From positions 1,120,001 through 1,184,000 of the forward strand of contig NZ_JAQNDL010000003.1 of assembly GCF_028368995.1 (NCBI RefSeq): a stretch of 64,000 nt of DNA, in the 5' to 3' direction. This document shows, one piece after another, positions 1 through 64,000 of the stretch. The notes under the pieces were generated by a model, which worked only from the letters and a program-made list of their open reading frames with translations, did no database searches and was not told where the DNA came from. A program made the position numbers and the translations under genes. Numbering within the stretch: position 1 is the first letter of the stretch; every line of letters begins with the position of its first letter. The stretch comes from Nannocystis bainbridge (GTDB lineage: Bacteria > Myxococcota_A > Polyangia > Nannocystales > Nannocystaceae).

Positions 1-402
1 GGCTACCGGGTCGGCAGCCGGAGCGATGGTGAACCCAATGCCGCGGATCAGCGCGTGAGGGCGCTCGCTCGTCCGCTGGGCGCTGCCGAGGACGAAACCC
101 TCACCTGCCTCCATCAGGTCGACGATTTGGTACTGCGGCGAAGTGTCGTCGAGTGGCGATCCCTCCAGCATCACGTCGCCGATCGAGACCTGCAGCTCGG
201 AGAAGGTGATGACCCAACCATCCTTGACCGTGCTCGGATGGGTTCCGTCTTCGACGAATGACGCGTCCGCGAGCGACACGGTAATGTCGCGCTCCACCGG
301 GTCTTCGCCGGCGGCACAAGCGCTCGAGAGCAAGAGGGAGAGAGAGACGTGGAGACGGAGTATCGCGGGGTTCCAGGAGCCGAACACCAGGCCAGCAACC
401 AT
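1..402 (-). CDS. Putative lipoprotein, 5' part (runs off left edge)
   Basis: Minus-strand frame from ATG at 402 reads MVAGLVFGSWNPAILRLHVSLSLLLSSAC-AAGEDPVERDITVSLADASFVEDG..., with a lipobox-like LSSAC and no stop before position 1. Start is uncertain. Confidence 0.6.
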   Translation of the reverse strand, partial: MVAGLVFGSWNPAILRLHVSLSLLLSSACAAGEDPVERDITVSLADASFVEDGTHPSTVKDGWVITFSELQVSIGDVMLEGSPLDDTSPQYQIVDLMEAGEGFVLGSAQRTSERPHALIRGIGFTIAPAADPVA

Positions 403-415
403 AGCGGTGGATGCC

Positions 416-1450
416 TTATTCCACACGTTCGCAGCGGATCCCCTGCAGCAGTTCGTCCACAGTGGAGCCTGCTTCGGCGGCGAGCTCCTGCGGCCCGGCC
501 CCCCAGGCGGCCAGCAGATATGCGTCGTCGGCCACCGCCGGCTCGCTGGCGTGCCGGATCGTCGTCACCGCGACCGGCGACTCGTGGGCGAGCGGGTGAC
601 GGCGCAAGAAGCCGCGCATCGATCGGCCCGGCCGACCTCGACGAACACGCGCGACGGGTCGGCGAGCAACGTGCCGAGCGCGGCCGTCAGGGTGACGGTG
701 CCGCACAGGTGATCGGCCCAGTAAGACGGATCGGTCGCCTCGGCGTCGGTCAGCCAGGTGCCGGTCACGCACGACAGCACCGGCAGGCCCGGCGGTCGCC
801 GCTGGACCGCCGCGACTCTGGCCAGATAGGCCTCGCGGATCGGCGCCATCATCGGCGAGTGATACGCCTGGGTCACCGCCAGCCGCGTCGCCTCGAACCG
901 CGCGCCAGCAGCCGCGCCTCGACGTCAGCGACGGCCTCGACCGGCCCCGAGAGCACCGTGCAACCCGGCGCCTCGGTCGCTACCGATACGGTCGCCGGCA
1001 GCAGCGGCTCGCTCTCGGCCCGGCCGCGCAGGCGATGCCGTCGAGGATGATGTGATGGAACAGGATGAAGATCGTCGGCGCCGCGCCCTCCGCCGAGAAC
1101 GCCAGCACGCGCCACAGCGGCCCGCGCTCGAGGTCGAAGCCGTCGCGCGGGCGCAGCTCCGCGGCCGCCCGGGCCTGCGCCTCGCGCCGCGACGGCTCGA
1201 CTTGGGTATGATCATAGGACGTCAGATCGACCGCCGGCTCGGCGGCGATCCGGCGCCGCGGACCGGGCGCGTCCATGACGAAGGTGGTGCGCAAGATCGG
1301 TTGGCGCCGCGCCACCTCCTCGAGGGCCGCCCGCCAAGCGGCCATCGTCGACCTCGGAGCGCCGCGTCACGACTGCATCATCGTCCACGCGTCGCTGCTG
1401 CCGCGCTGGCGCGGGGCAGCGCCGATCCAGTGCGCGGCGCTGGCAGGAGC
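416..1450 (-). pseudogene. Degraded NRPS condensation / PKS acyltransferase relic
   Basis: ORF 980-1345 has C-domain motifs (RQPILRTTF, FDLERGPLWR, FHHIILDG). ORFs 873-1115, 565-876 and 416-772 give consecutive AT-domain pieces in different frames (TVLSGPVEAV, QAYHSPMM, LSCVTG..YWADHL, VFVEVG). Confidence 0.75.
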
Positions 1451-1685
1451 GCCGCTCCCAAGCGGGCCTGCTCGAGCGCGCCCCGACGCCCTGCCTCTCA
1501 TGCTGCGAGAGCACCGAACAAACATGACCCATCGAACATGTCCTAAGGTTTACGCACACGAATGCACCGTCTGCGCTCGCGGGGCCGGCGAGCGCCATCG
1601 ACCGGCCCGGTATCGCGCCTCTTGCTCGCCCGCTTGCCAGCGCTCCCGTCCGCGTGAAACTGTGGCGCCGACAAGGAAGCAGCGC

Positions 1686-3401
1686 ATGCGCAATTCTCGG
1701 CCGGCCTCTCACAGTTCATGGCTCGTCACCCTGGCCCTCGCGGTCGGCCCGCAGCTCGGATGCGGCGACGACGGACGCCCGCAGGGTCAGACCTCGGCCG
1801 GCGGCGCCACGACCACCAGCCCCACGACCACCACCACCGGCGGCAGCACGACCTCGGGGCCGACCACCGCGCCCACCACCTCGACCGGCGCCAGCGCCAG
1901 CGAGGGCACCGGCGTCACCGCCACCGGCGGCGTCCAGTTCGACGTCGGCAACGGTGACGACACCGACAGCGGCACCACCGGCGCCCCCAACCTTTGCAAG
2001 GTCGCGGTCGACGGCGACGCCGGCAATTGCCGCACCAAGGCCCCGCCCGACGCCTTCAGCCCCGAGGTCCAGTGGAGCTGGCCCGGCGTCGGCGAGGACG
2101 TGTTCAGCGGCGTCTCCCCGCTGGTCGCCAACCTCACCGACGACAACGGCGACGGGCAGATCGACCTGTGCGACATCCCCGACATCGTCGTCGTCGCCGG
2201 CCCGGGCGACGGCGTCGAGCCCGACACCGGCCACATTTACGTCCTCGACGGCGCCACCGGGGCCCTTCACTACACCATCCCCGACCCCGTCTATGGCTAT
2301 TCCAGCCCCGCCCTCGGCGACATCGACGGCGACGGCGTCCCCGAGCTCCTCGTCTTCGCCCACGGCGACGTCGTCCGCGCATACGAGCACGACGGCACCC
2401 CCAAGTGGACCTCCGCCCCCGTCAGCGCCGCCGCCACCCGCGGCGCCGTCGCCATCGCCGACCTCGACGCCGACGGCAGCCCCGAGATCCTCTACTCCGA
2501 CTCCGTCCTGAGCGCCGGCGGCGAGGTGCTCTGGAGCGTGCTCGACGGCGCGTGGAGCTACGCCACCCCGACCGCCGCCGACCTCGACGACGACGGCCTG
2601 CTCGAGGTCGTCTATGGTCATAGCGCCTACCGCCACGACGGCACCCCCTATTATACCAACGACGCCGTGCCCGTCGCCTCCCTCCCGCACGTCGCCGACC
2701 TCGACGAAGACGGCCTGCCCGAGATCCTCCTGTCCACCGGCAATGGCCTCACCGTGCTCGAGCACGACGGCTCCACCAAGCCCGGCCACCTCGACATGCG
2801 GCTCACCGGCGCCAACCCCGATCACGTCTTCATCTGGCTGCGCCCCGCCGCCATCCACGACTTCGACGGCGACGACCTGCCCGAGTTCTCGCACAGCTCC
2901 GCCGCCCAGTACGCCATCTACGACACCAACCCGGCCGCCATCCAGTGGCAGGCCGCCGTCCTCGACCAGAGCGGCGCCGCCGGCGGCACCGCCTTCGACT
3001 TCATCGCCGCCGGCGCCGCCCAGGCCATGTACGCCGACGAATACAGCCTGTTCGTGTTCGACGGCGCCGGCGCCCCCCTGCTCGAGGTCCCCCACACCAG
3101 CCTCACGTACATCGAATTCCCGGTGGTCGCGGACGTCGACAACGACGGCTCCGCCGAGATCGTCGTCGTCTCCAACCAAAGCATCCAGGGCCCGCCCTCG
3201 CCCACCGTCCAGGTCATCCGCGACGTCGAGGACCGGTGGATCCAGGCGCGACGGATCTGGAATCAACACACGTATCACGTCACGAACGTCCGCGAAGACG
3301 GCACCATCCCCGCCGTCGAACCGAAGAGCTGGCAATTGCTCAACACGTTCCGCACCCAGGCGCAGATCGAAGGCGGGGCGGTCTGCGATCCGCCGGGGTG
3401 A
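1686..3401 (+). CDS. FG-GAP/VCBS-repeat lipoprotein with Thr-rich linker
   Basis: Signal ending in QLGC, a Thr/Gly/Ser stalk, and repeated DxDGDGxxE(I/L) Ca-binding motifs (GDIDGDGVPE, ADLDADGSPE, ADLDDDGLLE, ADVDNDGSAE). C-terminal WNQHTYHVTN. ATG at 1686 preferred over the track start. Confidence 0.85.
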   Translation: MRNSRPASHSSWLVTLALAVGPQLGCGDDGRPQGQTSAGGATTTSPTTTTTGGSTTSGPTTAPTTSTGASASEGTGVTATGGVQFDVGNGDDTDSGTTGAPNLCKVAVDGDAGNCRTKAPPDAFSPEVQWSWPGVGEDVFSGVSPLVANLTDDNGDGQIDLCDIPDIVVVAGPGDGVEPDTGHIYVLDGATGALHYTIPDPVYGYSSPALGDIDGDGVPELLVFAHGDVVRAYEHDGTPKWTSAPVSAAATRGAVAIADLDADGSPEILYSDSVLSAGGEVLWSVLDGAWSYATPTAADLDDDGLLEVVYGHSAYRHDGTPYYTNDAVPVASLPHVADLDEDGLPEILLSTGNGLTVLEHDGSTKPGHLDMRLTGANPDHVFIWLRPAAIHDFDGDDLPEFSHSSAAQYAIYDTNPAAIQWQAAVLDQSGAAGGTAFDFIAAGAAQAMYADEYSLFVFDGAGAPLLEVPHTSLTYIEFPVVADVDNDGSAEIVVVSNQSIQGPPSPTVQVIRDVEDRWIQARRIWNQHTYHVTNVREDGTIPAVEPKSWQLLNTFRTQAQIEGGAVCDPPG

Positions 3402-3676
3402 AGCGCCGCCCGCCGCGACGGCTACGTCGAGGCGCGATCCTGAGCGCACACCCGAGCGGGAGGCGGACACGTACGCGCCCGGCGACGTCGCTCACCGGGA
3501 AGCGAACGCGCTCGAGTGCTTCACGCGCGCAGGCATGCCACGGGTAGGGCGGATCGTCGGGAGCTGAGCGCCGAACCGCTGGCGCATGCAAGCGCACCAA
3601 GCGGAGATCGAACGCGACGAGACCGCGATGCGCTTGCGAGTGCCGTCAAACGAGGCGGCATCCAGCCCCGGGTCCA

Positions 3677-4135
3677 CTAGGCGGCCGCCTCCATGTTCGT
3701 CGCCAGGAGGCGTAGGAACTGCTCGAAGCTCGATGCGTAGAGCTCCGGCTTGTAGGAGTGGGCGCCCATCGTGACGCTGAAGACGGGGCAGTCGCCCTCG
3801 GCGTCGAGCTTCGAGATGTCGAGGAAGTACGGGTCGCCGCGGACCGCGCTCCGCGCGATGACAACCCAGTTCTTCTGCCAACCTTCCTCCCCGATGACCT
3901 GCTCCGCGATGAGCCTATCGGCGGGGATGAAGCGGACACGCTCGACCGAGGTCACGGTCTCGACGTCGACGGGATCAGCCGCCTGCAAGAACGCCCGGTA
4001 GCGCGCCGGGATCCTGAGCGCATTGCGAAGCTCGTCGACCACCGCTGGTTGCGCCTTCCCGAATCTCGTCGGGATGTTTCGTCGGGTAAAGATGTCCTTC
4101 AGCTTCGCAACCGCCTCAGCGAGATCGCTATCCAT
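3677..4135 (-). CDS. SMI1/KNR4 (SUKH) family protein
   Basis: LRIPARYRAFL, VIARSAVRGDPYFLD and ASSFEQFL are typical SUKH motifs. ATG at 4135 follows a purine-rich RBS. Confidence 0.8.
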   Translation of the reverse strand: MDSDLAEAVAKLKDIFTRRNIPTRFGKAQPAVVDELRNALRIPARYRAFLQAADPVDVETVTSVERVRFIPADRLIAEQVIGEEGWQKNWVVIARSAVRGDPYFLDISKLDAEGDCPVFSVTMGAHSYKPELYASSFEQFLRLLATNMEAAA

Positions 4136-4362
4136 CGTGTCGCCCTTCCTTTTCGCAGCATCAATGCCTATGCCATAGCGCTCGAGATGTTCCAAGCCGC
4201 AATTTCTCGTCGAGCCCAGTGCCAGGGACGCCAATGGTCCTCGGATGAGGGTTTTGTCGCCGTCCAAGGCGCTTGCTATCGAACAGCCCGCGTAGCCAAG
4301 ACGCGACGGCCGAGCGCAATTACTCACTTCGGCGCGTCGGACGACATCGGGATCGGAGCGCG

Positions 4363-5085
4363 ATGATGGAGCTCGAGATCGCCGGGCTTCCGCTGGTCAC
4401 GCTCTGGATCCACGTCACGCCGGGTGCGGTGCCGGTTGTGTCCGCGCTGCTCGAGCTGCAGCACTTGCGCGTCGGGACGTGCGAACTGACCGACATCGAA
4501 CCGCTCGCGCCGCTCGCCGAGCTCAAGAGCCTCGCAATCACCGACGACGCGATCGTCGACCTCGGCCCGCTTGCTGGTAAGACCGAGCTCGCGGAGCTCG
4601 ACGCCGCCTACAACGCGATCGCCTCGCTTGCGCCGCTCGCCGGCCTGCCGCTGCAGCGACTGCAGCTGAACGACAACGAGATCTTCGACCTCGGCCCGCT
4701 GGCGACCTTGCAGGGGCTCGAGCACCTGGACGTGTCCGCCAACCCCCTCGCGCTCGGGCTCGACAGCCTGGCCGATCACCCGAGCCTGCGCACGATCTCC
4801 CTCTCCGACACCGGGCTCCAGACGCTCCCCGTCGTCGCGCCGAACACCCTCGAGATGCTCAGAGCCGCGCGCAACCACATCTCGGACCTCGGCCCTTTGA
4901 AGAGCCTTCAGGCGCCAAATACCCTGGATGTGCAAGGCAACGCGATCACGACCCTGGCGCCAATCGTTGGCGCGCCGTGGCTCGGCTACGACGACATCAT
5001 CTTCGTCGCCGACGATCCCCTCGATGCCGAGACGATCGAGGTGATCATCCCGGCTCTGTGCGCCGCGGGCGTGTCCGTCCAGTAG
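4363..5085 (+). CDS. Internalin-like leucine-rich repeat protein (possibly N-terminally truncated)
   Basis: Repeated LxxLxLxxNxIxDLxPL units (LQRLQLNDNEIFDLGPL, LEMLRAARNHISDLGPL). No signal peptide visible. Confidence 0.8.
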   Translation: MMELEIAGLPLVTLWIHVTPGAVPVVSALLELQHLRVGTCELTDIEPLAPLAELKSLAITDDAIVDLGPLAGKTELAELDAAYNAIASLAPLAGLPLQRLQLNDNEIFDLGPLATLQGLEHLDVSANPLALGLDSLADHPSLRTISLSDTGLQTLPVVAPNTLEMLRAARNHISDLGPLKSLQAPNTLDVQGNAITTLAPIVGAPWLGYDDIIFVADDPLDAETIEVIIPALCAAGVSVQ

Positions 5086-5306
5086 GGAATCGCGTGGAGC
5101 GATCTATGCAATTGTAACTGCGTGTGAGCCCGCGGTGAGCCCGACGCACCGGTACAGCCCGCCGCCGCTGATGAGACGTGGTGGACGAGCCAACCGTCCG
5201 GGTCGGTCTGGCCGGCGCCGGGGGTGTGATCGCGTGCATCGGGGACGGCGAGACGACCGTGGGGGCAAAGCCCCACTCCGCGCGAAGGGGACACGTCACG
5301 AACGCT

Positions 5307-6266
5307 TCAGCGCTTCTTGCGTCGCCCTCGATTCGACGGGGCGGACGCCACGGGGCCGGCATCGAGTCGCAGGAGCGGCCTGACCTCGCGAGCGCTCTCG
5401 ATGAGCGCCCGCACCACCGGCATGTCCGCGTCCTTCGCCCGCCAGGTGACGACGTCGGACAGCTTGATGTCGAGATCGACGACCGGACGCCACACCACCG
5501 GGGTCATCGGAGACACCAGCTCTACTGTCTTTCGGGCCAGGAACGTCACCGCGTCGCCGATCGCCACCAGCGCCAGGAGCGACTCCAGCTCGGGGACTTC
5601 GGCCATCACGGCGAGCGTGACGTCTCGCGCGCGGGCGGCGGCAAGGATGTCCGCATGGAGGCGCGGGTAGAGCTGACGCGGCTCGAGGACCACGCGCTCG
5701 CCCACCAGGTCCCGCAGCCAGATCTTCGGGCGACGTGCGAGCCGATGGTCGTGCGCGAGCGCCATGCCGAGCTGGTCGCGCGCCATCTCCATGCAGGCCA
5801 GGCCGTCGTCGGAAGGAGCTTACGACCCATAGGCGAAGGCGATCGTCCCCTCGCGGAGCGCGGCCCACTGCTCGGTGCTGCTCATCGCCAGGAGCTGGAG
5901 GCCGATGCGCGGCGCACGTCGTCGAAACGCCGCCACGAGCGAGGCCAGCGCGCCGGTGAAGGTGGCCCCCGGCTCGAAACCAATGACGGCAGTGCCGAGC
6001 CTGCCCCCGGCGACCCCTTTGGCCTCCTCGACCGCCGCGTCCACGCTCACCAGGACGCCCCTCGCCCGCTCCGCGAAGACCTTACCAGCGGCGGTGAGCT
6101 TGATGCCGCGGCCGTCAGGCTCGAAGAGCTCGACCCCCATCTCCTGCTCGAGGTCCTTCATCTGCCGGCTGAGCGGAGACTGGGACACGTGGAGCCGCTC
6201 GGCGGCCCGACGAAAGCTCTGCTCCTCGGCGATCGTCACGAAGTAGCGCAGGTGTCGGAGTTCCAT
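5307..6266 (-). pseudogene. LysR-family regulator interrupted by an in-frame TAA
   Basis: MELRHLRYFVTIAEEQSFRRAAERLHVSQSPLSRQMKDLE is a LysR HTH. TAA at 5820-5822, then the same frame continues APSDDGLACMEMARDQL...LALVAIGDAVTFL (substrate-binding domain). Confidence 0.85.
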
Positions 6267-6351
6267 GCATTCACGACCGTTGCTGCGAAGGTATCATAGA
6301 ATGGCGATCAATGTCTTGGACGGCTCGGTTCCGGGGCGGTACACCGCGTCC

Positions 6352-7550
6352 ATGAGTTCGACGATTCGCAGGCGCACCGCCGCACGGGTGCTGGTCTCCG
6401 GCGCCAGCATCTCCGGTCTCACCCTCGCCTATTGGCTCTCCCGCTACGGCTTCGATGTCACGGTGGTCGAACGCGCGCCGTATCTGCGCCCGGGCGGTCA
6501 CGCGCTCGACGTGCGCGGCCCGGCCCTCGCGGTCGCAGCGCGGATGGGCATCCTCTCCACGCTCCGCGATCGGAGCACCAAGCTGACGGGCATCTCCGTG
6601 GTCGACTCGCCGGCCAGGAGCTCTTCCGCAGCACGGAGAGCACCTTGACGGGCGGCCGGCTGGACAGCCCGGATGTCGAGATCCTGCGAGACGACCTCTG
6701 CGACGTGCTTCACGAGGCCGTGGGCGGCCGGGTCGAGTACATCTTCGGCGATTCCATCGCGTCGCTGGCCCAGGACGAGTCGAGCGTCGAAGTCACGTTC
6801 GTCACCGCTGCGCCGCGCCGCTTCGAGCTGGTGATCGGCGCCGACGGGCTAGGTTCGGGGGCGCGGCGACTCGCCTTCGGCCCCGATGAGCAGTTCTTGC
6901 GGACCTTCGGCGATCTGCACATCGCGACCTTCGGCATGCCGAACTTCCTCGGCCTCGACCGATGGCAAGTCATGTACCAGCAGCCTGACTCCGTCGGCGC
7001 GCTGGTCATGGGCCTGCGCAAGGATGTCGAAGCGAGGACCTATCTCGGCTTCAGCGCGCCAGAGGGGATCGATCACGACGTCCGCGACGTCGAGGCGCAG
7101 AAGCGGCTGCTGGCCGATCGCGTCGCCGGCGCGGGCTGGGTGATCCCGCAGATCGCGGAGCACATGCTGCGCGCGACCGATTTCCATTTCTACTCGCTGA
7201 GCCAGGTCCGCATGAGCCGTTGGTCGCGCGGAAGGATCGCGCTGGTCGGCGACGCCGGCTACGCCGTCTCCCTGGGCACGGGACAGGCCACCTCGGTCGC
7301 GATGGTCGGCGCTTACGTGCTGGCCGGGGAGCTCGCCACACACAAGGATGATCTACTGGGTGGGCTCGACGCATACGAGGATAAATTGCGCGCCTATGTG
7401 ATTCGCAATCAGGACATCGCGCTGGAACAGAACACGAAGCCAAACGAACCGACGAGCGAGGGTGAGACTGCTGCCCCAGGCGGCATTCCGGACTTCGGTG
7501 CGCTGACCCTGCCGTTCGCGCTCGAGAACTATTCGGATATGGCGAGATGA
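6352..7550 (+). pseudogene. FAD-dependent monooxygenase, frameshifted near 6610
   Basis: N-terminus VLVSGASISGLTLAYWL..VVERAP is in one frame. GQELFR..VIGADGLGS..ALVGDAGY continues in another frame after ~6610. Could be a sequencing error. Confidence 0.8.
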
Positions 7551-7980
7551 GCCCCGCCCGCGAGGCCGCGCGCGCTTCACCTCCACCTGGGACGGATGTC
7601 GAGAACCACGCATCGATCTCTTGGAAGTCGAATCGGCAGGGACCCCTGGGCCGCGTCACCGGCTCGAGGCCGAGTGCGACACGAACGAGGGCCGACGCGC
7701 TGGCGCGCGCTCGGGTACAGGTGAGCTACCGAGCTGAGCGTCGCACGGGTCGTCTTGAGGCGCACGCGAGCAGCGTCTCGACCAGGAAGTCGCGCGCGGG
7801 GCGGAGGACGAGCGCGTGCACGAGCGCGCTCCGGGTGTACGCGACTGCGCGCCGCACGAGCGGTCGGCCGTGCACACGCGGTGGGGGCCGGCGCACCAGT
7901 CCCCGCGGTCGAGGCGGTGGTCTATGCTGGCGCGTACCGACGCGCCGCCCGACAGCGCTCGCGTCCGCCGGAGCCCGACG

Positions 7981-8733
7981 ATGCCAGCAAACCACCGCCT
8001 CTCCATGCCCCTCCGGGTCGCGCTCGTCGCAACCCTCGCTGCCGCCTGCTCCCCGAAGTCGGACGACCCGATCGACACCGACACGGGGACGGCGACCGAC
8101 CCGGGCGCGACGACCGAACCGGGTGGAACCGCGTCGACCGAACCGGGTGCAACCATGACGACCGGCACCGGCGGCACCGAAACGGACACCGGTGAGAGCT
8201 CGAGCGAGCCGACGACGACCGACCCGACGACCGGCGGCGCGACGACTGGCGAGGACAGCGTGTGCCCGACGTACTGCGCCCAGCGAGAGGCGTGCGGCCT
8301 CCCGAACGGGGAGGACTGCGTCGGGGAGTGCGAGTCGGAGCTGGACGCGATGGCATTCGTCGGCGCCGGGTGCCGCGACGCGTACGAGGGCTACTACGCG
8401 TGCTTCACCGAGGTGACCTGCACCGAGCAGGACATGGGCGCGTGCGACGACGCGTACTGGGCGACGCGCGCCGAGGTCTGTGCGCGGCCGGCCTGCCTCG
8501 ACCTGTGTGGATTCCTGGTCGATTGCGGCTCCGTGTCGGAAGACAACAAGGTCGGCTGCGCGGTCGAGTGCACCCTCGGCACCACCAGCGCCTTTGTCGA
8601 CAGCGAGGCCTGCGCGCTGGCGATGGAAGACATTCTCATCTGCGAGGTCGAGACCCTGACCTGTGAACAGATCAACGAGGCCGCCAGCTGCGAGGCGGAG
8701 AAGACGGCGCAAAAAGAGATCTGCGGGGTTTGA
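7981..8733 (+). CDS. Cys-rich lipoprotein with Thr-rich linker
   Basis: Lipobox LAAAC, a Thr/Gly stalk, then two Cys-patterned repeats (CxxxCxxxxxC...CxxxC...C...C). Confidence 0.75.
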   Translation: MPANHRLSMPLRVALVATLAAACSPKSDDPIDTDTGTATDPGATTEPGGTASTEPGATMTTGTGGTETDTGESSSEPTTTDPTTGGATTGEDSVCPTYCAQREACGLPNGEDCVGECESELDAMAFVGAGCRDAYEGYYACFTEVTCTEQDMGACDDAYWATRAEVCARPACLDLCGFLVDCGSVSEDNKVGCAVECTLGTTSAFVDSEACALAMEDILICEVETLTCEQINEAASCEAEKTAQKEICGV

Positions 8734-8808
8734 TCGGGTGACTTGCGGAGCGACACGATGGCAGCGCGACTGTCGGCTCTGCTGATGACTCCGCCGCAGC
8801 CTGGCCGC

Positions 8809-8879
8809 GCCTAACAGCTGCGGGTGAGCCAGCAGAGGGGCACCGCGGCGCCCTTCCGCTGGGGCACGCTTCGTTCGGG
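8809..8879. repeat. 71-bp imperfect palindrome resembling an integron attC site
   Basis: GCCTAAC-agctgcgg-GTGAGCCAGCAGAGGGGCACC-gc-GGCGCCCTTCCGCTGGGGCAC-gcttc-GTTCGGG, between convergent genes. AAC/GTT ends plus a long stem. Confidence 0.4.
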
Positions 8880-9896
8880 CGCCGTGAAGGGCCGGCCGAC
8901 GTCGGGAGGTGGGCTCTTGGGCGGCGAAGCGGGCGGCACCTCCGTGCGGGGCGGCGGCTCCGGCAGCACGGGAACGGCAGGCCAGGTCGGGCTCGACTGT
9001 GGCGGGAGCAGCGGCGCATCGAGATCGGGGACCGCCTCGAAGTCTGCGAGCGCCTGCGCCGACCTGGACACTTCATAAGGACGGAAGCGGGATTCGCCGG
9101 TGCGGCCGCGATTGAGGCGAGCGAGCTCGGCCCGGGTGTAGGCCTGTTGCGAACCTCGCGGAGCGCTCTGGCGGACGAACGCCTCGATCTTGGCGCGGGC
9201 CGCGTCGGCGAACGCGTGGCGCAGGCCGTCGCGCTCGCTGCGGGCGGACGCCGACGGGTCCTCGCAATCGGCCCAGCGCTCGAAGATCTGCCGCTTGCGC
9301 TCGGCCAGCGCCAGCGTCTCGTCGCGCCAGAGCTCGACGAGGTGAGGCCCCAGCTCGGCGAGCTCTCGCTGCAAGCTCTCCCGGTACGCGCGATTGGCCA
9401 GGTGAGCGCGCAGGCGCTCGGTCGCGGCCAGGAAGTGTCGCTTCTCGCTCTTGTGCCGGTCCTTGCGCGGGCCGTCGGCGAGGCCGCCGAAGCGCGCGAT
9501 GAAGCCGGCCGCGACCGGCAACCGCCCCTGGGGGAAGAACAGCTCCTCGCGGATGCCGATCCAGATCGGCGGGTGGCGCTCGGGTTCGGGCTCCCGGAAG
9601 CGGCGGCGAAACATGTCGAGGCCGAAGAGATTGATCTCGATGGTCCCGCCGTGATCGCGGAACTCGAACGCGCCGTCGGGATGGATGATGGCGGTAAAGC
9701 CGTCGCCGCGGTGGCGCAGACGACCGCCGCCGTCCGGCTCGAGGGCGACGTCGGAGAGCGCGGCGCGGATGTTCTTGGGCGGCGTCCCGGGCGCGGCCGG
9801 CGGGGCGGGAGCGGCCGAGACTTCAGGTGCGACGGTCAAACCCAGCGCGACCAACGCGACGACGCGGACGAGACCAGATGAGAGGCGCGGGCGCAT
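8811..9896 (-). CDS. Hypothetical secreted protein with Pro-rich C-terminus
   Basis: MRPRLSSGLVRVVALVALGLTVAPEVSA is signal-like and the frame looks coding. The longer track start is unlikely. Confidence 0.6.
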   Translation of the reverse strand: MRPRLSSGLVRVVALVALGLTVAPEVSAAPAPPAAPGTPPKNIRAALSDVALEPDGGGRLRHRGDGFTAIIHPDGAFEFRDHGGTIEINLFGLDMFRRRFREPEPERHPPIWIGIREELFFPQGRLPVAAGFIARFGGLADGPRKDRHKSEKRHFLAATERLRAHLANRAYRESLQRELAELGPHLVELWRDETLALAERKRQIFERWADCEDPSASARSERDGLRHAFADAARAKIEAFVRQSAPRGSQQAYTRAELARLNRGRTGESRFRPYEVSRSAQALADFEAVPDLDAPLLPPQSSPTWPAVPVLPEPPPRTEVPPASPPKSPPPDVGRPFTAPERSVPQRKGAAVPLCWLTRSC

Positions 9897-10191
9897 CGAC
9901 GGTGTCCGACGACGCCAGTCATACCGCATCGACGGCAGCGCTTGTAGAGCGCGGAAGTCGTCCGCGGCTGCGATCTTCACGAGATTCGAATCGGCGAACA
10001 GGCGCGTCCGAGTGCAAGCCGGATCCCGAGGTGGGAATGGGTAGGAGAGGATCGAAGGCGTCCAGGAATGAGCATGGACACGCCATGGTTGCAGGTCGTG
10101 GGCCATTCCTGCTGCGGCCGCCAGACCAGCCGCCACACGGCGCAAGAACAGGTCGATCATGGCCGGGAAGCAGAGCCAGCCCTCGAGGTCA

Positions 10192-11301
10192 TCACGGCGG
10201 GACCACGCACACCCCGACGTGCGCCCACGCCGGCGGTGGCTCGTCCTCGAGGATCACGAACGGCGACACGCACGAGTTCTTCGCTGGACAGTCGGGCGCG
10301 CCCACGTCGCAGTATTGAACGCAGCACCGAGAGTGCTGGCAGCTCGGCTGCCACGCGTCCGGGGCGCAGTAAAACCCTGGATCGCAGCCGTCAATCGTGC
10401 AGTTGTCCGGGAAGTCCCCGTCGGGCCCGGATACGTCGGGCGTGCACCCGAACCCGTCGAGGCCCGGCGTGCACACGTGACCGAGCGGGCAGTCCTGGAC
10501 CAGCGGGTCGCATGCAGGCACGCACGCTGTCACCGTCCCGTCGCGGGTCGTCGTGCACACCTGGTCGAGCGGACAGATCGGCGCCTCCGGCGACCCGCCG
10601 CACTGGGCCACGCAGCTCTTCGCGGCGTCGCCCTCGACCGGCCAGCACAGCGCCCCCATTGCGCAGTCGTCCGCGCCGGTCGGCGACGCCTCCTTCCCGA
10701 GGCAAGGCTCGCCGATCGCCGGTGCCGACTCGGCGACCGGCACGCACTCGAGCTCCCAGAACGGGCTCAGGAACTCCGACGGCGCGCATTTCTGTCCCTC
10801 CGGACAATTCTGGGCCCACGGGCTGCACACCGACACTCCGTCGTCGCAGCTCAGCGCCTCATCGATGTCGTCGGTGCAGAACTTGCTCGGCGGCGACGGG
10901 TTGATGCACGCCTGCATGCACGCCTCCGAGCACTTCTGCGCGGGATCGCAGCCCTCCGGAGCCAGCACGCAAATCATCCAATTCGAGTCGATGCCCGTCT
11001 CGTTTACGCACAGCTCGCCGGCCGCGCACATGCACGGCTGTATCGGGCCGAGGTCGGGGGGCATGATGAACGGCACGTTCGTCGTGCTCGAGCTGGCGGT
11101 CTCGCTGGTATCGCCTGTCGTGCCCGTCGTCGGCGGTGAAGCCGTCGTCGTCGACGACGTGGCGCTGCCGGTCGTCGTCGACGTCGTCGAAGTCGTCGTC
11201 GCGCCGCTCGTCGAGACGTCCCCACCGGTCTCGGCCTTCGGCTCGGGCCCGCAGCCCACCAGCAGCGCAGCGAGCCACCACCTCTTGTCGACGACAGTCA
11301 T
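10192..11301 (-). CDS. Cys-rich surface lipoprotein
   Basis: RBS GAGGAGG, lipobox LVGC, Thr stalk, and CSPWAQNCPEGQKC / CDPLVQDCPLGHVC repeats typical of myxobacterial Cys-rich proteins. Confidence 0.8.
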   Translation of the reverse strand: MTVVDKRWWLAALLVGCGPEPKAETGGDVSTSGATTTSTTSTTTGSATSSTTTASPPTTGTTGDTSETASSSTTNVPFIMPPDLGPIQPCMCAAGELCVNETGIDSNWMICVLAPEGCDPAQKCSEACMQACINPSPPSKFCTDDIDEALSCDDGVSVCSPWAQNCPEGQKCAPSEFLSPFWELECVPVAESAPAIGEPCLGKEASPTGADDCAMGALCWPVEGDAAKSCVAQCGGSPEAPICPLDQVCTTTRDGTVTACVPACDPLVQDCPLGHVCTPGLDGFGCTPDVSGPDGDFPDNCTIDGCDPGFYCAPDAWQPSCQHSRCCVQYCDVGAPDCPAKNSCVSPFVILEDEPPPAWAHVGVCVVPP

Positions 11302-11353
11302 CCTCCTCACCTTAGCAAAAGGACACGGTCGGGTGACACGGGCCCGCCCGTGA

Positions 11354-11485
11354 CAGGGCGACGCCTGCCTCATGGCCAACGCGGCCCGCTATGCCTGTCA
11401 GGCCCAGCTCCCGTGCGACCAGCTCGCAGCCAAGACCGGCTGCGAGGACGCCGAGACCATGTACACCATGGCCTGCCCGCTCTGA
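11354..11485 (+). pseudogene. 3' scrap of a Cys-rich lipoprotein paralog (or a 37-aa peptide from ATG 11372)
   Basis: Reads GDACLMANAARYACQAQLPCDQLAAKTGCEDAETMYTMACPL*, with near-identical Cys spacing to the C-terminus of 7981-8733 (SEACALAMEDILICEVETLTCEQINEAASCEAEKTAQKEICGV*). Confidence 0.55.
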
Positions 11486-11609
11486 GCGAGGCCCCGCGCC
11501 GCGAGCAGGACGTCGCGATGGACAGTGGATGTCCCGAAGGCCAGGTTGCGCAGGGCAGCGCGGGCGTCGATGAGGACGCCGAGCGCGAGCGGGCGACGCC
11601 CGCCGCGCC

Positions 11610-12356
11610 TCACACCTGGGCGACGCCGCCGTCGACGAACAGCTCGATGCCGGTGACGAACGTGCTGTCGTCCGAGGCGAGGAACAGCGCCGCCCTGGCG
11701 ATCTCCTCGGGCTTGCCGAGCCGCCCGAGCGGCACTTGGGAGACCAGGCTGGCCTTGAGCCCCTCGGCCTGGTCCGCCGGCACCATGCCGTTGAGTCCGG
11801 GTGTGTCGATCGGGCCGGGGCTGATCGCGTTGACCCGGATCTTGCGATCCTTGAGGTCGGTGGTCCAGGTGCGGGCGAACGAGCGCACGGCCGCCTTGGT
11901 CGCGCTGTAGACGCTCATCGCCGCCGACCCCTTGCTGGCCACGATCGAGGCGTTGAGGATGATCGAGGCGCCCTCGACCAGCAGCGGCAGCGCCTTCTGC
12001 ACGGTGAACAGCAGGCCCTTCACGTTGCTGCCGAACTCGCGCTCGTACTGCTCCTCGGTGATCGCGCCGAGCGGGGCGAACGTGGCCGACGCCGCGTTGG
12101 CGAACACCACGTCGATGCGGCCCTTCTCGCGCTGCACCTGCTCGTAAAGGCGGTCGAGGTCGGCGAGGTTGGACACGTCGCCGCGCACTCCGACGACGTT
12201 GTCGCCGATCTCGCGCACGGCCGCGTCGAGCTCGGCCTGCCGCCGGCCCGTGATGTACACGTGCGCACCCTCGGCGACGAACAGCCTGGCGGTGGCGAGG
12301 CCGATGCCCGTGCTACCCCCGGTAATGATGGCGACTTTCCCTGCGAGCTTGCTCAT
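11610..12356 (-). CDS. Short-chain dehydrogenase/reductase
   Basis: TGGSTGIG Rossmann motif, YSATK catalytic motif, VNAISPGPIDT, VDGG. Confidence 0.95.
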   Translation of the reverse strand: MSKLAGKVAIITGGSTGIGLATARLFVAEGAHVYITGRRQAELDAAVREIGDNVVGVRGDVSNLADLDRLYEQVQREKGRIDVVFANAASATFAPLGAITEEQYEREFGSNVKGLLFTVQKALPLLVEGASIILNASIVASKGSAAMSVYSATKAAVRSFARTWTTDLKDRKIRVNAISPGPIDTPGLNGMVPADQAEGLKASLVSQVPLGRLGKPEEIARAALFLASDDSTFVTGIELFVDGGVAQV

Positions 12357-12375
12357 GGTCTCTCTCTTTGCGTTT

Positions 12376-12393
12376 TTCTGGAATGAACGTTCT
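12376..12393. promoter_or_regulatory. Putative TetR operator upstream of the SDR
   Basis: TTCTGGAATGAACGTTCT is an imperfect palindrome that shares TTCTGGAAYGRAC with 13010-13027 upstream of tetR. Confidence 0.5.
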
Positions 12394-12411
12394 TGAACGA
12401 AGCAAAAAAAA

Positions 12412-12993
12412 TCAGCCGAGCACGCCGAGCGTGACGCGCACGACATCCCGCAGGGCCTCGGCGCTCTGGCCCTGCTTGGCGGACAACCGCAGGCCCGCGA
12501 GCGTGGCGACGAAGAACCGACCGAGCGCGGCCGGATCGTGGTGGTCGCCGATCTCCCCGCGCTCCTGGGCGCGGCGCATCCGGTCGATGAAGCCGCGCTC
12601 GATCTCCTGGTTGTTGTCGGCGAGCAGGCGCTCCGCCTCGGGGCCCGCGTCTGCGCCGGCCACGGCCGCGTGAAACATCATGCAGCCGCGCGGGCAGCCC
12701 CTGACGAGCTCCTGGGCGATGACGGCGTCGAACAGCCGGCGCAGCGCCGGTCGGACCGGCTCCTCGCTCGCCCAGAACTGCCGCAGCGGGGCGCCGACCT
12801 GATCACGAAAGCGCTTGAGCGCGGCGATGAAGATCGCCTGCTTGTCGCCGAAGGTGTCGTACAGGCTCTGGCGCGAGACGCCCATCTTCTCGACCAGGTC
12901 GCTCATCGAGGTGGCCGCGAAACCCCGCGCCCAGAACAGGCGCATGGCCTGCTCGAGGGCTTCGTCGGGGTCGAACGCCTTGGGTCTCGGCAC
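12412..12993 (-). CDS. TetR/AcrR-family regulator
   Basis: GTG start; [57 protein letters not shown]; RGCM motif. Confidence 0.9.
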
Positions 12994-13000
12994 GGGTTGC

Positions 13001-13028
13001 AGGATGGCATTCTGGAACGGACTGTCAA
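13001..13028 (-). promoter_or_regulatory. Sigma70-like promoter of a leaderless tetR, overlapped by an operator
   Basis: Minus strand TTGACA-N16-CATCCT-N7-GTG start. Overlaps TTCTGGAACGGACTGTCA. Confidence 0.5.
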
Positions 13029-13409
13029 GTTCCTTCGGGGAGCTCGGGCATAAAACGACGCTTTGCGACCCCGGGGTGCCCGTCTGTCGCCGCCACGGGC
13101 GCGACGCCGTGGGCGATCGCAGACCCCCTCCGCGGCTGCCCGCCTCGCCGAGCGCCGCCCGGGTCCGCGCGGCGCAGCTGCAGGGCGAAGCGGAGCGACT
13201 GTCATGGAAGGCCGCGACCCCGACGCCGGCGCAAGCACCGCCCGCACCGACCGACCGACCGACGGATCGATCCCTGCGCCCGCGACGTTGCGCCCTCGCG
13301 GCCTCGCAGACACGGCCGTTCGTGCCCGCCGTCGTTGCGCCGCGCGCCGTCCGGGGCCAAGGACCTGCCCACATTTCTCGCGCTCGACCATGACGACAAG
13401 GACGGTCCC

Positions 13410-15155
13410 GTGCCCCCGCGCAATGTTCATACTTCGAACGCTCTCCTCCGGCGGACGGCCGCGCTGAGCCTCGCCCTCGCCTGCACGCCGCGCCCCGGCG
13501 AGAGGCCCGCGGCCGAGCAGGAGCCGCCCGTCGCAACGCCCCAGCAGGCCCCGCCGATCGCCCCGGACGGCCTCGCCGAGCCGGAGCCCGCCGTCCGGCC
13601 GCCCGGCCCCGGCTACGATCACCCCGATCAATTCCTCAGCGCCCGCACCAGCCGCCCGGCCGCCAACATGGAACCGGTGGTCACCCACGCCGCGCAGGTG
13701 CGGACCGCCCGCGACAAGCTGGGCGCGCTGCAGCAACGCATGGGCAAGCGCCCCAATGTCCTGATCTTCCTGATGGACGATGTCGGCTGGATGGATCCTG
13801 GCTTCAACGGCGGCGGCGGCAGCGTCGGCAACCCCACGCCGCAGATCGACCGAGTCGCGGCCGAGAGCCTGGTGCTGACCTCGGCCTATTCGCAGCCGAG
13901 CTGCTCGCCGACCCGGGCCACCATCATGACCGGCCAATACCCGGTCCATCACGGCATCCTGCGCCCGCCGATGTACGGCCAGTCGGGCGGCCTCGAGGGC
14001 GCAGTCACCCTCGCCCGGCTGCTTTCGCAGCTCGGCTACGTCACCCAGGCGATCGGCAAGTGGCACCTGGGCGAGAACGAGGGCTCCCAGCCGCAGAACG
14101 TCGGCTTCGACGACTTCCGCGGCTTCCTCAGCGTCTCGGACATGTACACCGAATGGCGTGACCCGAACTTCAACCCGGAGATCGCCCTGAGCCCCGCGCG
14201 CACCGCCTTCATCCGCAGCCTGCCGTTCTCCCGCGCCGACGTGCACGCGGTCCGCGGCGGCCCGCTCGAGACCGTCCAGGTGATCGATCTCGAGACGATC
14301 CAGGACCTCGACCAGGAGTGGGCCGCCTACGGCGAGCGATTCCTGCGCCGCATGGCCGACGACTCGCGCCCCTTCTTCCTGTATTACAACACCCGCGGCT
14401 GCCACTTCGACAATTACCCCAATCATCATTACCGCGGCCGCTCGCCCGCCCGAACCACCTACAGCGATTGCATGGTCGAGATGGACGACGTGTTCGCCCG
14501 CCTCTACCGCACCCTCGAGCAAACCGGCCAGGTCGACAACACCCTCGTGCTGTTCACCTCCGACAACGGCCCCGAGCAGGAGGTCGCGCCGTACGGTCAC
14601 ACCCCGTTCCGCGGCGGCAAGGGCTCGACCTGGGAGGGCGGCGTGCGCGTGCCGACCTTCGCCTCCTGGCGCGGCACCATCACCCCGCGCCGATCCGACG
14701 GCCTGTTCGACCTCGCCGACATCTTCAACACCGCGCTCGCCCTCGCCGGCCGGCCCGGCGCCGAGCTGTCCGCGCTCATGCCCAACGATCGCTATGTCGA
14801 CGGCGTCGACCAGACCTCCTTCCTGGTCGCCGACGACGGCGAATCGAACCGTCGCAGCGTCCTCTACTTCTGGAACGACCGCCCCGTCGGCACCCGCATC
14901 GACGAGTTCAAGTTCTCCACGATCGCCCAGATGCCGCAGCTCGTGACGCAGCGCGGGCAACAGGGCGGCTTCACCGGTGCGGTCGTGCCGAGCGCCGGCG
15001 CGCTGATGTACAACCTCTACACAAACCCCCAGGAGGACGACTCGATCGCGATCCGCCACGCGCCGGTCGCCATCGCGCTCGAGGCGGAGCTGCTGCGCTA
15101 CCGCGAGGTGCTGAAGAAATTCCCGGCGCGCAAGCAGATCGAGTTCACGCAATGA
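13410..15155 (+). CDS. Cys-type arylsulfatase (AslA-like), lipoprotein
   Basis: [26 protein letters not shown] (CxPxR), [26 protein letters not shown]; lipobox LALAC. Start is uncertain. Confidence 0.92.
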
Positions 15156-16132
15156 CCCGCGCCCGCGTCGCCGCGTGCGGCTCGTTGCTCGCCGTGTGCC
15201 TGTCCGCCTGCGAATCATCGCCTCCCGGGATGGTGTGGATCCCCGCCGGCGAGTTCTGGATGGGCTCCGAAGATCCACGATTCACCGACGCGCACCCGCG
15301 CCACCGCGTCGTGGTCTCGGGCTTCTGGCTCGGCGCCACCGAGGTCACCAACGCCCAGTTCGCCGCCTTCGTGCGCACCACCGGTCACGTCACGCTCGCC
15401 GAACGGACCCCACGCGCCGAGGATTATCCGGACGTCCCGCCCGACCGCCGGGTCGCCGGCTCGATCGTCTTCACCCCGCCCGAGCGCCTCGCCTCGCTCG
15501 CGCGCGCCGGCGCGTGGTGGCGCTACGTCCCCGGCGCCGACTGGCGGCATCCCGAGGGTCCGACCAGCGACCTCGAAGGTCGCATGAATCACCCGGTCGT
15601 CCACATCGCCCATACCGACGCCCTCGCCTACGCCCGCTGGGTCGGAGGCCGCCTGCCGACCGAAGCCGAATGGGAGTACGCCGCCCGCGGCGGCCTCGAC
15701 CGCAAGCGCCACGTGTGGGGCGATGCGCCGCTCGTGGCCGACGCGCACCCCGCCAACACCTTCCAGGGCTCCTTCCCCGGCCACGACACCGCCGCCGACG
15801 GCCACGCCGGGGCCGCCCCCGTCGCCAGCTACCCCGCCAACGGATATGGCCTTTACGACGTGTCGGGCAACGTCTGGGAGTGGACCGCCGATTGGTACCA
15901 CCCCGACACCTACGCCCGCCGCCCGCCGCGTGCCGTCGATCCACCTGGCCCTGCGGACAGCTTCGATCCGGCCGAGCCCGGCGTCGCCAAGCGCGTCCAG
16001 CGAGGCGGCTCCTACCTCTGCACCGACCAGTACTGCGGCCGCTACACCCCCGACGCCCGCGGCAAGGGTGCCCCCGACAGCGCCACCAACCACCTCGGCT
16101 TCCGCATCGCCCGCGACGCCGCGGCGCCGTGA
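15152..16132 (+). CDS. Formylglycine-generating enzyme (SUMF1/FGE family)
   Basis: ATGA overlap with the sulfatase; [42 protein letters not shown] (both catalytic Cys), HLGFR; lipobox LSAC. Confidence 0.92.
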
Positions 16133-16446
16133 ACCGCACGTCTCACATGTCCTGAAGGACATCTCACTGGCCGCTCACGCCGCGGAGCCATCGCCCGCTG
16201 GGGTCTCGACATCGAGGTTCGGTCGGCGCCCTCCCCCGGCATCGAGGTTCGGGCATCGTGTCCCTGACGTCGCGGCTCGAGGCCGACGCGCTCTCCCCGC
16301 GCTTCGCGGCTGCCCGATCCGGGTCGAAGAAGCGAACGATTCCGAAGGGATACGAAAATTCGCGTCCGCCCGCGCGATCGACCGATGAATTCGTCGGGAC
16401 CGGGCGGTCTGTGCGATCGGAGCGATCCGCCTCCCCGGAGACCGAC

Positions 16447-16845
16447 ATGACCCGCAAATTCTTTGTGAACCTCCCCGTCCGCGACCTTCCGAAGTCAGTG
16501 GCCTTCTTCACGGCGCTCGGCTTCGAGTTCGACCCGAAGTTCGCGGGCGACCACAACGCTTGCATGATCGTGAGCGAGGGTGTGTCCGTGATGCTGCTGA
16601 CACAGTCGTTCTTCGCCGGCTTCACGAAGCGCGAGCTCTGCGACACGCGCACGCACGAGGAGGCCCTGTTCGCGTTCTCGGCTTCGAGCCGGTCGGACGT
16701 CGACGCGATCGTCGCCAAGGCGGTGGCGCACGGTGGCGTCTCCGCGGGCCCGCCGGAGGACCACGGCTTCATGTACGACCATGGGTTCTACGACCTCGAC
16801 GGGCACGGATGGAATGTGGTGTGGACGGACCCTTCGGCGGGGTGA
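16447..16845 (+). CDS. VOC/glyoxalase-family protein
   Basis: FVNLPVRDLPKSVAFFTALGF...FMYDHGFYDLDGHGW. Confidence 0.88.
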   Translation: MTRKFFVNLPVRDLPKSVAFFTALGFEFDPKFAGDHNACMIVSEGVSVMLLTQSFFAGFTKRELCDTRTHEEALFAFSASSRSDVDAIVAKAVAHGGVSAGPPEDHGFMYDHGFYDLDGHGWNVVWTDPSAG

Positions 16846-16894
16846 TCCGCGATCGGTGGTTGCGAATCTTCTCTATCGCCGGTACTCTTGCAAC

Positions 16895-17452
16895 ATGCGA
16901 CCCCTTCGATATTCCATCAACGTCACGCTGGACGGGTGCTGCGATCATCGTGGAAACATGCCGGTCGAAGCACTGCAAGAGCTGCATCGTCACGCGACCG
17001 AGAACCTCGCCGCGGCCGATGCCCTCCTCTTTGGCCGGGTGACCTACGAAATGATGGAGGCCGCGTGGCGGTTGTCGACTCGGACCGAGACGATGCCCGC
17101 CTGGACCGAACCGTTCGCCCGGACGATCGACGCGGCCAAGAAATACGTCGTGTCGAGCACCCTGGACCGGGTCGATTGGAACGCCGAGCTCGTGCGTGGG
17201 GACCTGGCGGAGGCCGTTCAGCAGCTCAAGCGGGAGCCGGGCAAGGGCCTGTTCGTGGGCGGCGTGAAGCTCCCGCTGGCGTTGGCGGAGCTGGGCTTGA
17301 TCGACGAGTACGAGTTCGTGATGCTGCCGGCGCTCGCGGGCCATGGCCCGACGCTGTTCGCGGGGCTGTCGAAGCGCATCGAGTTGCAGCTCGTGAGCCG
17401 GCTGGAGTTCGCCTCGGGGGCGGTGGCGATGCGGTATGTGCCGAGAAGGTAG
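16895..17452 (+). CDS. Dihydrofolate reductase / RibD C-terminal family protein
   Basis: SINVTLDGC, LLFGRVTYEMM, KYVVSSTL, LIDEYEFV..GHGPTLF. Confidence 0.88.
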   Translation: MRPLRYSINVTLDGCCDHRGNMPVEALQELHRHATENLAAADALLFGRVTYEMMEAAWRLSTRTETMPAWTEPFARTIDAAKKYVVSSTLDRVDWNAELVRGDLAEAVQQLKREPGKGLFVGGVKLPLALAELGLIDEYEFVMLPALAGHGPTLFAGLSKRIELQLVSRLEFASGAVAMRYVPRR

Positions 17453-17472
17453 CCGGCTCGGTGACCGAAGCG

Positions 17473-18324
17473 ATGCGTTTCACGAAGAAGATCGTCGCCG
17501 CGGTGGGGCTCCTCGCCCTGTGTGGGTGTAAGCCAGCGCTGGGCCGTGTCGATGCGGTCGGCGACCGCCGACAGAGTATCGTCGGTGGAGAGGCACAACC
17601 TCCTGTCGGACCCTGGTACGTCTCGCTGCAATACCGCGGCATGCACCTCTGCGGCGGTTCTCTCCTGGCCGCCGACATCGTGATCACGGCAGCACACTGC
17701 TTCGAACTTTCGAACAAGGTGAGTGATTATGAGATCTTCGCAGGCCTGTTCGGCGGCCGAAACGTGCCTTCAGCCGTGCAGTCCATCAAGATTCACCCCG
17801 ATTATCTTGACGACAGCAACTCGAACGACCTCGCGCTGATCAGGCTCGCCAACCCCCTTGGCTTCTCCGACTCGATAGCGCCGATTTGCCTGCCGGATGG
17901 CGACGTACCCACGGACGAGTCCGCCGAGGCTCTGTTCTGGGGAGAGAAGCAAGGGACCGGGAACAACCGGCCTCTGCTGCAATTGACCGTCCCCATCGTC
18001 CCGAACTCGGTCGCCAACGATCGCGCACACTACCGCGGCCGTATCGACGACACCATGATGGCCGCCGGGTCGGGTGGAAAGGACGCCTGCCTGCGCGAGG
18101 ATGGCGCGCCGCTCGTGATGAAGCGGAAGGACGCGGAAGACACATGGATGCTCGCGGGCATCTCCAGCTGGGGTGGTGGCTGCGACGACGGCGCATGGAT
18201 GCCGGGGATTTATGCCAGGGTGAGCTCGGGCATCCGATGGATCACGAGCACGGTACAGTCGCTCTCCGCATCGCCCGGTCTACCCACGGACTGCGGCCAC
18301 CAGGCGGTCAAGAAGGGCTCGTAG
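17473..18324 (+). CDS. Trypsin-like (S1A) serine protease homolog, catalytic Ser absent, lipoprotein
   Basis: IVGG, HLCGGSLL, TAAHC, NDLALIRL, PICLP, GISSWG, PGIYARVS are present. GDSGGP is replaced by REDGAP. Confidence 0.88.
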   Translation: MRFTKKIVAAVGLLALCGCKPALGRVDAVGDRRQSIVGGEAQPPVGPWYVSLQYRGMHLCGGSLLAADIVITAAHCFELSNKVSDYEIFAGLFGGRNVPSAVQSIKIHPDYLDDSNSNDLALIRLANPLGFSDSIAPICLPDGDVPTDESAEALFWGEKQGTGNNRPLLQLTVPIVPNSVANDRAHYRGRIDDTMMAAGSGGKDACLREDGAPLVMKRKDAEDTWMLAGISSWGGGCDDGAWMPGIYARVSSGIRWITSTVQSLSASPGLPTDCGHQAVKKGS

Positions 18325-18691
18325 AGCCCTCACCGACTCTGGGCTCTTGAGGCGCCGTGGTTCGCGGCGTGGTGTGGTACGGTGGCCGCTCGAGCAGTTG
18401 GCCGGCTGTGTGCCGCAAGTCTCGAACTGGCCACGCCGGATCTACGAGCTCGTGACCGAGGGCCTCTGGTATGCGTTCGTCGCGTGCACGCCTGAAGAGC
18501 TGAAGTTGCTCGAGGACGCCGGGCTGACGCCAGAGCGGGTACCCGGTCCGACCTGATTCGGCCCGGGCTGGTCATGACGGCATGGCTGGCCGCGGTGATG
18601 CCCACGGATGAGCCTTCCATCATCGCCGTGCGCGGGCGGCGGAGCCTCCTCGCCGTTTGACCGGCGATGCGCGGCCCGATACGGTCCGCGC

Positions 18692-19450
18692 ATGCGCGCA
18701 TGCCTGCTGACGCTCGTCCTCGCGGCGTGTACGACGCAACCTTCTGTCGACGCCGGGCGAGGGCCGCAGCCGATTCCTCCACCACCCGACGTCGAGCCAT
18801 GGTTCGTCGCCGCCGACGTCGCCCTGGTGAGCCGCCCCGCGAGCGTCGAGGAGCTGCAGCCGTGGATCGCCGTCGATTCGCTGCGACCGACCGATGCGCT
18901 CCCCGGGGTCGTGTTCGCCTCGTACGGCCCGTCGCTGCCGACCGCCACCCGGCCCGCGATCGTGTGGTTCGATCGGGCCAGCGAGGCGCGACCGAACCTG
19001 ATCGACCTCGAGGGTATCGATGACTTCGCGCAGACGGGGTGGATCGTCGTCGAGACATCGCACGATCGCCGGCGGATCTGGCTGGTCGCGGACTCGGCTG
19101 TCGAGGGTCCGTCGTGGACGCTGCCGATCGTCACCAGCGAGGACGGCGGGCGCAGCTGGAGGCTCCGCGGCCACCTGCGCAAGCCGTATTACATGGCCGG
19201 CGTCGAGGGGTTGCAGATGGACGCTGCCGGCCGCGGCGCGCTGGTCATGCGCTGGGACGACGACCCGGCGGCGCCGATCAGCGGCACCGCCCCCGGGCGC
19301 TACACCTACCGCACGAGCGACTTCGGCGCGACGTGGTCGAGCCCCGAGTTCACGCCCGACGACCTCGCCGGGCGCTTCGCCTTCGACGGCGACGACGTCC
19401 CGCCGGGCACGACGGTCCCGGCCTGGTTCGCGCGCCAGCGCGGTCGCTGA
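18692..19450 (+). CDS. Lipoprotein with BNR/Asp-box repeats
   Basis: Lipobox LAAC; TSEDGGRSW and TSDFGATW Asp-boxes. Confidence 0.7.
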   Translation: MRACLLTLVLAACTTQPSVDAGRGPQPIPPPPDVEPWFVAADVALVSRPASVEELQPWIAVDSLRPTDALPGVVFASYGPSLPTATRPAIVWFDRASEARPNLIDLEGIDDFAQTGWIVVETSHDRRRIWLVADSAVEGPSWTLPIVTSEDGGRSWRLRGHLRKPYYMAGVEGLQMDAAGRGALVMRWDDDPAAPISGTAPGRYTYRTSDFGATWSSPEFTPDDLAGRFAFDGDDVPPGTTVPAWFARQRGR

Positions 19451-19577
19451 TGCGAGCCGCCTGGCGCGACCACCAGGCAGCCACCCGGACAGGTCGACGG
19501 CTGGCGTTTTGCCCTCGCACGCGCTCGACGCCAGGCGGGATGACTCCCGAGGTGCGCGCATGCTCGCGCCTGTGGGT

Positions 19578-20357
19578 TCACATGACTTTTGGGACAGGTC
19601 GACGCGGCCTCCGCCTGCGAGCCCCGACGATCACGAGCAGCGCGAAGACCCCCTGCGGCCCCTCCGCGACGCCGCAGCCGGCACAACCGGCCTTGTCGCC
19701 GCCGCCTCCGCCGCCCGTGTTGCTGCCCGTGCCGCTGGCCGTGGAGCTGCTCGTGCTGCCGCCCGTGGTCCCCGGCTGGCCACCGGTCGTCGGGGTCGCC
19801 TCGGTGCTGCCGTTGCTCGTGCTGCTGCTCGTGCTGCTGGTGCTTTCGCTGCTCGTGCCACTGCTCGTGCTGGTCGTGCTCCCCGTGGTCGTGCTCGTGC
19901 TCGTCGTGCTCCCGCTGGTCGTGCTCCCGCTGCTCGTGCTCCCGCTGTCCGAGCTTCCGCTGCTCGTCCCGCTGCTCGTGCTCCCGGTGTCGCTCCCACC
20001 GGACGCCGTCTCACCGGCCGGCAGGCACAGGTCGATGGTCTGGCAGGTCTCGCCGACGCCACCGCAGGTATCCCTGGGCGAGCAAGCGCCGCCGTGCACG
20101 GGTGATGGTTCGGGAAAACAATTGACGATCCCAATGCATGCCTTTGCCGGCTGGCAGGTCGTGCCGTCGGGGCACTCGTCGTCGCTCGTGCAGGCCAGCG
20201 CGAAGCAATGCGCACCGCAATGGCCGGCGCCCCCCTCGCTGCCGGGCGGGCAGTCGTCCGGCGGCCGGGGAATGACATCGGCGCGCGCGGAGCAGGCGAA
20301 CAGCGCGAATGCGGCCGAGAGGGGCCAGACGAGGCGCAAAGGGCGATACGGTTCCAA
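19578..20357 (-). CDS. Cys-rich secreted protein with Ser/Thr stalk and MYXO-CTERM sorting tail
   Basis: Signal peptide, Cys-rich head, GSTSS repeats, and C-terminal GCAGCGV...FALLVIVGARRRR. Confidence 0.8.
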   Translation of the reverse strand: MEPYRPLRLVWPLSAAFALFACSARADVIPRPPDDCPPGSEGGAGHCGAHCFALACTSDDECPDGTTCQPAKACIGIVNCFPEPSPVHGGACSPRDTCGGVGETCQTIDLCLPAGETASGGSDTGSTSSGTSSGSSDSGSTSSGSTTSGSTTSTSTTTGSTTSTSSGTSSESTSSTSSSTSNGSTEATPTTGGQPGTTGGSTSSSTASGTGSNTGGGGGGDKAGCAGCGVAEGPQGVFALLVIVGARRRRPRRPVPKVM

Positions 20358-20711
20358 GGGTCTACCTCGTCGTCACGGTATCATCCGCCGATTGCGATGG
20401 ACAGCCGCCACCTCGTCGCGCTGCTGCGCGTGGCCAGTCCCGGCGCGGTCCTGTCCGGCGGGAACCGTCGCCCACGCCGAGCGCGCACGCTCGTGGGTCG
20501 CCGCGGTCCGCGTCGAACCCGCGATCGCTGGCGCGAGCCCGACGATCCGCTTCGGCGGCCAACCGCGCGGCACGATGCGCCCGGACGGCGTCGTCGTGCC
20601 GGCGGACTCGCTCGACGCCGTCGCCCGACTGGCGCACCCGTGGATGCACGTCGCCGACGGGCTGCACCAATTCCCCGACGACCGCCGACGCCGCGCAGCA
20701 GGTCGATGCTG

Positions 20712-21797
20712 TCACATGATCCCGCCCTCGACCTTGACGCCGAACGTCGCCGTCTTGACCCCCGGCGAGGTCAACGTGGAGCCGCAGAACGGCATCTCCT
20801 GCAGGCACGGGGCCTGGAGGAGCATTTGGTTGAGCTGGACCCCGTCCTGGCCGCGGAAGGCCGTACCGCGGCAGATCATCCCGGTATGATCATAGTCGCC
20901 CTCGCGCACGGTCAGCGACCCGCTGCTCCACGAGTTGATGCCGAGGCTGTCCTGGATGTTGATCAGCCGGCCGGGGGAGGTATATGCGTGGCCGGTCCCG
21001 CAAATGTCGCCGGTGGTCATCTTGAGCGCCCCCGTGTAGCGATTGGAGGTCGCCAGGTCGGTCGGATGATAGCCGAAGCCGAGCACGATCTTGCCGTCCG
21101 CGCCGGTCTCGCAGGCGATGATGGCGCCGTTGGTCGCGGCGTCGATCGTCAGCAGCTCCGCGTCGAGCTGCACGCCGGGCAAGAACACCGAACGGGCCGA
21201 GTTTTCGCCGGCCGAGTTGGCGTAGCACAGCGGGCGCGACTCGTCGGGGAGCTGCGGGGTCCCGTTCGGGGCGTTGGTGGTCAAGGTATAGACGTGCGCC
21301 GTCTTGTTGTGGATCGTCCTCGTCTCGTAAGCGTGCACCCGCACCCAGTAGGTGTCGGTCTCCATCCCGTCCCCCAGCTGGAAGTACAGCTTGCTGCCCA
21401 CGACCTGCGCGCCGGTCTGCGGGAACAGGACGCAGCCATTGCCGAAGCAGACCTGGTAGTGGAGGCGCAGCTCGCCGTCGGCGGTCACGTCGACCAGGCC
21501 CGCGGTATGGTACCCGTTCTGGAACCACCCCTGCGCGCTGGTCAGCGTCGCGGTGCTCGCGTCGCCGTCGAGCGAATTGGCGGCCGGTACGCCGAAGCCG
21601 GTGTTGATGTTGGCGAGCGACCACTCGCCGGCGTAGCTGGTGTTGCCCCAATCGCCGCCCGTGCAGGCCGGCGGACAGGTGCGGAACTCGATCTCGTCGC
21701 CGTCGTCGCCGATGGCCAGAGCGTCTTCGTCGCACGCGGCGAGGGTGAACAGGAAGGGGCAAGCGATGGTGAATCGACGAATGAAAGCGCGAGACAT
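20712..21797 (-). CDS. ADYC-domain lipoprotein 1
   Basis: Lipobox LAAC-DED. C-terminal IACETGADGK..FGYHP..ALKMTTGDICGTGHAYTSPG..I.D..GIN..EGDY...GMIC matches the ADYC-domain pattern (AC..GA.GK...GY.P..RM..ADYCG.G..T..G). Confidence 0.72.
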   Translation of the reverse strand: MSRAFIRRFTIACPFLFTLAACDEDALAIGDDGDEIEFRTCPPACTGGDWGNTSYAGEWSLANINTGFGVPAANSLDGDASTATLTSAQGWFQNGYHTAGLVDVTADGELRLHYQVCFGNGCVLFPQTGAQVVGSKLYFQLGDGMETDTYWVRVHAYETRTIHNKTAHVYTLTTNAPNGTPQLPDESRPLCYANSAGENSARSVFLPGVQLDAELLTIDAATNGAIIACETGADGKIVLGFGYHPTDLATSNRYTGALKMTTGDICGTGHAYTSPGRLINIQDSLGINSWSSGSLTVREGDYDHTGMICRGTAFRGQDGVQLNQMLLQAPCLQEMPFCGSTLTSPGVKTATFGVKVEGGIM

Positions 21798-21836
21798 AGG
21801 ATGTACTTCGGCCGCAGAGTGACCGCTCACTCCTTC

Positions 21837-21864
21837 GAGTGACCGGTGCCCGCGGTTCAATTGC
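21837..21864 (-). promoter_or_regulatory. GCAATTG-N17-ACTC element upstream of ADYC gene 1
   Basis: Minus strand GCAATTG-aaccgcgggcaccggtc-ACTC, preceded by a T-tract. Recurs at 39322 and 42067. Confidence 0.5.
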
Positions 21865-22003
21865 CGGCGCTCAAAAAAATCCGCAATTGCGCCCGCGGCG
21901 GGCGCGAGCGGCGAAAAACGAGGCGGCGCGCGCGAAAACCGCGGCCACGGACGACGAGCATCGACCGCGCGGCATCGAGTAGAATCTCGCGGCTCTCCCC
22001 GCT

Positions 22004-25000
22004 GTGTCCACGGCCGACGACCCCCAGTACGACGCGAGCGGCGCGACGCTGCTCGCCAGCGTGTCGGCCCACGCCTCGACCGAATCCGGCGCGCACGCGG
22101 AGGCGTTGCGCCGCCCGCCGGTCGATGAGGACGCCTACTCCAAGCAGCTCGCCAAGCAGCGGCTGTTCCCGAAGCGGGTCGGTCCGGTCAAGATCGGTCG
22201 GTTCGCGGTGCTCGAGCGGCTCGGCAGCGGAGCGATGGGGATCGTCTATGCGTGTTACGACGACCACCTCGATCGCAAGGTCGCGCTCAAGGTCCTGCGC
22301 AACGACACGGGGCGCGACCCGGGCCTCGCCCGCGTCCGCCTGCTGCGCGAGGCCCAGGCGATGGCCCGCCTCGCGCACCCCAACATCGTCACCGTGTTCG
22401 AGGTCGGCGTCCTCGAAGACGAGGTGTTCGTGGCGATGGAGTTCCTCCGCGGCGTCAGCCTCGACGTCTGGACCGAACAGGTCGAGCGGCCGTGGCAGGA
22501 GGTGCTCGCGGCGTACCTGCAGGCCGGGCGGGGGCTGGCGGCAGCGCACCGCGCGGGGATCATCCACCGCGACTTCAAGCCGCAGAACGTGCTCGTCACC
22601 GCCGACGACGTGGTCAAGGTGCTCGACTTCGGGCTCGCGCGCGCGACCGACGGCCTCACGCACGACGAGGCGCTGCAGAGCCTGAGCTCGGGCACCCACG
22701 ACTCCGGCCGGCACCTGATCCAGCCCTTGACGCGCACCGGCGTGGTCATGGGGACGCCGGCGTATATGTCGCCGGAGCAGCACCTGGCCTTGCCGACCAC
22801 CGGGGCGACCGATCAGTTCAGCTTCTGCGTATCGCTGTATCAGGGCCTTTATGGCCAGTTGCCGTTCCCCGACGAGTCGATGCAGACGCTGCGCCGTGCC
22901 GTGCTGCACGGCGCGATCATCGAGCCGCCGCCGGGGACCCCGGTGCCGGCGCACGTGCTCGGGGCGCTCCGGCGCGGGCTGGCGGTCGCGCCGGCCGAGC
23001 GGTTCGCCACGATGGAGCTGCTGCTCGCCGAGCTGGGGCGCGTCGTCGGCGGGCGCCGGCGCCGGATCGCCGCCGCCGCGGGGGTCGCCTCGCTGGTCGC
23101 CGCCGCGAGCTTCACGACGTCGGCGCTGCTCGCCCCGCCGGCGCTGCCGACCTGTCCCGACGCGCAGGTCGAGCTCGCGGGGATCTGGGACCCCGCGCGC
23201 GCCGAGACGGTCCGCGCCGTCGTGCTCGCGGTCGCCACCCCTTATGCGGCCGAGGCGTGGGCGACCGTCGCGCCGCAGCTCGACGCGTGGGCGACGGCGT
23301 GGGCGGCGATGCGCGAGGAGTCGTGCCACACGCACGCCAGCGGCCGGCAGTCGGACGTCCTGTTCGACCTGCGCATGGCCTGCCTCGACCAGCGGCGGGC
23401 CGGGTTCTCCGGGGTCGTCGAAGCGCTGGCGTCGACCGACGCGGCCGACCTGCCCGCCGCGGTGCAGAGCGTCGCCAGGCTGCCGGCCCTCGACCGCTGC
23501 GCCGACGCTCCGGCGCTCACCGCCGCGATCCCTCCGCCGGACGACCCGCACACGCGCGCGCGCGTGCAAGGGCTACGCGAGACGCTGGCGCGCGCCGAGG
23601 CGCAGGAGACCGCCGGCCGCTACGCGCAAGGGCTCGAGCTGACCCGCGCGACGCTGGCGGACGCCGAGGCGCTCGGCTACCCGCCGCTGGTCTCCGAGGC
23701 GCTGCTGCGCCTCGGCAGCCTCGAGATGGAGGCCGGCGAGCTCGCGCCGGCCGACGCCGCCCTCGACCGCGCGCTGTGGACCGCCCTGGAGTTCGACCAC
23801 GCGCCGGTGGCCGCGCAGGCGAGCTCGAAGCGAGTGTTCCTGCGCGCGGCCCGGATGGGCCAGCCCACCGCGGCGCAGGGCGAGCTGTCGCTGGTGCGCG
23901 CGCTCAACGCCCGCGTCGCCGACGACGTCGAGCTGTACGGCGAGTTCCTCAACAACATCGGGGTCGTGCACGCCGTGGCAGGGGCCTCGGAGGACGCGCA
24001 GAAGGCGTTCCAGGCGGCGCTCGACCTGCGCGAGCGCCACGGCCGGGAGCGCACGCTCAAGCACGTCGAGACGCTCTACAACCTCGGCAGGCTCGCCGAG
24101 GACGGCGGCAGGCACAGCGCGACGGTGCCGCTGCTGCGCCGCGCGAGCGCGCTGTCGCGGGCGCTGCTCGGGGAGCGGCACCCGGTGCACCTGCGCCACG
24201 CGCTCGGGCTGGTCCGTGGCTTGCTCGCGGTCGGCCGACCGGCGGAGGCGCGGGCGCTGCTCGACGCGCTCACGCCGGGCCTGGCGGGCGTGAGCGGGCA
24301 GGCGCGGGCCCTCGCGCACCGGCTGCAGGGCGACCTGGCGCTCGCCGAGCGCGACCTCGCACGGGCCCGGGCGAGCTACGAGGCGGCGCTGCAGGCCTGC
24401 CCGGAGCATTCGGACTGCGCCGACCAGGTGCTGGCCGGCCTCGGCCAGGCGCTCGCGCTGGCGGGTGACGAGGCGGCGGTGCGCAGCTACTACGGCGCGG
24501 CGCTGGCGGCGATCGAGCAGGCGTCCGGGGCCGATTCGCCCCGGTTCACGGTGGCGCGGGTGCACTTCGGGAGCGCGCTCGGCGAGCTCGGACAGCTCGC
24601 CGAGGCGAGCGCACACATCTCCCCGGCGGTCGCCGGCTGCGACGGCGCCGAGGGGTTCCGCGAGGTGGTCCTGTGCGCGTGGGCGCAGCGCTCGCTCGGC
24701 GCGGTGCAGCGACGGGCCGGCGCGCTCCCGGCCGCCGAGGCGTCGCTCCGTGCGGCGCTGGCCGGCTACGCAGCGATGGTCCCGGCGGACAGCTTCGAGC
24801 TCGCCGACGTCGAGCGCCGACTCGGCGAACTCGCGCTCGCGCAGGACCGCCCGGGTGACGCTATCGCGCCGCTGCGCCGCGCCGAATCGATCTACGCCGC
24901 GCTCGCCGAGCCTGCTCACGGCCCGCTCGCGCAGACCCGCCTCGCCCTCGCGGCCGCCCTCACTGGCGACGAGGCCCGTGGGTTCGCCGAGCAGGCGCTC

Positions 25001-25081
25001 GCGGCGTTCGTCGCCAGCGGCCCCATGTTCGCGGCGGAGCAGGCGGAGGCCCGCGCTCGCGTGGAAGCGCTGCCGCGATGA
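22004..25081 (+). CDS. Membrane Ser/Thr protein kinase with 4-Cys domain and TPR repeats (kinase 1)
   Basis: GSGAMGIV, VALK, HRDFKPQN, DFG, GTPAYMSPEQ; TM segment after RRRR; then TPR-like helices (LNNIGVV, LYNLGRL). Confidence 0.93.
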   Translation: MSTADDPQYDASGATLLASVSAHASTESGAHAEALRRPPVDEDAYSKQLAKQRLFPKRVGPVKIGRFAVLERLGSGAMGIVYACYDDHLDRKVALKVLRNDTGRDPGLARVRLLREAQAMARLAHPNIVTVFEVGVLEDEVFVAMEFLRGVSLDVWTEQVERPWQEVLAAYLQAGRGLAAAHRAGIIHRDFKPQNVLVTADDVVKVLDFGLARATDGLTHDEALQSLSSGTHDSGRHLIQPLTRTGVVMGTPAYMSPEQHLALPTTGATDQFSFCVSLYQGLYGQLPFPDESMQTLRRAVLHGAIIEPPPGTPVPAHVLGALRRGLAVAPAERFATMELLLAELGRVVGGRRRRIAAAAGVASLVAAASFTTSALLAPPALPTCPDAQVELAGIWDPARAETVRAVVLAVATPYAAEAWATVAPQLDAWATAWAAMREESCHTHASGRQSDVLFDLRMACLDQRRAGFSGVVEALASTDAADLPAAVQSVARLPALDRCADAPALTAAIPPPDDPHTRARVQGLRETLARAEAQETAGRYAQGLELTRATLADAEALGYPPLVSEALLRLGSLEMEAGELAPADAALDRALWTALEFDHAPVAAQASSKRVFLRAARMGQPTAAQGELSLVRALNARVADDVELYGEFLNNIGVVHAVAGASEDAQKAFQAALDLRERHGRERTLKHVETLYNLGRLAEDGGRHSATVPLLRRASALSRALLGERHPVHLRHALGLVRGLLAVGRPAEARALLDALTPGLAGVSGQARALAHRLQGDLALAERDLARARASYEAALQACPEHSDCADQVLAGLGQALALAGDEAAVRSYYGAALAAIEQASGADSPRFTVARVHFGSALGELGQLAEASAHISPAVAGCDGAEGFREVVLCAWAQRSLGAVQRRAGALPAAEASLRAALAGYAAMVPADSFELADVERRLGELALAQDRPGDAIAPLRRAESIYAALAEPAHGPLAQTRLALAAALTGDEARGFAEQALAAFVASGPMFAAEQAEARARVEALPR

Positions 25082-25154
25082 GCATGCGCCCGATGCGGAC
25101 GGCGCCGAAGCCGGTCCGGTGAGGCGCGCGCGGCAGTGGCCTACGCTCGCCGGG

Positions 25155-26735
25155 ATGAGACCGCGGCCCGCGAGACTGCTGGTGATGCTCCTCGGCCTGC
25201 TGGTGATCGTGGGCTGCGGCGGGATGCGACCGTCGCCCCTCACGCTGCGGCACGCGCTGCGGGTCCTCGATCGCAAGCTCGAGCCGGCCACGATCACGGC
25301 GATCCGCAGCGGCGACCTCGAGCCGACAGACATGCACTTCGGCCTCGGCTCCGCGCTGCGAGGCACCTGGGGCCTGTGGAGTGGAAAGTCGGCGCTGGCG
25401 CGGTGGTTCCGGGTCCGCAAGATCTACCACCCGGAGGACATGTCCGGGGTCGTGCTCGAGGCGTACGCACGCCACGTCCGCGGCGAGCCGCTCGCCGTGC
25501 CCGCGCTGCTGAAGCGTGTCAGGGAGGGCGAGCGCGAGCAGGAGGCGCTCTATGCAACGGAGCTCGCGGAAGGGCCTCGGCGGGCGGCGCGGCTCGAAAA
25601 GCTTCGCGCCGGCTGGGTCTACGAGGACCACGAAGTGCAGACGATCGCGCTGCCGCGACACCAGGTCGATACGCTGCTCGTGAAGATCGAGCGTGTCGGT
25701 CCCGGCTTCGTGCTGTTCACCGGCGGCGGCGAGCGCGAGGGCCAGTGGTACGCCGACGCGTACCAGCTCACCGATCCCGCGACGTCGCTGCGTCCGGCCG
25801 CGCGGGCGAGCTGTCCGCAGGTCCACGACGTCGTGACGCTGGCAGGACGCACGACGTGGCTGTGTCGGTCCGCGGACGCGTGGAGCCTCCTGGCCGACTC
25901 CGATGATTCGTCGAAGTCGATCCCGATCGACGCCGACGCGTTACGACTCGGCACGAGCGCGGGCGAGCTGTTCCTGTTCGATCGACATTCGCTATATTTC
26001 CGCGCGGGCGACGGATGGCGGCCCGTGCATGTCTTCGGCCCCGGGGCCGCAGGCGTGCGTACCACGACCTTCGGTCACGAGAAGGCTCTGACGGCGCTGC
26101 CGTTCGGCGGGGACACGCCGCGCGGCCTCGGAAGTCGCTTGTACTTTCCGAGCGTCGCGGCCTCGGATGCGCACGTGCTCGACCTCTCGGATCCGCCGGA
26201 GCTCCACTCCTTCTACTGGACGTGGGGCCGGGAGCAATTCGGATCGCAGGCTCTCTACGTCCACGATCTCGCGCCCGCTGTCGCTGGCGGCCTGTGGATC
26301 GCCATGAGCGACTACGAGGATCTCGAGAACCTCGTCAGGCTTCACGAGCCGGCCACGGCCCAGGTGCCGATCGTCAAGAGCAGCGTCGACGGCCCGCTGG
26401 TCGCAGACCACGGCAACGTGAATGCTCCCGAGCGGTCCGAGTCGACGCGGGCGCGGCTGATCCCCGCGACGGCCGTGTTCGACGACGGCGAGGCGCTCTG
26501 GCTCGCCGGGATGCATGGCATCGCCGTGGTGCGCCAGGGGCGGCTCGCGCCGGTGGTGCGATTCGTGGTGCCCGACCCGAGGGTGTACGAATCCGTGCCG
26601 CACCGGCTGGCGCGTTTCCCCGACGGCTCACTGCTCGTGGGGCTACGCGGATACGCGCCCGTACTGCTGCGGCCCGACGGCGACGGAGGCTTCACGGCGC
26701 GGGCGCTGGCGTACGGCGACGACTCACTGCAATGA
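25155..26735 (+). CDS. Lipoprotein with N-terminal DUF6794-like domain
   Basis: Lipobox IVGC; MHFGLGSALRGTWGLWSG..LARWF..IYHPEDMS.VVL motif; beta-rich C-terminus. Confidence 0.6.
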   Translation: MRPRPARLLVMLLGLLVIVGCGGMRPSPLTLRHALRVLDRKLEPATITAIRSGDLEPTDMHFGLGSALRGTWGLWSGKSALARWFRVRKIYHPEDMSGVVLEAYARHVRGEPLAVPALLKRVREGEREQEALYATELAEGPRRAARLEKLRAGWVYEDHEVQTIALPRHQVDTLLVKIERVGPGFVLFTGGGEREGQWYADAYQLTDPATSLRPAARASCPQVHDVVTLAGRTTWLCRSADAWSLLADSDDSSKSIPIDADALRLGTSAGELFLFDRHSLYFRAGDGWRPVHVFGPGAAGVRTTTFGHEKALTALPFGGDTPRGLGSRLYFPSVAASDAHVLDLSDPPELHSFYWTWGREQFGSQALYVHDLAPAVAGGLWIAMSDYEDLENLVRLHEPATAQVPIVKSSVDGPLVADHGNVNAPERSESTRARLIPATAVFDDGEALWLAGMHGIAVVRQGRLAPVVRFVVPDPRVYESVPHRLARFPDGSLLVGLRGYAPVLLRPDGDGGFTARALAYGDDSLQ

Positions 26736-26926
26736 TTCGAGCGGCCGCAGGACGGCCGGTGCTCCGTGCGTCGTGACCGTCGCGTCACGGCGACGCCGCG
26801 ACCACGTAAAGCCGGCTCCACGGAGAAAGAGCCGCGGCCGCGCCGATCCCAACGAGAGATTCTCTTCGCCCGAGCGGCTCGAACCGGGCTCGGTTATCAT
26901 GCCCTCTCGCCCCCACGACCCTCGAC

Positions 26927-28540
26927 ATGACCACGCCGAATCCGCAACGCCGCCCCCCTCGCTCCCTCCCGGACCGGATGCGCGCCGGACCGGTGGTGCT
27001 CTACTTCCGCGGCGCATCGATCGCGCGCGAGGCAGAGGCGCGCGGATTCGTGACCGCGCTCGGTGGTGATGGCGCCCGTGCGGCGCGCTTCGTCGACGAC
27101 GGCGAGCACGACAACAGCGGGCGGGACGCGATCGTCGCGGCCATGCGGGCGGGCGCGGTGGGTGTGATCGTGTCGCCGAGCTATCAGGATCTCGTGTACG
27201 GGTTCTTCGTCGACGAGACGATCCGCCCGTTGGTCGAAGAGCACGACGTGGCCATCGCGGACCTCTTCGACCCGGAGCTGCTGAGCCCCGACTTCGATCG
27301 GGTGCACGACCTGTGGGACGGTGACGAGGACGCCTGGGAGCCGCTGCTCGAGGGGCTCGCCAAGCGCGTGCTCGGCGATGCGGCGCCCGCGTCGTTCTGC
27401 GAGGAGCTCGTGGCATTGAGCGACGACCTCGCGGCGTGGTCGCAGCGTGCAGGTGATGTCGCTGGCAGGATGCGCTCCGAGTACGTCTACTCGGGCCTGC
27501 GCTCCGGCGAGCACCTCACGACCTGGGTCCGCAACGGCGTCCTCGACTCGTTGCCCGCCGACGACCCGACGGTGCTCGCGGTACGCCTCGACGCGCTCGA
27601 GCGACGGCCGGACCGGGAGGTCGTCGAGCACGGGCGTGCCTTGCTGATCGACCTGCGCGCGCACGACGATCTGGCGCTGCTGCACCGCGCGCTGCTCGTG
27701 CACGCGGCGCGCTGCCTCGAGGAGGGCCTGTGGGCCGAGGCGGAGGCGACGGCCGAGGAGGCGCGACCGTTCGAGCGCGACCCCGAGCTCCCGCGTCGCG
27801 CCGAGCGCTTGAGCCTGGCGGCGCGCTTTGGCCGTGGTGAGATCACGTCGGCGCTGGCCGGCCTCGACGCCCTGTTCCTCGCGGAGCGCGAGGCCGAGAG
27901 CACGGCGGGCGCGGTGCTCCACGCGAAGCGCTCCTTCATGGATCTCGACGAGCACGAGGCGGTGCTTCGCGAGCTCGCGCTCTCGATCCAGGTCGCCCGC
28001 GAGCCGAGCAAGCTCGTCGAGCCGCTCACGAGGCTCTGTGGGCTCATCCAGGACAAAGCGGACGCCGATCGGCTGCGCAATTGGCTGGCCGCGCAGAAGC
28101 CGGCCGCAGTGAAGCCACCCGTCGACTTCTGGGGGGAGTACGGCCGCATTACGCGCGAGAAGGCAGCGGCGCAGGCTCCCGCGGCGAAGAAGGCCGCGCC
28201 CAAGAAGGCCACCTCGAAGAAGGCCGTGTCCAAGAAGGCCGCGGCGAAGAAGGCCGCGACGACGAAGGCCGCGCCCAAGAAGGCCACCTCGAAGAAAGCC
28301 GTGTCCAAGAAGGCCGCGGCGAAGAAGGCCGCGACGACGAAGGCCGCCTCCAAGGAGGCCACCTCCAAGAAGGCCGCGACGAAGAAGGCCGCCTCCAAGA
28401 CGGCGGCGTCGAAGCAGGCCGCGCCCAAGAAGGCCGCCTTCAAGAAGGCCGCCTCGAAGAAGGCAACCTCCAAGAAGGCAACCTCGAAGAAGGCCGCCTC
28501 GAAGAAGGCCGCATCCAAGAAGACGCCCGCGAAGACGTAG
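26927..28540 (+). CDS. Hypothetical protein with histone H1-like Lys/Ala C-terminal tail
   Basis: Acidic, helical N-terminal ~420 aa, then ~115 aa of KKAA(S/P/T) pentapeptides. Confidence 0.75.
   Translation: MTTPNPQRRPPRSLPDRMRAGPVVLYFRGASIAREAEARGFVTALGGDGARAARFVDDGEHDNSGRDAIVAAMRAGAVGVIVSPSYQDLVYGFFVDETIRPLVEEHDVAIADLFDPELLSPDFDRVHDLWDGDEDAWEPLLEGLAKRVLGDAAPASFCEELVALSDDLAAWSQRAGDVAGRMRSEYVYSGLRSGEHLTTWVRNGVLDSLPADDPTVLAVRLDALERRPDREVVEHGRALLIDLRAHDDLALLHRALLVHAARCLEEGLWAEAEATAEEARPFERDPELPRRAERLSLAARFGRGEITSALAGLDALFLAEREAESTAGAVLHAKRSFMDLDEHEAVLRELALSIQVAREPSKLVEPLTRLCGLIQDKADADRLRNWLAAQKPAAVKPPVDFWGEYGRITREKAAAQAPAAKKAAPKKATSKKAVSKKAAAKKAATTKAAPKKATSKKAVSKKAAAKKAATTKAASKEATSKKAATKKAASKTAASKQAAPKKAAFKKAASKKATSKKATSKKAASKKAASKKTPAKT
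28187..28537 (+). repeat. 15-bp tandem repeat (AAGAAGGCCGCCTCG-like) coding KKAAS
   Basis: Directly visible; includes a near-perfect 75-bp duplication (from ~28190 and ~28265). Confidence 0.9.
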
Positions 28541-28647
28541 GCGAGCGCCGAGCCGATGGCGAGCGCCGTGCTGCGCCGGGCCGTGCGCGCCGAGCATCGC
28601 GCGCGCATCTTTCCATCGCGCAACCGCCTCGCGCGAGGCCTCATCGT

Positions 28648-30507
28648 TCACGGAACTGAGCGCGTCACGGCGATCTCGATGCGAGGCCGGGCGCGGTTGA
28701 GCTCGACGATGGCGGTCAGCTTGCGGCCGGTCGCCCAGGCCGCGAAGTTGGCGGCGCCGGCCGGGCCGTATTCGGCGAGCAGACCGGCGAGGTCGTCGGA
28801 GCCGACGAAGAAGGACGGCGCGATGTTGAACTCGCGCGGCGCCGCGGTCAGCAGCCAGCGCGCACCATCGAGGTGGTCGGCGCCGATGAGCCAGCCGGTC
28901 TGCTCGTCGGGCTCGCTGGCGAGGAAGGCGGTCATGCCGTCCTGGCCGGCCGCGGCGGCCAGTCGATGTTGGAGGCCGCCCTCCGGGAGGTCCTCGAACT
29001 TGGCGCCCGCCACGCTGGCGAACGAGCGCACCAGGCCGAGCTCCTGCCGATTCAGGCGGGCGTAGATCACCTTCGCTCGCTTGATGTCGCCCCCGCCGGC
29101 GCGGATCGACCCGCCGGCGCCCTGGACCGCGCCGACCAGCTCGAACAGCGTGCGGGCGACACCGGCGTCGCGCCCGTGGCCGCGGCTCCACCGCTGCCAC
29201 GCGCCGAGCTGGTTCGGCCACGTCTCGACGGCGATGACCGTGAGCCCGAATTGACCGCCGGCCGCGATCGTCGGCCCGAGCGTGTCATGGCTGGCGTAGT
29301 CGCCGAGCCCGAGCCCCTCGAAGCCCGCCAGCGCCGGCAGCGGCGGCAGCTGCCAGCACAGCAGCGCACCGTCGCACAGCGCCGCGCGGCTCGGCCCCGG
29401 CAGGCCGCCACCGGCCGGCGCGAACAGCTGCTCCATTTGCTGCGCCGCCGTGAGATCGGCTGGCTCCCAGGACAGGTCGACTCGCACGTCCGAAGGGTCG
29501 AGCGCGGCGCTGACGCTGAGGCCAGTGAACAGCCGCCGCGTGTCGCGGAGCCGGAGCACCGCAGCCTGATGCGCCAGCGCGTCGTCGATGACCGCGCGTC
29601 GCTGGCCGCTCGGGGTGATGGCCAGAGTCTCGACGAGTTCGCCGAGCTCGAAGATGTCGCTGAGCGCCGGGATGGTCGCGCCGTGGATGTAGAGGCCGAC
29701 ATCGCCGGCGAGGACGGCGAGCGCCGCGTGCCTCGCCGGCCGGACTTCCAGGGCAGCGAGCGCCGCCTCGGCGCGGCTGTCCTCGTCACCGACGTCGGGG
29801 TGGGGATACGGTTGCAGGAAGGCGTCGACGACCACGGCGCCGTCGTCGCGCCGCAGCAGCACCGTCGCGCGCTCGGACGCCAGGCAGGCGTCGTGCGGCA
29901 GCCGCGGGCACAGCCCACCGGCGCGCTGCTGCTCGCGTGCGATCTTCAGCAGGACCTCCGGATCGCGCACGGGGATGTGGAGCCGATTGTGATACGTCAG
30001 CGACGCGGCAGCGCGCAGCAGCTCGGGCGACAGCGGCGGAGTCGCGGCCGGATCGCCCCCCTGCACCGCCGCGATCTGCTGCACCTGCTCGCGCACCGCG
30101 GCCATCTGCGGCGCGACCGGCCGCATCAGCGTGGCAGTCATCGCGGCCTCGGGATCGAGGCCGAGGTCTTCGATCGAGCCCAACGAGAGGCCCAGCTCTT
30201 CTTGCAGGATCGCCACCACCGCCGCGCGCTCGGCCGCGATCGGCAGCGCGCGCACGAACTCCTGCAGCCGCCGCGGGCGCACCGTGACGTAGAGGTGGCC
30301 GCCCTCGAGGTGACCGGGTGCGGTGACAAAATCGGGCTCCGGCAGCGGCACGATCGGCGGCGGGACTGCAGGAACAGGAGCGGGCGCGGCCACCGGCGCG
30401 GACGGAGTCTGACGGTTCGCCTCCTGAGCCGCGGGCTCCGTCTGTGCGTCCGGCGTGCAGGCGAACAGGAGGGCGAGCGCGACGCTGCGAGCGAGGCCGG
30501 CGGACAT
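28648..30507 (-). CDS. Hypothetical lipoprotein
   Basis: MSAGLARSVALALLFAC lipobox, Pro-rich linker, long coding-like frame. Confidence 0.7.
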   Translation of the reverse strand: MSAGLARSVALALLFACTPDAQTEPAAQEANRQTPSAPVAAPAPVPAVPPPIVPLPEPDFVTAPGHLEGGHLYVTVRPRRLQEFVRALPIAAERAAVVAILQEELGLSLGSIEDLGLDPEAAMTATLMRPVAPQMAAVREQVQQIAAVQGGDPAATPPLSPELLRAAASLTYHNRLHIPVRDPEVLLKIAREQQRAGGLCPRLPHDACLASERATVLLRRDDGAVVVDAFLQPYPHPDVGDEDSRAEAALAALEVRPARHAALAVLAGDVGLYIHGATIPALSDIFELGELVETLAITPSGQRRAVIDDALAHQAAVLRLRDTRRLFTGLSVSAALDPSDVRVDLSWEPADLTAAQQMEQLFAPAGGGLPGPSRAALCDGALLCWQLPPLPALAGFEGLGLGDYASHDTLGPTIAAGGQFGLTVIAVETWPNQLGAWQRWSRGHGRDAGVARTLFELVGAVQGAGGSIRAGGGDIKRAKVIYARLNRQELGLVRSFASVAGAKFEDLPEGGLQHRLAAAAGQDGMTAFLASEPDEQTGWLIGADHLDGARWLLTAAPREFNIAPSFFVGSDDLAGLLAEYGPAGAANFAAWATGRKLTAIVELNRARPRIEIAVTRSVP

Positions 30508-30599
30508 CGGCGCATTATGCCAGCCCGCCGGGCGCCGATCACAGCGCCGCGCCCGGCCCTTGCTCGACACGCGTACGGGACTTCGGTATCGATCGCCGC

Positions 30600-31040
30600 A
30601 TGCTCGGCAGCGCGGCACGGCACGCAGCGATCCTCGGCCTCGGCGCGCTCGCTGCGTGCGCCTCTCCCCGCCCGATGGCGACGGAGCCCGCCCGCGAACC
30701 CAGCGAGCCCACGAGCGCCGAGCCCGACGCATGCGCCGGCATCGAAGCGCCCGAGCGCCTCGCTATCGACGTGGGGGCGGGGCGCACCTCCGCGACCGGT
30801 CTTTCGATCCGCTACGAGGGCGCCACGCACGACTCGTTCGAGGGCGGCGCGGCCGATCTCTTGCTCTCGCTGGTCCTCTCGGTCGAGGGCGAGCCGGTCC
30901 AGACCTGGCTCCCGTCAGCGCTCGCGAAGCCGCGCTACGTGGTGTTCCTGGGGCACTGCGTAAGGGTCGCGGCCGGAGCGGCTGCGCGCGTGGAAGTCGA
31001 AGTCGCCCCGCTCTCCCCCGGACCGCACCTTCGACGCTGA
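30600..31040 (+). CDS. Small hypothetical lipoprotein
   Basis: MLGSAARHAAILGLGALAAC lipobox. Confidence 0.65.
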   Translation: MLGSAARHAAILGLGALAACASPRPMATEPAREPSEPTSAEPDACAGIEAPERLAIDVGAGRTSATGLSIRYEGATHDSFEGGAADLLLSLVLSVEGEPVQTWLPSALAKPRYVVFLGHCVRVAAGAAARVEVEVAPLSPGPHLRR

Positions 31041-31064
31041 CCCACTCTTTGCCAGGCCCGCCCC

Positions 31065-32897
31065 ATGAGCCAAAATTTCCACAACCTCCACGTCCATGCG
31101 CCGACGCAGCGGCAGCGCGAGCGGGTCGTCCGGGCCGTGCTCGCGTACGCGAAACAGGCGGGGTACGAACGGATCGCGCGGACCCGCGGTGCCGATCGGG
31201 TGATCCGCCTCGGCGGCAAGTCGCCCTGGCTCTCGCTCGAGGACGACGGCTACGAGGCCGCGGCGCTCGCCCAGGTGGTGTCGAAGGCGACGAAGCTGCC
31301 CGTCCTCGAGGCGTACTGTGAAGCGAGCGCGATCGTCCGGCTCGGCCTCCATGCGGATGGCAAGCCCGTGGGCGCGTGGGCCCGCGAGGGCGAGCGCAGG
31401 CCGGCGAAGAAGCACGTCGAGCCGCTGCTCGTGAAGGGCACGCCGACCGAGCTGGCGAAAGCGTTCGCCGACGGGCTCATCCAGATCTTCCCCGAGACGG
31501 CGCTCGCCGTCGCCGCGGAGCGGTTCGGCCTGTCCGTCGCGCAAATGTTCGGAGAGCGAGCGCTGCGCGGCACCACGATCGCGCTGCGGCGAAAGCAGGC
31601 CGCATGGCAGCCGCGTGACAAGACCGGCGACCCCGCGTTGCTCGTCGACTGGGGCAGCAACCGCGGCTGGGGCGTGCAGCACCTCGTCTTCGAGGGCGCG
31701 GTCTGCAAGCAATACCTGGAGGTCCGCTCCGACGGAGGCCCCGGGCGCGGCCTGACGATCCAGCTCTCGGGCAGCGCGATCGCGGAGGGCTTCATCGAGC
31801 TGCTCTCGTGCAAGAGCGACAGGCTCGAGCTCGTGCCCGCGGGGCCGCACGCCTGGAGCGACCCGAAGCTTGTGATCCCGCCGGGGCTCGTCGAGGAGCC
31901 CGACACGTTCTCGATGAGCCGGAGAGAAGCCGAGCGGGCCCGCGCCCTCGCCGGCAAGCGCAGTTGGCCCCTCCATATCGAGTACCGCACCCTGAAAGAA
32001 GGCAAGTGCGAGCTCGTCGCGGAGCTCGCGAGCGGTGGCGGGCGCACGTCCAACAGCCTCGAGCTCATGGTGCTATGGAAGCCGTGGCGACCGAGCCTCA
32101 CGCTCGGCAGCATCGACGACTACGCCCTCTTCGCCATGCATCGCAGCGAGCACGTCAGCGCGCACATCACCCTGCGTGGCTCGCTCGCCGAAGCGTGGGC
32201 GTGGGCCAGCCGGCACGTCGAGGCGTGGCGCACGGCCCACGGCGACGGGAACCTCCGCATCGAGCGTGATGGTGAGGTCGTCGTGCACGCGCGCGAGGAA
32301 GCGGGCGCCCCTCCCCTCGACCGAGTCCCTGAATTCATGCCCGGCCCGACGTCGCCGTTTCAGGTCGCCGGCGCGACCTACCTGTTCGGCACCTTCGGCT
32401 ACGCGCCATGGGCGATGGACCCTCGGGATCAGCTCGTCGTCCAGCTCATGCTCGCCGCGTACGACCGCGTGAACGATCACGCCCCCGACATCGCCCGGCT
32501 CACGGCGATCTGCGACGAGGCGATCCGCTGCGGCGCCGCCTACTCGGCGCTCCTCGAGCAGCATCAAAGCCGTCCGAACGACACGACGCGCTGGGAGGAC
32601 ATCACGCTCGGCGGGAACGATGCGCCGCTCAAGCTCGCGGCCTGGCACGAGACGCACATCCGAGGGATCGACCGCCGGATCTGGCTGTCGGCCGGACACG
32701 CCGCGCGGCTCGATCGCGCCAGGCTGCCCGACTACATCACGGTGACCGAGCTCGGCGGCGGCGTCCGCCTGGAGATGCCCGACGATCGCAGGCGCAGCGA
32801 GCTCGAGCCGCTCATCGCGGCCCTCGGCGCGCTCGTCCCGTGCGCGCCCGAGGCCGATCGATGGGCCGCCGAGCGCGCCTCCGAGCCGCAGCCCTGA
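31065..32897 (+). CDS. Hypothetical protein (610 aa)
   Basis: Long frame with natural composition; no motif recognised with confidence. Confidence 0.7.
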   Translation: MSQNFHNLHVHAPTQRQRERVVRAVLAYAKQAGYERIARTRGADRVIRLGGKSPWLSLEDDGYEAAALAQVVSKATKLPVLEAYCEASAIVRLGLHADGKPVGAWAREGERRPAKKHVEPLLVKGTPTELAKAFADGLIQIFPETALAVAAERFGLSVAQMFGERALRGTTIALRRKQAAWQPRDKTGDPALLVDWGSNRGWGVQHLVFEGAVCKQYLEVRSDGGPGRGLTIQLSGSAIAEGFIELLSCKSDRLELVPAGPHAWSDPKLVIPPGLVEEPDTFSMSRREAERARALAGKRSWPLHIEYRTLKEGKCELVAELASGGGRTSNSLELMVLWKPWRPSLTLGSIDDYALFAMHRSEHVSAHITLRGSLAEAWAWASRHVEAWRTAHGDGNLRIERDGEVVVHAREEAGAPPLDRVPEFMPGPTSPFQVAGATYLFGTFGYAPWAMDPRDQLVVQLMLAAYDRVNDHAPDIARLTAICDEAIRCGAAYSALLEQHQSRPNDTTRWEDITLGGNDAPLKLAAWHETHIRGIDRRIWLSAGHAARLDRARLPDYITVTELGGGVRLEMPDDRRRSELEPLIAALGALVPCAPEADRWAAERASEPQP

Positions 32898-33360
32898 ATA
32901 CGCCGAGATGACGACGTCGAGGCGCCGGGGACGGAGGAGCCCGGCCGATCGCGGGACTGCAATTCGCAGGGCCTGCTCGTCGCGCTCGCGTTCGCAATGG
33001 TGGGTCGACGGCGAACTCGGAACGAGCACGTATCTCCGCCACGCCTTCGAGCATTCCTCCGTCATTGATCATTCCCTGCGAAGGCCACGGCCAAAGATGG
33101 CCCGCTTGATCATTGAGAGACGCGAATCCCCAAGCGCGACTCGCCAGCGTCCGGCATCGATGGGCCGGCCCTGGCTGAGGCAGCCGCGGATCCCCGCGGG
33201 CACGTCGCGAGCTCCGCGGAAGCGCGCGGGCGTCGGCGCGCCGTGCCTGCCTGCGCGCTGGCGCGCCGCGGCGATGCGCGAAGAAAGCCGCGATCGACGG
33301 GACCCGCGGAGGTCAAGGACACGCGGCGTCCGAACGCGGGGCGCTCGAAAGGAAAATCCG

Positions 33361-34899
33361 ATGTCTGAAGTGATCCTCTCCAACCCGAGCAGCATCCAGG
33401 ACGAGGGACTGCGCCAGTTCGCCGACGCCGTGGCCGACGAGGTCATCCTCGCCGCGCACAAGGCCGTGGCCCACCACGCCGAGCCGAAGCGCTTCTTGCT
33501 CCCGACCGACCGACAGGCCCTCGAGCACAAGTTCGTCGCTCACCTGCGGGCCAAGCCGCTCGAGATCCAGAAGCGCGCCGCCGAGCGGGTGATGACGAGC
33601 ATCCTCGAGAAGAAGCTCGCGGGCCTCGCCGCGCCCGAATTCGCCGCCGCCAGGGCGCAGGTGGGCGCCAGGGCGCTGATGCTGCGCACGCTCGGCAGCG
33701 GCGACCTGCTGCTGCGCAAGGCCATGACACCCACCCAGCCGACCGCGCCCGCGCCGGTGCCCGTGAGCGCCCCCGAGCGGCTGGTGTTCCACCTCGTCTC
33801 CGTCAAGTGCATCGACGAGACCGATGGCTTCCTCGGCACCGAGTCGGGCACCGACGAGATCGCGCTGTCCGGCGCGATGGTCGACGCCGCCGGCAACACC
33901 GTCGCGATCCCGAAGATCGGCGTCGGCGGCTTCGGCGGGGACAGGGCCACCCGCACCTACGACCCGCCGCTCCTGCTCGGGTCGGTCGACTTCACCAAGG
34001 GCTCGCTGCCCCGGTCCTTCAACCTGCTCCTGACCCTGATCGAGGTCGACAACGGCGACCTGCCGCAGCTCGTCCAGACGATCTACGACGAGGTGAGCAA
34101 GCGGGTCCGCGAGGCCGCGAGCAAGGCCGCACAAGGGCTCGGCGGGTCGCTCGCCGACGCGGTCACCGGCGCGATCATGCAGGCCCTCGATCGGGTGTTC
34201 AAGTTCTTCAAGGATGTATGGGAGGACGACGTGTTCCCCGGCGCGGTCACCACCTTCACGTTCGCCGACGCGGGCGCCAGCTTCGGCGGTGCCGCCACGA
34301 GCGGGCCGCGATCGGTCGACTTCAAGGGCCACGGCGGCCACTACCGCGTGTGGTACAGCGCCACCCTCGAGCGGGCCGGCGACGCGGCGCTCCGCAACAA
34401 GGCGGTCGTGTACGAGCACGCGAACTTCGGCGGCCGCAGCCTGACGCTCGGGGTCGGCCGCCACGACGTCGCCAAGATCCAGGAGCTCGGCAACGACGCC
34501 GTCAGCTCGCTCAAGGTCGGCCCCGGGGTCCGCGTGATCCTCTACGAGCACGCCGGCTTCGGCGGCCCGGCGCGGGTCTACTCGGGGCCCGTCGCCCAGC
34601 TGAGCGACTTCAACGACCGCGTCTCGTCGGTGGTCATCGAGCCGATCGCCGTCACCCTGTTCCAGCACGGCGAGTACGGCGGCAGCGCGCAGAGCTTCCC
34701 GCTCGGTCGCCACGACGTCACCAGCCTCAAGCTCGGCAACGACCAGGCGTCCTCGCTGCTGGTGCCGCCCGGCTTCAAGGTCACCCTGTTCGAGAACAAG
34801 GGCTTCTCCGGGCGCAAGAAGGTCTTCCAGGCCGACGCTAACTACGTGGGCGACGACTTCAACGACATCGTCTCGAGCCTGGTCGTCGAGCTCGCGTGA
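33361..34899 (+). CDS. Beta/gamma-crystallin (Protein S-like) domain protein with uncharacterised N-terminal region
   Basis: Four Greek-key motifs: YEHANFGG..NDAVSSLKV, YEHAGFGG..NDRVSSVVI, FQHGEYGG..NDQASSLLV, FENKGFSG..NDIVSSLVV. ATG 33361 follows AAGGAA. Confidence 0.85.
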   Translation: MSEVILSNPSSIQDEGLRQFADAVADEVILAAHKAVAHHAEPKRFLLPTDRQALEHKFVAHLRAKPLEIQKRAAERVMTSILEKKLAGLAAPEFAAARAQVGARALMLRTLGSGDLLLRKAMTPTQPTAPAPVPVSAPERLVFHLVSVKCIDETDGFLGTESGTDEIALSGAMVDAAGNTVAIPKIGVGGFGGDRATRTYDPPLLLGSVDFTKGSLPRSFNLLLTLIEVDNGDLPQLVQTIYDEVSKRVREAASKAAQGLGGSLADAVTGAIMQALDRVFKFFKDVWEDDVFPGAVTTFTFADAGASFGGAATSGPRSVDFKGHGGHYRVWYSATLERAGDAALRNKAVVYEHANFGGRSLTLGVGRHDVAKIQELGNDAVSSLKVGPGVRVILYEHAGFGGPARVYSGPVAQLSDFNDRVSSVVIEPIAVTLFQHGEYGGSAQSFPLGRHDVTSLKLGNDQASSLLVPPGFKVTLFENKGFSGRKKVFQADANYVGDDFNDIVSSLVVELA

Positions 34900-35143
34900 A
34901 CTCGCGGCCGCGTCGCGACCTCGCGGTCGCGGCGCGGCTGCCTCGCGCTCATCCCGTCGGCTGGGGTCGGCTCGCGCGCTGCTGCGCAGGACCTCCGGCG
35001 GATCGCCGACAGGTCGTCCACCCGCGGCGCCGCGCCGACCCCAGCGAGCGGCGCAATTCCGCCGCTTCATCGACCTCGCCGGCCCGTCTTGCTCCCGCAT
35101 CTCGGTGCAGGGCCGGCGCCGCGATCTGGGATAGACTCGCGGC

Positions 35144-35785
35144 GTGCTTGACGACGACGTCGGACTGCTCGACGCCTGGAAGGCGGGCGACCGCAAGGCC
35201 GGGGCCGCGCTGTTCGAGCGGCACTACCCGAGCGTGTTGCGGTTCTTCCACAACAAGGCCGGGGAGCAGGGCAAGGACCTGATCCAGCGGACCTTCCTCC
35301 GCTGCCTCGAGGCGCGCGACCGGATCTTGCCTGGATCGAGCTTTCGCGCCTATCTGTTCGGCGTCGCCCGTAATGTGCTGCTCGAGCATTTCCGCGGCGT
35401 CAAGCGCGACGGCCAGCGCTTCGACGGCATGGTGACCACGATCCAGGACGTCTCGCCGCACCCGACCCCGAGCTCGATGCTGTCGCGCAAGCGCGAGGTC
35501 CGGCTCCTGCTCGCCGCTCTGCGACGGATCCCCATCGAGCTGCAGATGGCGCTCGAGCTGTTCTACTGGGAGGACATGTCCGCCGGCGAGATCGCCGGCG
35601 TGTTCGACCTGCCCGAGGGCACCATTCGCACCCGCCTGCGTCGCGCTCGCCAGCTGCTCGAGCGCGAGCTCGAGGCGATCGCCGCCTCGCCCGCGGAATT
35701 TCACAGCACCCTCACGGGCCTCGCCGACTGGGCCAAGCACGTGCGTGACGAGCTCGCGGGCGACAGAGGCGCGAGGGCGACATGA
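35144..35785 (+). CDS. ECF-type RNA polymerase sigma factor
   Basis: Region 2 (LFERHYPSVLRFF..DLIQRTFL..FRAYLFGVARN) and region 4 (LELFYWEDMSAGEIA..LPEGTIRTRLRRAR). GTG lies 6 nt after TAGACT, suggesting a leaderless transcript. Confidence 0.9.
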   Translation: MLDDDVGLLDAWKAGDRKAGAALFERHYPSVLRFFHNKAGEQGKDLIQRTFLRCLEARDRILPGSSFRAYLFGVARNVLLEHFRGVKRDGQRFDGMVTTIQDVSPHPTPSSMLSRKREVRLLLAALRRIPIELQMALELFYWEDMSAGEIAGVFDLPEGTIRTRLRRARQLLERELEAIAASPAEFHSTLTGLADWAKHVRDELAGDRGARAT

Positions 35786-36029
35786 CCCGAAGGACATCCG
35801 CTCGCCGGACCTCGGGCTGCCCATCCGTGCCGTGAACTTGCGCGGCGGGCGAATAGGCGCGACCGGGCTGCGCCGGCGTCGCGGCCGCGGAGCGTCGAAC
35901 CTGCCCTCGCGGCCATCCTTCCGGCGGCCGCAGATTACCTGCCCTCCGAGACATATTCTCGAGAGTCCGGCTGACGGCGAGCATGTCCATAACATGTCTT
36001 AAGGAACATGTACTATGATTCGCACACGC

Positions 36030-39000
36030 TCAATTCTCGAGCCGCGCGAGCCATGCGTCGACCGCCGCGCGCTCGGCCGCGAAGCCCTCGCCGAGCGCCG
36101 CGTACGCGGCCGCCACCTCGCGGGCCGACGCCACGGCCTCGGCCGGCGAGCGGCGCGCGCGTGCCTGGGCCAGGTGGAAGCGGACCGCCACGAAATCGGG
36201 ATGATCGTCATCGAACGTCGCCGCGTGCCGCTCGCGGGCGATCTGCAGCGCCGCCTCGGCCTCGGCCGTGCGGCCGCGGGCCAGCTCGAGCTCGCCCAGG
36301 GTCGCGAAGATCCCCGCGAGGTACGGGCTGTTCGCCTGGTGCGCGAGGAAGCCGTCGCGCGCGGCCACGAGCTCGCGCTCGGCCTCGGCCAGCGATCCAG
36401 CAGCCAGCAGCGCGCGCGCCAGGTGGCTGCGGACGATCGCCGCGAACGCAGAGTCGGCGCCGAACCCGGTGACGAACCCCGCCAGCGCCTCGCGCTGCCG
36501 GGCGACCGCCTCGTCGAGGCGACCGAGCCCCAGGAGCGCGTCCCCGAGGGCGCTCACCGCCACCAGCCGCGCCACTGGCTCCTCGCCCGCGCGGTCGATC
36601 GAGGCGCGCAGGTGTTCCAGCCCCGCGTCGACCCGCCCGAGCCCGATCGACGCCGCGCCGCGCATGCGTTCGGCGTCGGCCGCCGGGCCCGGGTGCGACG
36701 GGTGCGAAGCCACCGCGCTCGCCAGCGCGTCCGCCTCCGCGAAGCGGCGGTACTTGAGGTCGACCTCGACCGCCAGCAGTTGCGCCGACTGCACGTCGGG
36801 CGCCGCGGGCCCGAAGGTCGCAAGCAGCTGCGGGATCATCCGCGCCAGCATCGTCCGCACCTGCCCGGTTTCGCCGAGCTCCCAGCGGGCCTGCGCCAGC
36901 ATCATCCGCATCTGCCCCGCGATCGGGTGGTCCTCGCCGAGGCCGGCCTCGATCGCCGCCAGACCGGCGCCGAAGCGGGCCGCCGCGGTCGCCTGATCGC
37001 CGGCCTGCGCCGCCAGCCAGCCCTCATTGAACACCGTGATCGCGGCCGCCTGCGTCAGCCCGGCCGCGGCGGCCACCTCGGCCGCGCGGCCGAACGACGC
37101 GCGCGCCCCCTCGAGGTCGCCGCTGGCGAAGCGCACGATCGCCACGTTGAGCGCCCACAGCCACCGCGTCGGCGGCGGGTCGCCGGCGCGATCGATCAGC
37201 GCGTCGGCGACCTCGGCCCCGGCGAGCCCGAGCTCGGGGGCGCCGAGCAGCCGCCCGCGCACGAAGATCTGGCGCGCCGCGGCCTCGGCGGCGATGGCGT
37301 CGGCCCGCCCACGCAGGGCCGCGTGGAGCGCCGTCGCCAGCGAACCAGCCGCCTGCTCGGCCTCGCGGAGCTCCTGCTGCGCGCGCCCGAGCGCCAGCGC
37401 GGCCTCGGCGGTCAGCGGTTCGTGGCCCAGGCTCGCCGCCGCGCTCGTCACCGCCGCTGCGCCGGCCCGGGCCGCCGCGTAATGCCCGGTGAGTTGGTCC
37501 GCGGCCACGCGCTCGAGCGCCAGCTGCTGCGCGCGCACGGCCCGGGCGAGGCCTGTCTCTTCGGGCAGGGGAACCGTCGCCGTCAGGGCCTGCGCGTCGC
37601 CGCAGCCGGCCACCACGGCGAGGCCGTCGACCGCCGCCACAGCGTGGATCACCGTGTCGGCGTCGGCCGCCGCGAAGGCCCCCGCGAGCGCGTCGAGCCC
37701 GGCCAACCGGCGATCGAGGCACGCCATGCGCAGATCGAGGAGCCGGGCCGACTGATGACCTGACTGATGGGACAGGCACGCTTCGGCGCGCATCGCCGCC
37801 CACGCCTCGGCGTGGCGGTCGAGCCGCGGCGCGACCGCGGCCCACGTCGTCGCGCCCAGGGTCGGGATCGCCGCCGTCAGCCCCGCGCGCGCGGTCGCCC
37901 GCCGCGGCTCGCTCCACACCGCCGCCAGCTCGTCGGCCGCGCCGGTGCACGGCGCCTGACCTGACTCTTCGGACATGTGTGCCAGGGCGAAGCCGCCGCC
38001 GACCAGCAGCGCCGCCAACCCTGCCCCCGCGGCCAGGTTCCGCCGCCGTCGCTGGCGGACGCGGCTCAACTCGGTCAGCAGCGCCGCCATCGACGGCCAG
38101 CGGTCGGCTGGCCTGCGGGACATGCCCCGAAGGACAACTCGTTGCACCCACCGCGGCGCCATCCCCTCGGGCGGCGGCCGCACGCGGGCCGCGAGCACCT
38201 CGTCGACCAGCGCCGGCAGCGTGGCCCCGGCGAACGGCAGGCGGCCGAACAGCCCCTCGTAGAGCGCCACGCAGAACGAGTATTGATCGCTGCGTTCGTC
38301 GGCGACGCGGCCCTCGTGCTGCTCTGGAGCCATGTACGCCGGCGTGCCCATCACCGCCCCGGCCACCGTCATGCCCGCGTCGAGCAGCGCCCGCGGCGGC
38401 GCCTCGGCCTCGGGCAGCGCGGCCGCGGCGGTCGAGCGCGCCAGCCCGAAGTCGAGCACCGTGATCGCGCCGTCGTCGCCGCGCATCACGTTCTGCGGCT
38501 TGAAGTCGCGGTGCACCACCCCGGCCGCGTGCGCGGCGGCCAGCCCCGCGCCGGCCGCGGCGAACGCCGCCACCACGTCCCGCCAGCCGGGTCGACCGGC
38601 CAGCCACGCGTCGAGGCTCTGGCCCTTCACGAACGCCATCGCCACGTAGATCGAGTCGGCGTGTTCGCCGACCTCGTGCACCGTGACGAGGTTCGGGTGA
38701 CTCACGCGGGCCATCGCCTGCGCCTCGCGGAGCAGGCGCATGCGCGCCGCGGAGTCGTTGCCGACGGTGTCGCGGCGCAGCAGCTTGACCGCGATCTTGC
38801 GGTCGAGCTGGGCGTCGTAGGCTGCGTACACCACTCCCATCCCGCCCTCGCCGAGGCGCTCGATCACCGTGAAGCGGCCGATCCGCGCCGCGCTCACCGG
38901 CGCGCCGAACAGCTCCGCCATGATGGCGCCCTTGATCTGGTCCGACTCGACCCCGTCGATGTCGGGGCTCGGCAGCGGCCGCGAGCGTCGCAGCTCGGCC

Positions 39001-39200
39001 GAGCGTGGCGCCTCCGTCGCCAGCGAGCCGACCCACGTCGGCGACGGCTCGGTCCGGCCCAGGGTCGCGTCTGTCTCGCGCAGCGACGGCTCGGTCGCCG
39101 CCGGGATCGGGCGCGTCGAGGGCTCGCATTCGCGGGCCCGCGCTGCGCTCGCGGGGCCCATCGCCGTGTCGCGGAGCGGCGGCTCGGGGTCCTTCATCAT
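36030..39200 (-). CDS. Membrane Ser/Thr protein kinase with 4-Cys domain and TPR repeats (kinase 2)
   Basis: GEGGMGVV, IAVK, HRDFKPQN, DFG, GTPAYMAPEQ; TM after RRRR; LRMACLD domain; TPR-like helices. Paralog of 22004-25081. Confidence 0.93.
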   Translation of the reverse strand: MMKDPEPPLRDTAMGPASAARARECEPSTRPIPAATEPSLRETDATLGRTEPSPTWVGSLATEAPRSAELRRSRPLPSPDIDGVESDQIKGAIMAELFGAPVSAARIGRFTVIERLGEGGMGVVYAAYDAQLDRKIAVKLLRRDTVGNDSAARMRLLREAQAMARVSHPNLVTVHEVGEHADSIYVAMAFVKGQSLDAWLAGRPGWRDVVAAFAAAGAGLAAAHAAGVVHRDFKPQNVMRGDDGAITVLDFGLARSTAAAALPEAEAPPRALLDAGMTVAGAVMGTPAYMAPEQHEGRVADERSDQYSFCVALYEGLFGRLPFAGATLPALVDEVLAARVRPPPEGMAPRWVQRVVLRGMSRRPADRWPSMAALLTELSRVRQRRRRNLAAGAGLAALLVGGGFALAHMSEESGQAPCTGAADELAAVWSEPRRATARAGLTAAIPTLGATTWAAVAPRLDRHAEAWAAMRAEACLSHQSGHQSARLLDLRMACLDRRLAGLDALAGAFAAADADTVIHAVAAVDGLAVVAGCGDAQALTATVPLPEETGLARAVRAQQLALERVAADQLTGHYAAARAGAAAVTSAAASLGHEPLTAEAALALGRAQQELREAEQAAGSLATALHAALRGRADAIAAEAAARQIFVRGRLLGAPELGLAGAEVADALIDRAGDPPPTRWLWALNVAIVRFASGDLEGARASFGRAAEVAAAAGLTQAAAITVFNEGWLAAQAGDQATAAARFGAGLAAIEAGLGEDHPIAGQMRMMLAQARWELGETGQVRTMLARMIPQLLATFGPAAPDVQSAQLLAVEVDLKYRRFAEADALASAVASHPSHPGPAADAERMRGAASIGLGRVDAGLEHLRASIDRAGEEPVARLVAVSALGDALLGLGRLDEAVARQREALAGFVTGFGADSAFAAIVRSHLARALLAAGSLAEAERELVAARDGFLAHQANSPYLAGIFATLGELELARGRTAEAEAALQIARERHAATFDDDHPDFVAVRFHLAQARARRSPAEAVASAREVAAAYAALGEGFAAERAAVDAWLARLEN

Positions 39201-39321
39201 CGCCGTGGCGGCCAGCTTAACACGCCCCCTCGGCCGACCAGGGCGCCTTCGCTACGATTCACGAGCGGCGCGTCGCTGGCGAACCGCGGGCGATCGCGCC
39301 CGCGAAAATTTTCATGCGATC

Positions 39322-39350
39322 GCAATTGCCGGGACGCCCACGATCAACTC
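39322..39350 (+). promoter_or_regulatory. GCAATTG-N18-ACTC element upstream of ADYC gene 2
   Basis: GCAATTG-ccgggacgcccacgatca-ACTC, preceded by AAAATTTT, ending 36 nt before the ATG. Confidence 0.5.
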
Positions 39351-39386
39351 ATCGGTGCGAGGGGCCACGGCTCCTCGGAGACGACC

Positions 39387-40505
39387 ATGACGAACGCCCG
39401 CCGCCTCCTCCCGTTGCTCCTCCTCCCGCTCGTGATCGCGCCCGCCTGCGACGAAGACCCCGACACCGACCCGAACTTCGGCGAGCCGCTGCCCGAGGAC
39501 GTGTTCGAGTTCCGCGGCTGGGGCTACTCGGGCAGCACCGTCCAGCTCAACACCAACATCCTCAACGGAGCCTCGATCGACACCGTGCGCTTCGGCTTCC
39601 CGAGCAACTACGGCGCCCAGGTCGCATGGATCTACAGCGCGGCCCTCCAGGAGTTCCTCGACATCGAGACCGTCACCGTCATCGACGGCGGCGTCCAGGG
39701 TCATACCGAGACTGGCACGTTCGCCAGCACGCTGAGCTTCGACGGCTCGATCTGGTACTTCGCGGGCGCTGGCGTCGACGCCTACGCGGTCCTCGAGGAC
39801 GTGCGCTACGCCTCCGAGGTCGGGCTCGCCCACGAGGGTTCGAAGCTGATGACCAACCTCGACCCGAATCGCTTCGTCTACAAGTGGACCGCCCCGAACG
39901 CCCCCGCCGCCGGCACCAGGGTCGATCCGAAGACCGGATGGGGCGGCACGTTCGACGGCCTTCACACCTGCGCCACCGACGACAAGGGCGGCGTATGGTC
40001 GGTGATGTACCGCGGCATGCTCGTCGACGAGGCCACCGGCGACGTCACGAGCGCCTCCTGGGCCCCGCAGCAATACGCCTACATCGCCTGTCTCAGCGGG
40101 CGGATCGGCAAGACCTCGCTGTGGGGCTACGCGCCCGACAACCCGTCGGCCAACCGCCCCGACCTCACCCTCGCCGAATTCGAGGGCGCGCACCGCATGG
40201 TCGGCGCCGAGTACTGCGGCGACGGCCGCTCGTACACCCGCCCTGGCGAGGCCGTCACGCTGCGCGACAAGTGGAGCATCAACCAGCACCAGGGCGAAGC
40301 CACCAGCGAAGAGGCGGTGTGGACCGTGAACGGCGCCTTCTGCCTCGGCACCCCCCGCTGGGAGGCCTACAGCAGCGCGTCTTCCGTGGTGTGCAACAAC
40401 GGCAAGGTCATCCCGACCTGCACCACCGCCCCCGCCGCGGCGAACGCTTACAACGGCAACTCGACCGCCAAGTGGTGGGCCCGCAACGCGTTCTTCCCCG
40501 ATTGA
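39387..40505 (+). CDS. ADYC-domain lipoprotein 2
   Basis: Lipobox APAC-DED; IACLSGRIGKTSLWGYAP..AHRMVGAEYCGDGRSYTRPG..EAVWTVNGAFCL. Confidence 0.8.
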   Translation: MTNARRLLPLLLLPLVIAPACDEDPDTDPNFGEPLPEDVFEFRGWGYSGSTVQLNTNILNGASIDTVRFGFPSNYGAQVAWIYSAALQEFLDIETVTVIDGGVQGHTETGTFASTLSFDGSIWYFAGAGVDAYAVLEDVRYASEVGLAHEGSKLMTNLDPNRFVYKWTAPNAPAAGTRVDPKTGWGGTFDGLHTCATDDKGGVWSVMYRGMLVDEATGDVTSASWAPQQYAYIACLSGRIGKTSLWGYAPDNPSANRPDLTLAEFEGAHRMVGAEYCGDGRSYTRPGEAVTLRDKWSINQHQGEATSEEAVWTVNGAFCLGTPRWEAYSSASSVVCNNGKVIPTCTTAPAAANAYNGNSTAKWWARNAFFPD

Positions 40506-40669
40506 CGGCGACGCGCAGGCCACCGCATCCGCGCGCGGGAATTGGCGGCTGCCGCCGTGCATGTCGTCGAACACAATCTACGGCCGGCCATCGTGCTCGC
40601 CCCGCCGGGCAATCGCAGGTCACGCGCGCGGTCTACCGCTCGAGCTCGAGATCGGCGATGCTGCGGGCG

Positions 40670-41863
40670 ATGGTGCCTCGCCCCTTCCTTCTCCTCTTCG
40701 TGCAGCTCTGTCTCGTGGCGTGTAGTGGCGGGGGGGGCGGCATGACGGAGTCCGGCGGCACGACCACGATCACCACCCTGGCGCCCACCAGCCAGACCGG
40801 GAGCTCCACGGACACGCCGACCAGCACCTCGTCGTCGTCGACCGGAGCGACCACCGCCGACGAAGCGACCTCCGACACCGCCACCGCCGGCACGACCATG
40901 AACGACGGGCCGAAGCTCGACCTGCCTGACGGCGAGACCGACACCGGCGGGCTCGGCGGCTGCAAGAAGGCCGATTTCCTGTTCGTGGTCGACGCCTCGG
41001 GGTCGATGAGCAACGAGCAGGCCAGCCTGGTCGCCTCGTTCCCCGGCTTCATCGCCACGATCACGCGGACGCTGAGCGCGAGCGACTATCACATCATGGC
41101 CGTGTCGACGGACGACGGGATGAACACCGGCGTCAACAGCCAGTGCATGATGGGCGGCCTGTGCACCTGCACGCCCGCGCCCACCTGCTGCGAGATCTCC
41201 TGCGAGTCGGGCACGACCTGCAACGGCGCCCCTTGCGACGACCTGCCGATCGGCCCGTGCGACTACAAGTACGGAAGCGGCCGGCTGTTCGACGCCGGCG
41301 GCAAGTCGTGCATGCTCGCCGCGGACCGCCGGTACATGCTCGCCACCCAGCCGGACATCGCCGACACCTTCGGGTGCATCGCCGACGTCGGCACCTACGG
41401 CAGCGGCGACGAGAAGCCGATGCTCGCCGCCATCAAGGCGGTCAGCGACGCGCAGAACGGCCCCGGGGCGTGCAACGAGGGGTTCTTGCGGGACGACGCG
41501 ATCCTCGTCCTCACCTTCATCACCGACGAGGAAGACGACGTCGGCGACATGAACAACGGCTCGCCCGGCGGGCCGCAGCAGTGGTACGAGGCGATGGTGG
41601 CGGCCAAGGGCGGCGACCCGGAGGCGGTCGTGGTCCTCGGCCTGGTCGGCGACAGCAATCTCCCCGGCGGCGTGTGCCTCCCGGACGTCGACCCGAACAT
41701 GAACGGCAACGGAGCCGAGGCGGCGCCGCGCCTGCAGAGCTTCGTCGGGATGTTCCCGAACGGCGTGCTCGGCAGCGTCTGCGCCCCCGAATACACGCCC
41801 TTCTTCATCGACGCGGTCGACGTCATCGACCTCGCCTGCGACAACTTCGAGCCGCCGCGCTGA
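40670..41863 (+). CDS. vWA-like (MIDAS) lipoprotein with Thr/Ser linker
   Basis: Lipobox LVAC; DFLFVVDASGSM (DxSxS), FLRDDAILVLTFITDEED; Cys-rich insert. Confidence 0.8.
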   Translation: MVPRPFLLLFVQLCLVACSGGGGGMTESGGTTTITTLAPTSQTGSSTDTPTSTSSSSTGATTADEATSDTATAGTTMNDGPKLDLPDGETDTGGLGGCKKADFLFVVDASGSMSNEQASLVASFPGFIATITRTLSASDYHIMAVSTDDGMNTGVNSQCMMGGLCTCTPAPTCCEISCESGTTCNGAPCDDLPIGPCDYKYGSGRLFDAGGKSCMLAADRRYMLATQPDIADTFGCIADVGTYGSGDEKPMLAAIKAVSDAQNGPGACNEGFLRDDAILVLTFITDEEDDVGDMNNGSPGGPQQWYEAMVAAKGGDPEAVVVLGLVGDSNLPGGVCLPDVDPNMNGNGAEAAPRLQSFVGMFPNGVLGSVCAPEYTPFFIDAVDVIDLACDNFEPPR

Positions 41864-41918
41864 CCGGCGAGCGCGCCACGCGGGCGCGCCGTCGGAGAGC
41901 CGTCGGAGAGCATGACGG

Positions 41919-41976
41919 TGCTTCTCGCCCCAGAACAGAGCCTCGGCGGACTCGTCTGAGGGTACGTCGCCGTCCG
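41919..41976 (-). repeat. 58-bp orphan copy of an internal segment of the trypsin-like gene
   Basis: The reverse complement matches 17894-17951 at 54/58 nt by eye (DGDVPSDESAEALFWGEK vs DGDVPTDESAEALFWGEK). Confidence 0.9.
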
Positions 41977-42066
41977 CGAACGCGAGGGTCGATTTGCGGC
42001 ATCGCGCCACGCGGCGCCGCGGTCTTTGCGGCCCGATTTAATTTTTGAGAAATCATTCCACGCTCG

Positions 42067-42094
42067 GCAATTGATCCCCGTCCGACCGGCACTA
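42067..42094 (+). promoter_or_regulatory. Third GCAATTG-N17-ACTA element, no convincing downstream gene
   Basis: GCAATTG-atccccgtccgaccggc-ACTA, preceded by AATTTTTGAG. Close to the 21837-21864 copy, including spacer bases. Confidence 0.4.
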
Positions 42095-42592
42095 GCCCCG
42101 TGGACGACCAGCAGAGCGCGATCGGGCGGGACCGGCGGTCTCGCGCCGAAACCTCATTGCGTCACGATGGCCGCCGACTGCCGAGCTCCGCGTGCATCCT
42201 TCACCCGCGAACCATTCACCTCCCACGGCCCCTGCCTGGCCCGATTCGTCGGCTCGTCCGCGATCGATCTCGACGCCCCGGGCGCCCGAATCGGGGTCAC
42301 GCCGACGGCGAAGCCGCGCCGCGGCGAAACCGCCGCCCGCGCGACAAAACGGCCGACCGCCGGATCTGCCCGGCGCCGGGGCGTTCCCCTCGATCGTGCC
42401 ACCGTGATCACCCGCTCTGGCCGCGGCAGCCCCCGCGATTCATCATAGTATGAATCGCGCGCGGCGCCGTCGACGCGAACTGCCAGCGGCGGCGCCTCGG
42501 CCGGCAGGCGGACGACTGTCACGTTTGTCCGCGAAAACGCGAATCACCGCAGCGCGCCTCGGCGCGCCGCGGTGATTCGTGGCACTCGGCGC

Positions 42593-43282
42593 TCAGACGC
42601 GCCCGGAGAAGAACGCGGTGCAGCCGACCGTGAACAGCTCGTAGCGGGAGAAGCTGCGCTTCAGCGCGGCCTCGAGGCCCGGGAGCGTGTCCCAGCGATT
42701 CGACATGGCGCCCGAGCGTTGATACACGTCGAGGGCCAGGCGGGCGAAGAAGTGCTTCATCGACAGGTCGTAGAGCAGCGTCGAGCCGAACACCACCCCG
42801 CCGGGGTTCAGGCACGGCTTCAGGTGCTCGAACACGGTGACGGCCTTGTCCTCGATGAGGCCTGGCAGGCAGTGCAGGAGGTAGCTGATGCCGATCGAGT
42901 CGAACTTCTCGGCGATCCGCAGCGGCCGCAGGATGTTGCGGCGGTACAGCGTGACGTCGGCGTAGCGGCGGATCCGCTCGCGCACGAACATCAGGGTGTT
43001 GGGGTTCAGGTCGACCAGCGCGATATGGGGGGACGCCCCGGGAAAGCGGCAATGATCGAGGAAGTACCCCGAACCCACGCCCGCGTCCATGTGCCGGTCC
43101 GTGACGTGCGCGTCGTAGTGTTCCACCATGCGCGCCGTCGGGCAGCGCCACAGCAGGTTGTTGTTGAGGTTCAGGACCAGAAAGTCGTAGCGCGGCAGGA
43201 ACGAGCGGGTGTACGCCGCCTGTCCTGCCTCCGTGGCCATATCGATCGTCTCGGCGACGTCGGAATCGATCGCGTGTTCCAA
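42593..43282 (-). CDS. Class I SAM-dependent methyltransferase (cluster-associated)
   Basis: HMDAGVGSGYF motif I, LVDLNPNTL, FDSIGISYLLHCLPG, LNPGGVVFG; RBS GGAGGT before TTG. Confidence 0.88.
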   Translation of the reverse strand: MEHAIDSDVAETIDMATEAGQAAYTRSFLPRYDFLVLNLNNNLLWRCPTARMVEHYDAHVTDRHMDAGVGSGYFLDHCRFPGASPHIALVDLNPNTLMFVRERIRRYADVTLYRRNILRPLRIAEKFDSIGISYLLHCLPGLIEDKAVTVFEHLKPCLNPGGVVFGSTLLYDLSMKHFFARLALDVYQRSGAMSNRWDTLPGLEAALKRSFSRYELFTVGCTAFFSGRV

Positions 43283-43386
43283 ATGTACCTCCAGCGGCGG
43301 TGTGGTTATCAGCCGTATACAACCAAGTCAAGCGAACGATCCGCGATGCGAGCATGTCGTTTTAAAGCCCCACGAACATGCGTCGC

Positions 43387-43487
43387 ATCGCGCGAATTAA
43401 GGCCTTGCTGGTGGTTCTTGCCTGTGTATATTCCAGCCCCGCCGCGCCCATCATTCGTCGCGGTGCACGCGCGATCGCGCGAATTAA
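43387..43487. promoter_or_regulatory. Two perfect 14-bp direct repeats ATCGCGCGAATTAA in the divergent cluster promoter
   Basis: Copies at 43387-43400 and 43474-43487. Confidence 0.55.
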
Positions 43488-43503
43488 CACAGTGAGCGAC
43501 TGT

Positions 43504-44646
43504 ATGGATTTTCATTGGTCGGAATCGCAAGACGAGCTGTATCGCCGGGCGTTGGAGCTGGCGCGGCGGCACTTCGCCGGGCCGAGCCGCGTCTGGGCCG
43601 ATCACGCTTTTGACCGCGCTCATTGGGACATTTGCGCGGAGTTCGGGCTCATGGGGCTCTGCGTCCCCGAGGCCCACGGCGGCCTCGGATTGGACGCGCT
43701 GACCACCGCCCGCGTGGTCGAGGCATTCGGACGCGGCTGCGAAGACACCGGCCTGGTCTTCTCCGCGGCGGCGCACCTGTTCGCGGCGGTGATGCCGATC
43801 GTCGAATACGGGGACGATCCGCTGAAGGCGGCGCTGCTGCCCGGGCTCGCCCGCGGCGCGGCCATCGGCGCCAACGCCATCACCGAGGGCGAGGCCGGCT
43901 CCGACGCGTTCGCCCTGCGCACCGAGGCCCGCCGCGACGGCGATTTCTACGTCCTCGACGGCGCCAAGAGCTACGTCAGCAACGGCCCGGTCGCCGACGA
44001 ATTCGTCGTCTACGCGACGATGAACCGCAAACACGGCTACCTCGGGATCACGGCATTCGTCGTCGCGCGCGATACGCCCGGGCTCCGGCTCGGCGCGCCG
44101 CTGGCGAAGATGGGCCTCAAGAGCTCGCCCGCGTGCTCGCTCTACCTCGAGAACTGCCGCGTGCCGGTCGGCCGCCGGCTCGGCCGCGAGGGCCAGGGCG
44201 GCGCGGTGTTCCAGGCCTCGATGCAATGGGAGCGCTCGTGCCTGTTCGCCGGCTACGTCGGCATGATGGAGCGCCAGCTCGAGCAGGCCGTCGAGTACGC
44301 GCGCACGCGCCGGCAGGGCGGCAAGCCGATCGGCAAGCACCAGGCGGTCGCGCATCGCCTGGCCGACATGAAGCTGCGGCTCGAGGCGGCGCGCCTGCTG
44401 CTTTACCGGGCCTGCTGGCTGCGCGACCGCGGCGAGCCGGCCGTGGCCGCGGTCTCGCTGGCCAAGCTGGCGGTCAGCGAGGCGGCCCGGCAGTCGAGCC
44501 TCGACGCGATCCAGCTGCACGGCGGGGTCGGCTTCGCCGCCGATTACAACGTGGAGCACATGCTGCGCGACAGCGTGCCGGCGACCCTGTTCTCGGGCAC
44601 TTCGGAGATCCAGCGCGACCTGGTCGCGCGGGAGCTGGGGCTGTGA
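43504..44646 (+). CDS. L-prolyl-PCP dehydrogenase (PltE/RedW-like acyl-CoA dehydrogenase)
   Basis: ANAITEGEAGSD, GAKSYVSNGP, QLHGGVG, FSGTSEIQR; adjacent to a Pro A domain and PCP. Confidence 0.9.
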   Translation: MDFHWSESQDELYRRALELARRHFAGPSRVWADHAFDRAHWDICAEFGLMGLCVPEAHGGLGLDALTTARVVEAFGRGCEDTGLVFSAAAHLFAAVMPIVEYGDDPLKAALLPGLARGAAIGANAITEGEAGSDAFALRTEARRDGDFYVLDGAKSYVSNGPVADEFVVYATMNRKHGYLGITAFVVARDTPGLRLGAPLAKMGLKSSPACSLYLENCRVPVGRRLGREGQGGAVFQASMQWERSCLFAGYVGMMERQLEQAVEYARTRRQGGKPIGKHQAVAHRLADMKLRLEAARLLLYRACWLRDRGEPAVAAVSLAKLAVSEAARQSSLDAIQLHGGVGFAADYNVEHMLRDSVPATLFSGTSEIQRDLVARELGL

Positions 44647-44648
44647 CG

Positions 44649-46160
44649 ATGCAGCTCGCCGACCTCGTGATCTCCGCGGCGCGCTCGCGCGCGGATGCAC
44701 CGGCCGTGATCGGCCCGGACGGGGCTCTGACCTACGGCGAGCTCGACGCGCTCGCCAATCGCCTGGCCCGCGCGCTGGCGCGGCGCGGGGTGGTCGCCGG
44801 CGACCGCGTCGGTTTGTGGCTCGAGAAGTCCGGCCGCGGCGTGGCGGCGATGCAGGCGTGCCTGCGCCTCGGCGCCGTCTACGTGCCGCTCGACCCGCTG
44901 AGCCCCGCGGCCCGCGTCGCCGGCATCCTCGGCGATTGCACGGTGCGCTGCGTCGTCACCACCGAGGCGCGCCGGGCCGCGCTCGCGGCCGCCGACGCGC
45001 CCGCCGAGCTGGCGGTGCTGCACGTCGACAGCGACTGGCACGAGGTCCTGCGCGAGTCCGCCGATTCGCTGCCGCCCCCGGCTCGCGGGCCGGACGACCT
45101 CGCCTACATCCTCTATACATCGGGCTCGACCGGCAAGCCCAAGGGCGTGTGCATCAGCCACCGCAACGCGCTCGCCTTCGTCGAATGGGCCGCCGAGGCG
45201 ATCGCGGCCGATTCGCAGGACCGCTTCGCCAATCACGCGCCGTTCCACTTCGACCTGTCGGTGCTCGACCTCTACGTCGCGTTCCTCGCCGGCGCCGCGG
45301 TCGCGCTGGTGCCCGAGGGGCTGTCGTACGCGCCGCGTCGACTCGTTGAATTCGTCCGCGAGCACGCGATCAGCGTGTGGTATTCGGTGCCTTCGGCGCT
45401 GGCCTTGATGATGGAAGTGGGCGAGCTGTCCGCCGCCGCCGCGCCGACGCTGCGGGCGATCCTGTTCGCCGGCGAGCCGTTCCCGATCAAGCCGCTGCGG
45501 CGCTTGCGGGCCGGCTTCCCCGCGGCGCGCCTCTTCAACTTGTACGGGCCGACCGAGACCAATGTCTGCACCTATCACGAGGTCACCACGCTGGCCGACG
45601 ATCGCAGCGCGCCGGTCCCGATCGGTCGCGCCTGCTCGGGCGACGAGGTGTGGGCGGTGCGCGCCGACGGCGAGCGCGCCGGGCCGGGCGAGGAGGGCGA
45701 GCTCATCGTCGCCGGCCCGACGGTGATGCTCGGCTATTGGGGGCAGCCGCCCCAGCGCGGGCCCTACGCCACCGGCGACATCGTCCGTGGCGACGACGCC
45801 GGCGAATACACGTACATCGGCCGGCGCGATCACATGGTGAAGATCCGCGGCCACCGCGTCGAGCTCGGCGACATCGAGGCCGCGCTGCTGCAGCACCCGG
45901 ACATCCGCGAGGTCGCGGTGGCCGTGCGCGGGGCCGGCATCGACGCCCGCCTGCACGCCTTCGTGGTCGCCCCGCCGCCGGCTGAATTGTCGCTGCTCGG
46001 CCTCAAGCGCCACTGCGCCGAGCGACTGCCCAGATACATGATCGTCGACGACTTCACCCCGGTCACCGCCTTGCCGCGGACCGGCAACGGCAAGGTCGAC
46101 CGCCTCGCGCTGGCGCGGCTGGCGGCGGCCTCGTCTTCCACCTCCGGAGAGCAGCCATGA
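44649..46160 (+). CDS. Stand-alone L-proline adenylation enzyme (PltF/RedM-like)
   Basis: YILYTSGSTGKPKG, FDLSVLD, NLYGPTETNVC, TGD, NGKVDR. Specificity residues read by eye as DLLYLALVCK, the pyrrole-pathway Pro code. Confidence 0.9.
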   Translation: MQLADLVISAARSRADAPAVIGPDGALTYGELDALANRLARALARRGVVAGDRVGLWLEKSGRGVAAMQACLRLGAVYVPLDPLSPAARVAGILGDCTVRCVVTTEARRAALAAADAPAELAVLHVDSDWHEVLRESADSLPPPARGPDDLAYILYTSGSTGKPKGVCISHRNALAFVEWAAEAIAADSQDRFANHAPFHFDLSVLDLYVAFLAGAAVALVPEGLSYAPRRLVEFVREHAISVWYSVPSALALMMEVGELSAAAAPTLRAILFAGEPFPIKPLRRLRAGFPAARLFNLYGPTETNVCTYHEVTTLADDRSAPVPIGRACSGDEVWAVRADGERAGPGEEGELIVAGPTVMLGYWGQPPQRGPYATGDIVRGDDAGEYTYIGRRDHMVKIRGHRVELGDIEAALLQHPDIREVAVAVRGAGIDARLHAFVVAPPPAELSLLGLKRHCAERLPRYMIVDDFTPVTALPRTGNGKVDRLALARLAAASSSTSGEQP

Positions 46161-46420
46161 GCAATTCCCCCGCCACCCACGACATCGAGCAAGCCCTCAA
46201 ACAATACGTCGCCCGCGAGATCCTCGACGGCAAGGACATCGGCCTCGACGCCGACACGCCGCTGCTCGAGTGGGGAGTGATCAATTCACTGGAGATCGCG
46301 CGGCTGCTCGGGTTCGTGCGCGAGCAATTCGGGGTGGTCGTGCCGCTCGAGTCGGTGACCGCCGAACACTTCAAGGACCTGCGCGCGCTGACCGGATTGG
46401 TCGCCTCGCTCAAGGGCTGA
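46157..46420 (+). CDS. Prolyl/pyrrolyl carrier protein (PltL-like)
   Basis: 87 aa, LLEWGVINSLEI phosphopantetheine site, ATGA-coupled to the A enzyme. Confidence 0.88.
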   Translation: MSNSPATHDIEQALKQYVAREILDGKDIGLDADTPLLEWGVINSLEIARLLGFVREQFGVVVPLESVTAEHFKDLRALTGLVASLKG

Positions 46421-46458
46421 ATCGGGGCAGGCCCGGTCGCCGCCATCGCACCGCCGCG

Positions 46459-46484
46459 TCCGCGGCGGCGCGCGGAGTTTATTT
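46459..46484 (+). terminator. Possible intrinsic terminator/attenuator between PCP and halogenase
   Basis: TCCGCG-gcggcg-CGCGGA stem followed by GTTTATTT; a competing stem CCGCCGC/GCGGCGG at 46451-46468. Confidence 0.3.
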
Positions 46485-46507
46485 GTCTGCAGTGGAGCGA
46501 ATGTTCA

Positions 46508-47854
46508 ATGTCGAACGTGGATTTTGATGTCGGGATCATCGGCGGCGGGCCGGCCGGGTCGGCCACCGCCTCTTATCTGGCGCGCGCGGGCCTCAAGTGC
46601 GTCGTCTTCGAGCGCGAGCTGTTCCCGCGGCCGCACGTGGGCGAGAGCCTGGTGCCGGCGGCGACGCGGGTGTTCAAGGAGATCGGGTTCCTCGACACGC
46701 TCGAGAACGCCGGCTTCCCCAAGAAGTACGGCGCCGCCTGGACCTCGGCCGACCGCGCGCCGGTCTACGCCATGCAGTTCGAGGGCCTCGCGGCCGATTG
46801 CCACGTCGACATCCGCTTCGAGGAGCGCGAGCAGGCCGGCGTCGACCGCAACTACACCTTCCACGTCGACCGGGCCAAGTTCGACCTGATGCTGCTGCAG
46901 CACGCGCACCAGCTCGGCGCCGAGGTCTACGAGGGCGTGCGCGTGCGCGGCGTCGACCTGTCCGATCCGACCCAGCCGACGGTCCACTTCAAGCTCGGCC
47001 AGCAGGACATCCGCACCCGCGTGCGCATGGTGATCGACGCCAGCGGTCGGCATACGCTGCTCGGCAACCAGCTCAAGCTCAAGGTGCTGGACCCGGTGTT
47101 CAATCAATACGCCCTGCACACCTGGTTCGAGGGCTACGACCGCGACCGCCTGGCCCATGGCCGCGGCCAGCCGGAGTACATCTTCATTCACTTCCTGCCG
47201 CTCACCAACACCTGGGTGTGGCAGATCCCGATCTCCGAGTCCGTCACCAGCATCGGCGTCGTCACCCAGAAGTCGAACTTCGCCAAGAGCCGGCTCGACC
47301 GCGAGCAGTTCTTCTGGGAGTGCCTGCAGAGCCGCCCCGAGCTGTACGAGGGCCTGCGCGCCGCCCGGCAGGTCATGCCGCTCAAAGAGGAGGGCGACTA
47401 CAGCTACGCCATGCGCGAGATCTGCGGCGACGGGTTCGCCCTCGTCGGCGACGCCGCGCGCTTCGTCGACCCGATCTTCTCGAGCGGCGTCAGCATCGCG
47501 CTCAACAGCGGTCGGCTGATCTCGCACGACATCCTGGCCGCCGCCGAGCGCGGTGATTTCCGCCGCGACAGCTTCCGCACCTTCGAGACGCTGATGCGCC
47601 GCGGCACCCGCAATTGGTACAACTTCATCAACCTCTACTACCGCCTCAACGTGCTGTTCACCGCGTTCGTGCAGGACCCGCGGCACCGCATCGACGTGCT
47701 CAAGCTGCTGCAGGGCGACATGTACGACGAGGACGAGCCGGCCGTGCTCACCGAGATGCGGCGGATCGTCACCGAGGTCGAGCGCAACGATCAGCACATC
47801 TGGCACAAGTACCTCGGCTCGCTGACTTCGTCGGCGTTCTCGTCGGTGCTGTGA
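46508..47854 (+). CDS. FAD-dependent halogenase (PltA-like, carrier-bound pyrrole)
   Basis: GGGPAG, FPRPHVGESL, FPKKYGA (catalytic Lys region), WVWQIP (WxWxIP), GDAARFVDPIFSSGV. Confidence 0.93.
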   Translation: MSNVDFDVGIIGGGPAGSATASYLARAGLKCVVFERELFPRPHVGESLVPAATRVFKEIGFLDTLENAGFPKKYGAAWTSADRAPVYAMQFEGLAADCHVDIRFEEREQAGVDRNYTFHVDRAKFDLMLLQHAHQLGAEVYEGVRVRGVDLSDPTQPTVHFKLGQQDIRTRVRMVIDASGRHTLLGNQLKLKVLDPVFNQYALHTWFEGYDRDRLAHGRGQPEYIFIHFLPLTNTWVWQIPISESVTSIGVVTQKSNFAKSRLDREQFFWECLQSRPELYEGLRAARQVMPLKEEGDYSYAMREICGDGFALVGDAARFVDPIFSSGVSIALNSGRLISHDILAAAERGDFRRDSFRTFETLMRRGTRNWYNFINLYYRLNVLFTAFVQDPRHRIDVLKLLQGDMYDEDEPAVLTEMRRIVTEVERNDQHIWHKYLGSLTSSAFSSVL

Positions 47855-47873
47855 TTCGCCGCGCGAGGATCCC

Positions 47874-50158
47874 ATGGTCACGCCCGCGCTCGAGCCCGTC
47901 GCCGTGGTCGGCCTCGGCTGCCGCTTCCCCGGCGCCCCCGACCCTACCGCCTACTGGTCGCTGCTGCGCGCCGGTCGTCACGCGATCGTCGGCGTCCCGC
48001 CGTCGCGCTGGGACGCCGCGGCGCTCCACGACGCCGACCCGCAGCGACCCGGGCGCACGCTGTGCCGCAGCGGCGGCTTCTTGCCCGAGGTGGACGGCAT
48101 CGACTGGCGGGCCCTGCGGCTGTCGCCGCGCGAGGCCAGGGCGATCGATCCGCAGCACCGGCTGCTGCTCGAGGTCGCCTGGGAGGCGCTCGAGGACGCC
48201 GGCCTCCCGCTCGAGGCGGTCGCCGGCAGCCGCACCGGCGTGTTCGTCGGCGCGACCTGGAACGACTACGCGCGCATGCAGTCGCGCGACCGCGACCGCC
48301 TCGACGGCTACGCGGCCGCCGGCACGCCGATGGCCTTCGCCGCCAACCGGATCTCCTTCACCTTCGACCTGCGCGGCCCCAGCGTCGCCCTCGACGCCAC
48401 CTGCTCGGCCTCGCTGGTCGCGCTGCATCAGGCCTGCCAGAGCCTGTGGAGCGGCGACAGCACGCTGGCGCTGGCCGGCGGCGTCAACCTGATCCTCGCG
48501 CCCGACAGCGCGATCATCATGTCCAAGGCCGGCGTGCTGTCGGCCCAGGGCTTGTGCCGGGCGCTCGACGCCGACGCCGACGGGTTCGTGCGCGGCGAGG
48601 GTGCCGGCCTGGTGGTGCTCAAGCTGCGCTCGCAGGTGACCGCGAGCGACCGCGTGTACGCCTACGTGCGCGGCGTCGCCATCAACCACAACGGGCGCGG
48701 GCCGTGGATCATGGCCCCGCGCGCCGAGGCCCAGACGGCGGCGATCCGCGACGCCCTGGCCCGCGCCGCCGTCGACCCGGCCGAGGTCGACTACGTCGAG
48801 CTCCACGGCACCGGCTTCCCCCAGGGCGACGCCACCGAGACCGCCGCGCTCGGGGCGGCCCTCGGTGGGGCGGCGCGCGGCCGGCCCTGCGCCGTCGGCT
48901 CGGTCAAGACCAACATCGGCAACCTCGAGCCCGCCGCCGGGGTCGCCAGCCTGATCAAGGTGTGCCTGGCGCTGCACCACGGCGAGCTGCCGCCGACGCT
49001 GCACCTCGAGCGGATCAACCCGGCGATCGACCTCGCGGGCCTCGGCCTCGCGGCGCAGACCGAGACGACCGCCTGGCCGCGGCGCGCGCGGGCGCGGGTG
49101 GCCGCGGTGACGACGACTTCGTTCAGCGGGGTCAACGCTCACGCGGTGCTCGGCGAGGCCGAGCCAGCCGCGGCCCTGCCGGCGCCGCGCGGCCTGCTGC
49201 CGCTCCCGCTGTCGGCCCGCGATGCGCAGGCGCTGCGGGCCCGCGCCGCCGCGACGATCGAGCAGCTGCGAGGGCTCGAGTCGGATGACGCCGCGGCGCT
49301 GCGGGACGTCTGCTTCACCGCCGCGCTGCTGCGCAGTCACCACGCTCACCGCGTGGCGGTGATCGGCGATAGCGCTCCAGCCCTGGCCGACGCGCTGGCG
49401 CGCTGGCTCGCCGGAGCTCCGTCCGCGAACTCCACTGATTCGCCCGCGAACTCCGCTGATTCGCCCGCGAGCACTGCTGATTCGCTCGCGACCTCCGCCG
49501 ATTCGCCCTGCACCGCGACCGGCATCGAAGCGAGCGAGCTGCACCGGCTGATCGCCGCCTACAACACCGGCGCGGCGATCGACTGGCGCCCGCTGGTGCC
49601 GGCGGGCCGCTGCGTATCGCTGCCGACCTACCCGTGGCAGCGCGAGCGCATGTGGCTCGAGTGGCTCGCCACCCCGCCGGCCGTGGACGCCGAATCAGAG
49701 AATCCCGAAAAGATCGATATCGACGCCAGCACCGGCGACGACACCGTCGACCCGGTCATCCCGCCCCTGCTCGCCGCCCTGCGCGAAGCCTCGCCGGGGC
49801 TGCGGCGCGCTCGCCTGCTGCAGCACGTCGAGCAGGCCTTGCGGGCCGCGCTCGAGCTGCCCGCTGACCTCCCGATCGGCCCGCACGCCCGCCTGTTCGA
49901 CCTCGGCGTCAGCTCCTTGACCGCGCTCGCCCTGCGGACCCGGTTCCAGCGCGAGCTCGCCTGCGAGCTGCCTCCCACCCTCTTGTTCGACCACCCCAGC
50001 CTCGACGGCCTCGCCGGGCGCCTGCTCGCCGCCGCCTTCCCGGAGCCCGCCGCCGACGCCCCGGTCGACGCCCGCGCTCGCGAGCTCGCCGCGCTCACCG
50101 AGGTCGAGGCCGAGGCCGAGCTGGCCCGCCGACTCGAACACCTCCGGAGGTACTTGCC

Positions 50159-50162
<4 letters not shown>
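47874..50162 (+). CDS. Type I PKS: KS (probably non-elongating) - no AT - ACP
   Basis: DATCSASL, ELHGTGF, KTNIGNLEP (second catalytic His replaced by Asn). KS-AT and post-AT linkers (LPTYPWQRER) are present but the AT is not. ACP FDLGVSSL. Confidence 0.88.
49422..49509 (+). repeat. In-frame 21-bp tandem repeat at the site of the missing AT
   Basis: GATTC recurs at 49437, 49458, 49479 and 49500; codes STDSPAN/SADSPAS. Confidence 0.85.
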
Positions 50163-55767
<5,605 letters not shown>

Positions 55768-55771
<4 letters not shown>

Positions 55772-58700
55772 ACGTGACACAGCTCCTCAACGAACTGGCG
55801 CAGCAGAACATCCGCATCGCCGCCGACGGCGACGACCTCACCGTGCGGGCGCCTCGCGGCGCGCTGACCCCGTGGCTGCGCGAGCAATTGCAGCAGCACA
55901 AGCCAGCGATCCTCACCCTGCTGCGCCGCGACATCCCGGCAGGCGACCAGCCGGCCATCCCGCGCGTCACCCCCGACCTCGCCGCGCGCCACGAGCCGTT
56001 CCCGCTGACCGACATCCAGCAGGCCTACTGGGTCGGCCGCATGTCCGAGTTCGATCAGGGCGACGTCTCGATTCACTTCTACGTCGAGGTCGACGGCCAG
56101 CACCTCGACCTGCCGCGCCTCGAGACGGCCTGGAACCGCATGGTGCGGCGCCACGACATGCTGCACTCGGTCGTCGCCGCCGACGGCCGCCAGCGGATCT
56201 TGGAGCAGGTCCCCGACTATCACTTCGTCGTCGCCGACCTGCGTGAGCGCTCCGCCGCCGAAGTCGAGGCCGCCCTCGCCGCCGTGCACGACGAGCTCTC
56301 GCACCAGGTGCTGCCGAACGACCGCTGGCCGGCCTTTGAGATCCGCGCCTCGCTCCTGCCCGGCGGCGTCACTCGCCTCCACCTCAGCGTCGACCTCGTC
56401 AACATGGACGGCGGCAGCCTCATGCTGCTGCTCGACGAGTGGACCCGCGTCTACTTCGACCCGCACACTTCGCTCGAGCCGCTCGAGCTGTCGTACCGCG
56501 ATTACGTGCTCGCCGAGCTCGAGCTGCGCAAGACCCCGGCCTACCAGCAGTCGCTCGCCTACTGGAAGCAGCGCGTGCCGCAGCTGCCGCCCGCGCCCGA
56601 GCTGGTGACCGTCGGCGGCGAGCGCCAGCGGACCCGCTTCGTCCACAAGACCGCCAAGATCGAGCGCGCCGTGTGGGAGCGCCTCAAGGCCGCCGCGACC
56701 GCCCGCGACCTGACCGTCTCGTCGGTGCTCGCGGCCGCCTACGCCGAGGTCCTGGCCGCGTGGGGCAAGGGCCCCGACTTCACCCTCAACGTCACCCTGT
56801 TCAACCGCCTGCCGGTGCACCCGCAGGTCGACGCGATCCTCGGCGACTTCACCTCGATGATCCTGCTCGGCGTCGAGGGCTCGGCCCACGCCGAGTTCGA
56901 GGCGCGCGCGCGGGCGATCCAGCAGCAGCTGTGGCACGACCTCGAGCACCACGAGGTCAGCGGCATCGAGGTCCTGCGCGAGCTGGCGCGGGTGCGCCAG
57001 CAATACGGCGGCGCGATCATGCCGATCGTCTTCACCAACATGTTGAACCTCGGCGCCAAGGGCTTCGCCCCGCTCTACACCGCGCTCGAGCGGCTCGGCA
57101 GCGTCGCCTTCATCCTCACCCAGACCCCGCAGGTGTGGCTCGACTACCAGGTCCACGAGGACGCCGAGGGCCTGCGCCTGACCTGGGACGCGGTCGAGGG
57201 CCTGTTCCCGGCCGGCATGGTCGACGACATGTTGACCGCCCACTGCCGCCTGCTGCGCCGCCTCGCCGACGACGAGCAGGCCTGGCGCGGCCCGCTGGTC
57301 CTCGTCTCGCCTGACCACGTGGCCATGTGCGAGGCCGCCAACCGGACCGAGGCCGCGGTCCCCGAAGTCCTGCTGCACCGCCTGTTCGAGGCCCAGGTCC
57401 CGCGCCGCCCCGATCACCCGGCCGTGGTCGCCGGCGGCCGCACGCTCACCTACGCCGAGCTGCACCGCCGCGCCTGCCAGGTCGGCAACCGCCTGCGCGC
57501 GCTCGGGGCCGTGCCCGACGCCCTGGTGGCGATCGTCATGGACAAGGGCTGGGAGCAGGTCGTCGCCGCGCTCGGCATCCACATGGCCGGCGCCGCCTAC
57601 GTCCCGATCGATCCGTCGGTCCCGCCGGCGCGGCTGCATCACCTGCTCGCCCACGCCGAGGTCAAGCTGGTGCTCACCCAGTCGCACCTCGACGCTCGCC
57701 TCGCCTGGCCGGCCGGCGTGCAGCGCCTGCGCATCGACGGCGACGATTTCCTGCGCGACGACGACGCCCCGCTGGTCCCCGCGCAGCGGCCCGGCGACCT
57801 CGCCTACGTGCTCTACACCTCCGGCTCGACCGGCCAGCCCAAGGGCGTGATGATCGAGCAGCGCAGCGTCGTGAACCGCATGCTCGACGTGGGCCAGCGC
57901 GCCGGCGTCGGGCCCGACGACCGCTGCCTCGCGCTCACCGCCCTTCATCACGACCTCTCGGTGTGGGACATCTTCGGCGTGCTCGCGGCCGGCGCCACCA
58001 TCGTCGTGCCCGACGCCGCCGCCGTGCGCGATCCGGCCAGCTGGACCGCGCTCATGCGGCGCGAGCGGGTCACCCTGTGGAACTCCGTGCCCGCCTTCCT
58101 CGAGATGCTCGTCGAGCACCTCGAGCACGCCGCCGACGACGTCCCCGAGGCCCTGCGGTGGGTCATCCTCGCCGGTGACTGGATCCCCGTCGGCCTGCCC
58201 GACCGCCTGCGCGCCCACCTCCCGCGGGTCGCCATGGTCGCCTCCGGCGGCCCGACCGAGACCACCATCTGGGACATCTGGTACCCGATCGGCGCCGTCG
58301 ATCCGGCCTGGCGCAGCATCCCCTACGGCCGGCCCATGACCGGCAGCCGCTACCACGTGCTCGACCCCGCCCTGCGCCCGTGCCCGGCCCAGGTCCCCGG
58401 CGAGCTCTACATCGGCGGCGTCGGCCTGGCGCGCGGCTACTGGCGCGACGAGGCCCGCACCGCCGCCGCCTTCGTCGTCCACCCCGTCACCGGCGAGCGC
58501 CTCTATCGCAGCGGCGACCTCGGGCGGTGGTTGCCCGACGGCAACATCGAGTTCCTCGGCCGCGCCGACAACCAGGTCAAGGTCGGCGGCGTGCGCATCG
58601 AGCTCGAGGAGATCGAGGCCGAGCTCGGGCGTCACCCGCAGGTCCGCGGCTGCGCCGTGGTCGTCAAGGGCGAGCCCGGCGGCGCGCGTCACCTGGTCGC

Positions 58701-59959
58701 CTTCGTCGTCCCGAACGAGACCGAGGCCGACGCCGACACCGACGCCGACACCGAAGCTCCGCGCCCGCACGGGGCCGACCCCGGCCTCGACGCTCCTGCC
58801 GCCAAGCTCGAGTTCAAGCTGCGTCACCTCGAGCTGCGCGACGACCTCGCGGACCGGCCCGCCGTCGCCCTGCCCGAGCTCGCCGGCGACCCCCTGTCCG
58901 ACCTCGTGGCGGCCCGTCGCAGCCGCCGCAGCTTCCGCCCCGACCCCGTCCCCTTGACCGCGATCGCCGGCCTGCTCGCCGGCCTGCGCGCCCGCCGTCA
59001 CGACGACCTCGTGCGCCGCGGCTACCCCTCGGCCGGCAGCCTCTACCCTGTCCAAACGTACATGTTCGTAAAGCCAGGTCGCATCGACGGCCTCGAGGGT
59101 GGCGCCTACCACTACGACCCCGAAGCCCACCGCCTCGTCCGCCTCGGCGACGACCTCCCCGGCCCCGGCATGCACGCCCCCGTCAACCGCCCCGCCTTCA
59201 CCAGCGCCGCCTTCTCGCTGCTCCTGGTCGGCCAGCTGCGGGCCATCGAGCCGCTCTACGGCGCCCAGGCCCGCGATTTCTGCCTGCTCGAGGCCGGCTA
59301 CGCCAGCCAGAGCTTGATGCTGGCCGCCGAGCAGCACGGCCTCGGCCTGTGCCCGATCGGCGGCCTCGACGACGCCGCCCTGCGCGGCCCGCTGGCCCTC
59401 GACGACGGCCACGTCGTCCTTCACAGCCACGTCGGCGGCCTGCCCGACGCCGCCGCCGCCCCGCCGGCCGGCCCGCTCGGCCCCGCCGGCCTGCGCGCCC
59501 ACCTGCGCACGCGCCTGCCCGAGGCCCTGGTGCCCGCCACCTACGTCCTCGTCGACGCCCTGCCGCGCACCGCCAACGGCAAGCTCGACCGCCGGGCCCT
59601 CGCCGCCCGCGACGTCAACGACACCGCCGCCCCCGCCGCGGCCGCCAGCGGCCTCGAGGAGCGCGTCGCCGCCATCGTCGCCGAGGTCCTGCAGCTGCCT
59701 CGCATCGAGCGCGACCAGAACTTCTTCGAGCTCGGCGCCACCTCCGTCCACCTGGTCCGGATCGCCGGCCGCCTGCGCACCGAGCTGGGTTGCCAGGTCA
59801 CCGTCACCACCCTGTTCCGGGCCGCCACCGTGCGCGTGCTCGCCGGCCAGCTCGAGGTCGGCGCCGCCGAGGAGGCCGCCGCCCAGCTCCAACAACAGGC
59901 GCAGGGCCGCGTCGAGGCCCGCCTGGCCGCGCGAGGCCGTCGCGGCCGCGGAGGCAGCG

Positions 59960-59967
<8 letters not shown>
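55768..59967 (+). CDS. NRPS: docking - heterocyclization (Cy) - A with embedded oxidase - PCP (azole-forming, EpoB-like layout)
   Basis: ATGA overlap; N-terminal docking LLNELAQQNIRIAADGDDLTVRAPRG; FPLTDIQQAYWVGR, DLVNMDGGS (DxxxxD); YTSGSTGQPKG; Ox RRSRRSF..YPSAGSLYPV; PCP FFELGATS. Confidence 0.95.

Positions 59968-64000
<4,033 letters not shown>

Follow-up and report, generated by a model that had tools for sequence, protein, structure and literature searches.

Paired TPR receptor kinases and ADYC lipoproteins of Nannocystis bainbridge as a candidate trans-envelope signaling system with a kinase-associated ECF sigma factor

In lipoprotein-gated envelope signaling systems such as NlpE/Cpx, RcsF/IgaA, and LpqB/MtrB, and also in autoinducing quorum cassettes with TPR receptors, an accessory exported partner is encoded beside the receptor, often within its regulon. 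These systems rely on histidine kinases or on TPR regulators in the cytoplasm, whereas the module described here combines a Hanks kinase with an ECF sigma factor and occurs as about 18 paralogous channels per genome. Two ECF43 systems are close parallels. PknS/EcfK of Xanthomonas citri likewise comprises a single-pass Hanks kinase with periplasmic TPRs and an ECF without an anti-sigma factor; the periplasmic domain of PknS modulates the kinase, and phosphorylation of the EcfK linker is required (PMC13147305). Unlike EcfK, our ECF has no threonine in sigma2.2; the ectodomain here also differs from that of PknS in its length of about 640 aa and its four-Cys domain, and the available part of that account describes no lipoprotein partner of PknS (PMC13147305). 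In PknT/EcfP of Vibrio parahaemolyticus, a kinase activates an ECF with a degenerate DAED motif, as is predicted here, but the STTA phospho-motif in sigma2.2 of EcfP is absent from our ECF, and the portion of the source available mentions no ADYC partner (PMC8999054). The ECF43 criterion, a kinase neighbor and no anti-sigma factor, also describes our ECF.

The window analyzed, a 64,000-nucleotide stretch of N. bainbridge contig NZ_JAQNDL010000003.1 (positions 1,120,001 to 1,184,000), holds two kinase/lipoprotein units. One consists of the ADYC lipoprotein A1 (20712-21797, minus strand, 361 aa) and receptor kinase K1 (22004-25081, plus strand, 1025 aa), the other of receptor kinase K2 (36030-39200, minus strand, 1056 aa) and ADYC lipoprotein A2 (39387-40505, plus strand, 372 aa), with the ECF gene (35144-35785, plus strand, 213 aa) next to K2. 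All five genes were recovered at these positions by an independent codon-model gene call. The sequence-only reading had described two divergent pairs with roughly 190-210 bp between starts and an ECF without an adjacent anti-sigma gene; we measured start-to-start gaps of 206 bp (A1/K1) and 186 bp (K2/A2), and the ECF is flanked by a beta/gamma-crystallin-domain gene and K2. Its view that the pairs are old and not a recent duplication agrees with the placement of A1/A2 and of K1/K2 in different sub-branches. K1 and K2 are 38% identical, and A1 and A2 can be aligned over 95 residues only, at 36% identity.

K1 and K2 have the same architecture, a Hanks kinase domain (HRD, DFG), a transmembrane (TM) segment, a four-Cys helical domain, and a TPR ectodomain. 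Domain searches found Pkinase and TPR_12 in both and neither a STAND NTPase nor an FGS domain in either, and both pass a check for the catalytic Lys, HRD, and DFG that 11 of the 64 kinases of this kinase-TM-Cys4-TPR class in the genome fail. A hydropathy scan placed the single TM segment behind an Arg cluster, from residue 355 in K1 and 388 in K2, a topology that would put the TPR superhelix outside the inner membrane. The four cysteines previously noted as conserved between the two proteins do not vary across the 43 rows of an ectodomain alignment. The K2 ectodomain was modeled as an all-helical TPR superhelix (pLDDT 95.6), with which structural matches agree. Asn ladders line peptide-binding TPR grooves, and the two positions of an Asn-Asn pair are occupied in 17/18 and 16/18 ADYC-linked ectodomains versus 12% and 9% of 43 others.

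Both lipoproteins carry the ADYC domain ascribed to them earlier, scoring above the 27-bit gathering cut-off that defines PF20032 membership (A1, 66.9 bits, E 3e-18; A2, 95 bits, E 7e-27). A1 is laid out as a lipobox Cys-Asp, an acidic tether, a conserved Arg (EFR), a beta-rich N-domain, and the ADYC domain; it has an ortholog in genome G003 (73%), and a close ortholog was present in one of nine relatives searched. Acidic tether and Arg occur in 54 of 67 TPR-class ADYC lipoproteins versus 135 of 1,201 controls. The Arg of A2 (Arg43) is invariant across 25 aligned relatives and lies where the structure model has low confidence and the chain is probably flexible, and the conserved Arg after the tether is a likely candidate for a processing site. 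Lipoproteins with a lipobox-acidic-xR start were rejected as general kinase partners, a single one of 47 non-ADYC examples lying beside such a kinase. A2, folded as one chain, gave a confident model. A Foldseek search of the PDB with this model gave no match at E<=0.001, and the best VIA-align (wide) hit had Z 3.5 and rmsd 3.6 over 78 aligned residues; a profile search returned only pentapeptide-repeat proteins, by way of repeat-bearing members, and the ESM Atlas only ADYC clusters and unnamed myxobacterial clusters. Our literature search produced no paper on the "ADYC domain" and none joining at least two of ADYC, PF20032, and myxobacteria, nor any pairing of a receptor kinase with an ADYC partner.

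Both units are part of a system that is repeated throughout this myxobacterial genome, and sampling across the phylum shows the same linkage. Adjacency of ADYC and kinase genes had been proposed to exceed chance, and it does: a kinase of the K1/K2 class adjoins 17/24 ADYC genes of the genome versus 15/1,199 other predicted lipoprotein genes, an enrichment of about 50-fold, the count among other genes being 122/8,077. ADYC open reading frames (ORFs) with a kinase no more than 700 bp away number 21/33 in genome G010, 7/9 in G009 (one ORF left out for short flanks), 9/13 in other genera of the family (one left out), and 20/27 outside the family (five left out). The 17 adjacent pairs comprise 6 head-to-head, 6 kinase-first, 3 ADYC-first, and 2 convergent arrangements, so the linkage persists over all four gene orientations; the head-to-head layout, taken initially as a conserved and defining trait, is incidental and was dropped.

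Tree comparisons upheld the suggested cognate co-phylogeny. In an IQ-TREE quick tree of the 64 ectodomains, one 21-member clade (SH-aLRT 96), to which K1 belongs, held 18 of the 19 kinases that have an ADYC gene no more than two genes away, and the ADYC-link label changed 5 times versus 16.5 when shuffled. By region (FastTree), there were 9 label changes for the kinase domain, 11 for the juxtamembrane Cys domain, and 5-6 for TPR windows. For genomes that are related and thus not independent, the Mantel correlation of ADYC with the ectodomain was 0.43 (17 paralog pairs of this genome) and 0.58 (18 pairs of G010), versus 0.23 and 0.28 with the kinase domain, with partial correlations of 0.38-0.54 and 0.04-0.16, respectively. 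Co-variation peaked at K2 residues 628-835 (r 0.51 versus 0.30 for the kinase domain and 0.13-0.16 for the juxtamembrane region; 48 dereplicated pairs). The middle TPRs reached 0.59 versus 0.44 for the kinase domain in the 24 divergent pairs, a layout that puts the TPR-coding part of the kinase gene at the greatest distance from ADYC. Where a locus has a pair of flanking kinases, we matched ADYC with the one no more than 700 bp away, probably the non-cognate kinase in ECF-divergent loci. Because the kinase domain also co-varies with ADYC (r 0.23-0.44), co-inheritance explains part of the signal. On the ADYC side, co-variation with the TPRs was highest where the ADYC core begins (r 0.53) and lower at the N-terminus (0.17-0.33), and the peptide following the Arg is for this reason not favored as the main specificity determinant. 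Complex prediction of the K2 ectodomain with the post-Arg residues of A2 scored 0.00 in two runs, made without folded controls.

The window ECF sits in a 31-member clade of which 24 members are directly beside a kinase, versus 10 of 75 other ECFs, which bears out its supposed association with a kinase. This clade resembles ECF283, described as an uncharacterized proteobacterial group with a TM kinase neighbor, no anti-sigma factor, and a Ser/Thr-rich end of the sigma2-sigma4 linker (PMC7826278), although the representative in a review table (PMC8999054) is actinobacterial, at odds with the supplement of PMC7826278. Likewise, a TM kinase (K2) adjoins our ECF, which has no anti-sigma factor and whose linker ends in a Ser/Thr-Pro-rich stretch (VSPHPTPSS) conserved across the clade; the ECF283 description, as far as available, is without an ADYC or lipoprotein partner (PMC7826278). 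Among the NCBIfam matches listed, the generic TIGR02937 alone exceeded its cut-off. Region sigma2.2 reads EQGKDLIQ, with QGKD at the DAED position and no Ser/Thr there, as in most of the sub-branch, so our ECF is not of the EcfP type named at the outset. Its phosphosites are instead likely to lie in the sigma2-sigma4 linker. The ECF arm of the system is limited to one sub-branch and a minority of ADYC genes.

A promoter-like motif, GCAATTG-N12-CG(A/G)TCA, stands upstream of both lipoprotein genes, before A1 at 21840..21864 on the minus strand (ending CGGTCA) and before A2 at 39322..39346 on the plus strand (ending CGATCA), each with an AT-rich tract farther upstream. The A1 motif is kept with one change in the G003 ortholog, and sites related to that of A2 occur in orthologous loci. 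[GC]CAATTG lies upstream of 16/39 ADYC genes with a clade ECF nearby, 5/127 without, and 158/8,141 genes of the genome. The motif goes with one ECF sub-branch, for which it may serve as a promoter; another sub-branch beside ADYC genes (8 loci) has no CAATT upstream. No strict site faces either kinase in the window, and the strict pattern, derived from this same genome, gives a list of seven putative target genes, a lower bound. The motif, which comes from upstream of ADYC genes, differs from the ECF283 promoter predicted from ECF upstream regions, CCTT (-35) / AG (-10) (PMC7826278). A sigma-54 reading of the motif was rejected, the sigma-54 pattern preceding 5/76 TPR-class genes versus 11/46 of the nSTAND class and 202/8,141 in the background.

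This nSTAND class is a second, unrelated type of single-pass receptor, kinase-nSTAND1-TM-FGE, with its own ADYC subfamilies; both such receptors in the genome are paired with ADYC, and the tree of ADYC proteins is divided according to partner class, needing 5 changes over 110 labeled genes. The combination of nSTAND1 and FGS is known from predicted counter-invader modules, and NTPase-FGS systems are described as intracellular sensors (PMC8195603). The second ADYC partner class shares the kinase-nSTAND1-FGS architecture with these systems but has a TM segment between NTPase and FGS, and the kinases of our window are of the TPR class; the part of that account available does not mention ADYC or lipoproteins (PMC8195603).

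We propose that the single-pass Hanks kinase would display its TPR superhelix beyond the inner membrane, where the cognate ADYC lipoprotein may engage the middle repeats and gate the kinase as a co-receptor or tethered ligand. By analogy with EcfK, the kinase would phosphorylate the ECF283-like sigma factor in its sigma2-sigma4 linker, and the sigma factor would read the GCAATTG-N12-CG(A/G)TCA motif to drive transcription of ADYC and, in some relatives, of the kinase too, giving a feedback loop. K1/A1 lacks a dedicated sigma factor yet has this motif as well, and thus probably uses the window ECF or a close paralog in trans. We put at about 50% the probability of this reading, in which the TPR receptor has ADYC as its cognate extracytoplasmic partner and kinase, ECF, and ADYC close such a loop, and the choice between ligand or co-receptor and output has narrowed towards ADYC as both partner and output. 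Several counts speak against a circuit: 5/24 ADYC genes of the genome have no adjacent kinase, 45/64 kinases of the class have no ADYC neighbor, 27/31 clade ECFs are without an ADYC gene within three genes (4/31 have one), the strict motif lies 5' of only 4/24 ADYC genes, and in G003 the A1 ortholog is intact while its kinase is a relic after an internal deletion. Among 17 ADYC loci without kinases, proteobacterial ones included, a scan of 41 flanking ORFs revealed no recurring receptor.

The persistence of ADYC in G003, and its occurrence elsewhere without kinases, would suit the chief alternative, in which ADYC is no more than the output: an outside cue is sensed by kinase and ECF, which turn on the neighboring ADYC gene, and its product does an unrelated job in the envelope. 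Co-phylogeny would then reflect a long shared inheritance, or an outside molecule that receptor and ADYC both handle without contact between them. The tie of the motif to an ECF sub-branch, the varied exported proteins beside other kinases of the class, and the ordinary output regulons of the EcfP and EcfK systems fit as well, yet such an arrangement predicts neither a dedicated ectodomain clade nor a signal that is highest in the middle TPRs and falls away in the Cys domain adjacent to the kinase, nor tight linkage where ECF or motif is missing (no clade ECF lies within three genes of 13/17 adjacent ADYC genes); we regard it as possible but on balance unlikely. That ADYC is a bait or envelope sentinel, and that the receptor reports when a competitor, predator, or phage cleaves or removes it, seems quite improbable to us. 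The predicted counter-invader domains of the second partner class (PMC8195603), the response of PknS/EcfK to amoebae, the fast diversification of the ADYC family, of which the scarcity of close A1 orthologs is an instance, and the probably flexible setting of the Arg are in its favor, but the direct neighbors of the 64 kinases, inspected by eye, include no defense effector genes, the main target suggested by the motif is ADYC itself, and the idea is a special case of the partner-and-loop reading. Chance adjacency or recent duplication might be feared in a genome that encodes about 236-243 kinases along with 1,218 predicted lipoproteins; the control counts refute it, and linkage in other families and in four orientations, together with the deep divergence of the window units, leaves it a negligible likelihood.

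The module offers a candidate cognate partner, a co-varying receptor region (K2 residues ~628-835), candidate phosphosites, and a candidate promoter, and the question of what activates hundreds of myxobacterial receptor kinases becomes testable with matched and mismatched pairs from one genome. A bolder version, which we consider doubtful, has ADYC as a pro-ligand: cleavage after the Arg would free a disulfide-stabilized protein signal, which would bind its own TPR kinase, whether on the producing cell or on a neighboring one, and induce itself through the ECF. If true, each genome would hold about 18 fast-diversifying channels of ligand and receptor kinase for cell-to-cell or kin signaling, a bacterial counterpart of the ligand/receptor-kinase pairs of animals and plants, and the same ligand fold would also have been adopted by the unrelated STAND-FGE receptor.

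All five genes proposed by the sequence-only reading are real and lie where it placed them. The lipoproteins A1 (20712–21797, minus strand) and A2 (39387–40505, plus strand) both exceed the PF20032 cut-off, confirming by HMM that they are ADYC proteins. Their divergently encoded partners, K1 (22004–25081) and K2 (36030–39200), are Hanks kinases, each with HRD and DFG motifs, one transmembrane (TM) segment, four invariant Cys, and a TPR ectodomain predicted to be a helical superhelix (pLDDT 95.6). An ECF sigma gene (35144–35785) is convergent with K2 and, as also claimed, has no anti-sigma gene beside it. The source genome is 11 Mb with about 71% GC, and close relatives of A2 and K2 carry the labels Nannocystaceae, Nannocystis, or Myxococcales.

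Around these genes, a trypsin-family protein (16888–18324, plus strand; PF00089, E 4e-41) is encoded 2.4 kb from A1 and is presumably inactive, judging by its catalytic-Ser motif, DACLREDGAP. Directly downstream of A1, an exported Cys-rich protein (19578–20357, minus strand) with a Ser/Thr/Gly-rich linker has no match in Pfam or NCBIfam, and its tail is what we take to be MYXO-CTERM-like. Also on the plus strand, 26978–28540 encodes a protein whose long, Lys/Ala-rich tail is histone H1-like (PF07382 above cut-off); 33361–34899, immediately upstream of the ECF gene, one with a beta/gamma-crystallin domain; and 40742–41863, downstream of A2, an exported Thr-rich protein that gives a weak, MIDAS-like match. 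The putative start of a biosynthetic cluster occupies 42593–64000, with a methyltransferase followed, as judged from reading, by ORFs that are acyl-CoA dehydrogenase-like, adenylation-like, or very long.

The source genome has 24 ADYC matches (23 exceeding the cut-off), 106 ECFs, and about 240 kinases, 64 of them with the four-Cys domain. A four-Cys kinase directly adjoins 17 of the 24 ADYC genes (any kinase, 19), compared with 15 of 1,199 other lipoprotein genes and 122 of 8,077 other genes, so the linkage suggested earlier is beyond chance. The head-to-head layout did not hold up as a conserved feature: of the 17 pairs, 6 are divergent, 6 kinase-first, 3 ADYC-first, and 2 convergent, and because all four arrangements occur, it is the partnership that is conserved and not the orientation. 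ADYC genes occur in 10/10 genomes of the genus and 18/301 of the phylum. The distance from the ADYC ORF to a kinase is at most 700 bp in 21/33 cases in relative G010, 7/9 in G009, 9/13 in the family's other genera, and 20/27 outside the family, leaving out ORFs with less than 3.5 kb of flank (0, 1, 1, and 5, respectively). The divergent kinase is retained beside the five A2 orthologues whose flanks are long enough, and the convergent ECF at three of these loci (L270, L272, and L273); another family has the tripartite kinase, ADYC, and ECF set in a different gene order.

The co-phylogeny anticipated for the pairs is found, and it centers on the ectodomain. In a tree of the 64 ectodomains, one 21-member clade (SH-aLRT 96, quick IQ-TREE) holds 18 of the 19 kinases encoded no more than two genes from ADYC, and the ADYC-neighbour label changes 5 times versus 16.5 when shuffled. 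By one method for both trees, changes number 5 for the ectodomain and 9 for the kinase domain; by subregion, the juxtamembrane Cys domain gives 11 and TPR windows 5–6. Over 83 adjacent pairs, from related and hence non-independent genomes, ADYC distances correlate with the ectodomain at r 0.52 and with the kinase domain at 0.34. Paralogues within one genome give 0.43 versus 0.23 (source genome, n=17) and 0.58 versus 0.28 (G010, n=18), with partial r of 0.38–0.54 versus 0.04–0.16. In 140-column windows co-variation peaks at K2 residues 628–835 (0.51 in 48 dereplicated pairs; kinase 0.30, Cys domain 0.13–0.16) and, on the ADYC side, at the start of the ADYC core. Restricting the comparison to 24 divergent pairs, in which no receptor part lies farther from the ADYC gene than the TPR, leaves the K2 peak in place (0.59 vs 0.44). 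Co-inheritance explains part of the co-variation, because the kinase domain correlates too, but does not account for its shape along the receptor.

Three kinases of the ADYC-linked clade (C4:434767, C3:128711, and C2:909679) lack an ADYC neighbour. At C2:2675501–2682000 and C3:862683–869087 an ADYC gene is followed by two tandem kinases of this clade, one of which fails the catalytic-motif check; such pairs are possibly heterodimeric receptors.

The remaining ADYC neighbours are mostly kinase-nSTAND1-TM-FGE proteins (all three domains in 6/8 scanned, TM in 3/3 checked), and both such genes of the source genome lie directly upstream of an ADYC gene. The ADYC tree separates the two partner classes, needing 5 changes for 110 labelled genes. 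One exported fold with two unrelated single-pass receptors would fit a ligand or co-receptor. The A2 model (pLDDT 93.5, pTM 0.91) has no match among the solved structures searched. Of the Cys, five are invariant in 90 sequences and another two almost invariant. After the lipid Cys, an acidic tether ending in Arg is present in 54/67 proteins with TPR-class partners versus 135/1,201 control lipoproteins; the corresponding counts for +2 Asp are 39/67 and 107/1,201. Arg43 of A2, invariant in 25 relatives, falls in the lowest-confidence stretch of the model and may be a cleavage site. Asn-Gly pentapeptide repeats follow the Arg in 36/45 nSTAND-class and 6/65 TPR-class proteins.

In the source genome, the window ECF is one of 31 paralogues forming a clade, of which 24 adjoin a kinase versus 10/75 other ECFs (within two genes, 28/31 vs 15/75). 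Its sigma2.2 reads QGKD in place of DAED, without the Ser/Thr that ECF43 has there, and at the end of its linker is a Ser/Thr-Pro run common to the clade. It matches the published account of ECF283 (PMC7826278), of which it is a candidate member; EcfK is reported to need its linker phosphorylated by the TPR kinase PknS (PMC13147305). Three of the 4 clade ECFs with an ADYC gene within three genes fall in one sub-branch that also contains the window ECF and an orphan ECF. No kinase lies within 21 kb of the orphan (C3:1777273, plus strand), which is the ECF closest to the window ECF and might act for K1/A1 in trans. Another ECF family, distant from this clade, is also found directly beside four-Cys kinases, at C1:462532, C1:489567, C1:694241, C1:1892249, and C3:494584.

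Of the words enriched upstream of the 24 ADYC genes, CAATTG ranks first (6/24). A promoter-like motif, GCAATTG-N12-CG(A/G)TCA after an AT-rich tract, precedes the starts of A2 (39322, plus strand) and A1 (21864, minus strand) by about 65 bases; its spacing we take to be ECF-like, and its promoter role is putative. The strict motif precedes 7 of 8,141 genes, 4 of them ADYC, a circular count given that the pattern derives from those genes; likewise, no ADYC gene has the boxes at spacers of 8–11 or 13–16. The boxes and their spacing recur in independent genomes, the A1 orthologue included, along with a GAAATTG variant. Where a clade ECF is near, [GC]CAATTG lies upstream of 16/39 ADYC genes, versus 5/127 where none is, and CAATT is absent from eight loci of an ECF sub-branch with a different sigma4 helix. 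By reading, a second copy on the other strand faces the kinase in the A2-orthologous loci L132, L271, and L273; the window has none. A non-ADYC lipoprotein gene (C3:1984557–1986065, minus strand) carries the full motif at the same distance and is possibly a further target.

We consider it about an even chance (roughly 0.5) that ADYC is the cognate extracytoplasmic partner of the TPR receptor, with a kinase to ECF to ADYC feedback loop. Against this count the 5/24 ADYC genes without an adjacent kinase (three have none near), the kinase-less loci, proteobacterial ones included, in which no recurring receptor was found, the 45/64 four-Cys kinases without an ADYC neighbour, and the 27/31 clade ECFs with no ADYC gene within three genes. 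In relative G003, moreover, internal deletion has reduced the kinase of the A1 orthologue to N- and C-terminal remnants (L239:5541–6111), yet the ADYC gene beside it is intact and keeps its motif. That ADYC is an output only is a possible but less probable alternative, and a guard role is improbable.

The kinase–ECF core of the cognate-partner reading belongs to an established type of switch (EcfP/PknT, EcfK/PknS, and the predicted ECF283), and the literature searched has nothing on a receptor clade with a co-evolving ADYC partner and candidate promoter. The novelty lies in a receptor clade, apparently dedicated, that co-evolves with an exported partner of unmatched fold, and in a candidate promoter that would make this partner an output as well.
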